Made by a program: the position numbers and the translations under genes
The notes under the pieces: model-generated
The model's database searches: none
The model's input: the letters and a program-made list of their open reading frames with translations, nothing else
Told to the model about the DNA's origin: nothing
Part shown: positions 1 to 64,000 of the stretch, in pieces
Layout of the letters: each line of letters begins with the position of its first letter
Position numbering within the stretch: the stretch's first letter is position 1
Virus record (IMG/VR): IMGVR_UViG_3300037245_003639
DNA length: 64,000 bases
Source: a virus
Strand: one strand, 5' to 3'

Positions 1-17
1 TTACGACTGGTTTCCAG

Positions 18-371
18 ATGACGGATGACGACGGCGACGATGGGTCTCAGGACGCGCCTGTGGCCATTACATCCACCGTGGGAGGCCAGCAGGTCACTCG
101 TCAATGCCAAGTCATGCCAAAGGAAGGTTCCATCAACATCCCTCGGCATCTGATCAAACAAGCGGGCTTCAACGCTGGCGATCAAATCGGCATTGCTTTG
201 GGCAACAGTATTCTTACCATCAAGAAGGGTGGTAACGATCAAAAGGTCGATAGCGAAGGCCGTATTCGCATTCATGGCCCGAATGCGTCAAATCTGGGAC
301 AACTAGGGCAGTCGGTTACAGCGTTGCTGGTTACCCCCACGGGTGAGGATGCCTTCATTCAGGTGCAATAA
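18..371 (+). CDS. Hypothetical protein with SpoVT/AbrB-like swapped-hairpin motif (putative DNA-binding regulator)
   Basis: Segment INIPRHLIKQAGFNAGDQIGIALGNSILTIKK resembles the AbrB/MazE-type swapped-hairpin barrel. N-terminus is acidic (MTDDDGDDG). Could be N-terminally incomplete at the window edge. Confidence 0.35.
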   Translation: MTDDDGDDGSQDAPVAITSTVGGQQVTRQCQVMPKEGSINIPRHLIKQAGFNAGDQIGIALGNSILTIKKGGNDQKVDSEGRIRIHGPNASNLGQLGQSVTALLVTPTGEDAFIQVQ

Positions 372-784
372 TGGATAGATGTCCCGAGTGCGATCATCGG
401 CTTCCGCCGCCGCGCCGCATGACTATAGGAGTATGGATGTCAAGCGCCATGCTTGTCATCTGCATCTGTATTCTCTGCACAGTCGTTTCGTATATGGCTG
501 GTCGCCACAATCTACAATTGGATTGGGAGCAAGAGACCCACAGCCTCAACATCGGTACAGCGGCTGCATCGTTTGCTGAGGGATATCAGTCGTCCGTGGT
601 TGCTGAAACTACATCCGTAAACGGACAGATTACGGAAACCACGCTCAGATTTTCCAGAATGGATGTCTTGGAGCTACTCTACGAATACGCCAAAGAGATC
701 AAAGCTCCGATGCCCTGGGAAGGCAAATCGGTATATCTGCATGACATACCCGCAGGCTTCGAGCTAAGATTCAAGGACAAGTAG
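371..784 (+). CDS. Hypothetical membrane protein
   Basis: ATGA overlap with the upstream ORF. N-terminal hydrophobic helix (MTIGVWMSSAMLVICICILCTVVSYMAG). Followed by a terminator hairpin. Confidence 0.4.
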   Translation: MDRCPECDHRLPPPRRMTIGVWMSSAMLVICICILCTVVSYMAGRHNLQLDWEQETHSLNIGTAAASFAEGYQSSVVAETTSVNGQITETTLRFSRMDVLELLYEYAKEIKAPMPWEGKSVYLHDIPAGFELRFKDK

Positions 785-801
785 ACCCTTCCTGCACGAG
801 A

Positions 802-838
802 TGGGGCGTCACCTTTACAGAGGTGGCGTCCCATTTTT
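802..838 (+). terminator. Rho-independent terminator
   Basis: 11-bp stem GGGGCGUCACC/GGUGGCGUCCC (two G-U wobbles), 8-nt loop, then AUUUUUUG. Confidence 0.5.
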
Positions 839-847
839 TGTGTATAA
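838..847 (+). promoter_or_regulatory. Extended -10 promoter (TGTGTATAAT)
   Basis: TGnTATAAT consensus ends 6 nt before the ATG at 854, which implies a leaderless or near-leaderless transcript. Confidence 0.35.
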
Positions 848-853
848 TGATAA

Positions 854-1555
854 ATGCGAAGAAACGTGTCACGAACTGGAATCGCCAGAAAGAACCGACA
901 AAATCGTTATGCGATCAAAAATTGGGTTGATACTCTTCCAGATGTTCCTGCCTTTATAATTGGGAATGCTGCCAGCGTCAATAATGTTGACCTTTCTGTA
1001 TTGGCTGATTATTTCACTATAGGCATCAACAGAACATTCTACGTCCTCGACACTACCATTCTACTCTGGCAAGACATAAGTCTATGGAATACAGAGTATC
1101 ATCGACTTCACCATACTCAAGCACTCAAAGTCTCCCGAGATTCAGCGGACCCAAGACGCATCTATTACAACTTCCACCTGAAAGGTGGAGGATACAGGTT
1201 CGACACAACCAAAACCCATATACTCTATGGGAGAGGAAGCAGTGGACCTTTAGGCGCCCAATTAGCTGTCTCCATGGGCTGCCGTCCCATTATCCTACTC
1301 GGAATGGACTGCCAACGCGGCCCCAAGGGCGAATCCGATTTCTACGGGAACAATCCTCATTGGTTACCCCATACCTTAGATAATTGTAAACTCGGATTGG
1401 AGTTTATGAAAAAGCATTGCCCTGTGGAAATTATCTCATGTTCCGACAATGAATATTGGGAACAACAATCACTCAAAGATGTTCTCAAGACCATTGATGA
1501 GAAGCATGCACGGGGTCGCCAGTCATACGTTAAGCAAATCCTGCGGGTCAAATAG
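854..1555 (+). CDS. DUF115/Maf-like, CstII (GT42)-like putative glycosyltransferase
   Basis: N-terminal FIIGNAASVNNVDLSVLADYFTIGINRTFY matches the IIAGNGPSL...CNQFYF motif of CstII-type sialyltransferases and DUF115. GSSGPLGAQLAVSMGCRPIILLGMD matches the second conserved block. Confidence 0.5.
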   Translation: MRRNVSRTGIARKNRQNRYAIKNWVDTLPDVPAFIIGNAASVNNVDLSVLADYFTIGINRTFYVLDTTILLWQDISLWNTEYHRLHHTQALKVSRDSADPRRIYYNFHLKGGGYRFDTTKTHILYGRGSSGPLGAQLAVSMGCRPIILLGMDCQRGPKGESDFYGNNPHWLPHTLDNCKLGLEFMKKHCPVEIISCSDNEYWEQQSLKDVLKTIDEKHARGRQSYVKQILRVK

Positions 1556-1558
1556 CCC

Positions 1559-1587
1559 TTGACAATCTAACCATTTTGTGATAAAAC
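1559..1587 (+). promoter_or_regulatory. Sigma70-like promoter TTGACAATCT-N-TAAAAC
   Basis: TTGACA at 1559-1564, exact 17-nt spacer, TAAAAC at 1582-1587. ATG at 1594. Member of a recurring motif family. Confidence 0.5.
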
Positions 1588-1593
1588 ACCGTT

Positions 1594-2229
1594 ATGGCCA
1601 AAGCAACGAAATCAGAGTCACGACCCGTGCAGACAGGGATGCTTGAGTCCATTTTGCTCAAATCGGATTTTCGCTGCTTCAAAGCAGGCGATACGTTTAG
1701 CTTCAAACCTGGAGTGAATCTGCTCGTTGGCGATCAAGGCACTGGTAAATCAACAATCATCTATTTGATCCGCGATTTTGCATCAAAACGCCCCACAGAA
1801 CAAGCCATCGAAGTCGTCGGTGATGCGATTGCTATGATGTCATTCGATTTCGAGACAGAGTTGCCCCGCAACCAATCCTACCTGGAAGACAGTGGTACTC
1901 GATTATATACTCAGCTTGCCATGAAATGGTCATCGCATGGAGAATGTGTGCAAGCCTTGTTGATGGTTTTAGAAGAACCAGAGCGAATAGTCCTATTCAT
2001 GATGGACGAACCCGACATGGCTCTATCAGTTCGTTCTTGCCATCATCTTGTCAAGTCGATGAAGGAAGCCGTTAAGCGAGGCTGTCAAATAATTGCAGCA
2101 GTCCATAATCCAATAATCATTAGCAGTTTTTCGAATGTTCTGAGCATCGAACATAACCGGTGGATGTCCAGTGAGAAATTTCTGGAATCCCAGAAAAAAC
2201 CTTTGCGTAAACGTAGAAGGAAATCATAA
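1594..2229 (+). CDS. Stand-alone ABC/SMC-type P-loop ATPase (AAA_21-like)
   Basis: Walker A GDQGTGKST. SMC/ABC-signature-like SSHGECVQ. Walker B LFMMDEPDMAL. Confidence 0.55.
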   Translation: MAKATKSESRPVQTGMLESILLKSDFRCFKAGDTFSFKPGVNLLVGDQGTGKSTIIYLIRDFASKRPTEQAIEVVGDAIAMMSFDFETELPRNQSYLEDSGTRLYTQLAMKWSSHGECVQALLMVLEEPERIVLFMMDEPDMALSVRSCHHLVKSMKEAVKRGCQIIAAVHNPIIISSFSNVLSIEHNRWMSSEKFLESQKKPLRKRRRKS

Positions 2230-4010
2230 TGCGAATCGTATTAGCTCAAATCAATCCCACTCTCGGCGATCTGCGTGGCAACCTTGCTCTTATTCAGCAA
2301 GAAACCACCTACGCTGCTCAAGAGAAAGCCGATGTAGTGGTCTTCCCCGAGTTGGCAACCGTGGGCTACCCACCCCGAGACCTGCTGTACGACGAAAAGC
2401 TATGGAAGAGCCACGAAACTGTAATCTCCAAATTGCACGAGTTCGTAAAATCTTTGGCCAGAGAAATCACCGTTATCGTTGGAGGGTTGCATCAGGTTGA
2501 ATTGAGCCATGGGCGATTCGCCCGTTACAACGCAGCTTTCATCATCGACAAAAACAGGAGGATTAGAGTTGTTCACAAGCGGCTGCTACCCTGTTATGAT
2601 GTATTCGACGAGACCCGCTATTTCACGCCCGCAACAGACGGGCCTTACCCCATCAATGGAATGGAGCATGAGGTGAATGTCTTGATTTGCGAGGATATTT
2701 GGAACTTCGGATCTCAAGAGAAAGCATCATGGATGTCTCCCTACAGTTACGATGTCGATCCTGTCTCCCAACTCAAAGGCGATGGGCCAATCGTCGTTTT
2801 GAATGCATCTCCCTACTGGTGGAGCAAAATCCAGACCACCCGTGACTTGTTGCAAAGCATTGCTGACAAAACTGAGAGAGTGGTACTATGGTGCAATCAG
2901 GTCGGAGCCCATGACGATATTGTCTTTGGCGGCTACAGTATGGTCGTCAGTCCTCGTAGCATTTTCAATGTGGGCCTCCAGGAGTATCAAGGCACCATCG
3001 GAATGGCCGCGCCTTTCTCTGATGCTCGCCTGTTTGTGGACATTGGGGATAACGACGAAGTTCGCGTTATGGGTGGCCTGGATATGAATAAGCATGGCGG
3101 GCAGTATAACCCCGTCGTTAGAGTTGGTTCAGAACGCAAGGCTGTCGCCCCCGAAGATCTGGAAACATATTTCCTGTTCGCTGCTTTGCAATTGGGGCTG
3201 CGAGATTACTGCCGCCGAACTGGCTTCGAACGCATCGTCTTTGGAGCTTCCGGCGGCATCGATTCTGCTGTAGTTGGAGCCATTGCAGCTATCACCCTTG
3301 GGGGAGAAAACTGCACAGCCATTACGATGCCATCCCCCTACTCTACTTCCAGTAGCTGGGAAGATGCTTTGGCCTTGGCCGAGAACTGCAAGATGCGTTT
3401 CATGCGGCAAGATATCACGTCTGTCTATCAGGTATTGAAAGAAACTGTACTTGCCCATGGCAAGCAGAAATTTAAGAACCCCGTAACCGATGAAAATCTT
3501 CAACCACGAGCCCGAGCCATCCTGTTGATGGCGGAATCTAACGACAACGGTTCGTTACTGTTGACCACAGGCAACAAAAGTGAGCTTGCTGTCGGTTACT
3601 GCACCATCTATGGCGACATGTGCGGTGGCTATTCTTTGCTACCCGACGTTCCCAAGACCTGGGTTTTTGCATTGGCGAAGTTCATCAACAAGTATTTCGG
3701 GAATCTGATTCCTGAGAATACCATCACAAAGCCGCCATCTGCGGAATTGAAGCATGACCAGAAAGATACGGATTCGCTTCCCCCATATGACGTACTTGAC
3801 CCGGTCATCGACCAATTCATGCGTCATGTTCCCATTGAGACAATCAAAGAAAGCACCCTACTCCAGGATTCCGAGGTAGAGCGCATTGCTCACCTTATTA
3901 GGATTTCAGAACATAAGCGCTCACAAGCCCCTATCGGGCCGAAAGTTACTGAACGAGCGTTCGGCAGCGGACGGCGGATTCCCATCGCGAAGAAAGTCAC
4001 CTACGTCTGA
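2229..4010 (+). CDS. nadE: Glutamine-dependent NAD+ synthetase (N-terminal nitrilase/CN-hydrolase domain plus NAD synthetase domain)
   Basis: N-terminal CN-hydrolase (VVVFPELATVGYP, LICEDIW). C-terminal PP-loop FGASGGIDSAVV with downstream conserved TTGNKSELAVGYCTIYGD. Confidence 0.9.
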   Translation: MRIVLAQINPTLGDLRGNLALIQQETTYAAQEKADVVVFPELATVGYPPRDLLYDEKLWKSHETVISKLHEFVKSLAREITVIVGGLHQVELSHGRFARYNAAFIIDKNRRIRVVHKRLLPCYDVFDETRYFTPATDGPYPINGMEHEVNVLICEDIWNFGSQEKASWMSPYSYDVDPVSQLKGDGPIVVLNASPYWWSKIQTTRDLLQSIADKTERVVLWCNQVGAHDDIVFGGYSMVVSPRSIFNVGLQEYQGTIGMAAPFSDARLFVDIGDNDEVRVMGGLDMNKHGGQYNPVVRVGSERKAVAPEDLETYFLFAALQLGLRDYCRRTGFERIVFGASGGIDSAVVGAIAAITLGGENCTAITMPSPYSTSSSWEDALALAENCKMRFMRQDITSVYQVLKETVLAHGKQKFKNPVTDENLQPRARAILLMAESNDNGSLLLTTGNKSELAVGYCTIYGDMCGGYSLLPDVPKTWVFALAKFINKYFGNLIPENTITKPPSAELKHDQKDTDSLPPYDVLDPVIDQFMRHVPIETIKESTLLQDSEVERIAHLIRISEHKRSQAPIGPKVTERAFGSGRRIPIAKKVTYV

Positions 4011-4297
4011 GGAGTTCTCGTATGAGTCTCGATGATTCGTATTGCAGACTGGCAGATCTACAAGAGGCCCTGAAAGGTTCAGTCGAACCCCAGACGGCTA
4101 ATCTGCTGATGCAAATAGCCGAATTAGAAGATACTATTGCCTGCGAAGAACATGACGCAGAGATGGATGGAGATAAGGAATGAATCCAGCCACCGTTGGG
4201 TTTGCTCTGGTTTGTGGGCATAGTGGTGTTTGTGGCTTTATGGTCTGGTTTGGAATTCCCAAGATATGAGACAGACGGGAATGTCATTCGATAAAAA

Positions 4298-5317
4298 TTG
4301 GAGATACAAGTGCGAAAACAATCTTTGTCGCGAGGATTGACAGTATTCGCAGGAAGCAGTTCACAACAACTGGCAACCAAAATTGCCAAATATCTTGATA
4401 TCCCTTTGGGCCGGGCCGACTTGACGCCTCATCGCAACGGTGAGAGCATGGTGAAGATTGACGATAATGTGCGTGGTCGGGACGTGTTTGTCGTTCAGTC
4501 TGTTTGCCGTCAATGGCTTCCAGCTAATGGCAACCCTTATACTGGCGTCAACGACGCTCTTGTGGAACTCTTCGTCTGGATTGATGCATTAGCCCGCGCC
4601 TCAGCGTGGCGAATTACCGCAGTCATTCCTACCTTTGGGTATGCTCGCCAAGATCGCAAGGCTACAGGCCGAACTCCTATCTCCGCGAAAATGGTGGCAA
4701 CCTGCCTTGAAGAGTTGGGTTGCAATCGGGTTCTCACGATAGACTTGCATGCAGACCAGATTCAGGGGTTCTTTGGTTACAAAACCAAACTCGATTCATT
4801 AAATACCGGTGAAATCGTCTGTCAGCATTTTGCGGAACTCGGTCTTGAAAATGCTGTGGTCCTGTCCCCTGATGTCGGCAACTTAAAGAAAGCCGACAAG
4901 TATCGACAAGGAATGCCTGCCAACGTAGAAATCGCTGTCATTGATAAACGGCGGGCTGCGGATGGGACTATACAATCTGTGCAGTTGATTGGAGATGTCA
5001 AAGGCAAAAGCGTTCTCATGTTGGATGACATTATCTCGACTGCCGGGACTATGTGCAATGCAATGAAAATTGCCCTGGAGCATGGAGCGAAAGAGTTCTT
5101 CATTTGCGCAACACATGGGGAGTTCGTTGGTAACGCCATCCAAGAGTTGCAAGGATACCCCATTGAGTCCATTTGTATCACTGACGCAATACCACCCGTT
5201 CCAGAGATGGATGCCCTTCCTATCAAAGTCTTGTCAGTCGCGGAACTCTTTGGCGAAGCAATCTTGCGAATTCACAAAGATGAATCAATCACCGAACTAC
5301 TTGGAAAGTTTAACTGA
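4298..5317 (+). CDS. prs: Ribose-phosphate pyrophosphokinase (PRPP synthetase) family; alternatively an ADPR-pyrophosphate synthetase (Adps-like)
   Basis: LTVFAGSSSQQLATKIAKYLDIPLG start, DLHADQIQGFF, and PRPP-binding loop VLMLDDIISTAGTM. Confidence 0.85.
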   Translation: MEIQVRKQSLSRGLTVFAGSSSQQLATKIAKYLDIPLGRADLTPHRNGESMVKIDDNVRGRDVFVVQSVCRQWLPANGNPYTGVNDALVELFVWIDALARASAWRITAVIPTFGYARQDRKATGRTPISAKMVATCLEELGCNRVLTIDLHADQIQGFFGYKTKLDSLNTGEIVCQHFAELGLENAVVLSPDVGNLKKADKYRQGMPANVEIAVIDKRRAADGTIQSVQLIGDVKGKSVLMLDDIISTAGTMCNAMKIALEHGAKEFFICATHGEFVGNAIQELQGYPIESICITDAIPPVPEMDALPIKVLSVAELFGEAILRIHKDESITELLGKFN

Positions 5318-5386
5318 GCCTTATAAGAAAGGGATCAAGTTGTAGTGGGAAGCAAACTGCAAAGAAAGTATGATCCACACAAAGGC

Positions 5387-5415
5387 TTGACAATCCCAGA
5401 GCAACCATGTACACT
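5387..5415 (+). promoter_or_regulatory. Sigma70-like promoter TTGACAATCC-N-TACACT
   Basis: TTGACA at 5387-5392, 17-nt spacer, TACACT at 5410-5415. RBS GAGGAG then ATG at 5457. Confidence 0.5.
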
Positions 5416-5456
5416 GTGGTTTGATACGAAACCTGGAATTGATTGAGGAGTAAACC

Positions 5457-6146
5457 ATGACAAACCTGAAACGCAGAAGTGTATGGGCCGTTGCGCTCGC
5501 GATGTTCGCATTGTTTGCTATCCCGGATGCGGTAGCGCAACGTCGAGGCGGCGGATCTCGTTCCCGTTCAACCCCCCGCCGCTCGACCCCGTCGAAGCCC
5601 AGGACGAAGGCAGCTCCCAAGAAGACCGCGACAAAGAAGACCACCACGGCCACGAAGGAAAAGGCCGGCTATGGCAAGAAAAGCACCAAAGCTTCATCGT
5701 CCAAGGGCTCCAAGGCCGACAAGGCCCTCTATGAGAAGGCCAAGCGAAACGGCACCAGCTACAAGACCCGGGGCGAAGCCACGTCGGCTTTCAAAACGAA
5801 GATGGCGAACCAAAAGCGAGCTGACGGCAATCCCATGTATAGCAGCAAGTATGTGGCTCAGCCCGGCACTCGTCCTGGCCATATCCCGCAGACCTATGGC
5901 GGCAATACCATCATCTACAACCAGCAATACGGCGGCTACGGCCATATGGGTGTTGGAGGGTGGATGATGTATAACGCCATGGCCGACGCCACTATGATGA
6001 GCATGATGATGCGGAACCAAGGCTACCACTATGGCGCTGCGCCCCGTTACGGCCCAGGGGTGGGGCTAATCACCTTGACAGTCGTCTGCGGGATTATCGC
6101 TGTCGTTGCAGTTGGCGTGGTAATCACCAGGAAAAGCACAGCATGA
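5457..6146 (+). CDS. Secreted, membrane-anchored Lys/Thr-rich protein (signal peptide plus C-terminal TM)
   Basis: Signal peptide MTNLKRRSVWAVALAMFALFAIPDAVAQ. Lys/Thr/Ser-rich low-complexity region, Met/Gly-rich segment, C-terminal TM VGLITLTVVCGIIAVVAVGVVI. High-GC codon usage. Confidence 0.5.
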   Translation: MTNLKRRSVWAVALAMFALFAIPDAVAQRRGGGSRSRSTPRRSTPSKPRTKAAPKKTATKKTTTATKEKAGYGKKSTKASSSKGSKADKALYEKAKRNGTSYKTRGEATSAFKTKMANQKRADGNPMYSSKYVAQPGTRPGHIPQTYGGNTIIYNQQYGGYGHMGVGGWMMYNAMADATMMSMMMRNQGYHYGAAPRYGPGVGLITLTVVCGIIAVVAVGVVITRKSTA

Positions 6147-6922
6147 ACCTAAAAGACCCTGACTTCTGGCTCCAACTAAAGCCTCAGAGTGCCATCACGC
6201 TGAAAGACGAGAAGTCTTTGCTCAAAGACATGAGCGGCGTGGAAACCCTGGTTAAACGCATTATCAAGCTTCCTGAATGTGAGGGTCTCTGTACATGGTT
6301 GTTGCTGGAGCTTGAGGAAGCTACGGACAAAGCCACGCAATGGCTGATGGTCAAAATCGTGGGAGACGAAATCGACTTCCGCATCTACCATCTCCCCGCC
6401 AAGTTCGAACGTGGCAACCGCGATGATCTCGTTTTCGGTGGTGAAAACGAAGGCCACTGGGTTTTCCAAGAGCCCGAAGTCGAAGACGATGGTGAAGAGA
6501 TGACCCCGCAGGAAATCTTCGGGGATGACGAAGACGAGCAAACCTTCGAGGGTTCGGATGAAGAGCAGGGCATTATTCTTAACGATCTGGTCTATGCCGA
6601 CGAATTCGACTGGGATGGAGAGACTTATCGCAAGAAGGCCCAAGGCGACTTTGCCTGTGGTGACTTTGGTGTCTTTACTATAAAGGACGGCGACAGCGTA
6701 GGCATCGGCTCCCCTCCAATCGTGGAAACCCCGAAACCATCGGGTATCGACTATAACCAACTGGCTACGCTGGCCGAATACGTTGCGGACAGCGACAAGG
6801 CCAAAGAACCCGAAGCGGTGGTGTTTGAAATCGGAGATGCGGACGATGACAACGGCGGGCTCGTTAGCCTGATGATTGGTCATTCGCTCGCTGTAACTGA
6901 CCTGGATATACTCGCAAAGTAA
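6143..6922 (+). CDS. Hypothetical acidic protein
   Basis: ATGA overlap with the upstream stop. Asp/Glu-rich. The antisense 309-aa ORF is rejected. Confidence 0.5.
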   Translation: MNLKDPDFWLQLKPQSAITLKDEKSLLKDMSGVETLVKRIIKLPECEGLCTWLLLELEEATDKATQWLMVKIVGDEIDFRIYHLPAKFERGNRDDLVFGGENEGHWVFQEPEVEDDGEEMTPQEIFGDDEDEQTFEGSDEEQGIILNDLVYADEFDWDGETYRKKAQGDFACGDFGVFTIKDGDSVGIGSPPIVETPKPSGIDYNQLATLAEYVADSDKAKEPEAVVFEIGDADDDNGGLVSLMIGHSLAVTDLDILAK

Positions 6923-6935
6923 GGGAGAACAACGA

Positions 6936-7397
6936 ATGGACGCAACAGCGGAAGCGACAAAAATCGGCACGCTTGATGAATTGCAAGCGGCCTTGTCAGA
7001 ACTCGGGTATGAATGCAACCGAGTGGACATGGATGGAGATGGCACCCCAGAGCCGTTGCTGACTGCGGTCATCAACGTGGATGACAAGTCGTACTCCATC
7101 GTCATCTCGCAAGAAGAGCATCATTTCCTGGTGGACTGCGAGTTCTGCCAACTCAAGGATTTGTCCGACGACAACGCTGAGAAGATGACGGCTCAATTGT
7201 TGGCCGTTTTGGCTCTGAACCATGACATCGCCCCATTCGCGTTTGCCGTCGTGGACAGCGGACTCGACGGCATCGATCCAACAGATCCGATTGTCCTCGT
7301 TCACCGCCTGCCGATTGGCGATCTGAGCGTGGAGGAAGTAAATCAGGCATTCGCATCGCTACGGCAAGGCATCAACGCTGCTGTGGTGTCGATTTAG
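6936..7397 (+). CDS. Hypothetical protein
   Basis: RBS GGGAGAA 8 nt upstream. Acidic. Confidence 0.45.
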   Translation: MDATAEATKIGTLDELQAALSELGYECNRVDMDGDGTPEPLLTAVINVDDKSYSIVISQEEHHFLVDCEFCQLKDLSDDNAEKMTAQLLAVLALNHDIAPFAFAVVDSGLDGIDPTDPIVLVHRLPIGDLSVEEVNQAFASLRQGINAAVVSI

Positions 7398-7423
7398 GCC
7401 AAAAGCCAGAGAGGAGATAAATC

Positions 7424-8098
7424 ATGAGCATTTGGAATAACGTCAAAAACATGTTCCGCGAGAAAGCGGAAAAGATAGAAGCCGCAACGGCTGACCATGT
7501 GCGAGACGGCAAATTCGCCATCAAAGACGCCGAGGCGGAAGAGATCAGATTCCGTGCGAGCGTCCGCGATGTAGTGGCGGATCTCAAACAGATGGAAACC
7601 CGACTCACCACGATACAGGCCGACCGCAAGAAGTACGACGGTCTGGCCAAGAAGTTCGCAGCAGCGGTGGAAGATGGTGACAAAGACCAGATGACAAATC
7701 TGGAAACTGCCGCCGGTAAAGTCGATGCGCTCGACGCTGAGATCACCGCTACAAAGAAATCGCTCGATGGGCTGCGGAACAGTCGGCAGCAGTTGCAGGT
7801 TGAACTCGATAAGGTCCGCAATAAAATTGCCAGGGCGAAGCAGACCTACTCGGTCAATGCGGCTCGCATCAAAGCGGCCAAGATCAAAGATACGCTCAAC
7901 CAATCCAAAGCGAGAGTGGCAGCGGGCGTCTCGGGCTTAGGTGCTCTGGACGATATGTCCGCTGCGGCAGACCGCATGGAAGCCGAGGCCGAAGCAACCG
8001 AAGAACTTGCCGGTCCGGCGGCTGATATTGAGAGCTTGGAGGAAGCCGCTGACGCCATTGGCGGAAGCAGTGCGGCTGACAGATACCTCAAGGGATAG
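7424..8098 (+). CDS. pspA: PspA/IM30 (phage-shock protein A / Vipp1) family protein
   Basis: Start MSIWNNVKNMFREKAEKIEAATADHVRDG..IKDAEAEEIR, then a long heptad coiled coil with the same architecture as PspA ([25 protein letters not shown]...). RBS GAGGAG. Confidence 0.6.
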   Translation: MSIWNNVKNMFREKAEKIEAATADHVRDGKFAIKDAEAEEIRFRASVRDVVADLKQMETRLTTIQADRKKYDGLAKKFAAAVEDGDKDQMTNLETAAGKVDALDAEITATKKSLDGLRNSRQQLQVELDKVRNKIARAKQTYSVNAARIKAAKIKDTLNQSKARVAAGVSGLGALDDMSAAADRMEAEAEATEELAGPAADIESLEEAADAIGGSSAADRYLKG

Positions 8099-8123
8099 CC
8101 CTCCTTTTTCTGCACCATGCCCC

Positions 8124-8160
8124 GAGCGGCGAGCCCGTCAAACGGCTCGTCGCTTTTTTA
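8124..8160 (+). terminator. Rho-independent terminator
   Basis: Imperfect GC-rich stem AGCGGCGAGCCCG/CGGCUCGUCGC followed by UUUUUUA. Immediately followed by a promoter. Confidence 0.45.
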
Positions 8161-8189
8161 TTGACAATCTCGTGTCTTTCTGATAAAGT
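8161..8189 (+). promoter_or_regulatory. Sigma70-like promoter TTGACAATCT-N-TAAAGT
   Basis: TTGACA at 8161-8166, 17-nt spacer, TAAAGT at 8184-8189. GGAGG RBS and ATG at 8206. Confidence 0.5.
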
Positions 8190-8205
8190 GACCACGGAGG
8201 TTGTT

Positions 8206-9297
8206 ATGAGATACTGGCTTTTGACATTGCTACTGGTCCCAGGTGCTTTCGCCCAAGAGCCACCTAATCCCCCGATTGAACAGGGCTCCGAGAACTACAT
8301 CCGCGTGGACTGTGCCAACTTCCCGCAGATAGTCAACAAGGATTCCGCCAACTACACCGGGTTTCTTATTGACGTTTGGGAAGCTGTGGCTTTACGGCAG
8401 GACTGGCAATTCATCTACCACGAAGCCCCCAGAACAACTGAACCGGGAGCCGATCACTACGACGCTCCCTTCAAGAGACTGGAAACAGGAGAAGCGGATA
8501 TCCTGCTTGCAGCTTGCACAAAAACCGCGGCGAGAGAAGAAAGGATTGACTTCTCTGATCAATACTATCGCTCTGGTTTACGCATCGTCACCAACAAACA
8601 GGAGGCCCCATGGTATCTTTTCCTGACGGGCTTCCTCTCACCGAGTATTATCAAAGCATTCGTTATTCTGACCTGTCTGCTTACCGTGGGCGGGTTCTTC
8701 ATGTGGATATTCGATCGCCGACATGCCGACAGCGAGGTCAAGACTTTTGAACTCGGATGCCAATTGGCCTTCGAGACTGGCTCCACCATTGGGCATGGTT
8801 TCCTGCACCCTAAAAGTCGCGGAGCCAGATGGACGGGCTATCTCATATTCCTTACGGGTTGCATCTGTTTCAGCAACCTTATCTCCGAGATGACTGCGGA
8901 GAAGACCCTGGACCGCATGGATGGGGCCATTACAGGCCCGTCAGACCTCGCTGGCAAGACTGTAGCGACCGTGGCAGGGACAACTGCCTCCGACACTTTG
9001 GATAAACTGGGAGCAATCGTCCCCCAATGTGCAAAACTTGGCGATGCATTGCTCAAACTACTCATCGGTGAGGCCGATGCCGTAGTCTACGACTGGCCAG
9101 CCCTGGCTTACTACCTGAATGAAACGTCCGCAGGAGAACGTTGTGAAGCGGTCGGGCCATTGTTTGACATTCAATACTATGGGGTAGCTTTCCCCGAGGG
9201 TTCTCCTCTCCGCGAACAGTTTAACGTTGGACTCAACCTTCTACGAGAATCCGGTGAATACGAACAAATTTACAAGAAATGGTTTCCCAAAAGCTAG
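8206..9297 (+). CDS. GluR0-like ligand-gated ion channel: periplasmic binding-protein lobes S1/S2 interrupted by M1-pore loop-M2
   Basis: Signal peptide MRYWLLTLLLVPGAFAQ. PBP type-3 lobe 1 (RIDFSDQYYRSGLRIV). TM1 IIKAFVILTCLLTVGGFFMWIF. Re-entrant segment ELGCQLAFETGSTIGHGF, resembling a K-channel pore helix plus TxGYG filter. TM2 YLIFLTGCICFSNLISEMTA. PBP lobe 2 (GKTVATVAGTTASDTL...AVVYDWPALAYY). Confidence 0.6.
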   Translation: MRYWLLTLLLVPGAFAQEPPNPPIEQGSENYIRVDCANFPQIVNKDSANYTGFLIDVWEAVALRQDWQFIYHEAPRTTEPGADHYDAPFKRLETGEADILLAACTKTAAREERIDFSDQYYRSGLRIVTNKQEAPWYLFLTGFLSPSIIKAFVILTCLLTVGGFFMWIFDRRHADSEVKTFELGCQLAFETGSTIGHGFLHPKSRGARWTGYLIFLTGCICFSNLISEMTAEKTLDRMDGAITGPSDLAGKTVATVAGTTASDTLDKLGAIVPQCAKLGDALLKLLIGEADAVVYDWPALAYYLNETSAGERCEAVGPLFDIQYYGVAFPEGSPLREQFNVGLNLLRESGEYEQIYKKWFPKS

Positions 9298-9315
9298 CAA
9301 ATTCAACGAATCTGT

Positions 9316-9344
9316 TTGACAGACGCTGTGGCATTTGGTAGATT
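9316..9344 (+). promoter_or_regulatory. Sigma70-like promoter TTGACA-N-TAGATT
   Basis: TTGACA at 9316-9321, 17-nt spacer, TAGATT at 9339-9344. Confidence 0.45.
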
Positions 9345-9388
9345 ACCGACGAGCAACACGATCAAAGTCCTATGAACATGGAGATGAG

Positions 9389-10366
9389 ATGCTCACACTT
9401 ATCGTCCTGGCGCAAGCCACGATTGTGAATTTCGTCGCAGCCGACGCAACCGACGCGATTCAGAAGGCTATCAACTCGGGGGCGTCCGAGATTATCATCC
9501 CTTACGTCGGCCAGGATTGGATTGTTCGCCCGCTCACGCTGGCGAGCAATCAGACGATCCGACTCGAACCGGGCGTGGCTGTGGTCGCCAAGAAAGGCCA
9601 TTTCCAAGGAAATAACGACTGTCTCATTCGAGGGAACCGCGTCACCAACGTAACCATCCAGGGCTATGGCGCCGTTCTGCGCATGCGCAAGGCCGACTAC
9701 CAGGACAGGAAGAAGTATGCCCCCGCAGAATGGCGGCACGGTATCTCGCTCCGGGGCTGCCGTGACATTAAGATTCTCGGCGTGCGAGTCGAGAGCACCG
9801 GCGGGGACGGCATCTACGTTGGTCCACAGTTGAAGACCTGGATACCTTGCAAGAATATCCTCATTCAGGACGTTGTCTGTGACGACAATCTTCGGCAGGG
9901 ATTGAGCATCACGTCGGTTCGCAACCTTCTGGTCGATAACTGCGTTTTCAGCAATACGTCCGGCGGCAGACCCGGGGCGGGGCTCGACATCGAGCCTAAT
10001 GTCGTGTGGGACCACGTCTGTAACATCGTGGTGCGCAACTCACAGAGCGTCGGTAATGAGGGGGCGGGTTGGTTTGTAAACCTATCTCGGTTGGGCAAGG
10101 CATCGTCCTATGTCGATATCCGGTTTGAAAATTGTTTTGTGCAGCGGTGTGGAGATGCCGGGTCGTTGCGGCTCAAATCAATCGATAGTGACAGCCCGCG
10201 TGGTATCGTAGAATTCATCGATTGTGTATTCGAGGATCCCCGGTATGCGTATTGGAAACAGTCGCCATTATTGATTCGGTTCGAGAACTGCAAATGGAAG
10301 ATCGGGCGCGATGTGCTGCATATTCAGCGATGGCAAGGGCAGTCACTCATGGAGCCGAAGGAGTAA
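9389..10366 (+). CDS. Secreted right-handed parallel beta-helix protein (pectate-lyase-fold; putative glycan depolymerase / tail-spike-like)
   Basis: In-frame ATG at 9389 with GGAG RBS. Signal-like MLTLIVLAQATIVNFVAADA. Beta-helix repeats (CLIRGNRVTNVTIQGYGAVL; ESTGGDGIYVGP; DDNLRQGLSITSVRNLLVDNCVFSN). GC-rich relative to surroundings. Confidence 0.6.
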   Translation: MLTLIVLAQATIVNFVAADATDAIQKAINSGASEIIIPYVGQDWIVRPLTLASNQTIRLEPGVAVVAKKGHFQGNNDCLIRGNRVTNVTIQGYGAVLRMRKADYQDRKKYAPAEWRHGISLRGCRDIKILGVRVESTGGDGIYVGPQLKTWIPCKNILIQDVVCDDNLRQGLSITSVRNLLVDNCVFSNTSGGRPGAGLDIEPNVVWDHVCNIVVRNSQSVGNEGAGWFVNLSRLGKASSYVDIRFENCFVQRCGDAGSLRLKSIDSDSPRGIVEFIDCVFEDPRYAYWKQSPLLIRFENCKWKIGRDVLHIQRWQGQSLMEPKE

Positions 10367-10368
10367 TG

Positions 10369-11244
10369 AACATGTCAGCAATAAATGAATTCGACATTGC
10401 CTTCATCATTGATACAACTGCCAGCATGGGCCGGTTCATTCATGACGCCCGCCGTGAGATGCAAAAAACCCTAAAGGCCCTGGCTGATGTTCAGGACGTA
10501 AGTATGCGGGTCGGGATTGTGGAATACCGAGACCACCCGCCCGAAGATCGTAGTTTCGTAACCACATTTCATCAATTCTCAGACGACTTGAATGCGACCC
10601 AGAGAATTATCGAACGCCTCGATCCATCCGGTGGAGGAGATGCCCCCGAAGCCGTTCTGGATGGAATCGTAGCCGCCTGCAAAAAACTCGAATGGAGAGA
10701 ACATGCTCGTCGCATTGCTGTTCTGATCGGAGATGCCCCTCCCCATGGCTACGCTGGTCCGTCTGATAGATGGTCGAGTGGTTGCCCTTGCAAAGAGACC
10801 CTGGAGACCGTTACAGCATTAGCAGAAGAAACCTGCATTCGCCTGTTCTCTATTCCGCTATATGTAGACCCGTATCTGACAAAAGCATTCAAACAACTGG
10901 CTTTACTCACAGGTGGAGGAATGTTCCCCGCCCAAAACGGTGGAGCCATGCAAGAAATCCGCAAAATTGTGGAAGAAGAGTTCGGAAAACTGCCTTTCGA
11001 TATAAAGGTCCATGATGCATGGCATGAAGTCTCAGGTGAAATCAGCGCCACCCAATTAGCTGAAAGGTTCAGTGTTAGCCTCGATGATGTATATGAATCG
11101 TTAGGACGTTTGGGCAGTCGTAATCTGCTGGACGTTCAGGCTCATCACACTCCCAAAGGCATTGAGAGATTTTTGACGCCGCAGGAGATTGAAGGTGCCC
11201 GAGAAGCCTTCGAAAAGGGCACGACCGGGGTCGTCGAAAGCTGA
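10369..11244 (+). CDS. von Willebrand factor A (vWA) domain protein with C-terminal helical domain
   Basis: MIDAS-type start DIAFIIDTTASMG and VGIVEYRDH, DAPEAV, IAVLIGDAPPHG. RBS AAGGAG. Confidence 0.65.
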   Translation, partial: NMSAINEFDIAFIIDTTASMGRFIHDARREMQKTLKALADVQDVSMRVGIVEYRDHPPEDRSFVTTFHQFSDDLNATQRIIERLDPSGGGDAPEAVLDGIVAACKKLEWREHARRIAVLIGDAPPHGYAGPSDRWSSGCPCKETLETVTALAEETCIRLFSIPLYVDPYLTKAFKQLALLTGGGMFPAQNGGAMQEIRKIVEEEFGKLPFDIKVHDAWHEVSGEISATQLAERFSVSLDDVYESLGRLGSRNLLDVQAHHTPKGIERFLTPQEIEGAREAFEKGTTGVVES

Positions 11245-11275
11245 TCTTCGCCTTCGTCGTTTCTGGTACGGGAAC

Positions 11276-11313
11276 CTGCCCGGCGGTGACAGCCGGGAAA
11301 GACCGGCGTTTTG
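11276..11313 (+). terminator. Possible terminator hairpins
   Basis: CCCGGC/GCCGGG 6-bp stem, then GCCGG/CCGGC stem followed by GUUUUG. Weak. Confidence 0.3.
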
Positions 11314-11325
11314 CTTAAGGAAACC

Positions 11326-11354
11326 TTGACAATCTCCGCTCCATCCGCTATTCT
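11326..11354 (+). promoter_or_regulatory. Sigma70-like promoter TTGACAATCT-N-TATTCT
   Basis: TTGACA at 11326-11331, 17-nt spacer, TATTCT at 11349-11354. Confidence 0.5.
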
Positions 11355-11380
11355 ACACGTATGACATGGAGGCTTGGCGG

Positions 11381-12577
11381 ATGATCATAAGGTCTTTACT
11401 CGATACAGATCTTTATAAACTGACAATGCAACAGGCCATCCTGTTCGGACGGTTTGCTGGCGTTCATTTCCAGTCAGTGCCCGTCCGTTACAAGTTTATC
11501 AACCGCAATCGCACGCCTTTCCCCGCTGGCTTTGACAGGATGCTACAAGCAGAGATTGAAAGCCTTGCTCGTCTCCAATTGGTCGAAAGGGAAAGGGAGT
11601 TCCTGACCAGTCGGCGTTTTCTCAAACCCGGCTATATCGACTTCTTTAGCGGTTATCGCTACAACCCTGAGGAAGTCACAGTTACGCAAGACTCAGATGG
11701 ACAACTGCATGTCACGGTTGAAGGCCCGTGGTACCGAACAGTCATGTGGGAAGTTCCACTGCTTGCTATAATCAGCGAACTATACTTCCAGTCTCAAAAC
11801 ATAACCGTTTCACTGCCATCCGTTCGTGATTCTGCGGCAGCAAAAGCAATGCGATTGGTACAGGCGGGTTGTTTCTTTGCAGACTTTGGGACTCGACGAC
11901 GATATTCGAGGGAAGTCCATGAACACGTTGTAGAAGGTCTCAAGTTCTGTCCTAATCCGCACAGCCATTTCTCTTATCGTCGAGGAAATCTTACCGGAGC
12001 CAGCAACGTTTGGCTGGCTATGCGTAACAATATCACTCCCATCGGCACTCACGCCCACGAGTGGTTTCAGGCAATTGCGGCGTTATTTGGCTACCGCCAA
12101 GCTAACCGTTTTGCTCTGGAAGCGTGGGCCGAAGAATACGGCGGTGATCTAGGAATCGCCTTGAGCGATACTTTCACCACTGATGTGTTCTTCCACGACT
12201 TTCGAGCAGATATGGCCAAGCTCTGGGATGGAGTCCGACATGACAGCGGAGATCCCCTCGTTTTTGCCCAGAAGACCATAGATCATTACCAGAGTTTGCA
12301 CATTGATCCGCTTTCGAAGACAATCGTCTTTAGTGACGGCCTCAACGTGGACAAAGCCATTGAATTGAATGAGTGGTGCAAGGGTAAAATAAAATGTGCA
12401 TTTGGCATTGGCACCCACTTTAGTAATGACGTAGGCGCCACACCGCTGAACATCGTTATGAAGATGACCCGTTGCAATGGAATGCCGGCTGTTAAGCTCT
12501 CTGACGTAGACGGGAAGAATACTGGCGATGCCGACGCCATCGAGTCGTGCAAATTTCAACTAGGACTGAACGCATGA
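11381..12577 (+). CDS. pncB: Nicotinate phosphoribosyltransferase family (NAPRTase); alternatively a Namat-like enzyme
   Basis: Hallmark N-terminus IRSLLDTDLYKLTMQQA. GGAGG RBS 8 nt upstream of ATG 11381 (the track ORF starts at 11366, in frame). 400-aa length typical of PncB. Confidence 0.85.
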   Translation: MIIRSLLDTDLYKLTMQQAILFGRFAGVHFQSVPVRYKFINRNRTPFPAGFDRMLQAEIESLARLQLVEREREFLTSRRFLKPGYIDFFSGYRYNPEEVTVTQDSDGQLHVTVEGPWYRTVMWEVPLLAIISELYFQSQNITVSLPSVRDSAAAKAMRLVQAGCFFADFGTRRRYSREVHEHVVEGLKFCPNPHSHFSYRRGNLTGASNVWLAMRNNITPIGTHAHEWFQAIAALFGYRQANRFALEAWAEEYGGDLGIALSDTFTTDVFFHDFRADMAKLWDGVRHDSGDPLVFAQKTIDHYQSLHIDPLSKTIVFSDGLNVDKAIELNEWCKGKIKCAFGIGTHFSNDVGATPLNIVMKMTRCNGMPAVKLSDVDGKNTGDADAIESCKFQLGLNA

Positions 12578-12855
12578 GCAACAATCAGGCAATAATCGTA
12601 AAAAGACGCCGAGCGCAAACATTCTTTCAAACTGCAACTTCGGCGGGTCGGTCAACGCCTGCGCATCATCTCTATCAGTCGGTCCAGCAGCTTGGCCAAA
12701 TGATTGTAGAGGTTGAGGAACTCGGGCGACTAAGGCCAGAATGGCTTGGCAGAACTACTGCTATTGCTCGTTTATTGCGGCAAGCCAAGAAGCTATTAGA
12801 AACCCAGAATCGAGTTATCGAGATGGTAGTCGATCGCATGGACTCATCAAAATGA
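12574..12855 (+). CDS. Hypothetical protein
   Basis: ATGA overlap with the pncB stop. Basic N-terminus. Confidence 0.35.
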   Translation: MSNNQAIIVKRRRAQTFFQTATSAGRSTPAHHLYQSVQQLGQMIVEVEELGRLRPEWLGRTTAIARLLRQAKKLLETQNRVIEMVVDRMDSSK

Positions 12856-13259
12856 AATATCGCTTAGGTCTATCTTGTCTATTGCTCGGTTTCGTAGAGC
12901 TTGCAGCCATCTTCGGCTGGGTCTATATGGTCCGCAACTATGACTGGACCAACCCGGTTCCGCAGCCCCTTACGGAAACCAGCACCTTTGTCTTCATGGG
13001 CTCGATTTTGACCATCGTCTCCCCATTTGCTTTCATCATCATTGGCTCCATATTCCTGGAGGCCGGGAATTACAAACTGCTCAATCGAAAACGAGAAGGG
13101 CTCTGCTGGAAGTGTGGGAAAAATCTCAAAAAGCATGGACAGTGGGTTCCAGATAAAGTTATCTGTCAATGCGGTCATGAACATAATATCAAAGTCATCA
13201 CTTTATACTCGGAGATTAGGGAACGGCAACGGCAACTAAGAGAGCTTGACGATGGCTAA
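12852..13259 (+). CDS. Hypothetical membrane protein with C-terminal CxxC..CxC zinc ribbon
   Basis: ATGA overlap. Two TM helices. CWKCGKN...CQCGHEH. Confidence 0.4.
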   Translation: MKYRLGLSCLLLGFVELAAIFGWVYMVRNYDWTNPVPQPLTETSTFVFMGSILTIVSPFAFIIIGSIFLEAGNYKLLNRKREGLCWKCGKNLKKHGQWVPDKVICQCGHEHNIKVITLYSEIRERQRQLRELDDG

Positions 13260-13935
13260 GAAGCAGCGATCAATTTGGGGATGGGTATTTAGCCCTATCA
13301 CTCACCGAGTTCTCCGGATGATGGGCAAGTTGCCGGAGCAAAAGCTAATCCAATGGCATAAGGAAGCTGATGAGGTTCGTCCGAAACGAGACGAAGCTCA
13401 ACGCACCTTGGAACATTATCAATATGAAGAGAGCCGCCTTTTAAGAGAGGGTGCCCGAGCAACCCAAGCAAAAGACATGTCCTGGCAAAGGGATGTTGCT
13501 GAACGCTTGATGCGGCGTAGGCGTGAAAGTAAAAGGGTCAGGACTCAATTCGCAATCCAAGACAGGCAACTCCAAGTCCTGGAGACCCGCATCCATAACG
13601 CCGACATCAAACAAGTCGGTGAGACCATCAAGCTCCCTACCGCAGGGGAACTAGCTCAGGAATCTGCCGACGCCGAACTAGTTATGCAAGAGATAACAGA
13701 AGTAGCCGACTTAGCAGCGACCATTGAAGTCGGAGCAGGAGAATCATATATCTCCAGCCAAAGCGAGGAGGATATCCTGGCCGAGTTTGCTGCCGTGGCA
13801 AGCGCGAACAAGCCCGATGTTATCCCTGAGCCAACGGCTGAGATTACACCTGCGGAGACCGCTAAAAAGCCTTTATGGGAAAAAGTGGCGGATGCGCGAC
13901 TAGAAAAAGAGCATCGGGCCGAAGAAAAGAACTAA
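13246..13935 (+). CDS. Hypothetical coiled-coil protein
   Basis: Charged heptad-rich sequence; overlaps the upstream ORF by 14 nt. Confidence 0.4.
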   Translation: MTMAKKQRSIWGWVFSPITHRVLRMMGKLPEQKLIQWHKEADEVRPKRDEAQRTLEHYQYEESRLLREGARATQAKDMSWQRDVAERLMRRRRESKRVRTQFAIQDRQLQVLETRIHNADIKQVGETIKLPTAGELAQESADAELVMQEITEVADLAATIEVGAGESYISSQSEEDILAEFAAVASANKPDVIPEPTAEITPAETAKKPLWEKVADARLEKEHRAEEKN

Positions 13936-13992
13936 AAGCAGGACTACACGTCGTTGTAGCTGAATACTACCGTAGCAGGAGGCTATGGTGGC

Positions 13993-14835
13993 ATGAGGCT
14001 GCTTCTTCTATGGCTGGTTTGTCTGATCGGTTCTTTATCTTGCACAAAACTTCATAGTCCCAACACCGATTACAAACACCCCAAAATCGATTTCTCAACT
14101 CCCAGTTACAAATACCAGGAACTCGATGAATATTACGTTCGTACTCGGGTAGTCATCGAATATGCCGCTATACTCATTGAGGATGAGGAAACCATAGGAA
14201 CTTTCATCCTTTTTGCCGAGCACTTCAACACCATCATGAAAGAATTGAAATTCACTGAGGACATCTTCTCAGATGCACACGTTAATTTTCATATCACGCA
14301 AGTCGAGTACAGGCAGTATGGCGATTCCAGCGATGCCGACTACCTGGAGGATGCGGCCAACTTCAAGAATCACATGACGCTTTACTACCGCTTGCCTCGG
14401 GTGAATGAGCAATTCAAGGGACTGTCAGGAGGGCCTTATGAAGGCGTCCATTCTTTCGGCATCTTACTGAGCTATATCCGCTCTTCATGGACCATGGCCC
14501 ATGAAGTCGGTCATTACCTCGGTTTATTGCATACGTTCGACGAAGACTATTGCAAAGATACTCCAACAGAAAACAAAACTTGCGAGGAAAAACTAAGCCA
14601 GAACTGTAGAAATATTATGAACTATTGTGACCATGAACCTAAAATGATTACTACTGATCAGATAGACCGGGTTGAACATTTTTTGCGGTCACGACGTTAT
14701 CGCAGCGTCATACACCCTGCCCCTAAAACTCCCTTATTAAGCGTGAACACCTTCTACAAAGAGATGCAGGTGACTGCTCCCAATCCCGTTCCCACCAGTC
14801 AACCAATGTCACTTCCCATGCAGCCAATGAAGTAA
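13993..14835 (+). CDS. Secreted zinc metalloprotease (metzincin-type HExxHxxGxxH)
   Basis: Signal peptide MRLLLLWLVCLIGSLSC. Motif MAHEVGHYLGLLHTFDED. RBS AGGAGG. Confidence 0.6.
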   Translation: MRLLLLWLVCLIGSLSCTKLHSPNTDYKHPKIDFSTPSYKYQELDEYYVRTRVVIEYAAILIEDEETIGTFILFAEHFNTIMKELKFTEDIFSDAHVNFHITQVEYRQYGDSSDADYLEDAANFKNHMTLYYRLPRVNEQFKGLSGGPYEGVHSFGILLSYIRSSWTMAHEVGHYLGLLHTFDEDYCKDTPTENKTCEEKLSQNCRNIMNYCDHEPKMITTDQIDRVEHFLRSRRYRSVIHPAPKTPLLSVNTFYKEMQVTAPNPVPTSQPMSLPMQPMK

Positions 14836-14847
14836 GTATAATGGAAC

Positions 14848-15051
14848 ATGAAAAATATCGTCAAAGCAATTACAATCAACAAAGAAATCGTCCTTATTAA
14901 CGAAGAACAAGTTACCACCGTCATGCAGGGGGAGGTCACCTTGCCTGAAAACAAACGAACTGCCAAAGTAAAAATGAGCAACGGCGATGAGTTTATTCTC
15001 GCATCTCCAGATTGGGATATGTGGGAAAACGATTTGTTTCTGCCGCAATAA
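14848..15051 (+). CDS. Hypothetical small protein
   Basis: 67-aa ORF in the operon context. Confidence 0.3.
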   Translation: MKNIVKAITINKEIVLINEEQVTTVMQGEVTLPENKRTAKVKMSNGDEFILASPDWDMWENDLFLPQ

Positions 15052-15056
15052 ACGAG

Positions 15057-15085
15057 TTGACACGAAGCCAATTATACGGTAGTCT
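15057..15085 (+). promoter_or_regulatory. Sigma70-like promoter TTGACA-N-TAGTCT
   Basis: TTGACA at 15057-15062, 17-nt spacer, TAGTCT at 15080-15085. AAGGAG RBS then ATG at 15118. Confidence 0.45.
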
Positions 15086-15117
15086 TCTTCAAGTGTCCCA
15101 TCTTAAAGGAGATCGAT

Positions 15118-15690
15118 ATGGACGCATTGAATATTGGGATATTGGTGGTTGGCATTTGTGCAGGGATTGGCGCTCTGATACTCAAACTCAAGTCACGTAA
15201 ACCTGACCAAACGCTACCCATCAGCCCCCAAGCCACCGCTCCTCCGCAGGCGGCCACCAGAACAAGAAAAGATGTTCCCATCCGTCACCGACGCCGAGCT
15301 AATTCAACAGGTAAGATTGCGCCCGCCGGTTATTACTGGAACGAGACGGATGAACTCTTCGACTTGGATGGCTGGTTGATTGAAGGAATAATACTTCTTG
15401 AAATGCTCGACAGTATGAGCGTGGTTCCACTCGACGGAATCGCAGCTTCCAATGAACAATATGCTCAGGAAATCGATGCTACTCCTGATATTCCCGCAGC
15501 AGAGGTTGAACATGTAACAGAGAGTATCGCAAGCCCTCCTCCCGCGCCTGTGCATCACGAACCTGTTACTCCTGAGCCCGAGCGAAGTAGCTGGGGCGGA
15601 GGCGGAAGCGGAGGCGGAAGCGGAAGCGGAAGCGGAAGCTACGATTCAGGTGGAAGCGACTCTGGCGATTGCGGTGGAGGAGATGATTAA
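15118..15690 (+). CDS. Membrane protein with Gly/Ser-rich C-terminal tail
   Basis: N-terminal TM LNIGILVVGICAGIGALIL. C-terminal GGGSGGGSGSGSGSYDSGGSDSGDCGGGDD encoded by a (GGAAGC/GGAGGC)n repeat. Confidence 0.4.
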   Translation: MDALNIGILVVGICAGIGALILKLKSRKPDQTLPISPQATAPPQAATRTRKDVPIRHRRRANSTGKIAPAGYYWNETDELFDLDGWLIEGIILLEMLDSMSVVPLDGIAASNEQYAQEIDATPDIPAAEVEHVTESIASPPPAPVHHEPVTPEPERSSWGGGGSGGGSGSGSGSYDSGGSDSGDCGGGDD

Positions 15691-15861
15691 ATGCCGTGGT
15701 GGGGCTGGGTTCTAATAGTAGCAGGCGTCATATTCATATGGCGCCTCATAGCCCGCCTTCGAGAAGGGGCATCCTTTTCAGAGGCCATAATAGACGCCCT
15801 TTGTGATTGGAGTGAAGACCTGGGAGGCGGAGGCGACAGCTACGATGACTTCATGGATTAG
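15691..15861 (+). CDS. Small membrane protein (56 aa; below the ORF-track cutoff)
   Basis: ATG overlaps the upstream stop (TAAATG). MPWWGWVLIVAGVIFIWRLIARL is a single TM; ends DSYDDFMD. Confidence 0.3.
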   Translation: MPWWGWVLIVAGVIFIWRLIARLREGASFSEAIIDALCDWSEDLGGGGDSYDDFMD

Positions 15862-16048
15862 TCGCTCTTAGCTGGCTGATCCTGGGGAGGCTTCACTGGC
15901 TGTTTGGACAATTTCACCAGTTCGGCTATAAACTGATGAACTTCAGCGAAAGGCCGCTGAGCAAGGTAATCGACAATCGATTTCAATAGTTTGTCTTCTA
16001 TAATGTAGTTCATATTTCACCTATGACTTATTATACGCGTGAACCCGT

Positions 16049-18937
<2,889 letters not shown>

Positions 18938-18980
18938 ATAGATTTATACCGTGTGGAAGGTGGTCTTTCCTTGAAACAGC

Positions 18981-19009
18981 TTGACAATCTGCTCCCATTC
19001 CTTTAGGAT
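18981..19009 (+). promoter_or_regulatory. Sigma70-like promoter TTGACAATCT-N-TAGGAT
   Basis: TTGACA at 18981-18986, 17-nt spacer, TAGGAT at 19004-19009. The track ORF 18981..19586 starts inside this promoter and is probably not the real start. Confidence 0.5.
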
Positions 19010-19029
19010 GGGTTTCAAGGAGACGTACA

Positions 19030-19212
19030 GTGCTTATAATACCGGCAACCGTCGTGCTATTTCTCCTGGGACAAAAATTTGTCTGGGGAGACGAAAAAGA
19101 TACAATAGAAACCTACGTAAGAACAGGAGTAATCGGTTTTGTGATCGGTCTTCTCCTGTCTGTTGTTTTGCATACAATGGGCTGCGTAAGAGCAGTCCAA
19201 TGGTGCTTTTAG
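19030..19212 (+). CDS. Small two-TM membrane protein (GTG start)
   Basis: AGGAG at 19018-19022, 7 nt before GTG 19030. Hydrophobic helices IIPATVVLFLLGQKFVW and GVIGFVIGLLLSVVL. Confidence 0.35.
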   Translation: MLIIPATVVLFLLGQKFVWGDEKDTIETYVRTGVIGFVIGLLLSVVLHTMGCVRAVQWCF

Positions 19213-19223
19213 GAGTAAAAACG

Positions 19224-19586
19224 ATGAAATTCAAACTTTTTGTTACCGTGGTTCTTCTCGGATTTGGCGCTGTCGGAGGCATCTTCGGTAAGGGCTACAT
19301 TGAGAAGAAAAATGCCGGTGAAGATGTTACTCTCGCTAGCGAAGTTACCGACGTGGCAGCCAACACAATAGAATTCGTGGATGGCAAACTTATCACCAAT
19401 CCTGTCACCGGCAAGCAATGGATGGTCATCTCCCAGGAAAAACTGAATCGAATGCTGTCAGAAGCATGGGAAAAGGGACAGAGGGATACGCCCCGAATGT
19501 TCGCCGATGGGTCTGTCCCGGATAGCCAGCCTGTTCCCGTAGTCCAGCCCGTGAAGCCTGAAACCCACGGTGACGTAACCCCGTGA
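19224..19586 (+). CDS. Secreted/anchored hypothetical protein
   Basis: AGGAG RBS and ATG 19224. Signal/TM MKFKLFVTVVLLGFGAVGGIFG. Confidence 0.45.
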   Translation: MKFKLFVTVVLLGFGAVGGIFGKGYIEKKNAGEDVTLASEVTDVAANTIEFVDGKLITNPVTGKQWMVISQEKLNRMLSEAWEKGQRDTPRMFADGSVPDSQPVPVVQPVKPETHGDVTP

Positions 19587-19617
19587 GTCTTCAAGAGCTA
19601 CAGGAACAGACGGGAGA

Positions 19618-20004
19618 ATGGGTGGCGGGTTGGTCTCGACAGGAGATCCGTTGACAGACTTGGCCCGTGAGATTGAGCAGTTCATGTTTAACAATCGGCT
19701 GACGCAGGCCGAAGTGGCGAAACACGCAAAAGTTTCCCAGGCGCTCATCTCCAAAATAATCCACAGGAAACACGGCGAGCTTCGCCTGTCTACGGAGCAG
19801 AAGCTTAGGAATTCCCTTAAATCTGCGCCTCTTCAATCTGCGCCTCTTCTGAGTCGTCAAGTCCGCGCGGGTGAATTGAATGTTGGCCGCGATTTCATAG
19901 TTGATGGGACGGTTATCATCACGCCAGCGGGCGACAAATTCATCATTCTGTCAATGGAAAAATACGAACAAATGATGGAGGCGCCCCAAGATGGAAGTCC
20001 ATAA
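19618..20004 (+). CDS. HTH (XRE-like) domain protein
   Basis: RLTQAEVAKHAKVSQALISKIIHRK is a helix-turn-helix. Confidence 0.45.
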   Translation: MGGGLVSTGDPLTDLAREIEQFMFNNRLTQAEVAKHAKVSQALISKIIHRKHGELRLSTEQKLRNSLKSAPLQSAPLLSRQVRAGELNVGRDFIVDGTVIITPAGDKFIILSMEKYEQMMEAPQDGSP

Positions 20005-20887
20005 GTTCCAACACGAAACCGGTCTTCTGTTTCGGGAGCATTTTGGCAATACGCCGCTAACGGCCCGCATCAAAGATATCATCAGCGAAGCCCAAGAACT
20101 TCAAAGGTTCACCGATCTACGAAACCTGAGCGAAGAGGCAGGTGATCTCGGTGCCTCGCTTCTGGCGCTTTGCCATGAATGCGGGTGGGACTTTGAGGAA
20201 CTGGTCCAAGCAACGCATGCAAAGATTAAACGAAGAGCAGCGCAGTACAAATCTCTCGGACGCAAAGTCAAGGTAGCATTGCTTGGGGGAGCGTTTGATC
20301 CGCCGACTTTAGGACATATCGCTGTGGCTCGTTTCGTGCTGAATGTCAGCAAGACCTTTGATGAAGTTTGGTTGGTGCCTTGCTTTCGGCACATGTACAA
20401 CAAGCGGCTTTCGCCAACCGTAGCTCGACTGGAGATGTGCGAGTTAGTGGCCGCGCAGGATGGTCGAGTCCGAGTCTTCGATTTTGAGATTACTCACCAA
20501 CTGCGCGGCGAAACCTACAATTTCGTGCAACGACTGCTCGACGATCCGATGGCGCAGAATGAGTATGATTTCTCGCTAATCATCGGCATGGACAACGCTA
20601 ACACCTTTGATAATTGGGTTAATTTCGAAGAACTAGAGAGGATGATTCGGTTCGTTGTGGTCCCAAGGGCAGGAGAAAAACGAAACGAAAGCGTTGATTG
20701 GTACCTGAAACCGCCCCATATTTATCTTCCCCATGATCAATCTCTGCCAGAGACTTCTTCGACGGAGGTCAGAGAACTAGTAGGGGCTTTCCCCAAAGAA
20801 CTCGCCCGCGAGTTGCTTCTAAAGCTGGTAGATCCGGCTGTTCTTGCTTACATTGAAAAAGAGGGTTTGTATAATAGCACCGAATGA
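19991..20887 (+). CDS. nadD: Bifunctional MazG-like NTP pyrophosphohydrolase / nicotinate(nicotinamide)-mononucleotide adenylyltransferase
   Basis: N-terminal MazG motif (SEEAGDLGASLLAL, EExGD). C-terminal cytidylyltransferase fold: VALLGGAFDPPTLGHI ((H/T)xGH) and SSTEVRE (ISSTxIR-like). Confidence 0.8.
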   Translation: MEVHKFQHETGLLFREHFGNTPLTARIKDIISEAQELQRFTDLRNLSEEAGDLGASLLALCHECGWDFEELVQATHAKIKRRAAQYKSLGRKVKVALLGGAFDPPTLGHIAVARFVLNVSKTFDEVWLVPCFRHMYNKRLSPTVARLEMCELVAAQDGRVRVFDFEITHQLRGETYNFVQRLLDDPMAQNEYDFSLIIGMDNANTFDNWVNFEELERMIRFVVVPRAGEKRNESVDWYLKPPHIYLPHDQSLPETSSTEVRELVGAFPKELARELLLKLVDPAVLAYIEKEGLYNSTE

Positions 20888-21726
20888 AACTTGTCATTAC
20901 AGCAGATTTGCATTACCCGACAACTTCTAGAAAAACCCTGTTTTCTTTTGCAGAGCAAATCAGAAGCCGCAATCCGTTCGCGGTGGCACTTGCTGGAGAC
21001 ATCGGGGAAGTCTACCACTCTATAGATTGCTTTGACATTTGTCTCTCCATTTTCCGCGAAGTTTTGAAAGAGACCCCAATCCTGGTTTTGGCGGGAAATC
21101 ACGATCTATGGGTTCCCAGAGACGCAACCTGGAACTCTCTTCATCTTTTCAATACTCTTCTGCCATCTTTAGCTCAGAGGCACGATTGTCATTGGCTGGA
21201 AACCGAGAATTACATTGATGGCAAGGTCGCCTTTGTGGGGAGCTATTTGCATTACGATTACTCAGCCAAGGATACTGTCGGACCCGCCAGCCAGCTACCC
21301 GATGAGTGGTATGAACAAAACAGAGATGCAATCCTGAATGACCGTTTTATGCAAGGGCTCCCAAGAGACAGGGACTTTGCAAAGCAATTAGGAGAGGGCT
21401 TTAGAGAGCGTCTACAAGCAGCTCAGAATGACCCTCAGATAGCCACAATCGTCGTCCTGACTCACGTTCCTTGCCTTGAAGAGCAAATGACCCGCCATCC
21501 CCATGATTTCCAATGGGCCATGGCTACGCCTTATTTCGGAAATTTGTCTCATCAAAAGTTCATCCGAGGGTTGAGCAAAGTCCGATATGTTGTGAGCGGT
21601 CACAGTCACAGTGCTAACAACACAACGACTAACCGCGATAACATGCCTGAGTTACGCATTATCAACTTAGGAAGTGATTACAGGAAGCCTGAATTCGAGT
21701 GTATTGAGCTACCGGATGATGTATAA
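20884..21726 (+). CDS. Calcineurin-like metallophosphoesterase
   Basis: KLVITADLHYP, ALAGDIGEV, LVLAGNHDLW, GHSHS motifs. Confidence 0.65.
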   Translation: MKLVITADLHYPTTSRKTLFSFAEQIRSRNPFAVALAGDIGEVYHSIDCFDICLSIFREVLKETPILVLAGNHDLWVPRDATWNSLHLFNTLLPSLAQRHDCHWLETENYIDGKVAFVGSYLHYDYSAKDTVGPASQLPDEWYEQNRDAILNDRFMQGLPRDRDFAKQLGEGFRERLQAAQNDPQIATIVVLTHVPCLEEQMTRHPHDFQWAMATPYFGNLSHQKFIRGLSKVRYVVSGHSHSANNTTTNRDNMPELRIINLGSDYRKPEFECIELPDDV

Positions 21727-21732
21727 TGAGGA

Positions 21733-21990
21733 ATGAGCGACCTCCAGGAATTCGAACGAATCGTCGAATTTAGCTACAATACCAAATCTGTCTGTTTCGT
21801 CGTCCGTTTTCTTGATGGCTCGTCTTACATCCTTAAAACTGAGAACTTGCCCAAAAAGATGCAAACCAAAAAGCCCGAATGGGGAGATGCGGTTCTGAAT
21901 GAAAGTAAGTCCGGATTGGTGGTCAAGGCGGGTGAGGATTTCAGACTCATCGCTTCACATGTCATTCACTCTCGGGGTAAACTTCTATAA
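21733..21990 (+). CDS. Hypothetical protein
   Basis: 85-aa ORF in the operon. Confidence 0.35.
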   Translation: MSDLQEFERIVEFSYNTKSVCFVVRFLDGSSYILKTENLPKKMQTKKPEWGDAVLNESKSGLVVKAGEDFRLIASHVIHSRGKLL

Positions 21991-22020
21991 TTTACAAGGT
22001 TTTAACCTCCTGCTCTCTTA

Positions 22021-22848
22021 ATGGCACAGGGAGGAACCGCCTTGTCAGATATACCTTTAAGAATCTGCTTACACGACCCTGATTACATCAATCCGCCCGA
22101 TTTCGAACACATCCACTGGTTGAGAAAAGTTCGTGACCCAAGTCTCATCAACTGTTATCCCAATTGGGTTATGCAAGAAGAGAATATTGCTCCACACGCA
22201 TACGGATGGATCACTGAACCTCCTGAAATTCTACCTCACCTCCACGATGATTTGCCTAGAATTGAACATCAATTCAAATACATCTTCACCTACCATGATG
22301 AGTCGCTAAACAGGAACCCTGAAAAATACAAACTTTACCTGACGGCTGGTCATACCTGTGAATTACGAGGTATCCCACAAAAGAGCAAACTATGTTCGTT
22401 TGTATGCTCAGCTAAAACAATGTGTCCTTTGCATAAATTCAGACACAGTGTAGTAAGGGCCTTTGAGAACGAAATCGACATCTATGGGTACTACTCGTGG
22501 ATCGATATCAAAAACACGGGGCTGGAGGACTATATGTTCTCAATAGCCATAGAGAACTCAGTACAAAATGATTACTTCTCTGAAAAAATCATTGACTGCT
22601 TCGTAACAGGAACAATACCTATCTATTGGGGAGCCAGAAATTTGGGGCAATACTTCGATTTGGACGGAGTAATTCCATTCGATAAGTTCATAGAGGTCGG
22701 TCCAGCGATGCTCTCTCAGTCCTTGTATGAGTCAAAAAAACAAGCGATGCTCAACAACTTTGAGATAGCCAAGCGATGGTTGTACCCTTACAAGATTTTC
22801 GAGAACATGTACTATCCACTTTTCAAGGAGTGGAGTAAATCTATTTGA
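22021..22848 (+). CDS. GT10 family alpha-1,3/4-fucosyltransferase-like glycosyltransferase
   Basis: FSIAIENSVQNDYFSEKIIDCFVTGTIPIYWG closely parallels the Helicobacter FucT motif FNLCFENSQGYGYVTEKIIDAYFSHTIPIYWG. Confidence 0.7.
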   Translation: MAQGGTALSDIPLRICLHDPDYINPPDFEHIHWLRKVRDPSLINCYPNWVMQEENIAPHAYGWITEPPEILPHLHDDLPRIEHQFKYIFTYHDESLNRNPEKYKLYLTAGHTCELRGIPQKSKLCSFVCSAKTMCPLHKFRHSVVRAFENEIDIYGYYSWIDIKNTGLEDYMFSIAIENSVQNDYFSEKIIDCFVTGTIPIYWGARNLGQYFDLDGVIPFDKFIEVGPAMLSQSLYESKKQAMLNNFEIAKRWLYPYKIFENMYYPLFKEWSKSI

Positions 22849-23857
22849 TACACTTTGTTGAATCGATTAGTAGGGTATAAGCGTTGCCGTCCCAAAATGA
22901 AGACTCCTCGATAATCTTGCCACCGAAATTTAGAACAGTCTCTCGGAAATACTTGATAGATGGCAAATGCCAGAAGGGAGCATAATCATCACGCCTGAAA
23001 TCGCTTGGCACGGTAATCCCTATGGCTTCATTATCTCCTGACAGATTCTTCCAATGCTCCTTAAGATGCTTTTTGACCGCATTCGATAAAGTCGGAATAT
23101 AGAAACCCTTGTCAGGACTGAGCAACCTACCATGGCTCGTAAGAATAAGAGGACGACAAACACAAGAACTCAATATAAGATAGTCTGTCGCCAACTTCAG
23201 CAGAGCTTTGATTGACCCTTCAAAATCTGGACAATGATAAACTACACCTGAAGAGTGAACCACGTTATACCTGTCTGCTACGCTAGTAAAGTTGGATTTG
23301 ATGATACTGGGAGCTATGCCGAAATCTATCATTCTCTCAGCAAAAAGTTTCCAGTCAGGGTTGTCCGCTGGACACATATCCACAAGCGTTACATCGTTCG
23401 CGCCTGCCTTATGAGCCACTGACAATTTCTCATTTACGACCCCCCAAAGACCCCCCACATCAGCAAAAGTTTTTCCATTCACAACAGTTTGTATGAACTC
23501 ATCTCGTCGATCTAAATTCCTGAGCTTTGCGGTGGCTAACTGTAGCGATGGTGAAACGGTTAGCTGTACTAGGTTTCTTTGTCGAAACTCAGATGTCACA
23601 AAAGAGCGAACAGGGTCAGGGTCTTGGGGAGGAATTCGACCTAGTTTATTCAGACAATCACAATACCCAGTGGGCATCCTGCCGTTCATCAACTCTCGTC
23701 TTATGAATTGTATAGCCTCATTATTCCAGGCATCTTCAAAGGCTTCTGTCACCGTAGACGTGTGGAAAGGTTTCTTTTGATAACAGCAATTGAAACACTC
23801 TCCACTAGTCCGGAAGTAGAGTCTTGTCCACGGCATTGTGCATAAAGGTCGCTTCAT
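22841..23857 (-). CDS. SPASM/twitch-like Cys cluster plus class-I SAM-dependent methyltransferase domain
   Basis: N-terminal CTMPWTRLYFRTSGECFNCC fits the SPASM Cx2PW..G..C pattern. MTase motif I FADVGGLWG with acidic LVDM. ATGA-coupled to the upstream radical-SAM ORF. Confidence 0.55.
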   Translation of the reverse strand: MKRPLCTMPWTRLYFRTSGECFNCCYQKKPFHTSTVTEAFEDAWNNEAIQFIRRELMNGRMPTGYCDCLNKLGRIPPQDPDPVRSFVTSEFRQRNLVQLTVSPSLQLATAKLRNLDRRDEFIQTVVNGKTFADVGGLWGVVNEKLSVAHKAGANDVTLVDMCPADNPDWKLFAERMIDFGIAPSIIKSNFTSVADRYNVVHSSGVVYHCPDFEGSIKALLKLATDYLILSSCVCRPLILTSHGRLLSPDKGFYIPTLSNAVKKHLKEHWKNLSGDNEAIGITVPSDFRRDDYAPFWHLPSIKYFRETVLNFGGKIIEESSFWDGNAYTLLIDSTKCIK

Positions 23858-24711
23858 GTGTTAAAAGGCATTTGGAGTTTATCTGCCACTTTCTTAGCTT
23901 TCTCTAATATATCGGGCCAATCTGATGGCAATGAGGATTGCTCTTCATATGAAAAGAAGAACCCGTGTCTCTCATGATTGAAATAGTCTCCTGGATCAGA
24001 TGGGACACACATCTTTCTGTAAGAAATATTGTCGAATCCAATATTATGGCAAACTCTAACGAACTCTGGTAGCTCTTTGTAATTTTCCTTCATCACGATG
24101 AAGACAGCCTCTAAGCGAGGCTTCGATTGTGATCTGGCTTTTTTGGCTTCAGCCAACCTCCGAATATTACCCAGGACTCTATCGAAGTCATTTATGTTGA
24201 CCCCTCGCAACTTATAGAACGTTTCTGGTGTGGCAGCATCCAAACTGAAGGCAATAGCACGTACCGGCCTATCCAAAATCAGTTTCATTCTATCATCTGA
24301 AAGAACTAAGCCATTAGAGAAGAAGCCAATTGATGCGTTAGCCGTCAATTTCACCATATCGGGGAATGTCTTCGCTAACATTGGTTCCCCAACCCCACTA
24401 ATGCTGACATGCGAAGTATACTTAAGGCAGTTAGCAATCCACTGAACCAACTCCTTCGGCATATCATATTCAGGAGTTGCACCAAAAGCCCGAGAAACCC
24501 TGCTACACATAGGACAGGGAGGGTTTATGTTACATCGAGATGTGGACTCCAGCTCGACTAGAGTCGGATATCTCGATGATTTCATTCCGAAAAGTTCTGT
24601 TTCCTCCTCAAATTCTATCTCCTTCGGCTGTTTCGCAACAACAATGTTCTTATCTCTCGCAATAAACCATTCTCGAACTGCCAAATCAGGAATATCTTCG
24701 GGCTCTAACAT
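23854..24711 (-). CDS. Radical SAM domain protein (non-canonical CX5CX2C cluster)
   Basis: TSRCNINPPCPMCS, glycine-rich ISGVGEPML (GGEPLL-like), SLDAATPETF. Its SPASM partner sits at the start of the next ORF. Confidence 0.6.
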   Translation of the reverse strand: MLEPEDIPDLAVREWFIARDKNIVVAKQPKEIEFEEETELFGMKSSRYPTLVELESTSRCNINPPCPMCSRVSRAFGATPEYDMPKELVQWIANCLKYTSHVSISGVGEPMLAKTFPDMVKLTANASIGFFSNGLVLSDDRMKLILDRPVRAIAFSLDAATPETFYKLRGVNINDFDRVLGNIRRLAEAKKARSQSKPRLEAVFIVMKENYKELPEFVRVCHNIGFDNISYRKMCVPSDPGDYFNHERHGFFFSYEEQSSLPSDWPDILEKAKKVADKLQMPFNT

Positions 24712-24724
24712 TCGTTATTATACC

Positions 24725-24753
24725 TTGACGACCCCCCAAATCCCTGTTACAGT
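24725..24753 (+). promoter_or_regulatory. Sigma70-like promoter TTGACG-N-TACAGT in a divergent intergenic region
   Basis: TTGACG at 24725-24730, 17-nt spacer, TACAGT at 24748-24753, GAGGAG RBS. On the opposite strand a TATAAT lies 5 nt before the radical-SAM ATG. Confidence 0.45.
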
Positions 24754-24774
24754 GTCAGACTGAGAGGAGACTAT

Positions 24775-25242
24775 ATGGCTGGCAGCATCACGGTTTTGTG
24801 CGGACTCTCATGCTCAGGAAAATCCACTTGGGTCCGAAAAAACGGCTGGAGTTACGTGGTTCTTTGCCCCGACGAATTCCGCCGGATACTCCATGGACAT
24901 GATTTTTATGGGGCGGCTGAAGAATTCGTTTGGGGCAGTGTGAAAACTGCGGCCCGAGTCCTTGCAGGACCACAGAAACGTGATATACTGATTGATGCTA
25001 CGGCTATCACAGTTGGACAGCGTGGCCAGTGGGTTCGGATTGCCAAAGAGATTGGTGTCCCAATCATCTGTTTCGTTTTTGATGTTCCGCTCGAAGTTTG
25101 CCTCGAACGGAATCAGGCACGCAAACGAAAAGTGCCAGATGATGTCTTAAATAGGCAAGCGGACCTTTTTGAGTTCCCCACGGAGGACGAAGGCTTCGCT
25201 TCTGTGAGGAAGGTTGAAAGTGAAGACAAATCGTCTAATTGA
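24775..25242 (+). CDS. P-loop kinase, T4 polynucleotide-kinase (Pnk) kinase-domain-like
   Basis: ITVLCGLSCSGKSTWVRK parallels T4 Pnk IILTIGCPGSGKSTWARE. 155 aa, kinase domain only. Confidence 0.55.
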   Translation: MAGSITVLCGLSCSGKSTWVRKNGWSYVVLCPDEFRRILHGHDFYGAAEEFVWGSVKTAARVLAGPQKRDILIDATAITVGQRGQWVRIAKEIGVPIICFVFDVPLEVCLERNQARKRKVPDDVLNRQADLFEFPTEDEGFASVRKVESEDKSSN

Positions 25243-26095
25243 ATCAGACTGTGATCACGAAATTCTCACTGCCGATGAAGAAACGCAACTAGCCGAGACG
25301 ATTCAGGAAGCCGCAAAATCTTATGACCTTCTCATTACGAGCCGGATAACTCTCAATGAATATGAGAAACTCCAGACCAGTGCTCGCATTGCCCGAGACA
25401 CACTTGTATCTCAAAATCGTCGGCTAGTCGCTAGCCTTGCCACTCATTATCATCCTCGTCCTCCGCTTAGCATCGATGATTTGATTAGTGAAGGCAACTT
25501 AGCCCTTCTTGCCGCCATACAGCGTTTCAAACCTAGCCAAGGGCGTTTCACTACCTATGCTGGCTATGACATCAACCAGGCCATGGTTCGTTTTCTTAGC
25601 TCACAAACGTCAATGATTTCCGTTCCTGCTTACCTGATTGAGGATTTCGCCGAAGTGCGCAGTGCCATCAGGGAGTTGAAAACTCAGCTTGAACGAGATC
25701 CCACTGTTTCCGAAATAGCGAAATACACTGGAAAAGTTGAGAAACGTATTAGAACTATTCTAGCGGCAATCCAATGTCGCTATGCTCACGTTGCTTCCTT
25801 AGATACTTCTATGAATGAAAATGAGCGACCCATTGCCATTGAAGACTTCAAAGCTGTATTGCCATTGGATCGAATCGCCGAGAAAACCAGAGACAAAGCT
25901 ATATTCAAACATCTGAAATCAACTTTGAACCCGCGAGAGTTTCGGGTTATCAAACTATATTTCGGCTTCGGCCAGGATAGATCGCGAACTTTGCAGGAAG
26001 TGGGGGATATCCTAGGACTAACCCGAGAAAGGATTCGTCAGATAATCAACGAATCTAAAGTAAAAGTTCACACAGTTCTCAGCAAAGAGTTATAA
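25214..26095 (+). CDS. RNA polymerase sigma-70 family factor
   Basis: Region 2 LISEGNLALLAAIQRFKPSQGRFTTYAGYDINQAMVRFL. Region 4 HTH RTLQEVGDILGLTRERIRQI. Confidence 0.8.
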   Translation: MKVKTNRLIESDCDHEILTADEETQLAETIQEAAKSYDLLITSRITLNEYEKLQTSARIARDTLVSQNRRLVASLATHYHPRPPLSIDDLISEGNLALLAAIQRFKPSQGRFTTYAGYDINQAMVRFLSSQTSMISVPAYLIEDFAEVRSAIRELKTQLERDPTVSEIAKYTGKVEKRIRTILAAIQCRYAHVASLDTSMNENERPIAIEDFKAVLPLDRIAEKTRDKAIFKHLKSTLNPREFRVIKLYFGFGQDRSRTLQEVGDILGLTRERIRQIINESKVKVHTVLSKEL

Positions 26096-26101
26096 TAGAC
26101 C

Positions 26102-26491
26102 ATGGAACAGAGAGCATCTATAGCAATCTATCAACGAGCAGTAGAAACTGAGGATGAAACTTGCCCTATCACTCCAGATGAGGTTTTCGAAGCCGCGAAA
26201 GAAGTGTCTCTCACCAGAGGGACTAAAATTGTTCGTAATAGAACCGGCGTCTTTGTGATAACCTATTCCGAGACTGGCCCTTTTACTGACCGACGACTTG
26301 CTCAGGATTGGCTACCTGTACAAGTTTACATGATGAAACAGTGGGCTTCGGGTGGCATCAAAGAAAGTGAGATGCGGGTTTACGATGAAAATTACGAAAA
26401 CACAAACCATGAAATTGACGAGATTGAATCCAACGAGAGTGAAAGCCATGAAACTGATGATGGGTCTATTCCTCGGCCTACTACTAGTTAG
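26102..26491 (+). CDS. Hypothetical protein
   Basis: 129-aa ORF downstream of sigma. Confidence 0.35.
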   Translation: MEQRASIAIYQRAVETEDETCPITPDEVFEAAKEVSLTRGTKIVRNRTGVFVITYSETGPFTDRRLAQDWLPVQVYMMKQWASGGIKESEMRVYDENYENTNHEIDEIESNESESHETDDGSIPRPTTS

Positions 26492-26554
26492 CACTTGCAC
26501 TCCCCTCGATAACCAACTTGGATGGGTTGATGGAGTATGCATTGATCACGGCAA

Positions 26555-26929
26555 ATGTCCGCCCTCGATACCATGAGTGATAATCCCCAAAGTTATGGCC
26601 GTCAAATGCGAGAGAAGGTAGATGCGTCTCAGGAGTTTGACCATAAAAAGGTCAGCGAACATCTTACGCGGGTTCTAGGATTTGTAGCAAACCAGCATAA
26701 AGATGCCATCATTCACGATATCAACAGACTCGTTGGACAAGACCGTTTGAAAGAATTAGACGGTTATGTTCTGGCCCTCTCCCATTGTATGGAACATGAT
26801 CTTGCCTGGCATTGTTTGTCAGAAGCATACCATTTTTATCTGAAACCGATACCAGACAAATACTATCATATCTTCAACAAAGACCGGAAAGAAGACCAAA
26901 GTCCTCCACCAACAATGAGCGTAGAATGA
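26555..26929 (+). CDS. Hypothetical protein
   Basis: 124-aa ORF; ATGA overlap with the next gene. Confidence 0.3.
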   Translation: MSALDTMSDNPQSYGRQMREKVDASQEFDHKKVSEHLTRVLGFVANQHKDAIIHDINRLVGQDRLKELDGYVLALSHCMEHDLAWHCLSEAYHFYLKPIPDKYYHIFNKDRKEDQSPPPTMSVE

Positions 26930-27738
26930 CTATTGATGAATTTCAGAAGCTATTGATTCTAGTGCGACACGGGGAAAGCGAAGGTAACATTGACCATTCT
27001 GTCTACGCCCGAAAGAAAAACTTCGACATTGGTCTCACCGAGAAAGGCAAGGAGCAGTCCCGATTAGCAGGCCAGCACATTCGGGACTTCGTTAATACTG
27101 TCGAGATTAGAAATTCAGATGTCAAAACCAACTTGTGGATTTCTACAAATTATTATTGTTCGCCTTATGTCCGAGCCAAAGAAACGCTCCAAGAGATACA
27201 TAAAGTCGTCCATCCGGGCGGCAACCATGATGCCTACAGGGAAGAACTACTATGCTCGGAGCAAGCTTGGGGTGAAGCGGAGGGAACAGCAGGATATGAT
27301 GCCTACATGGACAGTCTACGCAGTGAAACCTATATAGAGAACCAACAAGGGATAACTAACCAAGAAACTTACGAAAGAGAAAAACGGCTCAGAAAGATCC
27401 TGGACCACATCCGTTACCGACCGACCCGTGGCGAAAACCTAATGGATGTGTACATGCGGGCTGGTCTTTTCATGGAGAAATTTAACTGGTTTTCAAATGA
27501 CCAAATAGCTATCGTCTCAGCCCACAAAGGCTTTCTAACCATGCTGCACTACTACCTGATAGGTGGCATGCCTTCAACAAGCGAATTTCCGATGTTGGGA
27601 CTTGCCGGTTCTACCGAAGCAGAGCAATCTCATGAACGCGCCGGCTGGAAGAACGGTAAAGTCAGAGTCTATTGTTTGACTCCGAATGCTCAATACCGAG
27701 CCAGATTCATAGGACAACTACCCGATCTCGATTCCTAA
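26926..27738 (+). CDS. Histidine phosphatase superfamily (phosphoglycerate-mutase-like) protein
   Basis: LILVRHGESEGN RHG motif. In-frame ATG at 26926 overlapping the upstream stop. Confidence 0.6.
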   Translation: MTIDEFQKLLILVRHGESEGNIDHSVYARKKNFDIGLTEKGKEQSRLAGQHIRDFVNTVEIRNSDVKTNLWISTNYYCSPYVRAKETLQEIHKVVHPGGNHDAYREELLCSEQAWGEAEGTAGYDAYMDSLRSETYIENQQGITNQETYEREKRLRKILDHIRYRPTRGENLMDVYMRAGLFMEKFNWFSNDQIAIVSAHKGFLTMLHYYLIGGMPSTSEFPMLGLAGSTEAEQSHERAGWKNGKVRVYCLTPNAQYRARFIGQLPDLDS

Positions 27739-28551
27739 GACATCTTCATCTGCTTCCAATGCGGTGAGCTTATCAGAAGCGATCTGACCCACTAGTTCAT
27801 TTTCCATAGCTTCCGCGACCATTAAGCCAATGGTTTCTAGACGAGCAGCCGTATTCTGGTCAAAATCATCATTCAGTGTAACGTTGACCTTCATCAGTTG
27901 GGCATGGGAAGTCTCCTGACGAAGTTGACCATTGCCTGATATGGAGGCTTGGCGACGAAAAGATCGGATAGCATCCCCGTCGAGAATGCGAGCCGATGCA
28001 TCAATAAAACCATCTTCAAGGAAACGTTTATACTCCTTGCTCGTCATCGTCGTTCCACGATAACGAACTTGCAATCCGCGATCATCAGCAAATTTCACTG
28101 AATGTGAAGTTCCATGTTTCTCAAACTGGCCACCCGTCAGAAGCGTTGCTCCATCTTTGAAAAAGTAGATTGCCATGCCTAGTTCATGCAATCTATAACC
28201 ATAACAGTCTCTGCCTGTACGAGTCAAGGTATGGGCGTTATCTTTGATGCGTTGCTGATAAGTCTTGACACCTTTCTTTTCCTTAAACTTACTCCAAGAG
28301 GAAGCTCCGCCATACTGTCGCATATACTTCTCTACAAGTTCAATTATTCTATCCCACGGAACGAAAGTGTCTTTATACTGAGCCAACCCGCAAATGACTG
28401 CATGATAACAAGATCCCGGCAAAGACGGGATCTTCACACCATTCACTTCGGTCATCTTATCAAGAGGGATTCTTTTCGAATCCGCAAACGAATAATTGCG
28501 GATTTTGGGTTTGCGCATTTTAGAACTTTTGGCTACATTATTCATGACCAT
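27718..28551 (-). CDS. Hypothetical protein
   Basis: 277-aa ORF; convergent 21-nt overlap with the + strand gene. Confidence 0.4.
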   Translation of the reverse strand: MVMNNVAKSSKMRKPKIRNYSFADSKRIPLDKMTEVNGVKIPSLPGSCYHAVICGLAQYKDTFVPWDRIIELVEKYMRQYGGASSWSKFKEKKGVKTYQQRIKDNAHTLTRTGRDCYGYRLHELGMAIYFFKDGATLLTGGQFEKHGTSHSVKFADDRGLQVRYRGTTMTSKEYKRFLEDGFIDASARILDGDAIRSFRRQASISGNGQLRQETSHAQLMKVNVTLNDDFDQNTAARLETIGLMVAEAMENELVGQIASDKLTALEADEDVLGIEIG

Positions 28552-28557
28552 TCTCCA

Positions 28558-28860
28558 TTATTCAATTTCTACTGAAGGCGTTTGCATCGGGGTTTCTACC
28601 TCAGGTGCAAATTCAGGAGCAGGTGGAGTCTGTTGAATATCATTACAACGAAGCTCTCTGCTTATCGCATCGAGTGCGGTTTGTCCCTGGGGATAAGTTT
28701 GGTACATAGACATTATAACGCTACAACATTCAGGAGCAGGGGCTCTCATATTTTGTAACTGGGTTAAAGCGCTAGTTACATCCATATTACCGTTAGCCAC
28801 TTCGGAAAGAATAGAATTCATCATCTGTTGAGCGCATACTGTTTTTTGAACCCAGTTCAT
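28558..28860 (-). CDS. Hypothetical protein
   Basis: 100-aa ORF. Confidence 0.35.
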   Translation of the reverse strand: MNWVQKTVCAQQMMNSILSEVANGNMDVTSALTQLQNMRAPAPECCSVIMSMYQTYPQGQTALDAISRELRCNDIQQTPPAPEFAPEVETPMQTPSVEIE

Positions 28861-28862
28861 AT

Positions 28863-29636
28863 TTATCCCACCAAAATAAGGTCACACCCAGGAGTATTAA
28901 CCAATAACTTTTCCCAAGAGACTTTGTAGAATCCATTTTTGTAACGGGCCAAATCACCTTTCAAATATTGATGATCTGAATCAACGATAAAAACCCCTTT
29001 ATCATCGTAGCCTCTAATTACTACCGAATGTTCCTCTTGCTCTCCTGTTATATCTGAATCAGCTTCTCCGCCTTTCTTTAGCTTGAACATCGAAGTCACA
29101 TTAACTGAGACCACTACCGGATGGCCTTTGTCAAGTGACCGCCTAATGTACTTCGGAAAGTCATTATCGATAATCAGGTTGTTGTCATATTCTTGCGATT
29201 CCAACCATTCAATCAAATCTGTGACACATTCTTCTCTGCTCTTTTGAACCATACAGTACGATGCGTGAGGAGCCATATGCCCTATCGACCGCCTTACATG
29301 AGTTCGAACTTTCTTGAGCTTTGCGATTATCTGTTTTTTGGTTAGGCTGATCCAGCTATAATCAACCATGTCTGTATCCGAGGTTACCAGGGTCAGCCAT
29401 TCAAAACCCAAATCATTTAGCAACTGGGCCTGCTGCGAAGTGTAAAGACCAGACTTTCTTCTACGAATCGGAATTAATTGACGTACATTTTTATACGATA
29501 GAGCCTTATCATAGTAATTCGCAATCGACGACGCAGCACAAACAGAGCATTCTCCTTCTTTCTGCTTGAAGCGCTTAATAGATAGTAAAACTTTTTTCTG
29601 TGCCATTATACAATCCTTTGACTGGCTTGCACACAA
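28863..29636 (-). CDS. Papain-fold cysteine peptidase, C39-like
   Basis: Candidate Cys GECSVCAASSIANYY. Candidate His/Asp HSVVIRGYDDKGVFIVDSD, resembling C39 HfvVl.G.d...v.i.DP. Confidence 0.4.
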   Translation of the reverse strand: MCASQSKDCIMAQKKVLLSIKRFKQKEGECSVCAASSIANYYDKALSYKNVRQLIPIRRRKSGLYTSQQAQLLNDLGFEWLTLVTSDTDMVDYSWISLTKKQIIAKLKKVRTHVRRSIGHMAPHASYCMVQKSREECVTDLIEWLESQEYDNNLIIDNDFPKYIRRSLDKGHPVVVSVNVTSMFKLKKGGEADSDITGEQEEHSVVIRGYDDKGVFIVDSDHQYLKGDLARYKNGFYKVSWEKLLVNTPGCDLILVG

Positions 29637-29662
29637 TTGGAGAATAATCTACATTTAAAACT

Positions 29663-29692
29663 ACAGGCAGGGGTTGCTCAATCCCTGCCTGT
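29663..29692. terminator. Bidirectional terminator hairpin
   Basis: Perfect 10-bp stem ACAGGCAGGG / CCCTGCCTGT with a 10-nt loop. U-tract on the minus-strand transcript downstream of the GT2 gene. Confidence 0.4.
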
Positions 29693-29792
29693 CCCCAAAA
29701 AGTATAGTTTAGAAATGATAACTATGGGGAAATAAACGAGTTATGATTTTTGACACAGATTTATAAACGTATAAGATCTCTCTCCGACACGG

Positions 29793-30743
29793 TTAGCCGA
29801 CTGTCACAATTTTGTGCAATAGGCATTCTTGGACTATTTGATCCCGATACTTCAGCCAAGCAGTTTCCACACGAAAATTAGGTTCCTGTACCAAAGATGG
29901 AAGATCTAATCCAGCCTCTGCCTCTTTCTCAGCTTGAATTTTGTCAGGAGGGAATGCCGGAAACAAACTTGGTTCACTAGCACCGGCATGAATAACTCCA
30001 TAATAAGGATGGTAGCCAATATTTACCTTTGCACGCATGGCTCGTTGAGAATACTCTCTGAAGCAACTTCTTAGGAAACGTTCGTCGAGGTAACCCAGAG
30101 CATCAAAGGCTTCTTTGGAAAACTGAATACAAGCGCTCTGTAGATATGCTCGTTTCTTATGGACTTTTCTTACCAATATCTGGAATGTATCTATGAAATT
30201 GCTGCTTGGATGGACTGACACCAAAGCGACCATGCCGACTTTGTTTTCTGTTCCAAACTCTTCCAAATGTTGTAGAAATGCCGTGTGATGTTTGATATCA
30301 GCATCGGTGAACGTCTTTTTCTTACGATGTTGACCAATACCTCTAATCACTCCTATGCTCCTGGGAGCCCCCGCCAACGGGTCAGCCTTTGCAGGAGTGT
30401 TAGCGTTGGGAGGTAGCTTTTCTGGCGGTTTTTGGAGCGTATTATGGAGCACGAGATCATTGTCCATCTTCGTTCTATACGGATAATCTGCGGTCACCAT
30501 GAAGAAGAGATTCCAAGCCACCGAGATGCTTGCCTGTGGAATATGAATAAGATTTTTGATGGGAACCAGACCCGACTTGACATACCCCTTCAGTTTAGCT
30601 TTGGTTTCCGCATTAGAACCATTATCTATCACATAAACATCATATGTGAGTTTGGGCTGAGCAGAGTAATAGATACTCTCCAATGTTTGTTGAGTAAGCT
30701 CCCAGCGGTCTTTCACAAGTATTCCTACAGCATGATGTCTCAT
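29793..30743 (-). CDS. GT2 family glycosyltransferase
   Basis: N-terminal GILVKDRWELTQQTLESIYYSAQP...YDVYVIDNGS (DxD/DNGS motif). Confidence 0.55.
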   Translation of the reverse strand: MRHHAVGILVKDRWELTQQTLESIYYSAQPKLTYDVYVIDNGSNAETKAKLKGYVKSGLVPIKNLIHIPQASISVAWNLFFMVTADYPYRTKMDNDLVLHNTLQKPPEKLPPNANTPAKADPLAGAPRSIGVIRGIGQHRKKKTFTDADIKHHTAFLQHLEEFGTENKVGMVALVSVHPSSNFIDTFQILVRKVHKKRAYLQSACIQFSKEAFDALGYLDERFLRSCFREYSQRAMRAKVNIGYHPYYGVIHAGASEPSLFPAFPPDKIQAEKEAEAGLDLPSLVQEPNFRVETAWLKYRDQIVQECLLHKIVTVG

Positions 30744-30744
30744 C

Positions 30745-31098
30745 TTATTCGACCTCTTTCAAATCTTCAGGGTTGATACGACGAATCTGGGCTTCGGGAG
30801 AAAAGACACCGCCCTGCACCAATTCCTCCCGAAGCTCTTCCGTTAACTCAGGTTTAACCACCGGCTCCATGAGTGAGTACCCGAAAATTAAACTAAGCAC
30901 ATCAGCAGCCGCCAAATTACGTTCCCGAAAACCTGTTATACCGTGCTGATCATGTAGCCGCATGGCCACATTGGATTCGTAAGTTAGACGTAAACTATCA
31001 TCCTCCGCGATAGCCTTACCCATTATTTCTCGCGCTTTTGCAAAATCAGTCATTTCGCCCCTCATCTGGTTTCCTCCCCGAGCGGCGTATTCTTCCAT
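30745..31098 (-). CDS. Hypothetical protein
   Basis: 117-aa ORF. Confidence 0.35.
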   Translation of the reverse strand: MEEYAARGGNQMRGEMTDFAKAREIMGKAIAEDDSLRLTYESNVAMRLHDQHGITGFRERNLAAADVLSLIFGYSLMEPVVKPELTEELREELVQGGVFSPEAQIRRINPEDLKEVE

Positions 31099-31886
31099 TT
31101 CTGCAACAGTCCAAGAGCCTTGTCTAGATCACCTTCGCTCTCCTCTAATGCTTGCAAACAAACCAGCATCGACTGACCGGTGTGAGCCCTTAGTTCTATG
31201 GCCTCTTTGCGATAGGGCCGCACCTCGGAAGGCCGTCCTTTAGATCCTTCCTCTTCCTTAAGATACGCCGGTAATGAAGGAGCCTTGGGAATAGCCTGAA
31301 TAACTTCCTCAGGAGGCGAATCTAAGTTCAGATACTTAGGGTTGCGCTTGAAACCTGCATTCCTTGCTCCACCCCGACCAATACGATCACCGTTACCATA
31401 TTTTTCCTGGTATGCCGCTATCGCTTTGGCAGCCGATTTGAAATCCCCATCTACACCTGCCACATAAAATAGGAAACGAGGTTCTTTTTCTTCATATTCA
31501 TACATTTTTCCAACCCGGCGGCGTTCATTTTCTTCCTCTTCTTTTCTCTGCATTTCTAAATAGCGGTCAATATCTTCCCCTCCCCTGCGACCCGCCACTG
31601 CGTCAATCAATTTGCCAATCACGGCATCTTGTATCTCAGCTTGATTTACAGCATCTTTGAAATTAGGGTTGGGGATCATTCGGATCTTAGCGTCAAGAGC
31701 TTCACGCCCGGGAACGTCGTGCTTAGCAGCGATGTCCAGCACTTTTTGGTAATTTCCATCGGTGAAAGCAGTGTTAATTTCAGCATCGATTTCGTCGCCG
31801 TAGCTGGACGAATTAACAATAACTGTAGCAGAATTCTTTAGATTCCGCTCCATGCGTTCTTTAGGTGATTCTTCAGGTGGCAACAT
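31062..31886 (-). CDS. Hypothetical protein
   Basis: 274-aa ORF. Confidence 0.4.
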   Translation of the reverse strand: MLPPEESPKERMERNLKNSATVIVNSSSYGDEIDAEINTAFTDGNYQKVLDIAAKHDVPGREALDAKIRMIPNPNFKDAVNQAEIQDAVIGKLIDAVAGRRGGEDIDRYLEMQRKEEEENERRRVGKMYEYEEKEPRFLFYVAGVDGDFKSAAKAIAAYQEKYGNGDRIGRGGARNAGFKRNPKYLNLDSPPEEVIQAIPKAPSLPAYLKEEEGSKGRPSEVRPYRKEAIELRAHTGQSMLVCLQALEESEGDLDKALGLLQKWKNTPLGEETR

Positions 31887-32046
31887 GGTATAACTCCCTA
31901 TAATTCATTATACATGTTCGGTATCTCTGATCTTGAGAAGTTCGGTCAACGCATTGGACTGAAATTACAGGGCATCAAACATAAATACGAATGGAAGTGC
32001 CACCAAGAACATACGTGGCACGCTCGTGGAGATGTAGTCATGAACT

Positions 32047-32565
32047 CTAACGAGTGTCATTATTGCCGAAAAGCATAATGTTAGCTTTCTCTACCATGTT
32101 TGAGAAGAATTCTTTTGCATCCGCCTCATCGTGAAAGTGCCAACTCACTTTAGGATACACTTTGTTATAGATCTCGTCCGGATGAGTGCCTTTTGAAATC
32201 TCATAGGCAATAGAACTTACAAATCCGAGGACTTCTTCTGGATCATTAAAATACGCTTGTTCCTCGGCTTGCCTGCTCAGCCAGTGTACAATCTCATGCG
32301 CAACAACGAAGAAGTATTTTGACTTGAACGCATCCCAGCCTTCACGAAACATGCTGATATTCAGGAGCATCTTATCAGCATCTGTTTCAGCGTATTTCTT
32401 ATCCAAATCCGCGAATTCGATATGTAGTTTATTTAGATGCTCTGGATCTACATCAAACTGCTCCAACAGTTTGGCCGTAGCAGGGGCAGATATCAGTTCT
32501 TTTTTGATAAGCTGAGCCAGTTGTTGCTGATCTATCTTTGCAGATTTACTAATATTCCAAGCCAT
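32047..32565 (-). CDS. Hypothetical protein with HExxH motif
   Basis: VVAHEIVHW; possible minimal zincin. Confidence 0.35.
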   Translation of the reverse strand: MAWNISKSAKIDQQQLAQLIKKELISAPATAKLLEQFDVDPEHLNKLHIEFADLDKKYAETDADKMLLNISMFREGWDAFKSKYFFVVAHEIVHWLSRQAEEQAYFNDPEEVLGFVSSIAYEISKGTHPDEIYNKVYPKVSWHFHDEADAKEFFSNMVEKANIMLFGNNDTR

Positions 32566-32567
32566 AT

Positions 32568-33380
32568 TTACACCAAGATAAACTCTCTATCAAAATCGAC
32601 CTGAGAGATAAGCTTCTTCGAACCATCCTCTAACAAAATCTCGACAGTCCCCATCTCACCGGGTTCAACTTTGATGACAGTTCCTTCCTTGCGGTCGGCC
32701 TTATCCCAGACAGCAGCCTGTGGACGAACGGCTCGTGTATGCTCATCGTTGGTAAAAACGCCCGGCCCGCGCAAAGAAACCGCAACCTTGCGAGTAAAAC
32801 CGGTGTCCTGTGTTATATGCTCCAGATCCCTCTGGGATGTCGGTGAACTGCCATCTTTGGAATCTTTAGTAAATACATTCAATAACGATCCTTCTGGCAG
32901 AACTATGTTTTTCTGGTCAAACACCACTAGCCCGCCCACATCCAAATAGTCACAATCTCGATTAGCAGCAAATATTCTGTTCATATCGAAAAGAATGTGT
33001 ATAGGATATTCCCGCAGCAAATAATGGGCCAGCGGACGAGTAATGAATACCACCGGATTATGCGTGAAACCATTAATGCATCTATTCTCAAGAATGTCTC
33101 TGAAGAACAGTAGCGTGGTCGCAAAAACCATGTCGTTCTTCTGGACAGCCATGAAAGGAGTGAAGAAATACTTTACTCGATGGGAGAATAACTCCTGATT
33201 ATCGATCCAACCCTCATCAAACATCTTCAAGTAAGCCAGAGCCCTAGTGACCAATTGACACTCATACATCGACAGCCAGTCATCATTATGCTCATGATAA
33301 GCATCTTGGACCGCTCTCTCTAAAGAATCTTGAGGATTGTAGACAGCTATAGCTTCTGCTTTAAGCATGATATTTTGCAC
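32568..33380 (-). CDS. Hypothetical protein
   Basis: 270-aa ORF. Confidence 0.4.
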   Translation of the reverse strand: MQNIMLKAEAIAVYNPQDSLERAVQDAYHEHNDDWLSMYECQLVTRALAYLKMFDEGWIDNQELFSHRVKYFFTPFMAVQKNDMVFATTLLFFRDILENRCINGFTHNPVVFITRPLAHYLLREYPIHILFDMNRIFAANRDCDYLDVGGLVVFDQKNIVLPEGSLLNVFTKDSKDGSSPTSQRDLEHITQDTGFTRKVAVSLRGPGVFTNDEHTRAVRPQAAVWDKADRKEGTVIKVEPGEMGTVEILLEDGSKKLISQVDFDREFILV

Positions 33381-33416
33381 TCCTGAATAAAAATCTTCTT
33401 GTGAACAAGATTTTCT

Positions 33417-33737
33417 TCACTTATGCTTTCTCCCACAACCAGCACATCCTTTAGATGCCCGCTTAGGACGTATAATCAAAGCATCATTGCCTGGTGGCTT
33501 TTCACCACGGGCTTCTCGGCGAGCTTGGATGTTTCTACGCTGTTCAAGCAGCCTTTCCGCTCGTAAACGGCGAGCATTAGCTGCCGCTGGAGGGTTCATA
33601 CTGACATCTTTGGGTTTCTTGGGAAGAGGTTTATTCAGCTTTATGAAGCCTTTGGAGTTGATAACAACCCGACGACCACGAGACGTTCGCTTACTTCTCA
33701 GCACCTGGGCCTGTTGCTGCATTTTCTTCCTGTCCAT
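33417..33737 (-). CDS. Highly basic protein (possible DNA-binding / histone-like)
   Basis: Arg/Lys-rich; C-terminal CAGCGRKHK. Confidence 0.4.
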   Translation of the reverse strand: MDRKKMQQQAQVLRSKRTSRGRRVVINSKGFIKLNKPLPKKPKDVSMNPPAAANARRLRAERLLEQRRNIQARREARGEKPPGNDALIIRPKRASKGCAGCGRKHK

Positions 33738-33906
33738 TATTCTCCTCCGCGAAGATATCGTGTTCTTTCATATACTTGATATACCATTCCTTGGGAAAAC
33801 GGTAAACTCGTCGTCTCTGCCCTGTGATTTTCCGTAGACACACCGGCCCGATGGGGCCTGGAGAGCTTTCCAGTCTACGGCCACACATTAAACAAAACCT
33901 AGGCAT
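33691..33906 (-). CDS. Small zinc-ribbon protein
   Basis: CLMCGRRL....PVC; 71 aa. Confidence 0.3.
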   Translation of the reverse strand: MPRFCLMCGRRLESSPGPIGPVCLRKITGQRRRVYRFPKEWYIKYMKEHDIFAEENNGQEENAATGPGAEK

Positions 33907-34180
33907 CTTCCTCCAACTCTAAATCTAAATCTAACTCTAACTCTAACTCTAACTCTAACTCTTCGGGATTTGCTGGTTGTTCTTTATTAAAAGCAACCCA
34001 CTGCACATCGATAGAATGATGTGTCACTAAGACATCCTTACCCTCAAGCACCTTGATATCTTTCATTGCCGCTTGGATATCTTCAATATCGTCCTGAGTC
34101 GCAGGGCGAGAATCTGAGCCTACACGAACCAAAAGAAAACCTTCGTCACCTGTGTTTGTCTCTGTCAAACCTAAAATCAT
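33899..34180 (-). CDS. Hypothetical protein with C-terminal (EL)n/(DL)n repeat
   Basis: Ends ELELELELELDLDLELEEDA, encoded by a hexanucleotide microsatellite. Confidence 0.4.
   Translation of the reverse strand: MILGLTETNTGDEGFLLVRVGSDSRPATQDDIEDIQAAMKDIKVLEGKDVLVTHHSIDVQWVAFNKEQPANPEELELELELELDLDLELEEDA
33915..33962. repeat. Hexanucleotide microsatellite (AACTCT/AAATCT)x8 inside a coding region
   Basis: aactct aaatct aaatct aactct x5 on the + strand. Confidence 0.8.
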
Positions 34181-34192
34181 TGTTGCTCCTCC

Positions 34193-34858
34193 TTATTCTT
34201 CACTCTCGATCAAAGGAACCCCCTCAAGATCCAGAAACTGATCCAATGAGTTCATGAGCAAGTGTTTCAGCTTAGGGTCATTGGCATCACTAATCAGAGA
34301 AACCCAGACGTTCGTTAGCTTATCAGTAACCAACTGAACGCCCTGGATCTCACCCTTCAGCCTGGCAGAAGTCATCTGAATCTCAAGAATAACCTTGCCC
34401 AACTTAGACATTGCGTCAACTTGTTTGAACGGGTCAAGAGTCGGGTCAGAAGTAATCTCATGGAGTTTAAGCAGAAACTGCTGCTTCATCAACTCCATAC
34501 TCTGTTCATCAGAAAGCCTTTTATTCATAACCGAGAGAAGTCGATCACTATATTCCCGCAACCACACCTTCTTCTGCTGCTGCTCATAATGGTTAAGCAA
34601 ATGATTCTTGATATTCAGAAAACTCATCTGTTGAGCTTCGGGATGTTCTTTTCGGTAATTATCGAAATGCCTCTCCACTGAAGCATAAATACCCGTCTTT
34701 TCCCACTTCATTTCGGCTGCTTGCCGGTCAGGGTGAACACAGAATTTGCAATTAGGACGACAAATAACATCGTCCTTCTGAAGCTTGGTTAGCTCCTTAA
34801 AATATGAATCTATGTGTTGTTCTGACTTGGCCAGGGGGAGTTTTTGTTCTTCAATCAT
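34193..34858 (-). CDS. Hypothetical protein
   Basis: 221-aa ORF. Confidence 0.4.
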   Translation of the reverse strand: MIEEQKLPLAKSEQHIDSYFKELTKLQKDDVICRPNCKFCVHPDRQAAEMKWEKTGIYASVERHFDNYRKEHPEAQQMSFLNIKNHLLNHYEQQQKKVWLREYSDRLLSVMNKRLSDEQSMELMKQQFLLKLHEITSDPTLDPFKQVDAMSKLGKVILEIQMTSARLKGEIQGVQLVTDKLTNVWVSLISDANDPKLKHLLMNSLDQFLDLEGVPLIESEE

Positions 34859-35240
34859 CTGAATCCAATTCTCTCAGTTCTCGCTGCTCTTTGCCTACTT
34901 CAGTTTTGATTAATTCCTCAGCTTCATTCATAATCCGCTGAAAGCGGGTAGGAGCATCTAGCGCTATTTTTTGGTTATTTTCACCAACTAATGCCTCTTT
35001 GAGCTTCGCCAAGACTTTGGGACGCCCTTTCACCACTTGATCTTCAACTAACAAACTCAACGCCTGGAAGCCACCGCTGTTCGATGCGATAGCAAAGTGG
35101 CCCAAGTCATGCACCCTGGATTTAAGACTTTCCAGACGAAGGATATTCGATTTGATACGTTCTACATTAGACCGCGCATATTTTTCGAACCAGTTCATTT
35201 TAGAGCACCTTGATTGCGATACCTGTTTCTTCCGGCCCAT
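34851..35240 (-). CDS. Hypothetical protein
   Basis: 129-aa ORF. Confidence 0.4.
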   Translation of the reverse strand: MGRKKQVSQSRCSKMNWFEKYARSNVERIKSNILRLESLKSRVHDLGHFAIASNSGGFQALSLLVEDQVVKGRPKVLAKLKEALVGENNQKIALDAPTRFQRIMNEAEELIKTEVGKEQRELRELDSDD

Positions 35241-35787
35241 CGGCGCTCATGGCACCAAAGTGGCGATTTATTAAGTCACCCGCAAAATCAAAGGCCATAC
35301 TTGCGACCCAAAATACAAGTTTCTTCTCAACGGTTTTCTTGAAAGGAATCCAACCCAGCCGACCCTTCAGTGGATCAACCGTTTTCCAAATGAAATAGAC
35401 AAGACTCTGCCCGAAGTCAATTTTCGCTGCTTTAGCTTGCTCAAAAGACAGGCTGTCTGAGACAATATCCCCTTTCATTTGATCTACAAGCTGTTTTACT
35501 TCAACGCCGATATTGATAACAAAACGCAATATGCCTATTACAGTGCCAACCGACCACCCACCCGTCGTCTTCCAGTAATCATATTCGCCGAGAACTTCGC
35601 GAAAACGACCAACGATATCCGCTATCTGCGGACCATACTTCTTAGCCACATCCTCGAAAGTAGAATCAGTAGGATTGTCATCAATTTTGGCCTTGATTTC
35701 CTTTTCCAGCTTATCAAGGTTTTTCTTGATATCCTGGGGCAGTGGGTCTAAGTTATGTTCTTTTAAATAGTGGTCGATAAAACTCAT
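35200..35787 (-). CDS. Hypothetical protein
   Basis: 195-aa ORF. Confidence 0.4.
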   Translation of the reverse strand: MSFIDHYLKEHNLDPLPQDIKKNLDKLEKEIKAKIDDNPTDSTFEDVAKKYGPQIADIVGRFREVLGEYDYWKTTGGWSVGTVIGILRFVINIGVEVKQLVDQMKGDIVSDSLSFEQAKAAKIDFGQSLVYFIWKTVDPLKGRLGWIPFKKTVEKKLVFWVASMAFDFAGDLINRHFGAMSADGPEETGIAIKVL

Positions 35788-35788
35788 A

Positions 35789-36181
35789 TTAACCTCCTAC
35801 GTTCTTATACTTGCCGTCCTCCTTGCGGAAATAAGAAGGTGAGTCAGTAATCAATGCCGTTGACGGTCCAACAAGTGTACACTCCACTTCACCTTTAGAC
35901 GGCTTCATGACAGGCTGCCACCCTAGTTCTGCACTAATCATGTCCTTCACCTTGCCTGCTTTCAACGATGATTTCACATACCTTCTAAACAACCACATAT
36001 TCACAGGAGCAACTAACCGCCGCCACGCATCTCTCATGGCTTTGAATATCGTCCTTCTATTCCTGAGACATTCCAGTTCCACACGGAGACATTGGACCAA
36101 TTCAGATTCTTGGATCACTCCATCCGCTAGCCTCTTGACTTTTTTCATTGCTCTATTCTCCTCCCAGATCCCTGGGTCCAT
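35789..36181 (-). CDS. Hypothetical protein
   Basis: 130-aa ORF. Confidence 0.35.
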   Translation of the reverse strand: MDPGIWEENRAMKKVKRLADGVIQESELVQCLRVELECLRNRRTIFKAMRDAWRRLVAPVNMWLFRRYVKSSLKAGKVKDMISAELGWQPVMKPSKGEVECTLVGPSTALITDSPSYFRKEDGKYKNVGG

Positions 36182-36495
36182 CTATGTCTTATCAACTCTG
36201 AAATCAAATCTTCGTCTACATACTTAGTTTCAACATAACGCTCAATAACTACACCCTGACTTTTCAGGAACTCAAGTCGCTCAATCAGGTTCTCAATCGA
36301 TTGGATTTGGTCAGCAGTCAATCTGTCGCGAGCTTCATCAAGTTCCGCCCGAATAGAGGCAATTACTGCATCATTCGTCTCATCCAGTAATACCCTGTGA
36401 TTTCGGACTACATCATAAAAAGCCGGGTGTATCTTCGGGGAGCATCCTACTAACAAAAAACATGTTACACACATGGCAAGAATAGCGCGTCTCAT
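36145..36495 (-). CDS. Putative lipoprotein
   Basis: MRRAILAMCVTCFLLVGCSPK has the LVGC lipobox. Confidence 0.4.
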   Translation of the reverse strand: MRRAILAMCVTCFLLVGCSPKIHPAFYDVVRNHRVLLDETNDAVIASIRAELDEARDRLTADQIQSIENLIERLEFLKSQGVVIERYVETKYVDEDLISELIRHRWTQGSGRRIEQ

Positions 36496-37245
36496 TTACT
36501 CTCCTTCTCTCGCAAATTCATGAACAATATTAAAGTCTTGACTAACATTGCTCCAATCATCGCCCATTTTGCGGATTACATATGCTTTATCTTCAGCATC
36601 CTTGTAGAATACGGCCTCGTCCCCACGGAAAGGCCCTGAAGCAATCACACAACAAACCCACTTGCCCAGTTCATCATCCCCTACGAAATGAGTTTTAATA
36701 TTCTGTCCGGTTGCTTCACAAGCATAGATGTTCTTGTGAACAGATTTGGTATTTGCCTCCACTTGCTTAACAACCATGCGATTAACTTGGGCAAGAACGG
36801 TTTTGGCAATCTGGTCTCCCTGTTCCCCTCCCAAAAACTCAATAAGAGCAGGGAATTTCTTCAGTGCCCGAAGTTGCTTTTGAGAAAGTTTTAACTGAGG
36901 ACGCGCAGGCTGTTGCGGTTGAGTCTGAGTCTGTGCAGTTTTCTGCATAGGCTGCTCAGGAGCATTGGTCATTCCTTGAAGACCAATCGCTGCCGCGGCT
37001 GTTTGAAGCATGTAGTCGTTTTTTCGATAGTCCATAGAAAATAGAGATTTAGATTCGTTATCGCTCGAAACCCCGGCCCCGCCTTCGGCGTAATCAGGGA
37101 CAATCCCCTCTTGAACGTCTGAACCGGTTTGCATCGCCTCTAGAACTTTATCTGCATATGAAGAGACCTTCAGGGATGCTTCCCACTCTTGCTGAAACTC
37201 TCTATCGTCCGACGAATAACGTTTTTTCCTACCCCTTGCCATCAT
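36496..37245 (-). CDS. Hypothetical protein
   Basis: 249-aa ORF adjacent to the replication module. Confidence 0.4.
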   Translation of the reverse strand: MMARGRKKRYSSDDREFQQEWEASLKVSSYADKVLEAMQTGSDVQEGIVPDYAEGGAGVSSDNESKSLFSMDYRKNDYMLQTAAAAIGLQGMTNAPEQPMQKTAQTQTQPQQPARPQLKLSQKQLRALKKFPALIEFLGGEQGDQIAKTVLAQVNRMVVKQVEANTKSVHKNIYACEATGQNIKTHFVGDDELGKWVCCVIASGPFRGDEAVFYKDAEDKAYVIRKMGDDWSNVSQDFNIVHEFAREGE

Positions 37246-37873
37246 TATCTCCGTGTTCTAAGAACCCCTCATCAATAAGAAAAGCCAAAACATTTGAAAC
37301 CGCGTCGTAGGCGTGCTCTGAATCATATTCCACTTTGATATTAGGGTCCGTTATGTCTGACATGATTTCCTTTACAGCCTTTTTCATTTGAGTTTTAGTG
37401 GCCCTGCCTTTGCCGGTGAGCACCTTCTTCACATGTGAAGGATAGACAAATGAAACCGGCAACTGAAACTTGCCACAGCAGGCCAAAATAACCCCCATAC
37501 AATTAGATACTTGGCCAGTGATAAATCCACCTGAAAAAGAACTGGTTTTTTCAATGATAACTAGATCGGGCTTCTGTTTCTCGAATAACTGTTCAACGAT
37601 TAAAAAAAGAGGCCATAGCATCTTCCAGGGCTGGTCCACTTTGGACATAACAAAAGTTCCTGCCACGGGGATGATCTTTTCAATGGAATCTTCTTTCTCA
37701 TAGACTTCAACGACTGCCCAACCTAGATTCCTGTAGCTGGCGGGATCAAACGAGATCAATTTAGTGAGGGCCATAAGAACCTTCCTATAAAACTTTCTGT
37801 GTATTATACACAGAAATTCAAGGAAGTTCCTATCCGCAAAGGAACTGATCACCAAAAAGCAACTCACAGTCAT
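37229..37873 (-). CDS. RuvC-like Holliday-junction resolvase (RNase H fold)
   Basis: LISFDPASYRNLGWAVV resembles GIDPGSRVTGYGV. Downstream acidic DLVIIEKTSSF. Confidence 0.5.
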   Translation of the reverse strand: MTVSCFLVISSFADRNFLEFLCIIHRKFYRKVLMALTKLISFDPASYRNLGWAVVEVYEKEDSIEKIIPVAGTFVMSKVDQPWKMLWPLFLIVEQLFEKQKPDLVIIEKTSSFSGGFITGQVSNCMGVILACCGKFQLPVSFVYPSHVKKVLTGKGRATKTQMKKAVKEIMSDITDPNIKVEYDSEHAYDAVSNVLAFLIDEGFLEHGDNDGKG

Positions 37874-38018
37874 CGGTGACTGCCAAAAAGTTGCTTAGGG
37901 CTTCTTTGTCATCCACTTCATCAGAAAGCAATATAGACGTGAGCTTGTTTTGGTCAATATCGCCCCGAGGCACTAAAAGCGAACCATCAGGCTGGATAAT
38001 AAACTCAATTTCAGTCAT
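37830..38018 (-). CDS. Small DUF2997-like protein (paralog 1)
   Basis: MTEIEFIIQPDGSLLV; likely start at the internal Met of track ORF 37830..38063. Confidence 0.3.
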   Translation of the reverse strand: MTEIEFIIQPDGSLLVPRGDIDQNKLTSILLSDEVDDKEALSNFLAVTDDCELLFGDQFLCG

Positions 38019-38209
38019 TGGCCGTGACGCAAATGTTGTTCTTGAGTATGCTCTTGCTGCCAATACTCGTGCTTTTTATCCCTCTGTACAATCGTCCCCA
38101 AGGCCCGAGCAAACGCCTCAGAATCCTGAGAGCAGCCCTGACCATGGTAGCCGACCAGATCAATGTCGATGTTACCTTCTTTGTCGATTGTGATTTCAAT
38201 CTCTGGCAT
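38015..38209 (-). CDS. Small DUF2997-like protein (paralog 2)
   Basis: MPEIEITIDKEGNIDIDLVGYHGQGCSQ shares the MxEIE(I/F)xI..G(N/S) pattern with the neighbouring ORF. Confidence 0.3.
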   Translation of the reverse strand: MPEIEITIDKEGNIDIDLVGYHGQGCSQDSEAFARALGTIVQRDKKHEYWQQEHTQEQHLRHGQ

Positions 38210-38239
38210 ACACACCTCCAGGAGCATTATACGAGTTGC

Positions 38240-39454
38240 TCAAACCAAACGTAGGATTTCGTCCGCTTCCTCTGGAGCGTATCCGCCCACAATTAGGGAT
38301 TGACGTTCATTCACTTTGCCGCAGATAAAAAGACAAATCGCTTCAAAGCCGAGTTTAATATTCGCAACATCCAATCGAATCTTAGAGCGCATACGCTCAA
38401 TACATAATAGGGCTGCGTAGATTTTTGACGGAGACCAACCAAAAGCTATTTTGAACGAATCGCTTTTGACCTTATTGTAAATGGCCCCCTTATTATAACG
38501 AGGTTCCCATTTATCTCCCTTGTCTTTATCCTTCTTGAGTTTCTTGATGGGCTCCTGGTGCAGAAGATCTGCATCGGAGTCGCCCATAACTGCATTATTA
38601 AATGCGTTATATGAGATAGTTCCCCTGCAAGATTCCTTAGCATATAGCAGCAACTCAAAATTGTGACGTAAGGCCCCAATGGTTTGTTCAGCTATACCCC
38701 TAAACTCGCTCATCGTGCCCGATGAAGCGTCCTCCAGGAACTCCTGTAAATGACAATAAGCATCATCAAACCGCTGACGATTCAGTTGGTCAATCAACTC
38801 CCAGATGGATTTCTCAAAAACTGGGATACAACAGTCTTTGATATCATCGACAGTGATATCGCCTTCAGGCTTGTAATCAAAGAGACGAGTTAGTTCTGAA
38901 TACAGACTATCGTAATTCAGCCCCTTGACTTCCACCAAAAAGGAGGCTACCCCATTGGACATCTTACGGCCATAGTCAGAAGCCAAGCCTATTGACCACT
39001 GAACCGCATCTTTTAAAGATTTGGCTCTGGCATCATATTTCAAGACCTTTCCTTCTGATTTGATCGTTTTGTAGAATGTACTGGCCGATGCTGGAATGAA
39101 CTTATTGGCGCTGTAGTAGCCCAACGGGGCCTCTATCACGAGCACATTCTTGTTGTTGACATACTTGAGATAGTCAACCATCGCCTTGTAGTCAGGTGGT
39201 AGGCCAAACATGCGAATGATTCTGGGTCTTTCGTCGAAAACATCCGTAGACCGCAATAAGCGCATAACATCCCCAGCGGTGGCCGAATTATGGCTACAAT
39301 CAATTGATTGAATATTGGGTTCGCCAACCTCTTTACGTACACCAGCCACAATCTCATTCCACACTTTCCGGCAGTTGTAGTAGTTACCTCCGCTGGGTGG
39401 ACCTACAAGCCAAAATACTCGGCGGGTAATGCCTTTGGCTTTCTTCTTAGCCAC
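38240..39454 (-). CDS. Clamp-loader delta/delta-prime-like subunit (degenerate P-loop)
   Basis: VFWLVGPPSGGNYY is a degenerate AAA+ Walker A. Lies between dnaN and RuvC in a replication module. Confidence 0.4.
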   Translation of the reverse strand: MAKKKAKGITRRVFWLVGPPSGGNYYNCRKVWNEIVAGVRKEVGEPNIQSIDCSHNSATAGDVMRLLRSTDVFDERPRIIRMFGLPPDYKAMVDYLKYVNNKNVLVIEAPLGYYSANKFIPASASTFYKTIKSEGKVLKYDARAKSLKDAVQWSIGLASDYGRKMSNGVASFLVEVKGLNYDSLYSELTRLFDYKPEGDITVDDIKDCCIPVFEKSIWELIDQLNRQRFDDAYCHLQEFLEDASSGTMSEFRGIAEQTIGALRHNFELLLYAKESCRGTISYNAFNNAVMGDSDADLLHQEPIKKLKKDKDKGDKWEPRYNKGAIYNKVKSDSFKIAFGWSPSKIYAALLCIERMRSKIRLDVANIKLGFEAICLFICGKVNERQSLIVGGYAPEEADEILRLV

Positions 39455-40770
39455 TATTCGTCTTCCTCGTCATCGGCGGCAGCAGCGAAGAAGAAAGAGA
39501 GCCTGGGGTTGTTAGTCCCATCCTTATGGCCGGGCGCTCCCAATACATCTTTCTTACCGTCGTCAGGGTCAACTGGTTCAACGATGATAGTCCGCTCAGG
39601 ATCAATGCAGTAGAAACGAATAATAGGCTTGTCAGATGCCTGGGCTACATCCTTCAGATACTCGTGGGCATAGCAAGATGCATAATCAGATTCACCGTAG
39701 ACCGTGGCATCGCAATCAAAATCAGCCTGGAAACGGGCCTCTTTGACTATGAAATTGGAGCGAGGAGAAAGACCCGCTTTCCCATTCTTCACAACAAAAT
39801 CGCAATGGTGGAAACCACCTTCCTTGTTCCGTTCTTTATCTTCCACAGCACCAATCAGTAACATGCCTTCCTCGAAATCATCCCGCTTGAGATCTATCAC
39901 GGTTTTCGCATCATCGAAGTTGAAAGCATGCTTCTCATACGAGATGTACTGATCGTTAGGAATACCATGTAAAAGAAGTGTCAAGTTGCTTTCCTGCGGT
40001 TTGATATAGCAAGTCTGCTCATTTTTGTATGTCATCTGGACATCTTTGCCTACCTCCGAAGCACAAAGACTGGCGATGATTTGAGCTTGATCACAAGGAA
40101 GGATGAACTTCTTGCCCGCGTCGTCATCGATGTCGGGATTCGCCTGGTCCAGTTGGAACCCCAAGATACCAAAACGAGAGCCGTCCCCGCAAACGAAACG
40201 GGTTTCGTTTTTCAGGAAGTGCAGGCACATCATCATGTAACGAGGCAGATAGTCTCGGCGGGCTACATATTTCCCAGCCGTTGCTATACCTCGCTGAAAC
40301 TCTTCTGATTCAAACAGATAGGTAAAGCCCTTTTGTGGCTTAGCGATATGGAAGTCATGTCCTTCGGAGAAAGTCACCATCTTGGCGAACTTCTTCCCCT
40401 TGGCGTCAGCATCTTTCATATGAAGCGAAGGCGAGGCATCGCCTTCCAGGCTCACGATAATAATATTGTCTTTCGCCGAGCCTCCAATAGACGCTACAAT
40501 CTTTCTGGCAACTGCAACATCAACCGTAGCAGAGCCTTGATCCTCGCACTTCAAATTCTCGTCGCTGTCACTTGTGACTTCCCAGTGTGCATCCAACAAA
40601 CCATTGGAAGACAAGAAATTCACCTTGTCATCATCAACCTTTATGGTAACTCTAAAAGCCTTTTCGTAGTCGGTTTTGATGCCCTTCGTTCCAACCTCAA
40701 CCATCTTGGCAAGAGCTTCAACCAACTGCTCTTTAGTCATAAGGAATTTCACGTTCAGTCTCCAGTCCAA
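39454..40770 (-). CDS. dnaN: DNA polymerase sliding clamp (beta subunit, DnaN-like) with acidic C-terminal tail
   Basis: RYMMMCLHFLKNETRFVCGDGSRFG parallels E. coli DnaN RYYLNGMLFE...VATDGHRLA. MKF..EQL start. Ends AAAADDEEDE. Confidence 0.65.
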   Translation of the reverse strand: MDWRLNVKFLMTKEQLVEALAKMVEVGTKGIKTDYEKAFRVTIKVDDDKVNFLSSNGLLDAHWEVTSDSDENLKCEDQGSATVDVAVARKIVASIGGSAKDNIIIVSLEGDASPSLHMKDADAKGKKFAKMVTFSEGHDFHIAKPQKGFTYLFESEEFQRGIATAGKYVARRDYLPRYMMMCLHFLKNETRFVCGDGSRFGILGFQLDQANPDIDDDAGKKFILPCDQAQIIASLCASEVGKDVQMTYKNEQTCYIKPQESNLTLLLHGIPNDQYISYEKHAFNFDDAKTVIDLKRDDFEEGMLLIGAVEDKERNKEGGFHHCDFVVKNGKAGLSPRSNFIVKEARFQADFDCDATVYGESDYASCYAHEYLKDVAQASDKPIIRFYCIDPERTIIVEPVDPDDGKKDVLGAPGHKDGTNNPRLSFFFAAAADDEEDE

Positions 40771-40826
40771 ATTTCAAGATTCAATCACTTATCATTATAC
40801 AAGTTTGCCGGGCTTGATTACGAAAA

Positions 40827-41492
40827 TTACCAATCCATGCTGTCCTGCATATTTTGTGCTTTTTGTCTGATACGCTGGAGCGAGTTATCGACCGTCTTCT
40901 TCGTGATACGTTTGTCCGTAAAGACTTTCTTCAGGGCGTCTACTATCTCATCGTAATGAAGCTGTTGTATATAGAGTTTGAAGACTTCCTGTTCTAATGA
41001 CGACAACCTGGCCAGCAAGCGAATTTGACGAATTTGATGGGTCTCGTTTTTAGCAACTTGGTCGTCTACATTGGGAGCGTCTTCAGCAAGGATAGAAATC
41101 AGCGAAAGGCTTTCCCCTCCTTCTGATCTGTCTTCGTCCAATGATAAACTGGTATTCAAAACCTTTCGTTTTAGTTGGTTGTTCCCTTTGATAAGTGAGA
41201 ACAGATGTCTTTTAATGCATAAAATCGCAAAGGACTTAAACTTCCCGCGTTCGGGGTTAAAGTCCTCGATAGCTTTGTAACGTAGAGCATAGAGGCATTC
41301 TTGTTCGATCTCATCTGAGTCACATCCTGGTATTCGATATTTGCGACCAAACAGTTTGATATAGTAGTTCAGATACGTTTGCAGAAACTGAAAAGATGAT
41401 TCATTTGCATCCTCACGAACGTTGGTTACCAGAACAATTATCTCTTCTTCGTTGACTTTATTGCCTCTCTCTTTAGGAGAGGGCTGAATCAT
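40827..41492 (-). CDS. Sigma-factor-like protein (sigma-70 region 2 / region 4)
   Basis: YALRYKAIEDFNPERGKFKSFAILCIKRHLFSLIK is region-2-like. C-terminal HTH (YDEIVDALK...VDNSLQRIRQK). Confidence 0.55.
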   Translation of the reverse strand: MIQPSPKERGNKVNEEEIIVLVTNVREDANESSFQFLQTYLNYYIKLFGRKYRIPGCDSDEIEQECLYALRYKAIEDFNPERGKFKSFAILCIKRHLFSLIKGNNQLKRKVLNTSLSLDEDRSEGGESLSLISILAEDAPNVDDQVAKNETHQIRQIRLLARLSSLEQEVFKLYIQQLHYDEIVDALKKVFTDKRITKKTVDNSLQRIRQKAQNMQDSMDW

Positions 41493-41509
41493 ATTTTACT
41501 GTCGTCCTC

Positions 41510-42634
41510 CTAACGCCGGAAAGCAAACACGCTCTCCAAGAACCATTTCTGTAGAGCAATATCCGGTGGGTAATTGAGTTCAAATTCCCACTTTGCATGA
41601 CGCAACTTTCCAATTATATCTATTACGGCAGAAAGTTTATCATGTTCTTTACAATGGGAGAGCTGTTCTTTCAAGCGGCGCTTGCCTTCTTCAGAAACTT
41701 GCAAAAACTCTCCAGCTTTCATGCAGGTCAACCCGACCATAATGCTCCTGAAATGCTCCAGAAGACCCGCATACAACACATCAAAATCTGTGCCTGTGGC
41801 CAACATGCTGTTAATAATCCGAAACCCTTCGGATGCATCAGGTTTACCACCTTTGGTTCCTATGATTTGGTCAATCAAATTATAGTACAGGGTCTCCCCC
41901 ACCTCACCAAACATGGTCTGAGCATCAGCTATCGAAATGCTCTCTTTATCCGCAAAATCGCACAATTTCTCTAAGTTAGTGATGCCGTTACGCATGCTGC
42001 CAGATGACAAACGAGCACACAGGTTCAAAGCAGCAGGTTCTACTTCGACCTTCTCATGCTTCGCTATTCCCGCAAGTCGTTCCGTAATCAACGACCAGTA
42101 AATCTTGCTAAAATCATGCCGCTGACACCTGCTTTGAATAGCAGGCCGCACCTTCTGAATATCCGTTGTACACAAAATAAAACGCACATGAGGTGGTGGT
42201 TCTTCCAGTATTTTTAAAAGAGCGTCATTAGCAGTGGGCGACATTCGGTGGCACTCGTCGATTATGAATATTTTTGTTTTGGCTCCATCGATGGGGTTAT
42301 AAGCCGCATCCGCTTTGAGCTTCCGAATCTCATCCGCAGAGCCCGCAGAGCTTGCGGCATCAATCTCTCGAATGTCCGTGTGATTTCCCGCAAAAATACC
42401 TTTGCAAACAGAGCACTTGCCGCAAGGATGCAACCCCGGGCTATCTGTGCAATTTTCCATTGCAGCCAAAATGCGAGCAACCGTCGTTTTACCAGAACCG
42501 AACTGCCCCACAAATAGATAGCCATGCCGCAGTTTGTTATTCTTGATAGCATTGGACAGCGTTTGTACTACAATCGGCTGACCGACTACGTCTTCAAGAA
42601 CCAGAGGTCTGTATTTCAAAGCCAGATTACGCAT
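41510..42634 (-). CDS. dnaX: DNA polymerase III gamma/tau-like clamp-loader ATPase
   Basis: Walker A GQFGSGKTT. Zinc module CGKCSVCKG. Walker B IIDECHRMS. Sensor motifs. Confidence 0.85.
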   Translation of the reverse strand: MRNLALKYRPLVLEDVVGQPIVVQTLSNAIKNNKLRHGYLFVGQFGSGKTTVARILAAMENCTDSPGLHPCGKCSVCKGIFAGNHTDIREIDAASSAGSADEIRKLKADAAYNPIDGAKTKIFIIDECHRMSPTANDALLKILEEPPPHVRFILCTTDIQKVRPAIQSRCQRHDFSKIYWSLITERLAGIAKHEKVEVEPAALNLCARLSSGSMRNGITNLEKLCDFADKESISIADAQTMFGEVGETLYYNLIDQIIGTKGGKPDASEGFRIINSMLATGTDFDVLYAGLLEHFRSIMVGLTCMKAGEFLQVSEEGKRRLKEQLSHCKEHDKLSAVIDIIGKLRHAKWEFELNYPPDIALQKWFLESVFAFRR

Positions 42635-42642
42635 TGTTCACC

Positions 42643-44394
42643 TTACCATGACGACGGAACGTCAGTTTCTTCAATAACATCAGGATAATCAGATTCCATA
42701 AAATCAACATCAAACTGATGACCATTATACGTTAATACCCAAGTCCTCTGATCCTCTCCTTTTGCATCGGGATGTGACTTGCGTATTAGCTCAATCGGTC
42801 TGCGCCATGTCTTGTAAATATACTTCACGACGTATTCAGCATATGACAAGTCTAGGTTAACAGGGTCAGAACGCGAATGCTCTAAACGGAGCAAACCTGT
42901 TTCATCTACTCGTCTCACTACTATCTCGGGAACTCCATAATTATTGCGTGACCATGCAAAACCACGGATAATATCTTTCAGTTCCTTCGATTGGACGATT
43001 ACAGTTTTATTTTCGATATACTGTTCGTCTATTGCATGAGAACCCAAGTCGTCTTTCTCGGATTCTTTGAATCTCTCTTTGATTTTCTCTTGGATTCCAT
43101 AGTCATCTTTATACTTATCAGTGCTCCCATACATAAAAAGATGCAACTCATGGGCCAAGTCTTCGGTAAGGTAGTTCCTCATGAAAGAGACATCATCCTC
43201 TTCCATCATAACTTCACGAATCTTTTGGGCTCCATCGATGGTGACTGGAATTTTGCGATCCCATTCGTCCTCTCGATACCCTTGTTCGTAATACTCATCC
43301 CACCGCTTCTTGATATCCCGAAATATCCTGAATCCCATGTAATACGGATTCAAACGTGTAATTGAAGAAAAAGAATTGGGATTTTCCCTAACCAACCGAC
43401 TCCACACTTTCACTTTCTTACCTGTTGGACGGCCCATTTGATCAGTTTCTTCAACCTCTTCTTTCAGATGAGCTTTGGCTCCGGGCTGAACAACCTTTTC
43501 GTGCTGTGTGAGAAAGTCCAAATGCTCTTCGTCTGTCATGGGATATTTTATGTCCGTTACTCCGTAATCATTATCGTTCCCAAGAGCATACTGATCCATC
43601 AACTCTTTGTGCCAGTAAGAGGCCCAACCTTCATTCATAATTTTAGTGCGAAACATAGGATAGAAGTAATAAGCTTCTCTCCTTACCATTTCAAAGATCT
43701 TTTGTTGCCAAGGTTCCATGCTCGCATATTCTGACATAAACCATAGCAAATCACGTTCAGGTCTCGGGGGGATATGAATTCCCTCAATAACCTTTTGAAT
43801 GAGAGGGGCTTTATCGTTGATATGAACTATATCTTCATGAAGTTTTACTTCACGCTCTTTATAGACAGCTCGACGAGCAGCATATCTTTTTCGGCGCCTG
43901 CCCTTGAATATATCAATGTGGTGCTCTAAAGCAAGGGCGACATCCAGCCACTCATCTATAACATCGTCCCCATAGTCGTCTCTAAACTGTTCAATGATTA
44001 CAGCGTGGCGCTTAGCCACATTTACCATCTGCGTTTCATCAATTTTCTGAAACATAGAGTTGTTCTTAAAAAAATCGCTATGTGCATAACAGTGGGCTGC
44101 AATAAAAAGATTAGTGGTGTTGGTATTGTTCTTATCCAAAAACGCAAGAGAGGGGTCGTTATCCAGAATCAACTCATAGATTCTGGAGAAGCCCATCTCA
44201 CCTTGAGCCTTTTGGTACTGATATATCCGACCAAAACTCCAATGAGAATAACGAGTCGGAAGACCATAACTGGCTGTCTGCCAAATTACCGGCGCAGGAA
44301 CCTCAAAGAAGTGGACATCAAAAGGATCCAGCTTAGCTGCCAATGCCAGCCGTTCAATTTCAGCGAATCTTTCCTTCAATAGTTCAGTAGACAC
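42643..44394 (-). CDS. spoVR: SpoVR/YcgB family protein
   Basis: GLPTRYSHWSFGRIY...FIAAHCYAHSDFFKNN matches the SpoVR consensus. Confidence 0.85.
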   Translation of the reverse strand: MSTELLKERFAEIERLALAAKLDPFDVHFFEVPAPVIWQTASYGLPTRYSHWSFGRIYQYQKAQGEMGFSRIYELILDNDPSLAFLDKNNTNTTNLFIAAHCYAHSDFFKNNSMFQKIDETQMVNVAKRHAVIIEQFRDDYGDDVIDEWLDVALALEHHIDIFKGRRRKRYAARRAVYKEREVKLHEDIVHINDKAPLIQKVIEGIHIPPRPERDLLWFMSEYASMEPWQQKIFEMVRREAYYFYPMFRTKIMNEGWASYWHKELMDQYALGNDNDYGVTDIKYPMTDEEHLDFLTQHEKVVQPGAKAHLKEEVEETDQMGRPTGKKVKVWSRLVRENPNSFSSITRLNPYYMGFRIFRDIKKRWDEYYEQGYREDEWDRKIPVTIDGAQKIREVMMEEDDVSFMRNYLTEDLAHELHLFMYGSTDKYKDDYGIQEKIKERFKESEKDDLGSHAIDEQYIENKTVIVQSKELKDIIRGFAWSRNNYGVPEIVVRRVDETGLLRLEHSRSDPVNLDLSYAEYVVKYIYKTWRRPIELIRKSHPDAKGEDQRTWVLTYNGHQFDVDFMESDYPDVIEETDVPSSW

Positions 44395-44403
44395 AGCAAA
44401 TCC

Positions 44404-45576
44404 TTATGAGTGTTCCAAGCTCCGACGATGCGAATTCTGTAAGAAAGTCTGCAAAGCTTTCAGAATGTCGGAAGTCTCTTCAATCACAGAAACAATTACT
44501 CCGTCCTCTACCTCTGCCAACTCTCTGAAATGAGTAAGCAAACGGCTATCAGACTCACGCCAAGAATCAATGTTGATTTCTGCGTAAGCAAAAAGATTAC
44601 CCCCCAAAGTCATGATGTTTTTAACTAACTTCATGCACTTGGGTTCATCTCCAAAAGTATCTCCGTCAGATGAATGAAAACAGTAGATATTCCAACGATG
44701 ACCGGGATAGTTATGCCTGATTATGTCATGACACATCTCGTAAGCAGCCGAGACCCGAGTACCACCACTATCAGATATGGAGAAGAAATCTTTTTCAGTC
44801 AATTCACGGGCGTAGAAATCATGGGCAATGAATTTAACCTCCACCCTTTCGTATTTACGCTTCAGAAACTGAACGACCCAAAAGTAAAAAGCCTTCACTG
44901 CATAAATCTTGTCTTCCCACATGGACGCCGAGCGGTCCATCATCAGAAAGATTACAGCATTACTGTGTTTCTCTTCCGAAATATCCCAAGTACGATAGAC
45001 CATATCGTCTTTGGTATAGGGAATCTTCCCCGTTTTCCGAAGTGCATTCTTACGACGAATATGAGACAGAATGGTGCGCTTCTTGTCTATACAGGATTCT
45101 ACGCCAGATCCTTTACGACGATCTGTATACTCAAGAACATTGCTGACGATTTCGTTCTTCTTGGTATCGTCTAAATCGGGAAGCTCTAGCTCCGAGATCA
45201 TCATATCAGTCAGCTCATCGACTGTATATTCGGCCTCAAACAGCTCACCACCGTCTGCATCACCAGCCCGAGGACCAGGTTTTTCCCCTGGCTGAGGACG
45301 ATAGAGAACCTCATCATCATCTAGCTCATCATAGTTATCACGACCAACTATGTCGGTTCGGTCCTTATTGTGAATAAACCGAAACTGATCGAGGTATTTG
45401 AGACGAATCTTGATTTTCTTATTACCCTCAGATGTAATGATATCTTGCTGAGAGATAATGTCTTTCAATTGCTTTCGAACTGCTTCATCGACACGCTTAT
45501 TATGTTTTTCAGCATCCCTACTTCCCCTGCGCAAAATATCGTAGGGGAAATCTTGTTCTATAATTGTAGAACCCAT
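44404..45576 (-). CDS. yeaH: YeaH/YhbH family protein (DUF444, vWA-like)
   Basis: VIFLMMDRSASMWEDK...VEVKFIAHD...FFSISDSGGTRVSAAYEMC...WNIYCFHSSDGD is collinear with E. coli YeaH (MFCLMDVSGSM...VEVVYIRHH...GGTIVSSAL...WNIYAAQASDGD). Confidence 0.85.
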   Translation of the reverse strand: MGSTIIEQDFPYDILRRGSRDAEKHNKRVDEAVRKQLKDIISQQDIITSEGNKKIKIRLKYLDQFRFIHNKDRTDIVGRDNYDELDDDEVLYRPQPGEKPGPRAGDADGGELFEAEYTVDELTDMMISELELPDLDDTKKNEIVSNVLEYTDRRKGSGVESCIDKKRTILSHIRRKNALRKTGKIPYTKDDMVYRTWDISEEKHSNAVIFLMMDRSASMWEDKIYAVKAFYFWVVQFLKRKYERVEVKFIAHDFYARELTEKDFFSISDSGGTRVSAAYEMCHDIIRHNYPGHRWNIYCFHSSDGDTFGDEPKCMKLVKNIMTLGGNLFAYAEINIDSWRESDSRLLTHFRELAEVEDGVIVSVIEETSDILKALQTFLQNSHRRSLEHS

Positions 45577-45584
45577 AATTCGCC

Positions 45585-47648
45585 TTACTTATCGAACAGG
45601 TGAGCAGTAGCATACTTCAGCACTTCATTCGCAGAAGCAGCAGTATAACCTTGTTGATCAACCATTCGATCAATTACGTCGTTTAAACGACGCAGACCTT
45701 CTGGATCGGGATTGCGAGTAGAGACAGTCATGCGAATTGTTCCTTGCCTCTCTTCGAACAGTTGTTTCTGGATGGCTTCACGCAATTGGGCGTGTTGTGT
45801 ATAGTCTACCTTTTTGCCTTTGTGAGCAGCGATTCCGAAGAAGTGTAGAATCTCATGACGGAAATCATCGACTCCACTCTTGCTTACTTCTAGGTGGCCC
45901 TCGATGCCTTCCATGAGCTTCTCGTCAAGTTCGATTTCTTTATCGGTGATTGGATCTCGTTGTTTCTCATCTGAGAGAGACATCTCAATCTGCGTCAGAT
46001 AGTTATCACAGAGATTCTTGGCTTCATCTTCAAACGATAGGAAGAAAGCTTTCTGAATGTCGTTTCTTAGCAAATCATTCCACTCATTCCGACTTGCGTC
46101 AATGAATTGTTCGAAACGGGCCTTCTCTTCTTTGCTAAAGGAATCCCTGTGCTGAACGCCACTTAGGAGTTGACGCAGCACATCCAAAGCCGTGATATAA
46201 TCTCTACCATCTTCAGCCGCATTAGCAATGGAAGCGTTGATCTGGTCGATCACGAATCGAGGAGAGATACCAAACATACCTTCCCTGGGAGCATCCTTAT
46301 ACATATCATGGACACATGAAGGCTTATGGCCTTTAACGTGCTGCCCGTCATACAACTTCATCTTTGTCACGAGCGTCAGATCACTGTCCTTCGGAGGCTC
46401 TAAACGAGTTAAAGTAGCGAACATGGCTGATGCTTCTAAAGTATGCGGAGCGATATGAATCGCTTTTGTTTCGCCTGCCTTGACTGCCTTGACTGCCTTG
46501 ACTGCTTTGACTGACCGTTTGCCTGCCTTGACCGACTGTTTGCCTGCCTTGACTGACCGTTTGCCCACCTGAACCGACATCCCGTGGGCATCGTCTCCGC
46601 TTTTGATGCTCAAATCGCTGTCACGCAGAAGCTTCTCGTAAATCTTGACTTCGTTTTTTATGCCGAGGTTGTATGGCACCCGAATAATTACCATACGGTC
46701 ATGATAGGCCTCGTACTTTCGCTCGGCCATGAAGTTTTTGAACTCTTCCTCGTTGGTATGCATAATAATGAAAGTGTCGATTGAGATAAGACCAAATCTT
46801 GGAGCTTTGATCATCTTCTCTTGTGTAGCCGTGAGAAGAACTCTCAAGAAACGTTCGTCAGCCTTGAGTCCTTCAATGAATTCCATGATACCCCGGTTAG
46901 CGACTTCAAGCTCACCATTCAAATTGTAAGCCCGAGGGTCTCCCTCGTTGCCCACTTCCTGAATACGGGCGTAGTCAATACCACCGACTAACTCGCTTTG
47001 ATCCTGACTTTTTGGATCTTGTGGGAGCCATGTGCCAATTCCAATCCGCCGAGATTCGGAAATAAAGACTTGCTCAATGGGATATTCTAGGAACTTGCCC
47101 TTGAATTCATGCTCAAGTCGCCACGCCGTATGGGGGCTCAGTTGGCCTTCGATAGAGATGCCGTATCGCTTCTTGAAATCTGCTCGCAAATCATCTGGAA
47201 TGAGCAGAAACGGACTTTCATGCATCTCGCTGTCCTTAAGAGCGAAAAGAGCACCTTCCGTCTCTTTGGTAAATGCCTCCAGCCCTCGTTTGATACGGAT
47301 CACGAGATCGCTTTTACCAGAGGAAGGAGGCCCGTACAACAGCAACATACGACGAGCCGTCTCGGTCTTTCTGGCAGCAGCATGAACATAAGACATGATT
47401 TGGTCAATAGATGACTCAATACCGTACAATGAGTCCTCAAAAAACTTGTACTGCGTCCGAGCACGACCAAAATAATCGTGTGTGTCTGTCCCCTTAGCCG
47501 TAATCATGCTTTCAATACGCTGATGAGCCAAATGCCCGATACCAGGATACTTGTCAGTCTCAAACAAACGCAGAAAATCTTTGAAGGAGCCTTCCCAGCG
47601 CGAGATTGAGCGCTGCTCAGCAGCTTCAAGTTTCTCAATGAAGTTCAT
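45585..47648 (-). CDS. prkA: PrkA/YeaG AAA-type serine protein kinase
   Basis: LLLYGPPSSGKSDLV P-loop and PrkA C-terminal domain. Contains an in-frame K/V/A-rich tandem repeat insert. Confidence 0.9.
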   Translation of the reverse strand: MNFIEKLEAAEQRSISRWEGSFKDFLRLFETDKYPGIGHLAHQRIESMITAKGTDTHDYFGRARTQYKFFEDSLYGIESSIDQIMSYVHAAARKTETARRMLLLYGPPSSGKSDLVIRIKRGLEAFTKETEGALFALKDSEMHESPFLLIPDDLRADFKKRYGISIEGQLSPHTAWRLEHEFKGKFLEYPIEQVFISESRRIGIGTWLPQDPKSQDQSELVGGIDYARIQEVGNEGDPRAYNLNGELEVANRGIMEFIEGLKADERFLRVLLTATQEKMIKAPRFGLISIDTFIIMHTNEEEFKNFMAERKYEAYHDRMVIIRVPYNLGIKNEVKIYEKLLRDSDLSIKSGDDAHGMSVQVGKRSVKAGKQSVKAGKRSVKAVKAVKAVKAGETKAIHIAPHTLEASAMFATLTRLEPPKDSDLTLVTKMKLYDGQHVKGHKPSCVHDMYKDAPREGMFGISPRFVIDQINASIANAAEDGRDYITALDVLRQLLSGVQHRDSFSKEEKARFEQFIDASRNEWNDLLRNDIQKAFFLSFEDEAKNLCDNYLTQIEMSLSDEKQRDPITDKEIELDEKLMEGIEGHLEVSKSGVDDFRHEILHFFGIAAHKGKKVDYTQHAQLREAIQKQLFEERQGTIRMTVSTRNPDPEGLRRLNDVIDRMVDQQGYTAASANEVLKYATAHLFDK
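46474..46566. repeat. In-frame tandem repeat (9-nt gccttgact x4 plus 21-nt units) inside prkA
   Basis: Encodes SVKAGKQSVKAGKRSVKAVKAVKAVKAG between the PrkA domains. Confidence 0.7.
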
Positions 47649-47657
47649 AATAACTCC

Positions 47658-48509
47658 TCAGAACCCAAGGATTTCACTCAAAACCGGTTTAATAGCTTCA
47701 TTCTGCTCTTCAATAGTCATCTCAGCATTGTTAAGTATGAAACAACGCTCTCTGTTCCAATCAAAATCGTCGAGAGCAGACTCACTCGAATGTACATCAT
47801 TCAAACCAAAAGGGCTTCGTGTCAAGCGAATTACAAAACCTTTTGACTCTGTTAAGACAGTTTCAACTTCGTCAGGAAAACGGTTATCAGTTATGACTGA
47901 AAATGGCTTGCCTATTTTCTTGATACGGCGGATAGTGGCTTTTGCCCAGACATTACCGAACGTCTGTCGGACTAGATCAGTTCCAAAAACCTGCATGATA
48001 TCACGACCCGTCATTGGCCCATCCATGTAACAGGGGTAGGATCGCTGTAATTTATTGGGCAGTTCCATTCCTTTAGCGACAGCAACCTGGGAAAGACGCA
48101 TATTGTAAAACTCATCCATCAACTCGTCCTGGGTCTTGCCTTGCGCTACCAACTTCCGGGCTAAGTCATCAGCAAACTTCCATGCAATGAATCGAGGAAC
48201 ATCATCCCATTCATATTGAGTGGGAGCATTTTTCTCTTCCTCGGTCCCGTAGCAAGCCTCATAGGGCAATCCCAGAACATCTATACAAAAGTCTTTCAGG
48301 GCATCTGCGAAAGAGCACTCGAAAGTCAAAAGTTCGTCGGCTTTCTCTTGATGTTGCTCTAATGATATATACCCAGCATCTCTGCCCTGAGTTAAGTTCG
48401 ACAACTGAAAGGAGGCTTGTTGCTCAGCATAATATTGCTTGATGAACTGGCCTAATGTGTTTTTACCAGCTTGTTTACGACCAGACATGGCAATGATTAT
48501 TTGATCCAT
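47658..48509 (-). CDS. Deoxynucleoside monophosphate kinase (T4 gp1-like P-loop kinase)
   Basis: IIIAMSGRKQAGKNT parallels T4 dNMP kinase LIFLSGVKRSGKDT. Confidence 0.55.
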   Translation of the reverse strand: MDQIIIAMSGRKQAGKNTLGQFIKQYYAEQQASFQLSNLTQGRDAGYISLEQHQEKADELLTFECSFADALKDFCIDVLGLPYEACYGTEEEKNAPTQYEWDDVPRFIAWKFADDLARKLVAQGKTQDELMDEFYNMRLSQVAVAKGMELPNKLQRSYPCYMDGPMTGRDIMQVFGTDLVRQTFGNVWAKATIRRIKKIGKPFSVITDNRFPDEVETVLTESKGFVIRLTRSPFGLNDVHSSESALDDFDWNRERCFILNNAEMTIEEQNEAIKPVLSEILGF

Positions 48510-48904
48510 TACGAACCTGGCAACTCCCTGACAGCTACTTGGGCCTTTCCTGCAAGAGCGAAATACTTCGTGTCATTAACCACTTCGCCCTTCTTGTAGG
48601 TGGGTTCGCCCAAATCCTCTTTCTTCTTGGAAGGCGGGCCATTCTTGGGGTATTCCATATACCATTCTTTGCCATCCAACACACCTAAGAACACCCCCTT
48701 TTTGGTCATCATAAAGACCTCTGAAGCATCCAATTTCTCTGCTGCGGCAAGTGCGTTATTGCAATTTCTCTCGGTGATATAGTCCACCGCAGCCTTCATC
48801 GCCGTTTGCTGCGTTTCAAAACGAGTGAGAGCGCGATCGTAATACCTGACTGGCGCCCAATCTATTCCTATGTCATCCTTTTCAACTACTTGGTACTTAG
48901 CCAT
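48509..48904 (-). CDS. Hypothetical protein
   Basis: 131-aa ORF. Confidence 0.4.
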   Translation of the reverse strand: MAKYQVVEKDDIGIDWAPVRYYDRALTRFETQQTAMKAAVDYITERNCNNALAAAEKLDASEVFMMTKKGVFLGVLDGKEWYMEYPKNGPPSKKKEDLGEPTYKKGEVVNDTKYFALAGKAQVAVRELPGS

Positions 48905-48959
48905 TAATCTTTCCTTATTATTTCCTCGAATATCGTTCCACTATTAATCACTTCTAGTG

Positions 48960-49418
48960 TTACTCATCAACGCGAGGGTTCTCGACGAAAGCAACATCGT
49001 CGTTCAGCAGGTGGGGCAATTTCCCACGCATCTGCCAGTCGGGTCCGAAGGTACGGACCATTAGATTCTGGTCTCGATAATCAAGTGGCCCAACCTTGCC
49101 ACTGTTAGCTTCATCCTCTGGAATGCGTAGCAAAGCCGAGAAGATCAAAGCCAACTTAGCTTCATCTGACCGACTCTCCCACTCGCCTTGATGAAACATG
49201 ATAAAGTATCGCTTCGAGTTCGTGAAGCTCATTGGCTCTGGTTCACCCGTCATATCATAAGGCTTTGCTTTTTTGTCGGGCTTATCTTTATTGGACTCAT
49301 AAGCCATAATCCAGCCAGCGTTGATATGGGCGAACTTTTCAGGATACTTTGCAACCAGTTTCTCAACCATCTCACCATAGTCTTCAATTACAGTCCACTG
49401 AGGTTTCACTTGCGGCAT
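48960..49418 (-). CDS. Hypothetical protein
   Basis: 152-aa ORF. Confidence 0.4.
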   Translation of the reverse strand: MPQVKPQWTVIEDYGEMVEKLVAKYPEKFAHINAGWIMAYESNKDKPDKKAKPYDMTGEPEPMSFTNSKRYFIMFHQGEWESRSDEAKLALIFSALLRIPEDEANSGKVGPLDYRDQNLMVRTFGPDWQMRGKLPHLLNDDVAFVENPRVDE

Positions 49419-49443
49419 TTTTCATTCTCCTTGTGCAAACTCA

Positions 49444-50241
49444 TTATACTTCGTTGCCTTGGGCCAAATCCAATAACAACCAATCTTTGGCATTATATGA
49501 GGTCCGACCATTGGCTATATTGTCCAATCGTGCAATAAGCTCATCGACTGTCCCGAACACGTTATTATGACCAACCAGCCACATCATCCACCCTGAACAA
49601 GTTTCCTTGCCCCCTTCCCAAACCATGTAAACCGGCTTACGTTGTTGACGAGCTACCACTATCTCATGGATTGTGCCATAAGTAGGAATTCGCATACTCT
49701 GCAATGCTTCGAGAAGGGCTTGAGCTACATGGGCTGTATTATGAATGCCCTTCAAAATGGTTGATGCGTCATTAGGATGTTTCTCTTGGAGCCCATTTAG
49801 AATGCCGATGCCGTAATCAATAATATCCACAGACGGAGCGTATTTATCTCCTACCATAGGCATATTGACAAGAACTATATCAGACTTGTCTACCAGTCGC
49901 AAATCAACATGAGCGATCTGGCTTACCGTCTCGGTAAGTTCTTTCCACTCATGTTTCTCACGATGAGAATGCATGATTTTTGATTCATCATTAAGGTTAA
50001 AGGGAGTGCCTGGAGGTAAGGGCTTCTTGCAAGGATTGAGGATTTGACTTTTGTCCAAACCTATACCCTGGAGCTTTTCTGACCAATCATCCCGCCAGGA
50101 TGCTCCACCTTCGCGGTCGAAATCTATTGGCCCCGACAGATAGACATGAAAGTGATCCCAACCGAAGCAGTTCTTCACGAGCATTGGTTCTTCAGGCATT
50201 ATCATCTCCCGCATCTGACAGGAACACTTGTTGTTCAACAT
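49444..50241 (-). CDS. Nucleoside 2-deoxyribosyltransferase / DNPH1-like protein
   Basis: VYLSGPIDFD (YLAGP-like) and GTIHEIVVARQQRKPVYMV (G(T/S)xxExGxA...KPV). Confidence 0.4.
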   Translation of the reverse strand: MLNNKCSCQMREMIMPEEPMLVKNCFGWDHFHVYLSGPIDFDREGGASWRDDWSEKLQGIGLDKSQILNPCKKPLPPGTPFNLNDESKIMHSHREKHEWKELTETVSQIAHVDLRLVDKSDIVLVNMPMVGDKYAPSVDIIDYGIGILNGLQEKHPNDASTILKGIHNTAHVAQALLEALQSMRIPTYGTIHEIVVARQQRKPVYMVWEGGKETCSGWMMWLVGHNNVFGTVDELIARLDNIANGRTSYNAKDWLLLDLAQGNEV

Positions 50242-50500
50242 GCTCGTAGTCTTTGCCGCTCATGTTGTATTCAAAGGAAGCAGAAGATTCCCAAACGGCT
50301 GTGGTATCTGCTTCCACTGGCCCTTGAGAATCTTCCGCTGTTATACTGCCAAGTTTGAATGCTCTTTCTCCGTCCACGAAAAAAGCACACCATTTACTTT
50401 GATTTTGGTGGCTTAGCATGCGAGCTTTGATTAGCAAAGGCAACAACGTGTCCGCTGCTTCGCGAGTGCATTCAATTGTGATAGTTACTAGATCCATCAT
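50192..50500 (-). CDS. Hypothetical protein
   Basis: 102-aa ORF; 50-nt overlap with the neighbour. Confidence 0.3.
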   Translation of the reverse strand: MMDLVTITIECTREAADTLLPLLIKARMLSHQNQSKWCAFFVDGERAFKLGSITAEDSQGPVEADTTAVWESSASFEYNMSGKDYEHVEQQVFLSDAGDDNA

Positions 50501-50715
50501 TCCATCAGTGTGTCAATGGCTTCACTTACTAAGCTGTGCAATTCGGTTCTAACAAGATTCAAACTGCCCTTGTAAAAACGCAAGGGAACTTCAATTATTT
50601 GCTCTCCGACTTGTACACTTGCTGAAGTTGATTTATCGGCCTGAGGCACTGCCACCAAAGCAATACCGACTATTGGACTACGCTCTCCATCTAAAGCTTT
50701 AACTTCTATACTCAT
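50497..50715 (-). CDS. Hypothetical protein
   Basis: 72-aa ORF; ATGA-type coupling. Confidence 0.35.
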   Translation of the reverse strand: MSIEVKALDGERSPIVGIALVAVPQADKSTSASVQVGEQIIEVPLRFYKGSLNLVRTELHSLVSEAIDTLME

Positions 50716-51245
50716 TGTGTAACTCCCATGTTGATAAACCTCGGTTTATCGTCACTCAGAACGACATCTTTACCGCCGCCTGAGATTTCGTCGAGAATGC
50801 GATCATAATCGTCATTGGGCGTCAACCATTGAGCCCGCAGAACTCCAGGATCTTCATTGACCCATTCTGTTAGCAACTGTAGTTCTACAGCATAGTCCGC
50901 TTCAACATAAGCGAAATCGATGCTACTCCCGCTAAAGAACTCAGCGCGATGGTCATAGACATTGACAACCATCAAGTCATGTAGAAACAAAGTAGATGAT
51001 GCCCGAACCTCCAGATTGCCCTTAAAAAGCAACCCAGTCGCCAAGGACTGAATTACCAAAGTGGTTTCGTCGTGGACTTTGTGCTTAAAAATACGCCATC
51101 CGTGGATCTCTTCAAAGAGCAGACGTTGACCAGAAGGTTTGCGAAGTATCTTGAAACCATGAACCCCTTTCTGTCGGGCGTTCACGTTTCTATGCTTCCT
51201 TTGTATATACTCGACGATTTCGTCAAGAGTAGTACATCGCTTCAT
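50712..51245 (-). CDS. Hypothetical protein
   Basis: 177-aa ORF; TATAAT 5 nt upstream of the ATG. Confidence 0.4.
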   Translation of the reverse strand: MKRCTTLDEIVEYIQRKHRNVNARQKGVHGFKILRKPSGQRLLFEEIHGWRIFKHKVHDETTLVIQSLATGLLFKGNLEVRASSTLFLHDLMVVNVYDHRAEFFSGSSIDFAYVEADYAVELQLLTEWVNEDPGVLRAQWLTPNDDYDRILDEISGGGKDVVLSDDKPRFINMGVTQ

Positions 51246-51396
51246 ATCTAATTATACAGCTTCCATCCCCATAGCTGCGAAACTTAGTAATTCTTTTGGT
51301 GGGTTTATAAGACGTGTTACCAGCGATGCCACTTGCCATCTTTATCGGTATAAGGCATCGGCCTGGCAGGCACCCAGCGCCCATTGGGTAATTGAG

Positions 51397-51765
51397 TCAT
51401 AGTAGGTAATTACAATCCCTAATCATGTCCTTGAAAGTTCCCTTGGTCACTTTCATGCATCTCCGATTCGGAGTGAAATCCGCATTTTTGATCATTTCGG
51501 GCTCAAATTCGATGTCTGGCTCTGGAATCTTATTCACCACGACTTTGTTCGGACCCCATTCTTCCAGCACTTTGCCAGTTTGGTCGCATTTAAGGGTATA
51601 TTTCTCAGGCAAATTATACAAAGCCGAGATGGCAGCCATTGCTCCCTGAGCAAACCCTTTCTGCATAAATCCAAATCCTGTGAAAGGTTTGCCATCTCTA
51701 TAGATAGTGTAAGTTTTCTTACTTGCCATCTTGGGCATCCTTGTGGCTAATATGTTCGTCTTCAT
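51397..51765 (-). CDS. Hypothetical protein
   Basis: 122-aa ORF. Confidence 0.4.
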   Translation of the reverse strand: MKTNILATRMPKMASKKTYTIYRDGKPFTGFGFMQKGFAQGAMAAISALYNLPEKYTLKCDQTGKVLEEWGPNKVVVNKIPEPDIEFEPEMIKNADFTPNRRCMKVTKGTFKDMIRDCNYLL

Positions 51766-52024
51766 GATAACCCACTATCTCTGCTATTGTCTTGATGAGC
51801 GCGAGAGCATTTTCCGATACCCACTCAGTTTGCCAAATGCTTTCACTACAACTAATTTGGTTGTCTTCAATGAACTTTTTGCAGAGTTTGAGAAGTTCAT
51901 CTTTGTCTACTGTTTGTTTGGCAAAATACTCTTCCACCCGTCTGATTTTCTTGTAGCAGCTCGTGCAGACCGAGATCCCATCACAAAATTGTTGAATTTC
52001 AGCATCTGTCATGGCGCACACCAA
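51719..52024 (-). CDS. Hypothetical Cys-rich protein
   Basis: CDGISVCTSCYKK; 101 aa. Confidence 0.35.
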   Translation of the reverse strand: MVCAMTDAEIQQFCDGISVCTSCYKKIRRVEEYFAKQTVDKDELLKLCKKFIEDNQISCSESIWQTEWVSENALALIKTIAEIVGYHEDEHISHKDAQDGK

Positions 52025-52151
52025 GTAGTAACGGCCTCTTTAGCTATGCAAGTCAGCCCTGAAACAGAAATCCATATAATAAACAGTGTGCCAAGCGTAG
52101 TCATTATTGGGTCTTCTTTGAAGTTATTAACCCACCATTGCCATAGTTCTC

Positions 52152-52460
52152 TCATTTTATTACCCTAGTTCGCACTACGCTGACACCACGAAGTGCAGTA
52201 GATAGCTTTTTCCTGCCAATAACATAGAAGGACGTGCGATCACCTTCGATATCATCAATGACTTTACCAAATTCTGAGCCGCCGGCGAATGTGATTATTT
52301 CATCATATGTCCGAACTTCACCGAGAAATACCATATCATCCGATAATTCGTTCAGATACCATAATACGTCTGTCCAACTATCGAATGTATAATGATGTCC
52401 ATTCCAATCAAATTCGTAGGTATGCACCCCATCGACCGGTAACAGTTTATCTATGATCAT
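52152..52460 (-). CDS. Hypothetical protein
   Basis: 102-aa ORF. Confidence 0.35.
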   Translation of the reverse strand: MIIDKLLPVDGVHTYEFDWNGHHYTFDSWTDVLWYLNELSDDMVFLGEVRTYDEIITFAGGSEFGKVIDDIEGDRTSFYVIGRKKLSTALRGVSVVRTRVIK

Positions 52461-53539
52461 TATTCACCAAAAAACTCTGCCTCTTTGAAACGATACCATC
52501 GAATATGAGGAGTGGGAGCATCATCCTTAATGTAGTTCACAACTATTATCTCACCGCCGTCCTCCCGTTCGCTGTTTTTAGGAAGTTGACACCAGCCGGT
52601 ATAACCACTATCGCATTTCATATGCCGGTCAAAATCCAGTTCTCTCAACTTTTGAAGTCCCATGCCACCAATAGTAGGGGCCATGTCCTGTATCCAGCAG
52701 GCCATCGTGGATCTGGCCCAATAGTAGCTTTCCATAGACATACATCGACGATAGGTGACGAGGAGATTCCCTGAGTCTAAAACTCCTGCTGTAGGTCTGT
52801 GGCACCCAAACAACAACGAGGTTTTAGCGGCTGACCAACACTTACCATCGACAGATGTCACGTAATAACCCGGCGAATAATCAGCACAGTGCGACCGTAG
52901 AAAACAATAGAGCGTGCCTCTATGACTAAAGATGGAACCTTCACAGTGATCGATATTAGCATCCCAGACTATCTGGTGCTTCTCCCATTTATCCATACTG
53001 CACCAATCGGCGAAATCTTCTAACGAGCCAGAATGGCCGATCCAAGCATTAGCAACCAGATGCCCATGCTCCCCCATGGTATGTGTGGTGGTGATCAGAT
53101 GGCCATCAGGAGTTCTTGTTATTCTGTCGGGTAGAATACCGGTAATGTTCGTTGGAATGAGTCTGTCAATTGCCAAGCCATCGCGAGTTGTTTGCGGTAT
53201 CTTGGTTAGAAAAACTTGAGTTTTCTCAGGGTCGTTCTCGGCCTCAAAATAGTCCTTGGGGTCTTTTACCGAGTCAACCAGATCACAGATAACCCATAGT
53301 TCCCCATCAACAACCGAGAGCCTCGGACAATTCCAACGGCGGTTGCTTTCGTGAACAGAGTATGGACGAGAGAAAGTATTCCCCCCATCCGATGACACTG
53401 CCATACGTATAGCAGTATCACTCGTGGCTCGATGCCGATTGGATTCCCTGTAAACAACGTAAACCTTACCGTTGAGGTATGCTACGTCAGGATGCCCTTG
53501 CCATACCGCGTCGTTTCGAGTGACTATTCCTTTTTCCAT
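52460..53539 (-). CDS. BNR/Asp-box repeat glycosidase (sialidase-like beta-propeller)
   Basis: Asp-box SxDxGxT(W/F) motifs: AVSSDGGNTF, VTSVDGKCWS. Confidence 0.5.
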   Translation of the reverse strand: MEKGIVTRNDAVWQGHPDVAYLNGKVYVVYRESNRHRATSDTAIRMAVSSDGGNTFSRPYSVHESNRRWNCPRLSVVDGELWVICDLVDSVKDPKDYFEAENDPEKTQVFLTKIPQTTRDGLAIDRLIPTNITGILPDRITRTPDGHLITTTHTMGEHGHLVANAWIGHSGSLEDFADWCSMDKWEKHQIVWDANIDHCEGSIFSHRGTLYCFLRSHCADYSPGYYVTSVDGKCWSAAKTSLLFGCHRPTAGVLDSGNLLVTYRRCMSMESYYWARSTMACWIQDMAPTIGGMGLQKLRELDFDRHMKCDSGYTGWCQLPKNSEREDGGEIIVVNYIKDDAPTPHIRWYRFKEAEFFGE

Positions 53540-53572
53540 TTCTTCTTCTTTGAAATTGCCTTCTAAATCTGC

Positions 53573-53833
53573 TCAAAGATCCAACACTGTCACTGCGCTG
53601 ATTCCCTCAAATGATATTCCGCAATGCTGACCACCGTGAAACCTTATCTCCGCTGACGTGGGTTCAACATATTCTTTCGAACGTTTTTGTTTTTGCAGAA
53701 AAGACTTGAACTTATTTGCCCATTTGCTCGCCTCCTTGAAACCGTCAAATTTCTCAGTATGGACAAGTTGGACAGGAAAAAGTGGAGGCAGAGTCCCAAG
53801 AACAACATCCACATGGAATTTGGTCATTTCCAA
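53573..53833 (-). CDS. Hypothetical protein
   Basis: 86-aa ORF. Confidence 0.3.
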   Translation of the reverse strand: MEMTKFHVDVVLGTLPPLFPVQLVHTEKFDGFKEASKWANKFKSFLQKQKRSKEYVEPTSAEIRFHGGQHCGISFEGISAVTVLDL

Positions 53834-53917
53834 ACCCTTTCACTCAGATATCATAAACTCCGTCTTTGAAAATCACAAGCCCTTTCTGATACAAAGATGC
53901 AGCACAAAAACATTCCT

Positions 53918-55918
53918 CTATTTCTTCTTATACTTCTTCTTTGTAGTTTCTTTGAAATTACCTTCCAAATCTGCCAGGTTCTTACACTTCGGATAAGCAG
54001 CACAGCCGTAGAACTCCCCGTACTTGCTCGTTCGTTTGACCATCTTGCCACCGCACTTGTTGCAAGGAAAGTCAGCATATTCTTTCGGCTTCGGCGGCTC
54101 TTTCTCTTTGGGTTTACCGTCGTCACCAACATTGGCAGTGTAATCGCAAGAGCCTTCTACCACAACCTTTTTATCCTTCTTCGCAGGTTTATAGTTTTCA
54201 CACGCAAAGAATGGCCCAAACTTCGAGTGCTTCGACAGAAGCGTGCCATGACACTTTGGGCATTCATGCTCAGTCATCTGAGACTGCTGTTTAACTTTCT
54301 TGCCTCGCTCGATATCTTCCTTAAGTCGCTTCCAGAAGTCAGCCAGAACTTCGGATCGGCTCTTCGTGGCAGACTGAATCTCATCCAACAGGGCTTCCAT
54401 CTTAGCGGTGAATTTGGTGTCAACGAAGCAGACATCAGCGGCCTTCAGGAACTCTATCACCTTGAGGCCTAATTCCGTGGCGCTAATCGATTTGCCCTTC
54501 TTAGAGATGTAATCCCGAGCTTTCAGGGTCTCCACAAACGAGCCAAAAGTCGCGGGACGAGCAATTTGTAAGTCCTCGCATTTTTTGTTGAGTGAACCAT
54601 CGCTATAGCGGGGCGGCGGTTGGGTGAATTTCTGTTCTTTCTCCAGGGTTTTGAGCGTACAAAGCTCGCCCTCAGACAGCTTGGGCAATACATTCTCTTT
54701 GCCACTACCATAGGTCCACACCTTTCGGTAGCCGTCAAAGAGAACTACGTTACCATTACTGATGAAGTCGTAGTCTGCGATGCGAGTGACTACTTTCGTG
54801 CGCTCATCACAACCAGATGCCATTTGAGAAGCAATGGCCCGACGCCAAATCATATCATAGAGCTTAGATCCATCTCCCCCTAAACTCAGGTGAGCATTTA
54901 CGTCGGTTGGACGGCAACACTCGTGGGCTTCCTGGGCTCCCGCCTTCGCCTTGTACATACGAGGAGATGAAGGAAGATACTTTGCCCCATGAGCATGAGA
55001 GATATGCCCACGGATGTCAGTGATAGCATCCATTGCCATAAATGGAGCATCAGTTCGGTGGTAGGTGATATGACCGGCTTCGTACAAAGATTGAGCGACC
55101 TTCATCATCTTGGACGCTCCCCAACCGAAGATAGATGAAGCCGCCTGAGTCATTGACGCCGTGGTAAACGGAGGCCACGGATTAGCAGCAACTTCTTTGC
55201 TCTCGACGCTGGTAACCGTAGGGCTTCCTTTAATTACAGCATCGTAAATCTCGGTAGCCTTCTTCTCATTAGAAACTTTGATTTTACTGTTCAAGACAGC
55301 CGTATATGGCTCGCCTTTACTGCTCAGCAGATACGCTGTCAAAACCCAATATTCTTCGGGTTTGAAGCTGGTGATCTCAAGCTCGCGCTCAACGATAATA
55401 GCCAGGATGGCGCTTTGCACTCTCCCTGCCGAGCGACCCCCGGTAGCTTGTTTTGTCAGATAGGAAGTCTTATAGCCGCATAGACGGTCAAGTAATCGGC
55501 GCACAAGGTAAGCGTCAATCTTCTTCTCATCCAACTTGCCGGGATTAGCTATAGCCTGAGTGATTCCTTTCTTCGTGATTTCGTTGGTTGTAGCCCGAAC
55601 AATTTTAGCTTTGCTTTTGCCTTTGATGAGATTAGCGAGATGCCACGCGATGGCTTCGCCTTCGCGATCTTCATCAGTCATCATGAAAATCTGCTTGGCA
55701 TTTTTAGCCGCAGCTTGCAGTTTCTTGACTACAGCCGCCTTGTCATCCTTGATTTCCCAACTCGGTTCAAAATCTTTCTTGATGTCGATTCCGAGCTGAC
55801 GTTCAGGCAAATCTACGCAATGACCTATAGACGCCATTACTTCGTAATCGTTACTTAGAGCCGCCCGGAACTTTTTGATTTTGCCTGCCGACTCTATGAT
55901 AACTAGGTTCGCCGCCAC
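53918..55918 (-). CDS. topA: DNA topoisomerase I (type IA) with C-terminal zinc ribbons
   Basis: Toprim start LVIIESAGKIKKF. C4 zinc ribbons CPKCHG...C and CNKCGG...C. AGGAG RBS with GTG/ATG start. Confidence 0.85.
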   Translation of the reverse strand: MAANLVIIESAGKIKKFRAALSNDYEVMASIGHCVDLPERQLGIDIKKDFEPSWEIKDDKAAVVKKLQAAAKNAKQIFMMTDEDREGEAIAWHLANLIKGKSKAKIVRATTNEITKKGITQAIANPGKLDEKKIDAYLVRRLLDRLCGYKTSYLTKQATGGRSAGRVQSAILAIIVERELEITSFKPEEYWVLTAYLLSSKGEPYTAVLNSKIKVSNEKKATEIYDAVIKGSPTVTSVESKEVAANPWPPFTTASMTQAASSIFGWGASKMMKVAQSLYEAGHITYHRTDAPFMAMDAITDIRGHISHAHGAKYLPSSPRMYKAKAGAQEAHECCRPTDVNAHLSLGGDGSKLYDMIWRRAIASQMASGCDERTKVVTRIADYDFISNGNVVLFDGYRKVWTYGSGKENVLPKLSEGELCTLKTLEKEQKFTQPPPRYSDGSLNKKCEDLQIARPATFGSFVETLKARDYISKKGKSISATELGLKVIEFLKAADVCFVDTKFTAKMEALLDEIQSATKSRSEVLADFWKRLKEDIERGKKVKQQSQMTEHECPKCHGTLLSKHSKFGPFFACENYKPAKKDKKVVVEGSCDYTANVGDDGKPKEKEPPKPKEYADFPCNKCGGKMVKRTSKYGEFYGCAAYPKCKNLADLEGNFKETTKKKYKKK

Positions 55919-56124
55919 GCTTTATCTCCTAAAAAGGAAGGAGCCCGACTTTAGGAAGAGTCAGGCTCGTATCCGATTTAATTTTTTAATGATTCCAAAT
56001 TAAGTTTAGCCACGCAAACCCGCCTTTCGGCATCGGGGCCATTGCCCACAGCGTCCCAAACCATCCCTGGCGATTTTAGTAGCAATCCATTGCCACCGTC
56101 AAATAATTTAATCTATCAAAAATG

Positions 56125-56385
56125 TCAACGGTTCTTTTTGTTACTCTGGATTTCAGTTGGCAGATCAACTAAACGCCGACGAGCACCAGGGGGCGTTTGA
56201 ATATGATTACCGACTACTCGCACTCCAGCTACTTCACCCTTTTTGGCCATGCGGGTGATCTGGCTGGTTGAGTAGAACTCCTTTGCAGCTTTGTATCCAA
56301 TTGTGTGACGTTTCGTGTTCACAACACGCTTCGTAAGCCGAAGGCGTCGGCTCTTTGTAGCAACAATACCACGTTTCTTAGTCAT
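56125..56385 (-). CDS. Small highly basic protein
   Basis: 86 aa, Lys/Arg-rich; flanked by hairpins. Confidence 0.35.
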   Translation of the reverse strand: MTKKRGIVATKSRRLRLTKRVVNTKRHTIGYKAAKEFYSTSQITRMAKKGEVAGVRVVGNHIQTPPGARRRLVDLPTEIQSNKKNR

Positions 56386-56459
56386 ATCAATCTCCTGAAA
56401 TCTGCCTTATAAGGCAGCCGAGCCATTATACACCTTTGTGCCCAACTGAAGTGTAAAAA

Positions 56460-57248
56460 TTACACTTTATTGTGAACAGGTCGGCATTCATATAACCCGT
56501 CATCAGTGGAAATCCGCTCAAAGTCTTGGAAAAGGAACGGATACTTCTCTTTGGCAACATCATAGACCTCACAGAAGACCTTCCGAATTTCGACTTCGGC
56601 CACCGGCGAAGTTCTCATCTGAATAACCCAACGGAGCGCCCTGAGATTAAACGTGGTAGCGATACCCGTAGCTACGCCGATTGGAGCAATGCGACGAAAA
56701 GCAGAAGTAAGTTGCTTCTTCTGATGGAAGTCTTTCATCTCATCAATGCTATAAATGCGAGCAAGTTCTTTCTGGCCCCATTCGCATTTCTCAATGACTT
56801 CCGCAAAGACTTCCATCGCTTCAGGATTGTCAGCAATGATATCTGGAATCCAAAACCGCAAGTTATCCAAACGAACGTAACGGAGGCTCACCTGGGAAAA
56901 CGCCATTCCGGCCCGATGCCTAACTAACTCATGTGTGAAAACCCGAGAAACGTCCTCAAAGGCAAAGGAAATCGACGGATGTTCCATCACAGAGCCATGG
57001 GCGCTTTCCAGGATATTGGCATGATACTTTTCACTGTCTGTCCGAACTTTGCTGATGTTTGGATTCAGCCCCACATCGAAGCTTCGATAACAGTTGCGAC
57101 CAGCCAGTTCAACAAGCTGCTCGCCGTCATCTCCGTCAATATGATCGAGAGCTTTTAGCCCACCCACATGTTTAAGCCAGGCAGCCACTCCATCTTCGTC
57201 CAATTGAGTATAAGCGACGAGGAAAACTTTCGGTTCAACTTTGATCAT
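56460..57248 (-). CDS. thyX: Flavin-dependent thymidylate synthase
   Basis: ThyX signature ELVRHRAGMAFSQVSLRYV (RHR...SQ.S.RYV). Confidence 0.85.
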   Translation of the reverse strand: MIKVEPKVFLVAYTQLDEDGVAAWLKHVGGLKALDHIDGDDGEQLVELAGRNCYRSFDVGLNPNISKVRTDSEKYHANILESAHGSVMEHPSISFAFEDVSRVFTHELVRHRAGMAFSQVSLRYVRLDNLRFWIPDIIADNPEAMEVFAEVIEKCEWGQKELARIYSIDEMKDFHQKKQLTSAFRRIAPIGVATGIATTFNLRALRWVIQMRTSPVAEVEIRKVFCEVYDVAKEKYPFLFQDFERISTDDGLYECRPVHNKV

Positions 57249-57714
57249 TTTTCACCTCAAATTCATCTTTGGCTGCGTCATAGCCGTCTCCATAACCTTC
57301 TTCACGACAGGTATCAGAATCTGCGGCTCCATCATTGAAACCTTCGTCATACCTGGCGTCAGAATCTTCTAGACCAATATTATAGCCTTCAGCGTAACCA
57401 TCGCCTTTGCCCTCATCATAACCATCAGCATGACCATCGGCTTGGCCCTCATCATAGCCATCGTCTTTGCCATCAGCACAACCATCAGCATAGCCCTCGG
57501 CTTTGCCCTCGGCTTTACCTGCATCGAAAGCGGCAGCGCCCCATTCTTTTTCATCAAGCTCTTTGATAGGGTCCAGCGTCAAAGGGCTGCCCTCCCCATG
57601 TTTATGCACCAGAAAAGCATAAAGCTGAGCCAGTTCGGTTAAAGTCATGTTTTTGACAGGAAGTTTTTCAAGACGGGCTCCATACAGCGGTTTTTCACCA
57701 GTCTTGGCAATCAT
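57235..57714 (-). CDS. Acidic (D/E-G-Y) tandem-repeat protein
   Basis: AEGYADGCADGKDDGYDEGQADGHADGYDEGKGDGYAEGYNIG; DNA-level repeats at about 57290-57540. Confidence 0.4.
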   Translation of the reverse strand: MIAKTGEKPLYGARLEKLPVKNMTLTELAQLYAFLVHKHGEGSPLTLDPIKELDEKEWGAAAFDAGKAEGKAEGYADGCADGKDDGYDEGQADGHADGYDEGKGDGYAEGYNIGLEDSDARYDEGFNDGAADSDTCREEGYGDGYDAAKDEFEVKNDQS

Positions 57715-58106
57715 TCCAAACCTCCGAATTCAACATCCTCATGAATAAACTGGATAGAACGAGCATTTGGAATAGCTGTGCGAATCTCTTCTTCGACTAT
57801 TTCAGTATCAACATCCTCTGCATTCTGATGCTTGATTGTTACTACTAAATCTCTGTTCCTAAATTCACTGCGGCTATAAAACTCAATACCCATATTAACC
57901 AGCATTGGAAAATAGACGCCATCGGGTTCGAGACTGTCAATTTGCTGAATAAGACTGCGAAGCTTAGCTTTCTCAACATGACCATATTTCTCTTCATTTA
58001 GACAGATGAAGACAATAGAATCACGGAGGTCTTCTCGTTTGGCAGCTAAGACTTTGAGATGACGGCTATCTATGACAGGGGTTGCTCGCTTCTTCTCAAG
58101 AGACAT
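57711..58106 (-). CDS. Hypothetical protein
   Basis: 131-aa ORF. Confidence 0.4.
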   Translation of the reverse strand: MSLEKKRATPVIDSRHLKVLAAKREDLRDSIVFICLNEEKYGHVEKAKLRSLIQQIDSLEPDGVYFPMLVNMGIEFYSRSEFRNRDLVVTIKHQNAEDVDTEIVEEEIRTAIPNARSIQFIHEDVEFGGLE

Positions 58107-59054
58107 CTACGTCCAACCTTTCCCTTCCAAATATTCCGCTATGTTCAAGTGCCATCTATACGGCGATATCTCTTCATTATACTCAATCAGAGTCACACTA
58201 TGATTCTCAGCCATTAATAACGATTTATTCCAGTCATCTTTATCAACCATATCAGATCCTATCTTCCCATAGATAACCTTTTTGATGCCCGCCTGAATGA
58301 TATCTTTAATACATCCCGAGCATGGCTTGCCAGTTACATATAGGATGCAACCTTTCGGACGACGGGGACTATTCAGCACTGCGTTTCTTTCTGCATGAAT
58401 TACGAACGCATATTTCTCGGGTCGAGTGGTGGGATAATCCTTAGTGCCTCCGCGAGGAAATCCATTATATCCCTGTCCCATCGGAATATTATCTTCATCA
58501 ACAATAACTGCTCCATGTTTAGTAGATGGATCAGGTGAACGGCTAAGGACCGCAGTAGCTTCCAACATAAAGTATTCGGTCCAACTGGGTCGCCGAGACC
58601 ACTTTTTAGACGTGGGTGTACCACCTAAAAGACTCAAAACCTCATCACGAACCTTTTGGACATCCAATCCCAGGTTCATCAATATCTGTGCTGCAATTCC
58701 ATCTCCTTCCCGAAGTAGCCCGAGCAATATATGCTCAGTGCCCAAGTAGTTATTGTGCAACTCCCGGGCTTCCTCCACCGCATATTCCAATACTCGTTTG
58801 GAGCGAGGCGTCTGCGGGAGCTTACCCATAGTCACCATCTCGGGGCCACTCTTGACCAACTTCTCGACTTCAAGCCGCACTTTTCGCAAGTCAACACCCA
58901 GTTTCTTCAACACGTTGGCGGCGACGCCGGAGCCCTCTTTCACCAGCCCTAGCAAAATATGCTCGGTGCCGATATATTCATGGTTGAAGCGTTGCGCTTC
59001 TTGATTAGCCAGAGCCATGATCTTGCGGCTCCTATCCGTCCATCGTTCAAACAT
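58107..59054 (-). CDS. Fusion protein: tandem Clp N-terminal (Clp_N) repeats plus dCMP/cytidine deaminase domain
   Basis: Two Clp_N repeats (FNHEYIGTEHILLGLVKEGSGVAANVL; HNNYLGTEHILLGLLREGDGIAAQIL), then the deaminase zinc motifs HAERNAV...PCSGC. Confidence 0.7.
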   Translation of the reverse strand: MFERWTDRSRKIMALANQEAQRFNHEYIGTEHILLGLVKEGSGVAANVLKKLGVDLRKVRLEVEKLVKSGPEMVTMGKLPQTPRSKRVLEYAVEEARELHNNYLGTEHILLGLLREGDGIAAQILMNLGLDVQKVRDEVLSLLGGTPTSKKWSRRPSWTEYFMLEATAVLSRSPDPSTKHGAVIVDEDNIPMGQGYNGFPRGGTKDYPTTRPEKYAFVIHAERNAVLNSPRRPKGCILYVTGKPCSGCIKDIIQAGIKKVIYGKIGSDMVDKDDWNKSLLMAENHSVTLIEYNEEISPYRWHLNIAEYLEGKGWT

Positions 59055-59084
59055 CTTTTCCTCCTAGAAACCATTTATTGTGCA

Positions 59085-60326
59085 TCACGGCGCCGATCGC
59101 GTAATCACGCGGCAGTCGTTGCGACGGACCCCGTTTGTGATTAAACAGTCGCCCGGCTTTCGCACCAGAATATCCACTTCAGTCAATTCGCCATTAGTCG
59201 CGTCGAATGCCCGTAGTGGCCGCCGCCCTTTGTCTCGAATCGACTGGTCACGAGACAGCAGCCCAAGATAACGCGAGCGGAGATCAATACGCGAATACCG
59301 GACGGCCCCGCCGTCGAGATGTACCAAGGCGTTCGCGGCACCCTTCGTCGCCCACTCGTACTGTGCCATGCCGGCTTCGAGCGAATTCTGCTCGATGATG
59401 CTGTCCTCTAGTATCCCCGTTATCCGTATCGAGGATTCGAGCGATTGAAGTAGGTTGTTCTGGAGCCGCAGCCCACGCACCCGTCCGACGATCTGTATCG
59501 CGTTTACCGTGCCGTGCGTTTCCGCTTCCAACCCCGAGATTACAATCTGTTCGCAAGGTCGGCCAGTCGCCGGACCACCAATCTGGATACCAGCTAGTCC
59601 GCCCCCACCCAGTTGCGTGCGATCCAACATCTTGTTCGACATACTTCCGCCGGTGATATAAAACCAACCAGTGCCGTCTTGAATGATGATGTTGACCTCG
59701 GTATCAGTACGCGAGTAAACGCCCCAAGTGCAACCAAGAAACTGCTGACAAAGATTCGAGCCACCCGCGACCTCACCAAACGGACTCGTGACACCGAAAG
59801 TATTGGTGCGACTCGTAATGAAGTTACCGCCTCCTGGCGAATTGTTCATGAACAAGCAGTGCGTATAAAGATTGACCTCGCTGCCAAACGACACGATCGT
59901 CGCGAGCTTCACGGGAGCTTCCCACCGAATCCCATCAAACTGATGACGCCCGGCCGACGCGCCGCTCTTGTCCCGCGCCAACACCAGACCAACGCGCGGC
60001 ATATTGTTTCGGGATGTCACCTTGAGTTGATTCAAAGCGCACCATTGCGCTCCGGTCATGTCGATCAGCAATGGCCAGTCAGGACCAACCACGAAAGCAA
60101 TCTCGGTGGCACGACCTTCACCGATGATCCGCACGCCGGTGCGGCCGCGCAGATTGAGTGGCTCGTGCTGCCAGTATACGCGCGGCTCCAACTGAATCGT
60201 TCCGCCGCGAGACGACAGCGCGTCAATTGCATCTTGCAAGTTTTCTCGTGAATTTTGAGCTAGCGAGATACTCGACAGAACCAGAGTGGCCACCAGCCAT
60301 CGAATTAAAATAAATGCTTTAGTCAT
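59085..60326 (-). CDS. Secreted right-handed beta-helix protein (pectate-lyase fold; putative polysaccharide depolymerase)
   Basis: Signal peptide MTKAFILIRWLVATLVLSSISLAQ and beta-helix repeats. GC about 58 %, well above the flanking genes. Confidence 0.55.
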   Translation of the reverse strand: MTKAFILIRWLVATLVLSSISLAQNSRENLQDAIDALSSRGGTIQLEPRVYWQHEPLNLRGRTGVRIIGEGRATEIAFVVGPDWPLLIDMTGAQWCALNQLKVTSRNNMPRVGLVLARDKSGASAGRHQFDGIRWEAPVKLATIVSFGSEVNLYTHCLFMNNSPGGGNFITSRTNTFGVTSPFGEVAGGSNLCQQFLGCTWGVYSRTDTEVNIIIQDGTGWFYITGGSMSNKMLDRTQLGGGGLAGIQIGGPATGRPCEQIVISGLEAETHGTVNAIQIVGRVRGLRLQNNLLQSLESSIRITGILEDSIIEQNSLEAGMAQYEWATKGAANALVHLDGGAVRYSRIDLRSRYLGLLSRDQSIRDKGRRPLRAFDATNGELTEVDILVRKPGDCLITNGVRRNDCRVITRSAP

Positions 60327-60335
60327 TGCTATCTC

Positions 60336-60686
60336 CTAGGCGAATCCCATCCCTTTCTTATAGAGAACCCAATGTCCTTCGCCTTGTCGCTGATAGTGTC
60401 TTTCACTCATAGGAGCAACAAGGTGGATTCTCCAATCATGGTCTGGATCTTTGACTGCCATTTCCTCTGCCGTAGCAGTTGTGATGATACCTTCTTCATG
60501 CTGGGGGTCTTCTTGATAGACAGTTTCACCATCTCTCGAAAGGGATGCATCCCCGAAGCCCACTGCAATGATACTCTCACCAACAGGAAGAACAGCGTGT
60601 TGATAACCACAAATCAAACAACCGCCATAACCTCCTTCAATAGCCGGAAGTTTCTCCCAGTTCGGTTTAATTTTCTTTTTAGCCAT
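60336..60686 (-). CDS. Hypothetical protein
   Basis: 116-aa ORF. Confidence 0.35.
   Translation of the reverse strand: MAKKKIKPNWEKLPAIEGGYGGCLICGYQHAVLPVGESIIAVGFGDASLSRDGETVYQEDPQHEEGIITTATAEEMAVKDPDHDWRIHLVAPMSERHYQRQGEGHWVLYKKGMGFA

Positions 60687-64000: not shown

What the first reader, a model, noticed from the sequence alone, without database searches (positions are those of the whole stretch)
2229..20887. A virus-encoded complete NAD+ Preiss-Handler pathway plus PRPP synthetase (NadE, Prs, PncB, MazG-NadD): candidate NAD-reconstitution module
Seen in the sequence: four genes in one + strand arm whose products connect into one pathway.
- PncB-family enzyme (TDLYKLTM start) at 11381-12577
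- PRPP-synthetase-family enzyme (DLHADQIQGFF, PRPP loop) at 4298-5317
- NaMN/NMN adenylyltransferase ((H/T)xGH, SSTxxR) fused to MazG at 19991-20887
- Glutamine-dependent NAD synthetase (CN-hydrolase plus PP-loop SGGxDS) at 2229-4010

Established knowledge: PncB + NadD + NadE is the Preiss-Handler route, and Prs supplies PRPP. Recently described phage NAD-reconstitution systems use a Prs homolog (Adps) plus a PncB/Nampt homolog (Namat), or alternatively Nampt + Nmnat, to rebuild NAD+ after NADase-type defences (Thoeris, DSR, SIR2) deplete it.

Inference: this element carries a different, four-enzyme, deamidated-route version. Alternatively the Prs and PncB homologs are really Adps/Namat, with NadD/NadE as extras. 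NadD + NadE only make sense if NaMN or NaAD intermediates are used, which argues for an unreported full-pathway anti-defence strategy.
Basis: partly seen in the sequence, partly recalled or inferred. Interest (0 to 1): 0.8.

Follow-up and report, generated by a model that had tools for sequence, protein, structure and literature searches.

The report
Huge-phage NAD+ synthesis gene island
An uncultivated huge phage carries ordinary-looking enzymes for making NAD+ from nicotinate plus its own PRPP supply; this kind of phage NAD+ pathway has been reported before, and a role against bacterial defences is plausible but untested.

Summary
All four genes are real and canonical. They are glutamine-dependent NadE (2229-4010), class I PRPP synthetase (4310-5317), ATP-coupled PncB (11381-12577) and a MazG-NadD fusion (19991-20887).

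The Prs and PncB homologs are not Adps/Namat (NARP1). NadE, Prs and PncB pass curated NCBIfam cut-offs. Prs matches a NARP1 Adps only weakly, and PncB does not match Namat at all.

NadE, Prs and PncB sit in the same order in five related contigs (41-483 kb), so Prs belongs to the module. PncB next to NadE is common in IMG/VR viral contigs.

The claim that this is unreported fails:
- Li et al. 2024 describe "NAD-jumbo phages" with complete Preiss-Handler clusters.
- Iyer et al. 2021 had already linked jumbo-phage NAD+ synthesis to NADase defences.
- The cultured phage Phosso carries an annotated NadE-PncB-MutT-NMNAT cluster.

Two details I did not find described: the conserved Prs linkage, and the MazG-NadD fusion, which appears to be virus-restricted.

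No nicotinamidase, Nudix or Macro gene was found among the ~80 ORFs scanned, so recycling of NADase products is not self-contained in the part seen. Anti-defence function remains untested.

The parts
2229..4010 (+). Glutamine-dependent NAD+ synthetase (NadE): an N-terminal CN-hydrolase glutaminase domain plus a C-terminal PP-loop synthetase domain.
   Evidence: NF010588 scores 524 bits (cut-off 479); Pfam CN_hydrolase plus NAD_synthase. PDB 5kha and 4f4h are the best matches, with the triad and PP-loop aligned. Homologs at 51-58% identity sit in the same position in L292-L296.
4310..5317 (+). Class I ribose-phosphate pyrophosphokinase (PRPP synthetase, Prs). The ORF opens at TTG 4298; the likely start is GTG 4310.
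   Evidence: NF002320 scores 335 bits (cut-off 297). E. coli, Burkholderia and B. subtilis PRPS give 223-242 bits over the full length. The DLHADQIQGFF, DKRR, DDIISTAGT and C-terminal SITELL motifs are present, whereas a NARP1 Adps lacks QIQGFF, KRR and the C-terminal segment. Identity to Adps is 28% over 210 aa, 73.6 bits. GGAG precedes GTG 4310, and the identical database protein is 335 aa.
11326..11354 (+). Sigma-70-like promoter match (TTGACA-N17-TATTCT) directly upstream of PncB. Similar perfect -35 boxes lie at 5387, 8161, 9316 and 18981.
   Evidence: Consensus scan: 34 sites found against 20.4 +/- 4.3 in shuffles. This is a pattern match only.
11381..12577 (+). Nicotinate phosphoribosyltransferase (PncB, the ATP-coupled type).
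   Evidence: TIGR01514 scores 431 bits (cut-off 269.6), with NAPRTase_N plus NAPRTase domains. All PDB matches are NAPRTases, the best being 2im5 at 316 bits. There is no significant similarity to Namat (E 0.076). The His in GT-x-AHEW is invariant in 14 viral PncB sequences. GGAGG lies 8 nt before ATG 11381.
19991..20266 (+). MazG-like four-helix nucleotide pyrophosphohydrolase domain (residues 1 to about 92 of the fusion).
   Evidence: Homologs carry PF03819. A profile of the domain hits E. coli MazG 3cra at E 5e-8 and 2yxh at 1.5e-4. E33, E36, E49 and D52 are invariant and E48 is conserved in at least 90% of the sequences compared. The AlphaFold2 model shows four helices at residues 3-88.
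20267..20887 (+). NadD-type nicotinate-mononucleotide adenylyltransferase domain (residues about 93-298 of the fusion).
   Evidence: CTP_transf_like domain; TIGR00482 scores 102.6 bits against a cut-off of 112.45. The GGAFDPPTLGH and SSTEVR motifs are present. The AlphaFold2 model has pLDDT 90.4, and the top Foldseek hits are bacterial NaMN adenylyltransferases with target-normalised TM-scores of about 0.8-0.86.
20884..21726 (+). Calcineurin-like metallophosphoesterase whose start overlaps the NadD stop. It may be co-translated with NadD, its function is unknown, and it is not a conserved partner.
   Evidence: Pfam Metallophos at E 6e-10 and TIGR03729 at 48 bits, below cut-off. It is present only in the two contigs whose proteins are all 100% identical to the window's (L001, L002) and is absent from the other 42 NadD loci.
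854..1555 (+). DUF115/MptE-like protein with a sialyltransferase-like fold. It is a conserved left-hand neighbour of the island and is probably not part of the pathway.
   Evidence: Homologs reach 85% identity and lie on contigs of up to 580 kb. A homolog lies upstream of NadE in all of L292-L296 (adjacent in L292, L294 and L296; separated by one to several genes in L293 and L295). It hits phrog_4603 (alpha-2,3-sialyltransferase) at E 2e-12. Foldseek gives weak hits to Maf glycosyltransferase and sialyltransferases.

Best explanation
This is a conserved NAD+ supply island of an uncultivated huge phage.

Proposed pathway:
1. Prs turns ribose-5-phosphate and ATP into PRPP.
2. PncB joins PRPP to nicotinate, driven by ATP, to give NaMN.
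3. The NadD domain of the MazG-NadD fusion adenylylates NaMN to NaAD.
4. NadE amidates NaAD to NAD+, using ammonia channelled from glutamine.

The infected cell can then make NAD+ from nicotinate, ribose-5-phosphate, ATP and glutamine without relying on host enzyme levels or host regulation. PRPP is not drained from nucleotide synthesis.

The benefit is a sustained NAD+ pool during a long, resource-heavy infection. Resistance to NAD+-depleting defences is a likely side of the same benefit, not a demonstrated dedicated function.

What is shown: family membership, intact catalytic motifs, conserved gene order, and wide viral distribution.

What is inferred: the activities themselves, the preference of NadD for NaMN, the time of expression, and the selective benefit. 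The role of the MazG domain is unknown. By analogy with Nudix-NMNAT fusions it may hydrolyse a nucleotide linked to NAD+ turnover.
For: - NadE, Prs and PncB exceed curated NCBIfam cut-offs. NadD falls just under its cut-off but has the NadD fold and motifs.
- Catalytic motifs are intact.
- The order MptE-like, NadE, Prs, then PncB 2-7 kb downstream is kept in five contigs (41-483 kb). Protein identity there is only 49-66% for the three enzymes. Order kept at that divergence argues for selection on the block and ties Prs to the NAD genes. One relative adds an NAD kinase and a NadD.
- PncB occurs at 543 or more places in IMG/VR. Of the 80 best loci, 55 have NadE within 10 kb, 12 have NadD and 8 have both.
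- The MazG-NadD fusion has at least 656 homologs and 42 IMG/VR loci, many on 200-500 kb contigs.
- The published 735-kb phage LR756501 holds all four genes.
- Literature: complete Preiss-Handler clusters in jumbo phages (PMC11662467); phage NAD+ synthesis from PRPP overcomes NADase defences in NARP2 (bioRxiv 10.1101/2024.02.11.579819).
Against: - No enzyme activity was measured.
- NadD's preference for NaMN over NMN cannot be read from sequence.
- The four genes are spread over 18.6 kb in at least three transcription units, with unrelated genes and a minus-strand tail-fibre gene between them.
- Prs also feeds nucleotide synthesis. The 80 best Prs loci in IMG/VR (about 40% identity) have no NAD genes within 10 kb.
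- No PncA, Nudix or Macro gene is found among the ~80 ORFs scanned, so the products of NADases cannot enter the pathway using the genes seen.
- Only 64 kb of a genome of about 403 kb was seen.
Confidence: 0.65

Rival explanations
1. Dedicated counter-defence. The island exists mainly to rebuild NAD+ after Thoeris, DSR, SIR2-HerA or similar systems destroy it, which would make it a fourth NAD+-restoring route beside NARP1-3.
For: - NARP2 and NARP3 show that ordinary salvage enzymes carried by phages do overcome NADase defences.
- Iyer et al. proposed this role for jumbo-phage NAD+ synthesis.
- In other viral PncB-NadE loci the neighbours include Macro and Nudix proteins (L080 and L082). Phosso has a MutT-like gene beside its adenylyltransferase. 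Macro proteins are known NARP1 accessories.
- PRPP-based routes are unaffected when defences yield ADPR-1''-phosphate.
Against: - NADases release nicotinamide, not nicotinate, and no PncA was found in the window.
- No ADP-ribose-processing gene was found in the window.
- The Prs keeps the C-terminal segment of regulated housekeeping PRPS, which the NARP1 Adps lacks; the Adps paper describes that enzyme as stripped of PRPS regulatory elements.
- No experiment exists for any phage Preiss-Handler set in the library searched.
Confidence: 0.3
2. Loose collection of auxiliary metabolic genes. Prs serves nucleotide synthesis for a very large genome, the NAD genes are separate acquisitions, and the shared neighbourhood reflects inherited gene order rather than joint function.
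For: - Separate promoters and unrelated genes lie between the four.
- The window also encodes ThyX, a dCMP deaminase and a dNMP kinase.
- Prs in other viral contigs is not linked to NAD genes.
- The small ORFs between NadE and Prs are not conserved.
Against: - NadE lies one or two small ORFs upstream of Prs in all six genomes compared, despite 51-66% protein identity.
- PncB followed directly by Prs occurs independently in L094 and L097.
- PRPP is the co-substrate of PncB.
Confidence: 0.2
3. A disguised NARP1: the Prs homolog is Adps and the PncB homolog is Namat, with NadD and NadE as extras.
For: Both pairs belong to the same broad superfamilies, and NARP1 enzymes are routinely annotated as Prs and Nampt.
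Against: - Prs scores above the canonical PRPS cut-off and has QIQGFF, KRR and the C-terminal segment, all of which Adps lacks.
- Identity to Serratia phage Kashira Adps is only 28% over 210 aa, against full-length matches of 223-242 bits to bacterial PRPS.
- PncB is a TIGR01514 equivalog with no detectable similarity to Namat.
- The two genes are 6 kb apart and not an operon.
Confidence: 0.02
4. Not viral: a stretch of a bacterial chromosome or megaplasmid with housekeeping NAD genes.
For: - No capsid or terminase gene lies in the window.
- Some relatives are binned into bacterial or archaeal MAGs.
Against: - Tail-fibre and clamp-loader PHROG hits, and no family hit for most of the ORFs scanned.
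- Relatives are IMG/VR viral contigs.
- The MAG labels for the fusion are mutually inconsistent: CPR, Planctomycetota, Promethearchaeota, Methanothrix and Clostridia.
- No isolate genome carries the fusion.
Confidence: 0.04

Closest known systems
NAD-jumbo phages with Preiss-Handler gene clusters (Li et al. 2024, Microbiome, PMC11662467; e.g. Kuafu_71 with pncB-nadD-nadE)
   Same: A phage with a very large genome encodes PncB, NadD and NadE, all the steps from nicotinate to NAD+, physically grouped. They were found by metagenomics in many habitats.
   Different: That paper does not mention PRPP synthetase or a MazG fusion. Here Prs is a conserved member of the island and NadD is fused to MazG. 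The paper states that the 735-kb phage carries only nadD, yet tblastn here finds PncB, a short NadE and Prs in it as well.
NARP2 (Vibrio phage KVP40 Nampt NadV plus Nmnat-Nudix NatV)
   Same: It builds NAD+ from PRPP and a pyridine base with ordinary salvage chemistry, and it pairs an adenylyltransferase with a nucleotide pyrophosphohydrolase domain.
   Different: NARP2 uses nicotinamide directly in two steps, with no amidation. Here the base is nicotinate, three steps are needed, PRPP is supplied by the phage, and the hydrolase domain is MazG rather than Nudix. Counter-defence is shown for NARP2 and not here.
NARP1 (Adps plus Namat)
   Same: Both involve a Prs-superfamily and a phosphoribosyltransferase-superfamily protein carried by a phage and linked to NAD+.
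   Different: NARP1 is a two-gene operon that pyrophosphorylates ADP-ribose and joins nicotinamide to it. The window's proteins are canonical PRPS and PncB, 6 kb apart.
NARP3 (PnuC-like transporter plus NadR-like enzyme, PMC13464706)
   Same: A phage-borne salvage route that restores NAD+.
   Different: It starts from imported nicotinamide riboside. No PnuC or NadR was found in the window.
Cultured jumbo phages: Sinorhizobium phage Phosso and Agrobacterium phage Atu_ph07
   Same: Phosso has an annotated cluster of NadE, PncB, a MutT-like hydrolase and a nicotinamide-nucleotide adenylyltransferase. Atu_ph07 has an annotated PncB and a glutamine-dependent NAD synthetase.
   Different: Identity to the window is only 29-32%. 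Phosso's NadE is ammonia-dependent, its hydrolase is a separate Nudix gene rather than a fused MazG, and no Prs lies in the cluster.
Bifunctional adenylyltransferase-hydrolase enzymes of NAD metabolism (NadM-Nudix, NatV; Nudix or P-loop kinase fusions listed for jumbo phages by Iyer et al. 2021)
   Same: A HIGH-motif adenylyltransferase of NAD synthesis is joined to a nucleotide-hydrolysing or nucleotide-phosphorylating domain.
   Different: The partner here is an all-alpha MazG domain at the N-terminus of a NadD-type enzyme. I found no description of this architecture. Its substrate is unknown.

Membership tests
Preiss-Handler pathway: PncB (nicotinate phosphoribosyltransferase, ATP-coupled type) | Score above the curated equivalog cut-off, and NAPRTase_N plus NAPRTase domains. 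| tested here: met
   TIGR01514 scores 431 against 269.6 and NF003704 scores 474.5 against 379. All six PDB matches are NAPRTases.
Preiss-Handler pathway: PncB (nicotinate phosphoribosyltransferase, ATP-coupled type) | The histidine that is autophosphorylated by ATP, in the GT-x-AHEW motif. The assignment of this residue is from memory of Salmonella PncB His219. | tested here: met
   PIGTHAHEWFQ is present. A230 and H231 are invariant in 14 viral PncB sequences.
Preiss-Handler pathway: NadD (NaMN adenylyltransferase) | The (H/T)xGH and SxTxxR nucleotidyltransferase motifs and the NadD fold. | tested here: met
   GGAFDPPTLGH and SSTEVR are present. Foldseek top hits are B. anthracis, B. subtilis, S. 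aureus and M. abscessus NadD, with target-normalised TM-scores of about 0.8-0.86.
Preiss-Handler pathway: NadD (NaMN adenylyltransferase) | Score above the curated equivalog cut-off. | tested here: not met
   TIGR00482 scores 102.6 bits against a cut-off of 112.45. This is a near miss for a diverged viral clade.
Preiss-Handler pathway: NadD (NaMN adenylyltransferase) | Preference for NaMN over NMN. | not testable with these tools
   It can only be inferred from the co-presence of PncB and NadE.
Preiss-Handler pathway: NadE (glutamine-dependent NAD+ synthetase) | Score above cut-off, a Glu-Lys-Cys glutaminase triad, and an SGGxDS PP-loop. | tested here: met
   NF010588 scores 524 against 479. 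FPEL, HKRLLP, LICEDIW and SGGIDS align with 5kha.
Class I PRPP synthetase (Prs) | Score above the curated subfamily cut-off, plus the DLHAxQIQGFF motif, the KRR flexible loop, the DDxxxTxGT ribose-5-phosphate loop, and the C-terminal segment. | tested here: met
   NF002320 scores 335 against 297. The motifs are seen. Bacterial and human PRPS match over the full length.
NARP1 (Adps plus Namat) | A two-gene operon: a Prs-like protein that lacks PRPS regulatory elements, next to a Nampt-family protein of about 500-600 aa. | tested here: not met
   Compared with the NARP1 pair of Serratia phage Kashira. Prs is 28% identical over 210 aa (73.6 bits), and PncB shows no significant match. The genes are 6 kb apart.
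NARP2 (Nampt plus Nmnat) | A Nampt-family nicotinamide phosphoribosyltransferase. | tested here: not met
   No Nampt was found among the ~80 window ORFs scanned, and the phosphoribosyltransferase present is PncB.
NARP3 (PnuC plus NadR-like) | A PnuC transporter and a NadR-like kinase/adenylyltransferase. | tested here: not met
   Neither was found among the ~80 window ORFs scanned.
NAD-jumbo phage (Li et al. 2024) | At least one complete NAD+ synthesis pathway encoded by the phage. | tested here: met
   PncB, NadD and NadE are all present.
NAD-jumbo phage (Li et al. 2024) | A phage genome above 200 kb. | tested here: inconclusive
   The window is 64 kb. The cluster record of the identical NadD protein lists a longest contig of 403,172 bp, but that contig could not be fetched.
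MazG superfamily (N-terminal domain of the fusion) | An all-alpha four-helix domain with the ExxE...EExxD metal-binding motif. | tested here: met
   The profile hits E. coli MazG at E 5e-8, and all six PDB hits are MazG-type proteins. E33, E36, E49 and D52 are invariant. Four helices are predicted. PF03819 is found in homologs.

The most novel reading that the evidence does not exclude
The NadE-Prs-PncB-(MazG-)NadD island of this huge-phage clade is a fourth, self-sufficient NAD+-restoring counter-defence route that uses the deamidated pathway and its own PRPP supply. In this reading the MazG-NadD fusion, which appears to be virus-restricted, is a new bifunctional enzyme. Its MazG domain would hydrolyse a nucleotide tied to NAD+ destruction or immune signalling, for example ADP-ribose to feed ribose-5-phosphate to Prs, or a signalling nucleotide. 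That would be the counterpart of the Nudix domain in NatV and NadM.
Probability: 0.2. Interest if true: 0.65.

Novelty: new member of a known kind. Interest (0 to 1): 0.35.

Why it matters
If active, the island makes a huge phage largely independent of the host for NAD+ and PRPP. That bears on how such phages sustain long infections and on how far NAD+-depleting immunity can work against them.

The concept is already published. What this window adds is smaller:
- Evidence that a canonical PRPP synthetase is a conserved member of the module in one clade.
- A large MazG-NadD fusion family, apparently virus-restricted, whose hydrolase domain has no assigned role.

Both points are cheap to test biochemically. 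They would extend the list of phage NAD+ pathways (NARP1-3) to the nicotinate route.

Tried and rejected
1. NARP1 reading. Rejected after comparison with a bona fide Adps/Namat operon and with curated models.

2. ORF 854-1555 (weak MptE-like 'pyrophosphokinase' hit) as a fifth pathway enzyme. It is a conserved neighbour. Its PHROG and fold matches are to sialyltransferase and Maf glycosyltransferases, so it is not counted as part of the pathway.

3. The metallophosphoesterase overlapping the NadD stop as a conserved partner. It is absent from all 42 other NadD loci.

4. The small ORF between NadE and Prs (4022-4183) as a conserved component. The ORFs in that position are unrelated across genomes.

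5. A general Prs-NAD linkage in viruses. The 80 best Prs loci in IMG/VR have no NAD genes nearby. The linkage is specific to this clade and a few other loci.

6. Search for PncA, Nudix, Macro, Nampt, NadR or PnuC in the window. None was found among about 80 ORFs scanned. Smaller ORFs, and ORFs with no family hit, remain open.

7. Attempts to reach the full 403-kb contig. Only 1-16.5 kb copies were retrievable.

8. Nucleotide similarity to GenBank phages. There was none, and the capsid-less window gave no closer taxonomic placement.

Full report
**1. Observation**

The four ORFs exist on the + strand at the stated places.

- NadE (2229-4010) has CN_hydrolase and NAD_synthase domains. It scores 524 bits on NF010588, above the cut-off of 479. 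It aligns with the glutamine-dependent enzymes 5kha and 4f4h, with the glutaminase triad motifs and the SGGIDS PP-loop in place.
- Prs scores 335 bits on NF002320, above the cut-off of 297. It matches E. coli, Burkholderia, Legionella, B. subtilis and human PRPS over its whole length. Its real start is probably GTG 4310, which follows a GGAG. The identical database protein is 335 aa.
- PncB scores 431 bits on the TIGR01514 equivalog, above the cut-off of 269.6. It matches only NAPRTases in the PDB.
- The last ORF (19991-20887) is a fusion, described in section 3.

The window looks viral. It has a collagen-like tail fibre, a clamp loader, a topoisomerase, sigma factors and nucleotide-metabolism genes, and most of the ORFs scanned have no family hit. 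It has no nucleotide-level relative in GenBank phages.

**2. Not NARP1**

The Prs/Nampt-like pair of Serratia phage Kashira was fetched as a reference NARP1 operon. It is a Vequintavirinae phage with the two genes adjacent.

- The window's Prs shares 28% identity over 210 residues with that Adps (73.6 bits). Canonical PRPS give 223-242 bits.
- PncB has no significant similarity to Namat.
- In alignment, the window's Prs keeps DLHADQIQGFF, the KRR loop, DDIISTAGT and the C-terminal SITELL segment. Adps lacks QIQGFF, KRR and the C-terminal part. This agrees with the published description of Adps as a PRPS scaffold stripped of regulatory elements (PMC13586617).

**3. The MazG-NadD fusion**

The full protein has at least 656 homologs. 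Most carry precomputed PF03819 (MazG) plus PF01467, and one is 100% identical and recorded on a contig of up to 403,172 bp.

Evidence for the two domains:
- In 28 aligned sequences the N-terminal domain has invariant E33, E36, E49 and D52. The NadD part keeps GxFxPxxxGH and SSTxxR.
- A profile of the N-terminal 92 residues hits E. coli MazG at E 5e-8. All six PDB hits are MazG-type proteins.
- The AlphaFold2 model (pLDDT 90.4) shows a four-helix N-domain and a Rossmann domain.
- The best structural matches of the Rossmann domain are bacterial NaMN adenylyltransferases, with target-normalised TM-scores of about 0.8-0.86.

Distribution:
- The fusion occurs at 42 IMG/VR loci, many on 200-500 kb contigs, and in the 735-kb phage LR756501.
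- In one genome for each of 185,579 species, the full-length fusion appears only on about ten MAG contigs. Their labels are mutually inconsistent: CPR, Planctomycetota, Promethearchaeota, Methanothrix and Clostridia.
- All other hits in that scan are NadD alone, and no isolate genome has the fusion.
- It therefore looks virus-restricted.
- A full-text search found no paper that combines MazG, nicotinate-nucleotide adenylyltransferase and phage. Iyer et al. list only Nudix and P-loop kinase fusions.

**4. Context and conservation**

Close Prs homologs (50-89% identity) are numerous. The first named cellular hits are Phycisphaerales chromosomes at 49-50% identity.

Five contexts were read, from contigs of 41, 78, 106, 389 and 483 kb.

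- Every one has the order MptE-like gene, glutamine-dependent NadE, one or two unrelated small ORFs, Prs, and then PncB 2-7 kb downstream. The MptE-like gene is adjacent to NadE in three of them, further upstream in L293, and on the opposite strand in L295.
- Two keep the same intervening glutamate-receptor-like channel, and one of these also keeps the PspA and VWA genes.
- One adds an NAD kinase upstream and a NadD after PncB.

Order kept at 49-66% protein identity ties Prs to the NAD genes in this clade.

More widely, PncB occurs at 543 or more places in IMG/VR. Of the 80 best loci:
- 55 have NadE within 10 kb.
- 12 have NadD.
- 8 have both.
- 2 have Prs directly after PncB.

By contrast, the 80 best viral Prs loci outside this clade have no NAD genes nearby.

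Within the window the genes are not one operon.
- Terminator-like hairpins lie at 798-837 and 8124-8155.
- Perfect TTGACA -35 boxes lie at 5387, 8161, 9316, 11326 and 18981.
- This suggests several host-type promoters, one of them directly before PncB. These are pattern matches only.

**5. What is already known**

- Li et al. 2024 named 'NAD-jumbo phages'. They report complete salvage or Preiss-Handler pathways in 174 of 668 gut jumbo phages and 181 of 863 others, with pncB-nadD-nadE clusters. They do not mention Prs or MazG.
- Iyer et al. 2021 discussed jumbo-phage NAD+ synthesis as an answer to TIR, SIR2 and other NADase effectors.
- Experimentally shown counter-defence pathways are NARP1 and NARP2, NARP1 with a Macro phosphatase, and NARP3. 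None uses nicotinate.
- The cultured phage Phosso has an annotated NadE-PncB-MutT-NMNAT cluster. Atu_ph07 has PncB and a glutamine-dependent NadE.
- LR756501 contains PncB, a short NadE, Prs and the fusion.

**6. Mechanism and limits**

The best-supported reading is a phage-run line from ribose-5-phosphate and nicotinate to NAD+. It keeps NAD+ and PRPP available during infection.

Counter-defence is plausible by analogy with NARP2. However, NADases yield nicotinamide and ADP-ribose, and no nicotinamidase, Nudix or Macro gene was found among the ~80 window ORFs scanned. Entry of those products would need the host's PncA or genes outside the 64 kb seen.

Some other viral PncB-NadE loci do carry Macro and Nudix neighbours. 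This keeps the counter-defence idea alive for the wider family.

The MazG domain has intact metal-binding residues but no assigned substrate. The parallel with Nudix-NMNAT fusions is an analogy, not a test.

**7. Verdict**

The pathway assignment is right and the NARP1 alternative is excluded. The claim of an unreported strategy is not supported. This is a new member of a known kind, with two details I did not find described: conserved Prs linkage and the MazG-NadD fusion.

Noticed in passing
window 8161-9297 (+): The 'solute-binding' ORF is built like a prokaryotic ionotropic glutamate receptor (GluR0-like). Two SBP_bac_3/Lig_chan lobes are split by a hydrophobic segment (about aa 160-185), a pore-like STIGHG stretch and a second hydrophobic segment. 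Its closest NCBIfam model is the glutamine-binding protein GlnH. Homologs with Ion_trans domains sit at the same place between Prs and PncB in L292 and L295.
   Followed up: partly
window 854-1555 (+): A DUF115/MptE-like protein that is very strongly conserved (up to 85% identity) on contigs of up to 580 kb. It hits the PHROG for alpha-2,3-sialyltransferase and has a weak Maf/sialyltransferase-like fold. It lies upstream of NadE in all five relatives, and about 2.3 kb from PncB in 9 of 80 IMG/VR loci.
   Followed up: yes
window 42643-47648 (-): A complete PrkA (AAA_PrkA plus PrkA), DUF444 (YeaH-like) and SpoVR gene trio, a bacterial stress/sporulation-associated module, in a phage context. All three also hit PHROG families.
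   Followed up: no
window 61627-62873 (-): A ThiF/E1-like adenylyltransferase next to an ORF with a faint desampylase (JAB-like) hit. This may be a ubiquitin-like conjugation or deconjugation pair.
   Followed up: no
window 20884-21726 (+): A calcineurin-like metallophosphoesterase whose ATG overlaps the MazG-NadD stop codon. It is not found next to NadD in any other locus.
   Followed up: partly
window 22021-24711: A GT10 fucosyltransferase-like gene (+) followed by a convergent radical SAM and SPASM-domain pair (-).
   Followed up: no
window 24775-25242 and 26812-27738 (+): A polynucleotide-kinase-like P-loop kinase (AAA_33) and a histidine-phosphatase-family protein flank a sigma-70 family gene (25214-26095). 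A second sigma-like gene lies at 40827-41492 (-).
   Followed up: no
window 15358-15446 (+): ARAGORN calls an 89-nt tRNA-Ile with anticodon AAT inside the ORF 15118-15690. That ORF may not be a real gene, or the tRNA call may be spurious.
   Followed up: no
window 1594-2229 (+): A short ABC/SMC-type ATPase-like ORF (211 aa) whose stop overlaps the NadE start. It is absent from the same position in all five relatives.
   Followed up: partly
L080 7591-11589 and L082 6930-13982: In another group of IMG/VR contigs the PncB-NadE pair is flanked by a sigma factor, a Macro-domain protein, an HNH protein and the MptE-like gene on one side. On the other side L082 has a Nudix protein downstream of NadE, and L080 has a PTH2 gene between PncB and NadE. 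This links ADP-ribose-processing domains to the nicotinate route.
   Followed up: partly
L294 5401-6210: One relative (389-kb contig, GCA_004196315.1) has an NAD kinase just upstream of the same island. Its NadD after PncB has an N-terminal extension that does not look MazG-like.
   Followed up: partly
L130 8956-9864: On a MAG contig labelled Planctomycetota, a divergent Prs-like gene (26% identity to the window's Prs) sits immediately upstream of a MazG-NadD fusion. It was not determined whether it is PRPS- or Adps-like.
   Followed up: no
LR756501.1 (L048): The published 735-kb huge phage has PncB (430275-431429), a short NadE (428818-429429), Prs (449161-450078) and the MazG-NadD fusion (30905-31726). 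Li et al. state that it carries only nadD.
   Followed up: partly
There are hints of a Planctomycetota host. The nearest named cellular Prs homologs are Phycisphaerales chromosomes (49-50% identity), and several fusion-bearing MAG contigs are binned to Planctomycetota or Pirellulales.
   Followed up: no
window about 60679-61077 (-): A second MazG-superfamily gene: a PRA-PH (PF01503) hit on the corresponding gene of the identical contig L289.
   Followed up: no

Follow-up and report, generated by a model that had tools for sequence, protein, structure and literature searches.

The gene at positions 8206..9297 of the 64,000-nucleotide viral sequence analysed here (hereafter the window) probably specifies a subunit of a P-loop cation channel which is of the GluR0 type and gated by amino acids; a huge phage carries the gene, and the product would be located in the inner membrane of the host. 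Pfam, the AF2 model and Foldseek show the two halves of a ligand-binding domain, S1 and S2, flanking two transmembrane helices and a re-entrant P-loop. We infer the ion selectivity, the ligand and the physiological role of the channel, and it is the gene neighbourhood alone which suggests the last of these.

The open reading frame comprises 363 amino acids plus stop with an ATG start, and its span on the + strand coincides exactly with the one first given; all features located below lie on the same strand. A ribosome-binding site, GGAGG (8195..8199), was read from the sequence 6 nt 5′ of the ATG. Upon inspection, residues 1-16 (8206..8253) form a putative signal peptide, MRYWLLTLLLVPGAFA, which carries an AxA cleavage motif and is followed by QE. 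A periplasmic location of both S1 and S2 would require an even number of membrane crossings between them, and this predicted topology was read from the sequence by inspection. S1 (residues 30-135; 8293..8610) was delimited by Pfam and by alignment to GlnBP, and includes a Lig_chan-Glu_bd match at residues 45-132 (1.8e-7, over the gathering score). It is followed by a pre-M1 helix (136-143) and the transmembrane helix M1 (146-170), which together occupy 8611..8715 according to AF2, hydropathy and an alignment to KcsA TM1. The AF2 model and the KcsA alignment then place the pore helix (181-192) and the filter loop (193-202) at 8746..8811, and the inner helix M2 (205-240) at 8818..8925. Lastly, alignments with homologues define S2, the remainder of the ligand-binding domain (241-363; 8926..9294). 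The protein has neither an amino-terminal domain nor an M4 helix and its chain ends 3 residues past the last S2 helix.

Profile searches gave a graded picture of this arrangement. SBP_bac_3 matches residues 38-361 at 5.3e-21 as one domain split by a membrane insert of 105 aa. Matches to Ion_trans_2 (E 0.0014, 18.9 bits against a gathering score of 22.5) and Lig_chan (E 0.0028, 17.9 bits against 30.8), both over residues 154-260, stay below threshold, so conduction is unproven. Of the two families in which a match had been expected, SBP_bac_3 was thus recovered and Lig_chan was not recovered at its gathering score.

Hydropathy shows two hydrophobic segments, at about residues 136-171 and 209-231, with a polar 40-residue loop between them. 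The AF2 model (pLDDT 88.5) draws the three helices with the boundaries given above and a loop at 193-204. The confidence is low for residues 1-30 and falls to a pLDDT of 73 across residues 191-200; the prediction is of a single chain and used an input alignment in which canonical GYG homologues dominate. Nearly all of the top 50 Foldseek matches are AMPA-receptor LBD-TMD chains (E about 1e-21 to 1e-19), aligned over about 365-372 columns with a TM-score of about 0.6. In sequence searches, one uninterrupted alignment to full-length AMPA and kainate receptors covers residues 85-360. The AF2 helices and the AMPA-receptor matches bear out the S1-M1-P-M2-S2 layout of the original prediction. Hydropathy and AF2 support a re-entrant loop rather than two simple membrane anchors, and channel-type proteins, not membrane-tethered solute-binding proteins, are the best homologues over the full length.

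Judged from its sequence, the membrane core is a pore module of the KcsA kind, and its filter reads TIGHG. When the transmembrane core was searched alone, KcsA provided the top PDB matches (E 5.5e-4), gapless over 75 residues. In this alignment E190 corresponds to KcsA E71, the filter motif T194-I195-G196-H197-G198 (8785..8799) to T75-V76-G77-Y78-G79, and G218 to the hinge glycine G99; KcsA E71, T75, G77, G79, P83 and G99 are all kept. The pore loop, ELGCQLAFETGSTIGHGF (residues 182-199), had been likened to a K-channel pore helix plus TxGYG filter with His in place of Tyr, which is what the alignment returns. A pore helix and filter between two transmembrane helices are accompanied by the glycine hinge of the inner helix, and G218 is invariant in the subfamily alignment. 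Furthermore, TIGHG occupies the same columns as the TTVGYGD of about 80 bacterial GluR0-like proteins, which include proteins above the Ion_trans_2 threshold. The KcsA alignment and these relatives support homology to the Ion_trans_2 pores in spite of the sub-threshold profile score.

The filter itself departs from the rule. The signature T-x-G-[Y/F]-G, usually followed by Asp, reads T-I-G-H-G-F here. Relative to KcsA, Y78 is replaced by His, D80 by Phe (F199) and W67/W68 by Gln/Leu. These three deviating positions matter in KcsA-type channels, so that K+ selectivity, and even conduction, cannot be assumed. Literature searches turned up no functional work on a GHG filter and nothing useful on Y78H-type mutants; the sole mention of a GHG filter that was found concerns a tobacco TPK variant (PMC8619664).

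The alignment to GlnBP indicates that the clamshell retains the Arg, Thr and Asp which hold the α-carboxyl and α-amino groups of an amino acid. T105 and R110 in S1 correspond to GlnBP T70 and R75, while T259/T260 and D296 in S2 correspond to T118/G119 and D157. R110 and D296 are invariant among the tabulated homologues, and all but a few of these keep T105 and T259/T260. The residues selecting the side chain are unlike those of GlnBP (K115 to V256, H156 to Y295). Sequence matches in the PDB include GlnH/glutamine-binding protein (1wdn, 8hnj; E 2.6e-27) and the ligand-binding domains of Nostoc GluR0 (2pyy; 5e-23) and slr1257 GluR0 (1ii5; 5e-13).

The genes upstream of the channel form a recurrent assembly. 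The PspA/IM30 homologue that had been noted next door lies at 7424..8098 and is confirmed by Pfam (PspA_IM30, 1.2e-10, 41.8 bits against a cut-off of 33.9). A PspA gene always lies directly 5′ of the channel gene, an adjacency conserved in the related loci L003, L004, L007, L009, L010/L011, L012 and L013. Immediately 5′ of the PspA gene, orf153 (6936..7397) encodes a small CesT/Tir-YbjN-DUF2170-like protein, and the two genes make up a CesT/Tir-PspA dyad. The module further comprises orf259 (6143..6922), a conserved acidic protein with homologues in L003, L007, L010, L012 and L004, and its first gene, orf229 (5457..6146), whose product is a conserved secreted or membrane protein by sequence and synteny. 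In the latter, a signal peptide, a basic stretch rich in Ser, Gly and Lys, and a block rich in Gly, Tyr and Met are accompanied by a C-terminal transmembrane helix. Neither orf229 nor orf259 has a Pfam match, and lenient E-values gave nothing meaningful. In at least eight phage contigs the channel gene comes after such an operon, encoding secreted membrane, acidic, CesT/YjfI-like and PspA proteins. On the 3′ side lies a gene for a VWA-domain protein (10366..11244; Pfam VWA_4 and VWA), which in most related phages comes directly after the channel gene; in the window a β-helix gene (about 9389-10366) separates the two.

We do not claim the module as a yjfIJK orthologue, and the claim is restricted to the CesT/DUF2170 fold of orf153. 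With hhalign, the orf153 and orf259 families showed no similarity to E. coli YjfI and YjfK (probability below 1%), and the phage PspA is weakly similar to YjfJ (E 0.006). A known defence system was also considered and rejected, as PADLOC gave only coiled-coil noise on PspA. The ‘Jug’ gut phages were considered as a possible identity of the window; in the paper on them a pspA-like gene adjoins terD, and no channel is mentioned.

Transcription of the channel gene can be read from a sigma-70-type promoter, TTGACA-N17-TAAAGT (with TG), directly upstream of it (8161..8189). A promoter of the same class (5387..5415) lies upstream of the four-gene operon ending in pspA, and an intrinsic-terminator-like hairpin of 12 pairs (8 G-C) plus a T-run (8124..8155) ends this operon. 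The window has 7 sites of the form TTGACA-N17-TAnnnT where 0.52 would be expected, a count reached in none of 100 shuffles, and each of the six sites on the + strand is placed just 5′ of a same-strand ORF start. The same promoter precedes the channel orthologues in L003, L007 and L010. The promoter class shared by the channel gene and the pspA operon is represented by TTGACAATCT.

The channel protein has 530 relatives at E<1e-30, and residues Q186-G206 are nearly invariant in the five closest of them, at an overall identity of about 70%; these features of the open reading frame are therefore not due to chance. Amino acid identity reaches 0.68-0.91 in the pore loop versus about 0.65 elsewhere in the protein. 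Synonymous sites are saturated (pS 0.7-0.8) and pN is just 0.17-0.25 in every region, including the transmembrane domain. One related copy, in L009, is frameshifted. The gene belongs to a phage-associated ‘short-turret’ subfamily in which the aromatic residue of the filter varies (Y, F, W, H, S). A neighbour-joining tree with bootstrap places the GHG filter in two non-sister lineages, both with Glu at the position of KcsA E71. A word-indexed search with the subfamily profile missed most subfamily members and added only P0268. Among 50,697 GenBank phage records no full-length homologue was found: tblastn returned only two short S2-only matches, to ordinary binding proteins, and megablast of positions 4000-13000 of the window gave no match. 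Literature searches for phage GluR0-like proteins found nothing.

The network around this filter, as aligned to KcsA, is rewired, and the protein could instead be a conducting channel which is not K+-selective. Such a non-selective cation channel, or a proton-permeable and pH-sensitive one, would depolarise the host, possibly for superinfection exclusion, shutdown of host transport or a timing of holin triggering that follows external amino acids. The freedom of the aromatic position to vary in the phage subfamily suggests that the demands on selectivity are relaxed or altered. The pairing with PspA, which responds when the proton-motive force is lost, would fit self-inflicted membrane stress, and a precedent exists in the chlorovirus Kcv channels, which depolarise their host at entry. 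We nevertheless find this reading rather unlikely. It is the backbone carbonyls that give K+ selectivity, and Thr, both glycines and the filter length are intact in the gapless match to KcsA. The joint occurrence of Glu and His in two non-sister lineages looks like compensation preserving a working filter. In addition, no holin or lysis genes were seen beside the channel/PspA module.

An unlikely alternative, of another kind, is that the pore has degenerated and left a membrane-anchored periplasmic amino-acid sensor or binding protein which does not conduct ions, and which might signal to PspA or to the VWA protein by a conformational change. The canonical network of Tyr, Asp and Trp is gone and the ion-channel Pfam matches are below threshold. 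About 30 of 120 bacterial relatives are without the filter motif entirely, which shows that loss of the K+ filter does occur in this family. However, T-I-G-x-G is kept here with both glycines, Thr and the hinge Gly, and no part of the protein is more conserved than the 21-residue pore loop, an invariance which degeneration would not leave. Moreover, sister phage lineages retain the canonical GYG or GFG, and the L004 copy passes Ion_trans_2 at 3.6e-12.

The window looks like a huge phage. Its phage-type genes include a collagen-like tail-fibre gene, a clamp loader, a sigma factor and a dCMP deaminase; its PrkA, DUF444 and SpoVR match PHROG, and the PrkA gene matches uncultured phages of 595-642 kb. 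An identical channel protein is on record from a 403-kb contig, and a 461-kb viral contig of IMG/VR is syntenic with the window over the channel module. Window gene content and these two contigs support the phage encoding that had been proposed. The whole channel/PspA block is situated within an NAD-salvage island. The surrounding sub-region had been called GC-rich, which is true as to direction (0.52-0.55 across 5-10 kb versus 0.42-0.47 across 22-58 kb of the window), but the enrichment is mild.

An ordinary tethered solute-binding protein of an ABC transporter, or a bacterial gene on a contig wrongly taken for phage, is very improbable: the source annotations do read ‘polar amino acid transport system substrate-binding protein’, GlnH is the best NCBIfam match and no capsid, portal or terminase gene was identified within the 64-kb window, but the GlnH score (121.5 bits) is far under the cut-off of 303, the KcsA-like module which splits the domain aligns to KcsA without gaps, in agreement with the original denial of an ABC binding protein, no ABC permease or ATPase genes are adjacent to the channel gene, and the phage-type genes, the PrkA matches and the synteny just described argue against mis-assignment.

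For a GluR0-type channel, the reading which we favour, the following sequence of events may be envisaged. The signal peptide would direct S1 to the periplasm. M1 would then cross the membrane, the pore helix and filter would re-enter it from the cytoplasmic side, and M2 would lead back to the periplasm, where S2 would complete a GlnH-like clamshell. By analogy with GluR0 and the ionotropic glutamate receptors (iGluRs), four subunits would build the pore, a periplasmic L-amino acid would close the clamshell and thereby pull M2 open, and the backbone carbonyls of the filter would pass K+ or a similar monovalent cation. Behind the filter, the His197/Glu190 pair could substitute for the Tyr/Asp/Trp network and may tune stability, selectivity or pH sensitivity at the cytoplasmic face, as analogy with known channels suggests. 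From its context, the channel gene appears to be driven by its own host-type promoter, of a class common to the upstream operon. The neighbourhood suggests that the channel and the CesT-like/PspA operon constitute a membrane-homeostasis module, which would keep K+ content, turgor and membrane potential usable through the long infection by a huge phage.

The original prediction proposed that such a channel could manipulate the membrane potential of the host or sense a periplasmic metabolite, and both roles are conceivable for the GluR0-type channel. At its most speculative, and we hold this to be doubtful, the locus would be a cassette for managing membrane voltage, in which the channel reads periplasmic amino acids and alters the host membrane potential. 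What these amino acids report could be how well the cell is fed, or that cells nearby are lysing. The His/Glu filter would add cytoplasmic pH sensitivity or alter selectivity, and the membrane would be buffered by the products of the CesT-PspA operon. Acting together, these parts would determine how productive the phage is or when holin triggers lysis. If true, this would be a viral receptor-operated electrical switch in a bacterium.

Ligand-gated channels are not a recognised part of phage biology, and here a natural virus appears to carry the complete ligand-gated architecture. The conserved and selected cassette of channel, PspA and CesT-like protein across divergent huge phages suggests that these viruses actively control the K+, turgor and membrane potential of their hosts. 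In the subfamily, nature has also produced a series of substitutions at the aromatic position of the filter (Y, F, W, H, S). Together with the co-occurrence of Glu and His, this series would make the 363-aa protein a compact system for the role of the filter network in selectivity and inactivation. Furthermore, the channel may serve to study in minimal form how the clamshell of a glutamate receptor is coupled to its pore.

Among known systems we consider GluR0 of Synechocystis (slr1257) first, reportedly the subject of a study by Chen et al. in 1999. The phage protein resembles it in a GlnH-like ligand-binding domain which keeps the Arg, Thr and Asp and is predicted to be periplasmic, and in a K-channel-type pore whose orientation would likewise be inverted. 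GluR0 and the ‘Group 1’ prokaryotic glutamate-receptor channels share with it the S1-M1-P-M2-S2 order without amino-terminal domain or M4 (Ger et al. 2010, PMC2950845; Zhang et al. 2026, PMC13099474). The inverted topology of GluR0 has been demonstrated experimentally, and GluR0 rescues the growth of K+-uptake-deficient E. coli (PMC13099474). The closest GluR0-like proteins found outside the phage clade are 38% or less identical to the phage protein. Their filter reads TVGYGD whereas the phage filter reads TIGHGF, and their turret is four residues longer than that of the phage channel, which equals KcsA in length. The residue before the filter is Glu in the phage protein and in KcsA, as opposed to Val or Thr in the GluR0-like proteins. 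Unlike GluR0, the present gene is phage-encoded and fixed beside a PspA operon.

Relative to KcsA, the pH-gated K+ channel of Streptomyces lividans, the phage channel would have the opposite orientation in the membrane. The gate of KcsA responds to a cytoplasmic pH sensor, whereas the phage channel would be gated by an extracellular clamshell. AMPA and kainate receptors (LBD-TMD) yield the best whole-chain structural matches at an identity of just 18-20%. The phage protein differs from them by the lack of an ATD, of M4 and of a SYTANLAAF-type gate motif, and by a K-channel-type filter instead of a Q/R-site pore. GlnH is the closest relative of the ligand-binding lobes and shares the backbone-binding residues; its domain is uninterrupted, whereas that of the phage protein is split by the channel module.

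Some bacterial CesT/Tir-PspA operons of the yjfIJ type encode a K+ channel which senses an intracellular ligand (Ravi et al. 2024, PMC11237479). The phage locus shares with them a CesT-fold gene immediately 5′ of a PspA gene and a K-channel-type gene nearby. However, the phage channel is of the GluR0 type with a predicted periplasmic ligand, and the partners orf229, orf259 and VWA are not recognisably the DUF350, DUF1190 or DUF2491 proteins of the dyad operons.

Virus-encoded P-loop K-channel pores are also found in chlorovirus Kcv and its relatives and in phage ‘potassium channel domain’ proteins. Natural viral K+ channels are bare pores of about 80-130 aa with no ligand-binding domain, unlike the protein described here. 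The synthetic LBD-Kcv chimera GluATCV* shows that a clamshell is able to gate a viral pore (PMC6385376, PMC12332018). In BFVD, giant-virus and a few phage ‘potassium channel domain’ proteins match the pore partially. The only full-length structural match among viral proteins there is E3T502 of Cafeteria roenbergensis virus (E 1.2e-22, 360 columns, 24% identity). This 514-aa protein of a eukaryotic giant virus is annotated as ‘putative ABC-type amino acid transporter’, and its full-length match implies that a giant eukaryotic virus also carries an iGluR-like fold.

The open reading frame at 8206-9297 on the plus strand is a genuine GluR0-type channel gene of a huge phage; on the nature of the protein, four independent lines of evidence agree. 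The ORF has exactly the predicted coordinates, starts with ATG, encodes 363 amino acids and is preceded by a ribosome-binding site read from the sequence (GGAGG, 8195-8199, plus strand). By inspection, the N-terminus (MRYWLLTLLLVPGAFA followed by QE) has the form of a putative signal peptide. In the hydropathy profile a polar loop lies between hydrophobic stretches at about 136-171 and 209-231, and residues 182-199 are the loop ELGCQLAFETGSTIGHGF quoted in the original proposal. The Pfam match to SBP_bac_3 (5.3e-21) is stretched over residues 38-361, so this domain is interrupted; Lig_chan-Glu_bd also matches above cut-off (1.8e-7), and sub-threshold matches to Ion_trans_2 (0.0014) and Lig_chan (0.0028) fall exactly on the membrane insert. 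The GlnH equivalog identity was rejected at 121 bits versus a cut-off of 303, in line with the original prediction that the protein is not an ABC-transporter binding protein.

The closest PDB sequences to the two lobes are the glutamine-binding protein (GlnBP; 2.6e-27) and the GluR0 ligand-binding cores of Nostoc and Synechocystis. Full-length AMPA and kainate receptors align with residues 85-360 in one unbroken piece, membrane part included. When the transmembrane core (residues 136-240) was searched alone, KcsA gave the best PDB matches (E 5.5e-4), with 75 residues aligned without gaps over TM1, the pore helix and the filter and on into TM2. An AlphaFold2 model based on an alignment of 120 homologues is confident (pLDDT 88.5, pTM 0.73) and contains a pre-M1 helix (136-143), M1 (146-170), a pore helix (181-192) and M2 (205-240). 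The loop expected between the two membrane helices is modelled as the pore helix followed by an extended segment (193-204); confidence drops to 73 over residues 191-200. Foldseek against the PDB retrieved almost exclusively AMPA-receptor chains comprising ligand-binding and transmembrane domains (about 365-372 columns, E about 1e-21 to 1e-19).

Within the pore, E190, G218 and P202 correspond to E71, the hinge G99 and P83 of KcsA, and T194-I195-G196-H197-G198 aligns with T75-V76-G77-Y78-G79. However, the canonical filter is altered: Tyr is replaced by His (Y78 to H197), Asp by Phe (D80 to F199) and the Trp pair by Gln/Leu (W67/W68 to Q186/L187). The GHG variant is undescribed in the literature searched, where a tobacco TPK variant was the only mention of such a filter (PMC8619664). 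Given these departures, and since a literature search for functional data on GHG filters found none, we infer ion conduction and selectivity by analogy. The same departures might instead belong to a depolarising channel, non-selective or proton-permeable, which we consider unlikely beside the KcsA-like residues retained in the filter.

An identical protein has been recorded from a contig of 403 kb. All four relatives that share 65-71% identity with it have STIGHGF, and Q186-G206 is nearly invariant in the clade formed by the channel and its closest relatives, despite an overall identity of about 70%. Synonymous sites are saturated (pS 0.7-0.8), while pN stays at 0.17-0.25 throughout, also across the membrane part. 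This purifying pattern is more consistent with a function that is being maintained than with a pore in decay. A non-conducting sensor would share the altered filter and the ligand-binding lobes; next in order, it too appears improbable when set beside the constrained membrane part.

An exhaustive profile search yielded 530 relatives at E<1e-30, most with T[TS]VGYGD. A distinct 'short-turret' subfamily has in common a KcsA-length loop and the pattern Q/S-L-A-x-x-x-x-S-T-I-G-x-G. Its filter aromatic position is variable: GYG in P0122, P0125 and P0268, GFG in P0121 and P0162, GWG in P0136, GSG in P0140, and GHG in the clade of our channel and in P0151. Glu at the E71-equivalent position is confined to the two GHG lineages, with A, T, M or Y in the other short-turret members. 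In a neighbour-joining tree, P0121 is the sister of our clade (bootstrap 91) and P0151 is placed elsewhere with weak support. The tree suggests that the Glu/His pair may have arisen twice; two origins would agree with the residues being physically coupled behind the filter.

The ligand-binding residues are conserved. T70, R75, T118/G119 and D157, through which GlnBP binds the alpha-carboxyl and alpha-amino groups of its ligand, align with T105, R110, T259/T260 and D296; R110 and D296 are invariant among all homologues tabulated. Where GlnBP reads the side chain, the residues are different (K115 to V256, H156 to Y295); the ligand is therefore probably some L-amino acid. The periplasmic lobes contain two cysteine pairs, C36 (8311-8313) with C104 (8515-8517) and C275 (9028-9030) with C313 (9142-9144), which may be disulfides shaping the pocket. 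C36 and C104 adjoin the ligand-site residues D35 and T105 and are specific to the clade, most relatives having V or I there. Within the clade C275 is invariant and C313 occurs in four of five members (Leu in P0004).

Neither a capsid nor a terminase gene lies within the 64-kb window, and the phage assignment is therefore based on gene content and relatives. The window encodes a clamp loader, a type IA topoisomerase, a sigma factor (25214-26095, plus strand; phrog_351, 1.6e-49), a dCMP deaminase, a dNMP kinase and a NAD synthetase. A PrkA-DUF444-SpoVR trio (42643-47648, minus strand) has strong PHROG and Pfam matches (PrkA to the AAA plus kinase C-terminal domain, DUF444 YeaH-like); the closest phage relatives of PrkA are in Thermus phages and uncultured phages of 595-642 kb. 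The sole clearly structural gene seen encodes a 962-aa collagen-like tail-fibre protein (16049-18937, minus strand) with collagen triple-helix repeats and many tail-fibre PHROG matches. ARAGORN called an 89-nt tRNA-Ile with the unusual anticodon AAT (15358-15446, plus strand) inside an ORF (15118-15690); this call may be spurious. No full-length channel homologue was found among GenBank phages, and three IMG/VR viral contigs, one of 461 kb, have GluR0-like genes, all with canonical GYG or GFG filters. In BFVD, giant viruses and a few phages contributed bare K-channel pores, and the one full-length structural match was E3T502 of Cafeteria roenbergensis virus (E 1.2e-22, 360 columns). Annotated 'putative ABC-type amino acid transporter', E3T502 aligns over the whole channel model and may represent a viral iGluR-like channel that has gone unrecognised. 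An ordinary binding protein or a non-phage gene is highly improbable beside the KcsA-like membrane insert and the phage-type gene content.

The motif TTGACA-N17-TAnnnT occurs seven times in the window versus 0.52 expected, a count reached in none of 100 shuffles. The six plus-strand sites (5387, 8161, 9316, 11326, 15057 and 18981) all lie just upstream of same-strand ORF starts; the seventh is at 62293 (minus strand). Four copies extend to a common TTGACAATC. Among these sites, 5387 lies ahead of orf229, 8161 ahead of the channel gene, and 9316, after the channel gene, serves a beta-helix gene. Since a strong terminator-like hairpin (8124-8155) follows pspA, and given the promoters at 8161 and 9316, the channel gene is monocistronic with a promoter of the same class as the PspA operon. 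Its promoter is kept upstream of the orthologues in three related contigs (L003, L007, L010), and the RNA polymerase that uses it is probably the host's sigma-70 holoenzyme; the sites are probably the early, host-RNAP promoter set. The phage sigma factor implies a later shift off host-type promoters during infection.

The channel gene sits inside a conserved phage membrane module. The neighbour claimed as a PspA/IM30 homolog (7424-8098) matches that family above the Pfam threshold, and the GC-rich sub-region is also borne out, if mildly (0.52-0.55 at 5-10 kb versus 0.42-0.47 further along). Wherever a related contig extends far enough (L003, L007, L009, L010/L011, L012, L013 and the distant 461-kb L004), a PspA-family gene directly precedes the channel gene, at channel identities as low as 32-38%. 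Upstream of the pair, relatives have homologues of orf229 (5457-6146; signal peptide, basic low-complexity stretch, Gly/Tyr/Met-rich block, C-terminal TM helix), the acidic orf259 (6143-6922) and the small, CesT-like orf153 (6936-7397). A VWA-domain gene (here 10366-11244) usually comes next after the channel gene. A right-handed beta-helix protein gene (9389-10366, plus strand) with its own promoter separates the two here; L003, L008, L009 and L010 lack it at this point, which suggests that it entered the module recently. In L009 the channel gene (429-1443) is frameshifted, with residues 32-95 and 89-362 in different frames, either an assembly error or a pseudogene. An NAD+ synthesis/salvage island brackets the module, with NadE (2229-4010) and PRPP synthetase (Prs, about 4310-5317) on one side and nicotinate phosphoribosyltransferase (NAPRT, 11366-12577) on the other, an arrangement common to L003, L010 and L012 (48-86% identity).

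If the protein works as GluR0 and iGluRs do, four subunits would form a pore with the filter toward the cytoplasm; a periplasmic amino acid, once bound, would close the clamshell and open the M2 bundle, and K+ or a similar cation would flow through. From its context, the channel and the CesT-PspA operon could together hold host K+, turgor and membrane potential workable during infection. GluR0 itself supported K+ uptake in E. coli and affected cell-volume responses (PMC13099474). Comparison of the module proteins with E. coli YjfI and YjfK for sequence similarity was negative, and our claim is therefore limited to fold and arrangement, excluding orthology. The arrangement of the phage module matches the 'CesT/Tir-PspA dyad' described by Ravi et al. 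2024 (PMC11237479), whose section 19 includes bacterial dyad operons with a K+ channel that senses its ligand intracellularly.

Follow-up and report, generated by a model that had tools for sequence, protein, structure and literature searches.

The window analysed here, a 64,000-nt stretch of the IMG/VR virus record IMGVR_UViG_3300037245_003639, exhibits three consecutive minus-strand ORFs belonging to the PrkA, YeaH/DUF444 and SpoVR families (Pfam E-values of 1e-67 to 1e-99; Table 1). They follow one another in the canonical operon order PrkA>YeaH>SpoVR, as had been proposed in an earlier reading of the sequence only. The peptides quoted there (LLLYGPPSSGKS for PrkA, MDRSASMWEDK...WNIYCFHSSDGD for YeaH, LPTRYSHWSFGR...AAHCYAHSDFFKNN for SpoVR) are all found in the translations. 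The "strong matches" of that reading hold at the family level but not at the ortholog level, because the identity to the E. coli/Enterobacter proteins is as low as 25-30% (YeaG 29.6%, YeaH 25%, YcgB 27%). None of the nucleotide-binding, MIDAS or histidine motifs of the window triad is disrupted. PrkA carries a Walker A motif (GPPSSGKS), an acidic motif (NRGIMEFIE), a sensor-1-like motif (MHTNE) and the family motif QDQSELVG. The MIDAS motif of YeaH is complete (D214-R-S216-A-S218 ... G-G-T273 ... G-D306); its residues are invariant in our alignment A3 and conserved across all phage lineages. The invariant residues of SpoVR (H51-W52, H101, H105, E255-G256, H262 and N349-P-Y) are likewise present in a protein about 75 aa longer than its bacterial homologs, including an insert at approximately residues 305-345.

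Table 1. Features of the triad locus and its surroundings (window coordinates).
Feature	Position	Strand	Evidence and remarks
Putative phage metallopeptidase, upstream of dNMP kinase	48960-49418	minus	PF18894 4.8e-08
dNMP kinase, conserved upstream neighbour	47658-48509	minus	PF21448 7.3e-10, C-terminal part only; 9-nt gap
PrkA/YeaG-family AAA+ ATPase	45585-47648	minus	687 aa; PF08298 AAA_PrkA 2.4e-99, PF06798 PrkA_C 1.5e-67
In-frame tandem repeat inside prkA	46475-46578	.	21-nt + 9-nt units, TRF
YeaH/YhbH (DUF444), vWA domain	44404-45576	minus	390 aa; PF04285 1.4e-78, phrog_19072 3.8e-83
SpoVR/YcgB-family protein	42643-44394	minus	583 aa; PF04293 5.7e-95
dnaX-type clamp-loader subunit, conserved downstream neighbour	41510-42634	minus	PF13177 1.1e-42; 8-nt gap
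Small sigma-70-like protein, after dnaX	40827-41492	minus	Sigma70_r2 2.7e-05, r4_2 1.1e-04, both weak
Beta-clamp-like processivity factor	39454-40770	minus	phrog_947 1.4e-04, weak

The flanking genes confirm the replication/nucleotide-metabolism setting, between dnaX and a dNMP kinase, in which the sequence-only reading had placed the triad. Intergenic gaps in the triad block are of 8-9 nt, and promoter-like and terminator-like sites are not enriched. The dNMP kinase occupies the same position in all six large contigs of the clade and in contig L045, and dnaX is kept downstream across all clade contigs. The sigma-like gene is found by tblastn at the equivalent position, with 58-66% identity, in L015-L017; the unrelated UViG L019 likewise has a sigma-70 gene after its triad. 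The beta-clamp-like gene belongs to the same tightly packed replication block, DNA_pol3_beta matches being observed at its equivalent position in L015 and L017. The metallopeptidase gene has the same position in L006, L007, L016, L017, L042 and L045.

The entire block, dNMP kinase-PrkA-YeaH-SpoVR-dnaX-sigma-like gene, is kept in 6/6 contigs of 327-557 kb, and its order recurs in L045 and the window. This synteny persists among contigs merely 53-63% identical. Sequence comparison, with a tree for PrkA (phylogeny had been suggested as a check), places the phage sequences in clades of their own, apart from bacteria: each triad protein shows 52-88% identity within its clade and about 40-47% to the nearest bacterial homologs. 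The PrkA clade (66 sequences) is monophyletic in a neighbour-joining tree, with scores of 798-1314 bits within the clade versus about 640 bits for bacteria; SpoVR and YeaH are similarly set off. Compared with an 85-88% identical relative, the triad genes exhibit pN values of 0.076-0.087 at saturated pS (0.76-0.84), a constraint equal to that of topoisomerase I, which indicates strong purifying selection. Their codon usage correlates with that of the rest of the arm (r = 0.84-0.87); the triad is compositionally at home in the genome and fully ameliorated. In relatives, inteins interrupt all three proteins at their motifs: K213|S, K262|A and H297|T in the AAA+ motifs of PrkA, DRSA|S in the MIDAS motif of YeaH, and H101|C and NEGWA|S in the histidine motifs of SpoVR. 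In this lineage the triad is a core block passed on vertically, whose place between dNMP kinase and clamp loader does not change.

To judge from its gene content and synteny, the window is most likely part of a huge phage, in agreement with the jumbo-phage origin suggested previously, rather than of a host chromosome. The contrary case, in which the triad would be ordinary host content on a chromosome piece, a product of mis-assembly, or a recently captured "sporulation AMG" having no fixed role, can draw on the many cell-like neighbours (topoisomerase I, dnaX, beta-clamp, sigma factors, NadE, PRPP synthase) and on a related contig labelled as a Promethearchaeota MAG. It can also point to the record of an Enterobacter LAU1 "phage", whose triad match we rejected as host flank (yeaG-yeaH at the record start, no SpoVR). 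Moreover, the 64 kb window yielded neither a capsid nor a terminase, portal or tail-sheath gene, so that the viral identity of the clade is strong but indirect. "Tail fibre" PHROG matches in the window were located in collagen repeats and rejected. Against a cellular origin, the window has no rRNA and no Rfam match of any kind, and the chromosome-segment origin that the sequence-only reading had allowed for is not borne out. Composition is uniform across the window. The relatives sharing its gene order (327-557 kb) contain many small unannotated ORFs, HNH endonucleases, inteins and PhageMetallopep genes; one clade member is viral according to IMG/VR, and no close relative was found in the GTDB species genomes. 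With the score gap to every bacterial homolog, the synteny at low identity, the ameliorated composition and the selective constraint described above, the host or passenger origin is largely refuted and its probability negligible.

As far as the sequence-only reading was aware, the triad was undescribed as a viral auxiliary module. This does not hold for the genes themselves: the full set is present in the Thermus phages phiYS40 (deposited in 2006, annotated as SpoVR, serine kinase and "conserved bacterial protein"), phiLo, MN1 and Lalka8, with TMA also carrying a triad, in Ralstonia phage RsoM2USA, and in 595-636 kb metagenomic phages including LR745206 and LR756504 (634-636 kb); LR756511 carries it as well, as a separate lineage. 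In IMG/VR it is complete at 21 of 22 loci (21 contigs), and PHROGs families exist for all three proteins. The three genes travel together in other phage genomes. In addition, spoVR has been described as a viral "sporulation AMG" of high abundance (PMC8940887). What stands of the claim is that we found no paper presenting the trio as a single conserved module of phages; in the RsoM2USA report, ORF28 and ORF30 appear under separate functional headings and ORF29 is absent from the annotated ORFs (PMC8504454).

At least four other phage groups have each acquired the trio on their own. The Thermus phages share all three families with the window, in cultured phages, and the dNMP kinase of phiYS40 lies directly beside PrkA. 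They differ in gene order (YeaH-SpoVR-PrkA, with a 616-aa ORF before PrkA in phiYS40, genes 56-59), in a PrkA of about 30% identity to that of the window and in a separate clade of the PrkA tree, in a shorter SpoVR (445 aa) with H-V-x-G-H, and in genome size (69-178 kb). RsoM2USA (ORF30-29-28), LR745206 and LR756504 resemble the window as jumbo or huge phages with the order PrkA-YeaH-SpoVR, but their proteins are of the YeaG/YcgB (gammaproteobacterial) type: the RsoM2USA PrkA is 54-59% identical to those of the huge phages and to Enterobacter YeaG, versus about 27% to the window's. In most groups with readable flanks the trio adjoins replication or nucleotide genes, namely a dNMP kinase in phiYS40, a dCTP deaminase in MN1, and DnaB, sigma, RNR and PhoH genes in L019. 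This context is not universal, since the Lalka8 triad lies between head genes and terminase. The recurrence of the trio in unrelated large phages offers a new handle on its function.

AAA+ motors with a vWA partner are known from the BchI/BchD, CbbQ/CbbO, NorQ/NorD and RavA/ViaA pairs. In our fold analysis the AAA+ lid of PrkA resembles those of Mg-chelatase BchI, MoxR-type CbbQ, MCM and dynein. The analysis favours PrkA as an AAA+ motor of the chelatase/MoxR-like kind, paired with a vWA protein. The likeness does not extend to sequence-level membership, as Pfam puts PrkA in its own families. SpoVR is unrelated to BchH, the third component of Mg-chelatase, and may be a zincin-fold third component.

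The bacterial and archaeal prkA-yhbH-spoVR operon (yeaG-yeaH / ycgB), associated with starvation and sporulation, matches the window in its three Pfam families and in their order; the Walker A motif, the MIDAS motif and the histidine motifs of SpoVR are intact in both. The window differs in its longer SpoVR, its repeat-expanded PrkA linker and the inteins of its close relatives, and its triad lies within a phage replication block, where the starvation-type regulatory context of the bacterial operon is absent. The three genes are co-fit in six bacteria, with metabolic mutant phenotypes (bioRxiv 10.1101/072470), and in Rhizobium etli they form an operon whose first gene is, of all genes, the one most strongly induced by ppGpp (PMC3188799). 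By analogy with the bacterial genes, which are tightly co-fit and co-transcribed, we propose that the phage proteins also act as one ATP-driven machine. PrkA would be its AAA+ motor, YeaH a vWA/MIDAS adaptor, as BchD, CbbO, NorD and ViaA are to their motors, and SpoVR a third, effector component that probably binds metal; together they would act on specific target proteins by remodelling, activating or processing them. Probably co-transcribed with replication genes, the triad would enable the phage to force the output of the host's ppGpp/NtrC/RpoS-controlled starvation module on the cell, independently of host regulation, and a nutrient-limited cell could then still support a long replication cycle. 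Jointly, the family assignments, motifs, phage clades, purifying selection, composition, inteins and separate uptake are highly probable. The mechanism and role, argued by analogy with the bacterial systems, are tentative and stand at somewhat less than an even chance. To the whole reading, that of a lineage of uncultivated very large phages with an intact triad inside their replication/nucleotide-metabolism module, mechanism included, we assign a probability of about 0.5.

A phage-internal role would account for the fixed place in replication modules as well as host reprogramming does. In such a role the triad would serve the phage's own replication and nucleotide-metabolism apparatus and not host stress physiology, for instance by maturing or reactivating a metalloenzyme (RNR, ThyX, a deaminase) or remodelling a replisome component, as CbbQO and NorQD do with their clients. 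The invariant position in the clade, the replication and nucleotide neighbours in independent lineages, the chelatase/MoxR-class lid and the intact vWA/MIDAS partner speak for it. Bacterial triads, however, are unlinked to replication genes and their mutants are affected in nitrogen- and carbon-source use and stress; no one client enzyme neighbours the triad consistently from lineage to lineage, and the Lalka8 location does not fit. Overall we consider it unlikely. AAA+/vWA pairs also occur in biological-conflict systems, and the mobile-element-rich genomes and the variable small-ORF slot between PrkA and YeaH might suggest superinfection exclusion or counter-defence of the kind served by other NTPase-vWA modules. 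Such a role is extremely improbable: PADLOC models match none of the three proteins, which are slow-evolving core rather than diversifying genes, and the bacterial phenotypes are metabolic.

The remaining alternatives concern enzymatic activities of PrkA, whose kinase and protease activities are disputed (PMC9512850, PMC13001217). A split ATP-dependent metalloprotease, with PrkA as unfoldase, SpoVR as zincin-fold peptidase and YeaH as substrate adaptor, could degrade host proteins to free amino acids or remove regulators. SpoVR has the invariant residues H101, H105 and E255, and inteins target exactly those motifs; B. subtilis PrkA preparations slowly hydrolysed casein in an ATP-dependent manner (PMC9512850), and B. 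anthracis PrkA is reported to have a pore-loop aromatic residue. The protease activity of purified B. anthracis PrkA is negligible (PMC13001217). In contrast to zincin metallopeptidases, including the FtsH protease domain, the general-base glutamate of HExxH is missing in 96 of 96 SpoVR sequences (Cys, Val or Ala at this position), the enterobacterial YcgB-type proteins have H-x4-H spacing, and neither Foldseek nor hhalign supports a zincin or peptidase reading of SpoVR. We therefore hold this activity to be distinctly doubtful. Less credible still is that the phage PrkA, in the way described for E. coli YeaG, acts as a Ser/Thr kinase on metabolic enzymes of the host (isocitrate lyase, for example), redirecting carbon flow with YeaH and SpoVR as modulators; its probability is very low. 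The family has historically been annotated as a serine kinase, and the phosphoproteome of a yeaG mutant has reportedly been studied (PMC8055822). YeaG autophosphorylation and AceA phosphorylation have been reported, as cited in PMC9512850, but Bacillus PrkA showed no kinase activity in the hands of two groups (PMC9512850, PMC13001217). [quoted passage not shown] A Hanks-type kinase or Lon protease assignment of this domain was not supported by the fold analysis.

The in-frame repeat in prkA encodes (GKRSVKA)x3 + (VKA)x3 within the linker joining the AAA+ and C-terminal domains. In the alignment, a short insert at this site is confined to the closest relatives, and the repeat itself is found in none of them. 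The repeat is specific to this genotype and is identical in the Logan contig L042.

Three consecutive minus-strand ORFs of the window, identified by ORF listing and Pfam searches, encode PrkA, YeaH (DUF444) and SpoVR (table below). The sequence-only reading had located these genes to the exact nucleotide; all the peptides it quoted for them were found in the translations, and the gene order PrkA>YeaH>SpoVR with its dnaX and dNMP kinase flanks was confirmed. Successive gaps along dnaX/SpoVR/YeaH/PrkA/dNMP kinase are 8, 9, 8 and 9 nt, the coding density across positions 37229-50241 is 96%, and a GAGGAG Shine-Dalgarno sequence lies ahead of the prkA ATG. Promoter-like and terminator-like sites were no more frequent than in shuffled sequence. 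The GC content of the triad (0.42-0.47) and its codon usage (r = 0.84-0.87 against the remainder of the arm) are typical for the genome.

Genes of the triad region (window coordinates) and intein insertion points (residue numbering of the window proteins)
Feature	Position	Strand	Length	Evidence or context
PrkA	45585-47648	-	687 aa	Pfam AAA_PrkA PF08298 (2.4e-99); PrkA C-terminal domain PF06798 (1.5e-67)
YeaH	44404-45576	-	390 aa	Pfam DUF444 PF04285 (1.4e-78)
SpoVR	42643-44394	-	583 aa	Pfam SpoVR PF04293 (5.7e-95)
dnaX-type clamp loader	41510-42634			Flank of triad; Pfam (1.1e-42)
Sigma-70-like gene	40827-41492	-		Small and divergent; weak Pfam match
dNMP kinase	47658-48509			Flank of triad; Pfam (7.3e-10)
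PrkA intein	K213/S214			LPQDPK/SQDQSELVG; 14 alleles
PrkA intein	K262/A263			Directly past acidic motif
PrkA intein	H297/T298			Within H-T-N motif
YeaH intein	A217/S218			DRSA/S, inside MIDAS motif
SpoVR intein	H101/C102			First histidine motif
SpoVR intein	A258/S259			NEGWA/SYWH

What appears to be new is that the complete triad forms a conserved, syntenic and strongly selected core block of a lineage of huge phages. A PrkA search returned about 83 clusters with 52-87% identity to the window protein (798-1314 bits), followed by an abrupt fall to ordinary bacterial PrkA (634 aa, ~45% identity, ~640 bits); contigs bearing the close PrkA group are recorded at up to 580 kb. The SpoVR and YeaH searches repeat the pattern. 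SpoVR proteins of the clade (~575 aa) exhibit 54-100% identity as against ~40% for bacterial homologues (~500 aa), every YeaH match listed falls at 49-91% identity, and same-sized contigs recur across the three search lists. In a neighbor-joining tree of PrkA with bacterial and phage sequences (633 columns, no bootstrap, thin bacterial sampling), the 66 intein-free clade sequences are monophyletic, and the 37 nearest bacterial sequences form their sister group.

The six relatives that we opened (327, 389, 402, 498, 522 and 557 kb), read within +/-10 kb, all exhibit the common order topoisomerase I ... dNMP kinase-PrkA-(small ORF)-DUF444-SpoVR-dnaX-sigma-like ... beta-clamp. A SAICAR synthase lies between SpoVR and dnaX in two of them and an identifiable PhageMetallopep gene upstream of dNMP kinase in four; HNH endonucleases or inteins, together with many small unannotated ORFs, occur in all six. 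The window shares this gene order, PhageMetallopep gene included. The small ORF between PrkA and YeaH was considered as a fourth component of the system and set aside, since it is non-homologous among genomes and missing from the window. Against L045 (JGI 3300035158), the closest relative with DNA, the triad proteins are 84-88% identical, with pN of 0.076-0.087 and saturated pS (0.76-0.84); because of this saturation we give only pN and a bound instead of dN/dS. The corresponding pN is 0.074 for topoisomerase I and 0.19 for dNMP kinase. The constraint on the triad equals that on topoisomerase I and exceeds that on dNMP kinase. A Logan contig (L042) is not independent evidence, being 100% identical to window 33933-52321. 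At 5076-5321 of the sole IMG/VR member of the clade (UViG_3300005253_002116), the similarity to SpoVR ends after residue 88 and no dnaX follows; truncation of this SpoVR gene would explain this, as would a rearranged or chimeric contig at that point.

The sequence-only reading would have regarded the triad as ordinary host content if the contig were a segment of bacterial chromosome, as shown for example by flanking core genes or rRNA. The 64 kb window contains zero matches to rRNA or any other Rfam family, and a pattern-based scan of GTDB species genomes, which reaches only close relatives, found none. An ARAGORN tRNA-Ile (anticodon AAT, 89 nt, window 15358-15446, plus strand) is unsupported given the lack of any Rfam match in the window, and is probably a false positive. 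On the other side, capsid, portal and terminase genes were not found within the 64 kb (PHROGs on 40 ORFs, and Pfam), and the virion-like content amounts to one beta-helix tailspike-like ORF and one collagen-repeat ORF; the 'tail fibre' PHROG hits of a 962-aa ORF were left uncounted because they are confined to collagen repeats. The gene content corresponds to a replication/metabolism arm of a large phage, including a T4-like nucleotide-metabolism set. The window carries topoisomerase I, ThyX, RuvC, a beta-clamp-like protein and numerous ORFs without match, and its PhageMetallopep gene is counted, alongside HNH endonucleases and inteins, as phage-type content. We consider the comparative evidence to be the decisive part of the assignment. 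With the synteny of the relatives, the gene content and the absence of Rfam hits taken together, we regard a huge phage as the very probable source of the window, with a doubt of about 5-10% pending hallmark genes on a complete genome. One viral contig of IMG/VR belongs to the clade, and a clade-wide YeaH alignment scan of that collection gave no other. Among deposited phages, megablast with the 5 kb triad region gave no match and tblastn with topoisomerase I, dnaX and NadE nothing above 40% identity; judging from these searches, the GenBank phage collection has no member of this lineage. The 557 kb contig (L006, JGI 3300041085; NCBI MHA2279489.1) was deposited within a 'Promethearchaeota archaeon' MAG, and the Loki's Castle metagenome from marine sediment (LCGC14) is the source of other clade proteins. 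As the sigma, dnaX and clamp genes are of bacterial type, this label is probably a binning artefact, that is, a huge phage in an Asgard archaeon bin.

Another reading considered was a recently acquired auxiliary metabolic gene (AMG) or moron, which would be expected to have a patchy distribution, a host-like sequence and an atypical composition. It fits poorly with a triad that lies at a fixed position in all the clade contigs examined, has at most 47% identity to any bacterial homologue, matches the genome in codon usage and evolves with pN of ~0.08 at saturated pS. A known anti-phage defence system was also considered, and none of the triad proteins had a PADLOC match at E<=0.01.

The triad was found to travel together in other phages as well. 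The suggestion that it had not been described as a viral module needs to be trimmed. In the literature searched, no paper treats the trio jointly as a module of phages, but sequence records of several phages already contain the triad, in part with annotation; PHROGs families exist for all three proteins, labelled 'unknown function'. In the RsoM2USA paper, ORF28 and ORF30 are listed apart from each other, under headings that are unrelated (PMC8504454), and in a marine virome study spoVR ranks first in abundance among viral 'sporulation' AMGs (PMC8940887). The triad corrects the naive reading of viral spoVR as a gene for sporulation. A tblastn search with PrkA against deposited phages gave 17 records. 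By annotation, Pfam, local tblastn and a scan of IMG/VR, the complete triad is present in four phage groups outside the clade. The Thermus phages phiYS40, phiLo, MN1 and Lalka8 have the order YeaH-SpoVR-PrkA; in phiYS40 a 616-aa ORF is inserted in the triad and a dNMP kinase immediately follows PrkA, and in MN1 a dCTP deaminase lies just upstream. A triad of YeaG/YcgB type is carried by the Ralstonia jumbo phage RsoM2USA and by two metagenomic phages, LR745206 and LR756504 (634 and 636 kb), the PrkA of the latter two being 54-56% identical to that of RsoM2USA; in LR756502 (642 kb, same type) PrkA and YeaH are present and SpoVR was not found in the stretch examined. LR756511 (595 kb) has a complete triad of divergent type. 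The fourth group consists of 21 IMG/VR contigs of 35-442 kb, collected by a SpoVR alignment search, with PrkA>YeaH>SpoVR on one strand in 21/21, intein-sized expansions in several and a 22nd locus cut by a contig end. In its 442 kb member (L019) the triad is bordered on one side by a UvsW-like helicase, a loader and DnaB, and on the other by a SLOG protein, a sigma-70 factor, the large subunit of RNR and PhoH. The Thermus, Ralstonia-type and LR756511 groups occupy separate places in the PrkA tree, which indicates that the triad was captured independently several times; the IMG/VR group, whose PrkA is only ~40% identical to the window PrkA, was left out of this tree. Large phages thus appear to have captured the triad repeatedly, mostly into replication/nucleotide-metabolism neighbourhoods. 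Enterobacter phage LAU1 (MN688132.1) was rejected as a carrier: its yeaG-yeaH pair lies at the very start of the record (positions 1-3308) with no SpoVR, and is for these reasons regarded as host flank. This 30.8 kb lambdoid 'complete phage genome', opening with host yeaG-yeaH, looks like a case of prophage-flank contamination.

Inteins interrupt all three genes: 18 of the PrkA alleles listed are affected, and no fewer than 22 for SpoVR and two for YeaH. They are 215-467 aa long, and many have LAGLIDADG domains. In general, the sites at which inteins are maintained are those under the tightest constraint in important genes. The insertion sites in the triad agree with the selection data and point to the two SpoVR motifs (H101/H105 and NEGWA) as functional; more generally, the inteins appear to mark the residues that matter, in the Walker-type motifs of PrkA and the MIDAS of YeaH as in these SpoVR motifs. 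A SpoVR-like protein from bacteria has previously been reported to contain an intein (bioRxiv 10.1101/2025.01.02.630785). In L045 (13172-16060) SpoVR is split into a 133-aa ORF, ending 32 residues into the H101/C intein, and, 165 nt away, a 773-aa ORF comprising the remaining intein with LAGLIDADG and the C-extein. The split reflects a frameshift or pseudogene, unless the intein is one that is naturally split.

The PrkA motifs are all intact: Walker A, the NRGxxExxE acidic motif, H-T-N and QDxSxLVG. Its Walker A (GPPSSGKS) aligns to GPVGSAKS of PDB 9xip, and the lysine belongs to the class of residue represented by K108 of B. subtilis PrkA (PMC9512850). The PF06798 match (residues 427-679) spans the full-length profile, and residues 395-687 are all-alpha in the AlphaFold model (pLDDT 88). 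Because of this all-alpha model, the C-terminal domain was assigned neither to the Hanks-type Ser/Thr kinases, which have a bilobal fold with a beta-rich N-lobe and a catalytic core, nor to the Lon-type AAA+ proteases with their Ser-Lys protease domain. The predicted fold thus argues against both the 'kinase' and the 'Lon protease' labels. Among cited experiments, B. subtilis PrkA was reported as an ATP-dependent protease without kinase activity (PMC9512850), and B. anthracis PrkA as having neither activity (PMC13001217). On the modelled structure, the class nearest to PrkA would be the chelatase/MoxR-type AAA+ proteins, whose members work with vWA/MIDAS partners, and YeaH, encoded 8 nt downstream with a full MIDAS, would be such a partner. 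In-frame tandem repeats of 21 and 9 nt (window 46475-46578) add 27 Lys/Val/Ala-rich residues to the inter-domain linker of PrkA, a feature unique to this genotype and identical in the Logan contig.

The YeaH MIDAS is complete (DxSxS...GGT...GD), with D214, S216, S218, T273 and D304/D306 invariant in the clade alignment and conserved also in the Thermus, Ralstonia, Enterobacter and L019 homologues. SpoVR is 27% identical to E. coli YcgB (E-value = 2e-41); its score for the SpoVR_C domain PF24755 (20.7 bits) is below the 27.6-bit cut-off. Residues H51, W52, H101, H105, E255, G256, H262 and N349-P-Y are invariant or nearly so among 96 sequences. The arrangement recalls that of gluzincins: H101 and H105 share a helix, at a spacing of four residues, and a later helix bears E255. 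An HExxH motif with a catalytic glutamate is absent, position 102 being Cys in 80 sequences, Val in 12, Ala in three and a gap in one, and Glu in 0/96; YcgB-type proteins exhibit an H-x4-H spacing. Foldseek against PDB, hhalign against E. coli PepN, relaxed Pfam searches and a literature search gave no support for a zincin link. We put slightly less than an even chance on SpoVR being a non-canonical protein of zincin fold that probably binds metal, and keep this as a lead only.

In Bacillus the triad is needed for sporulation. In six bacteria its genes have the highest mutual co-fitness, with nitrogen- and carbon-source phenotypes (10.1101/072470); in Rhizobium etli, ppGpp induces no gene more strongly than the first gene of the triad (PMC3188799), and the cluster is present in all haloarchaea examined (PMC3102087). 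The most economical model would have PrkA as an AAA+ motor and YeaH as a MIDAS adaptor, acting with or on SpoVR as the effector, the machine being expressed alongside the replication genes. Its purpose in infection might be to impose the output of host starvation adaptation without host control; alternatively, it might service a phage replication or nucleotide enzyme. In its fullest form, to which we assign a probability of about one in five, the triad would be a three-part chelatase/MoxR-like machine. SpoVR would in this case be a cryptic enzyme of zincin fold, with a metal site that is loaded or switched by the AAA+ motor together with the MIDAS adaptor, and the machine would serve as a core early function in several independent large-phage lineages, needed for replication in starved, slow-growing hosts.

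Of the conserved gene clusters whose biochemistry is unknown, the triad is one of the most widespread across bacteria and archaea; even the basic activity of PrkA is disputed, the debate on the operon (kinase, protease or neither) having lasted some 30 years. The phage copies suggest that the three genes are selected as a unit, and that their function is portable and useful outside host regulatory circuits and outside sporulation. The fold evidence would favour an AAA+/vWA remodelling machine over the kinase and Lon labels. In the huge phages of nutrient-poor habitats, the triad would represent a core module of a new class, serving host takeover or the support of replication. The cultured carriers (phiYS40, phiLo, MN1, Lalka and RsoM2USA) make the old question directly testable. 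If the chelatase/MoxR-like machine is real, the biochemistry of a stress operon found almost universally in bacteria and archaea would be settled by the phage copies, in combination with the motifs marked by inteins and with the Thermus and Ralstonia phages, which are genetically tractable.

Several other features of the window deserve mention. Near 27.7 kb the gene orientation switches from mostly plus strand on the left to minus strand on the right; from ~28 kb the GC skew is persistently negative, and GC changes from ~0.50-0.54 to ~0.44. A second sigma-70-like gene, with a strong match (phrog_351, 1.6e-49), lies at 25214-26095 (+). In the unrelated L019, a sigma-70 gene directly follows the triad region. 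Two adjacent ORFs at 22841-24711 (-) have weak radical-SAM PHROG matches (3.7e-09 and 7.7e-04). An NAD-salvage set at 2229-5317 and 11366-12577 (+) comprises a NadE-like protein (phrog_36784, 1.6e-104), PRPP synthase and a NAMPT-like protein; LR756511 (595 kb) and Atu_ph07 (490 kb) are among the phages with the closest NadE matches. In a dCMP deaminase at 58107-59054 (-), a Clp_N repeat domain (8.5e-40) is fused to the N-terminus; this unusual combination recurs in L045 (1-224), more distant clade members having a plain deaminase. At 61627-62873 (-), a ThiF gene (E1-like, 1.4e-22), kept at the equivalent position in relatives, adjoins a JAB/MPN gene (weak, 1.8e-04) as a putative ubiquitin-like conjugation/deconjugation pair. 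Finally, a 378-aa ORF at 8161-9297 (+) exhibits a split periplasmic-binding domain (SBP_bac_3, 6.2e-21; Lig_chan-Glu_bd, 1.9e-07) with an ion-channel pore (Ion_trans_2/Lig_chan, residues ~169-275) inside it, the predicted architecture of a phage-encoded, GluR0-type ligand-gated (glutamate-receptor-like) channel. Directly upstream, at 7424-8098 (+), is a gene for a protein of the PspA/IM30 family (1.2e-10), a membrane-stress and membrane-remodelling protein.
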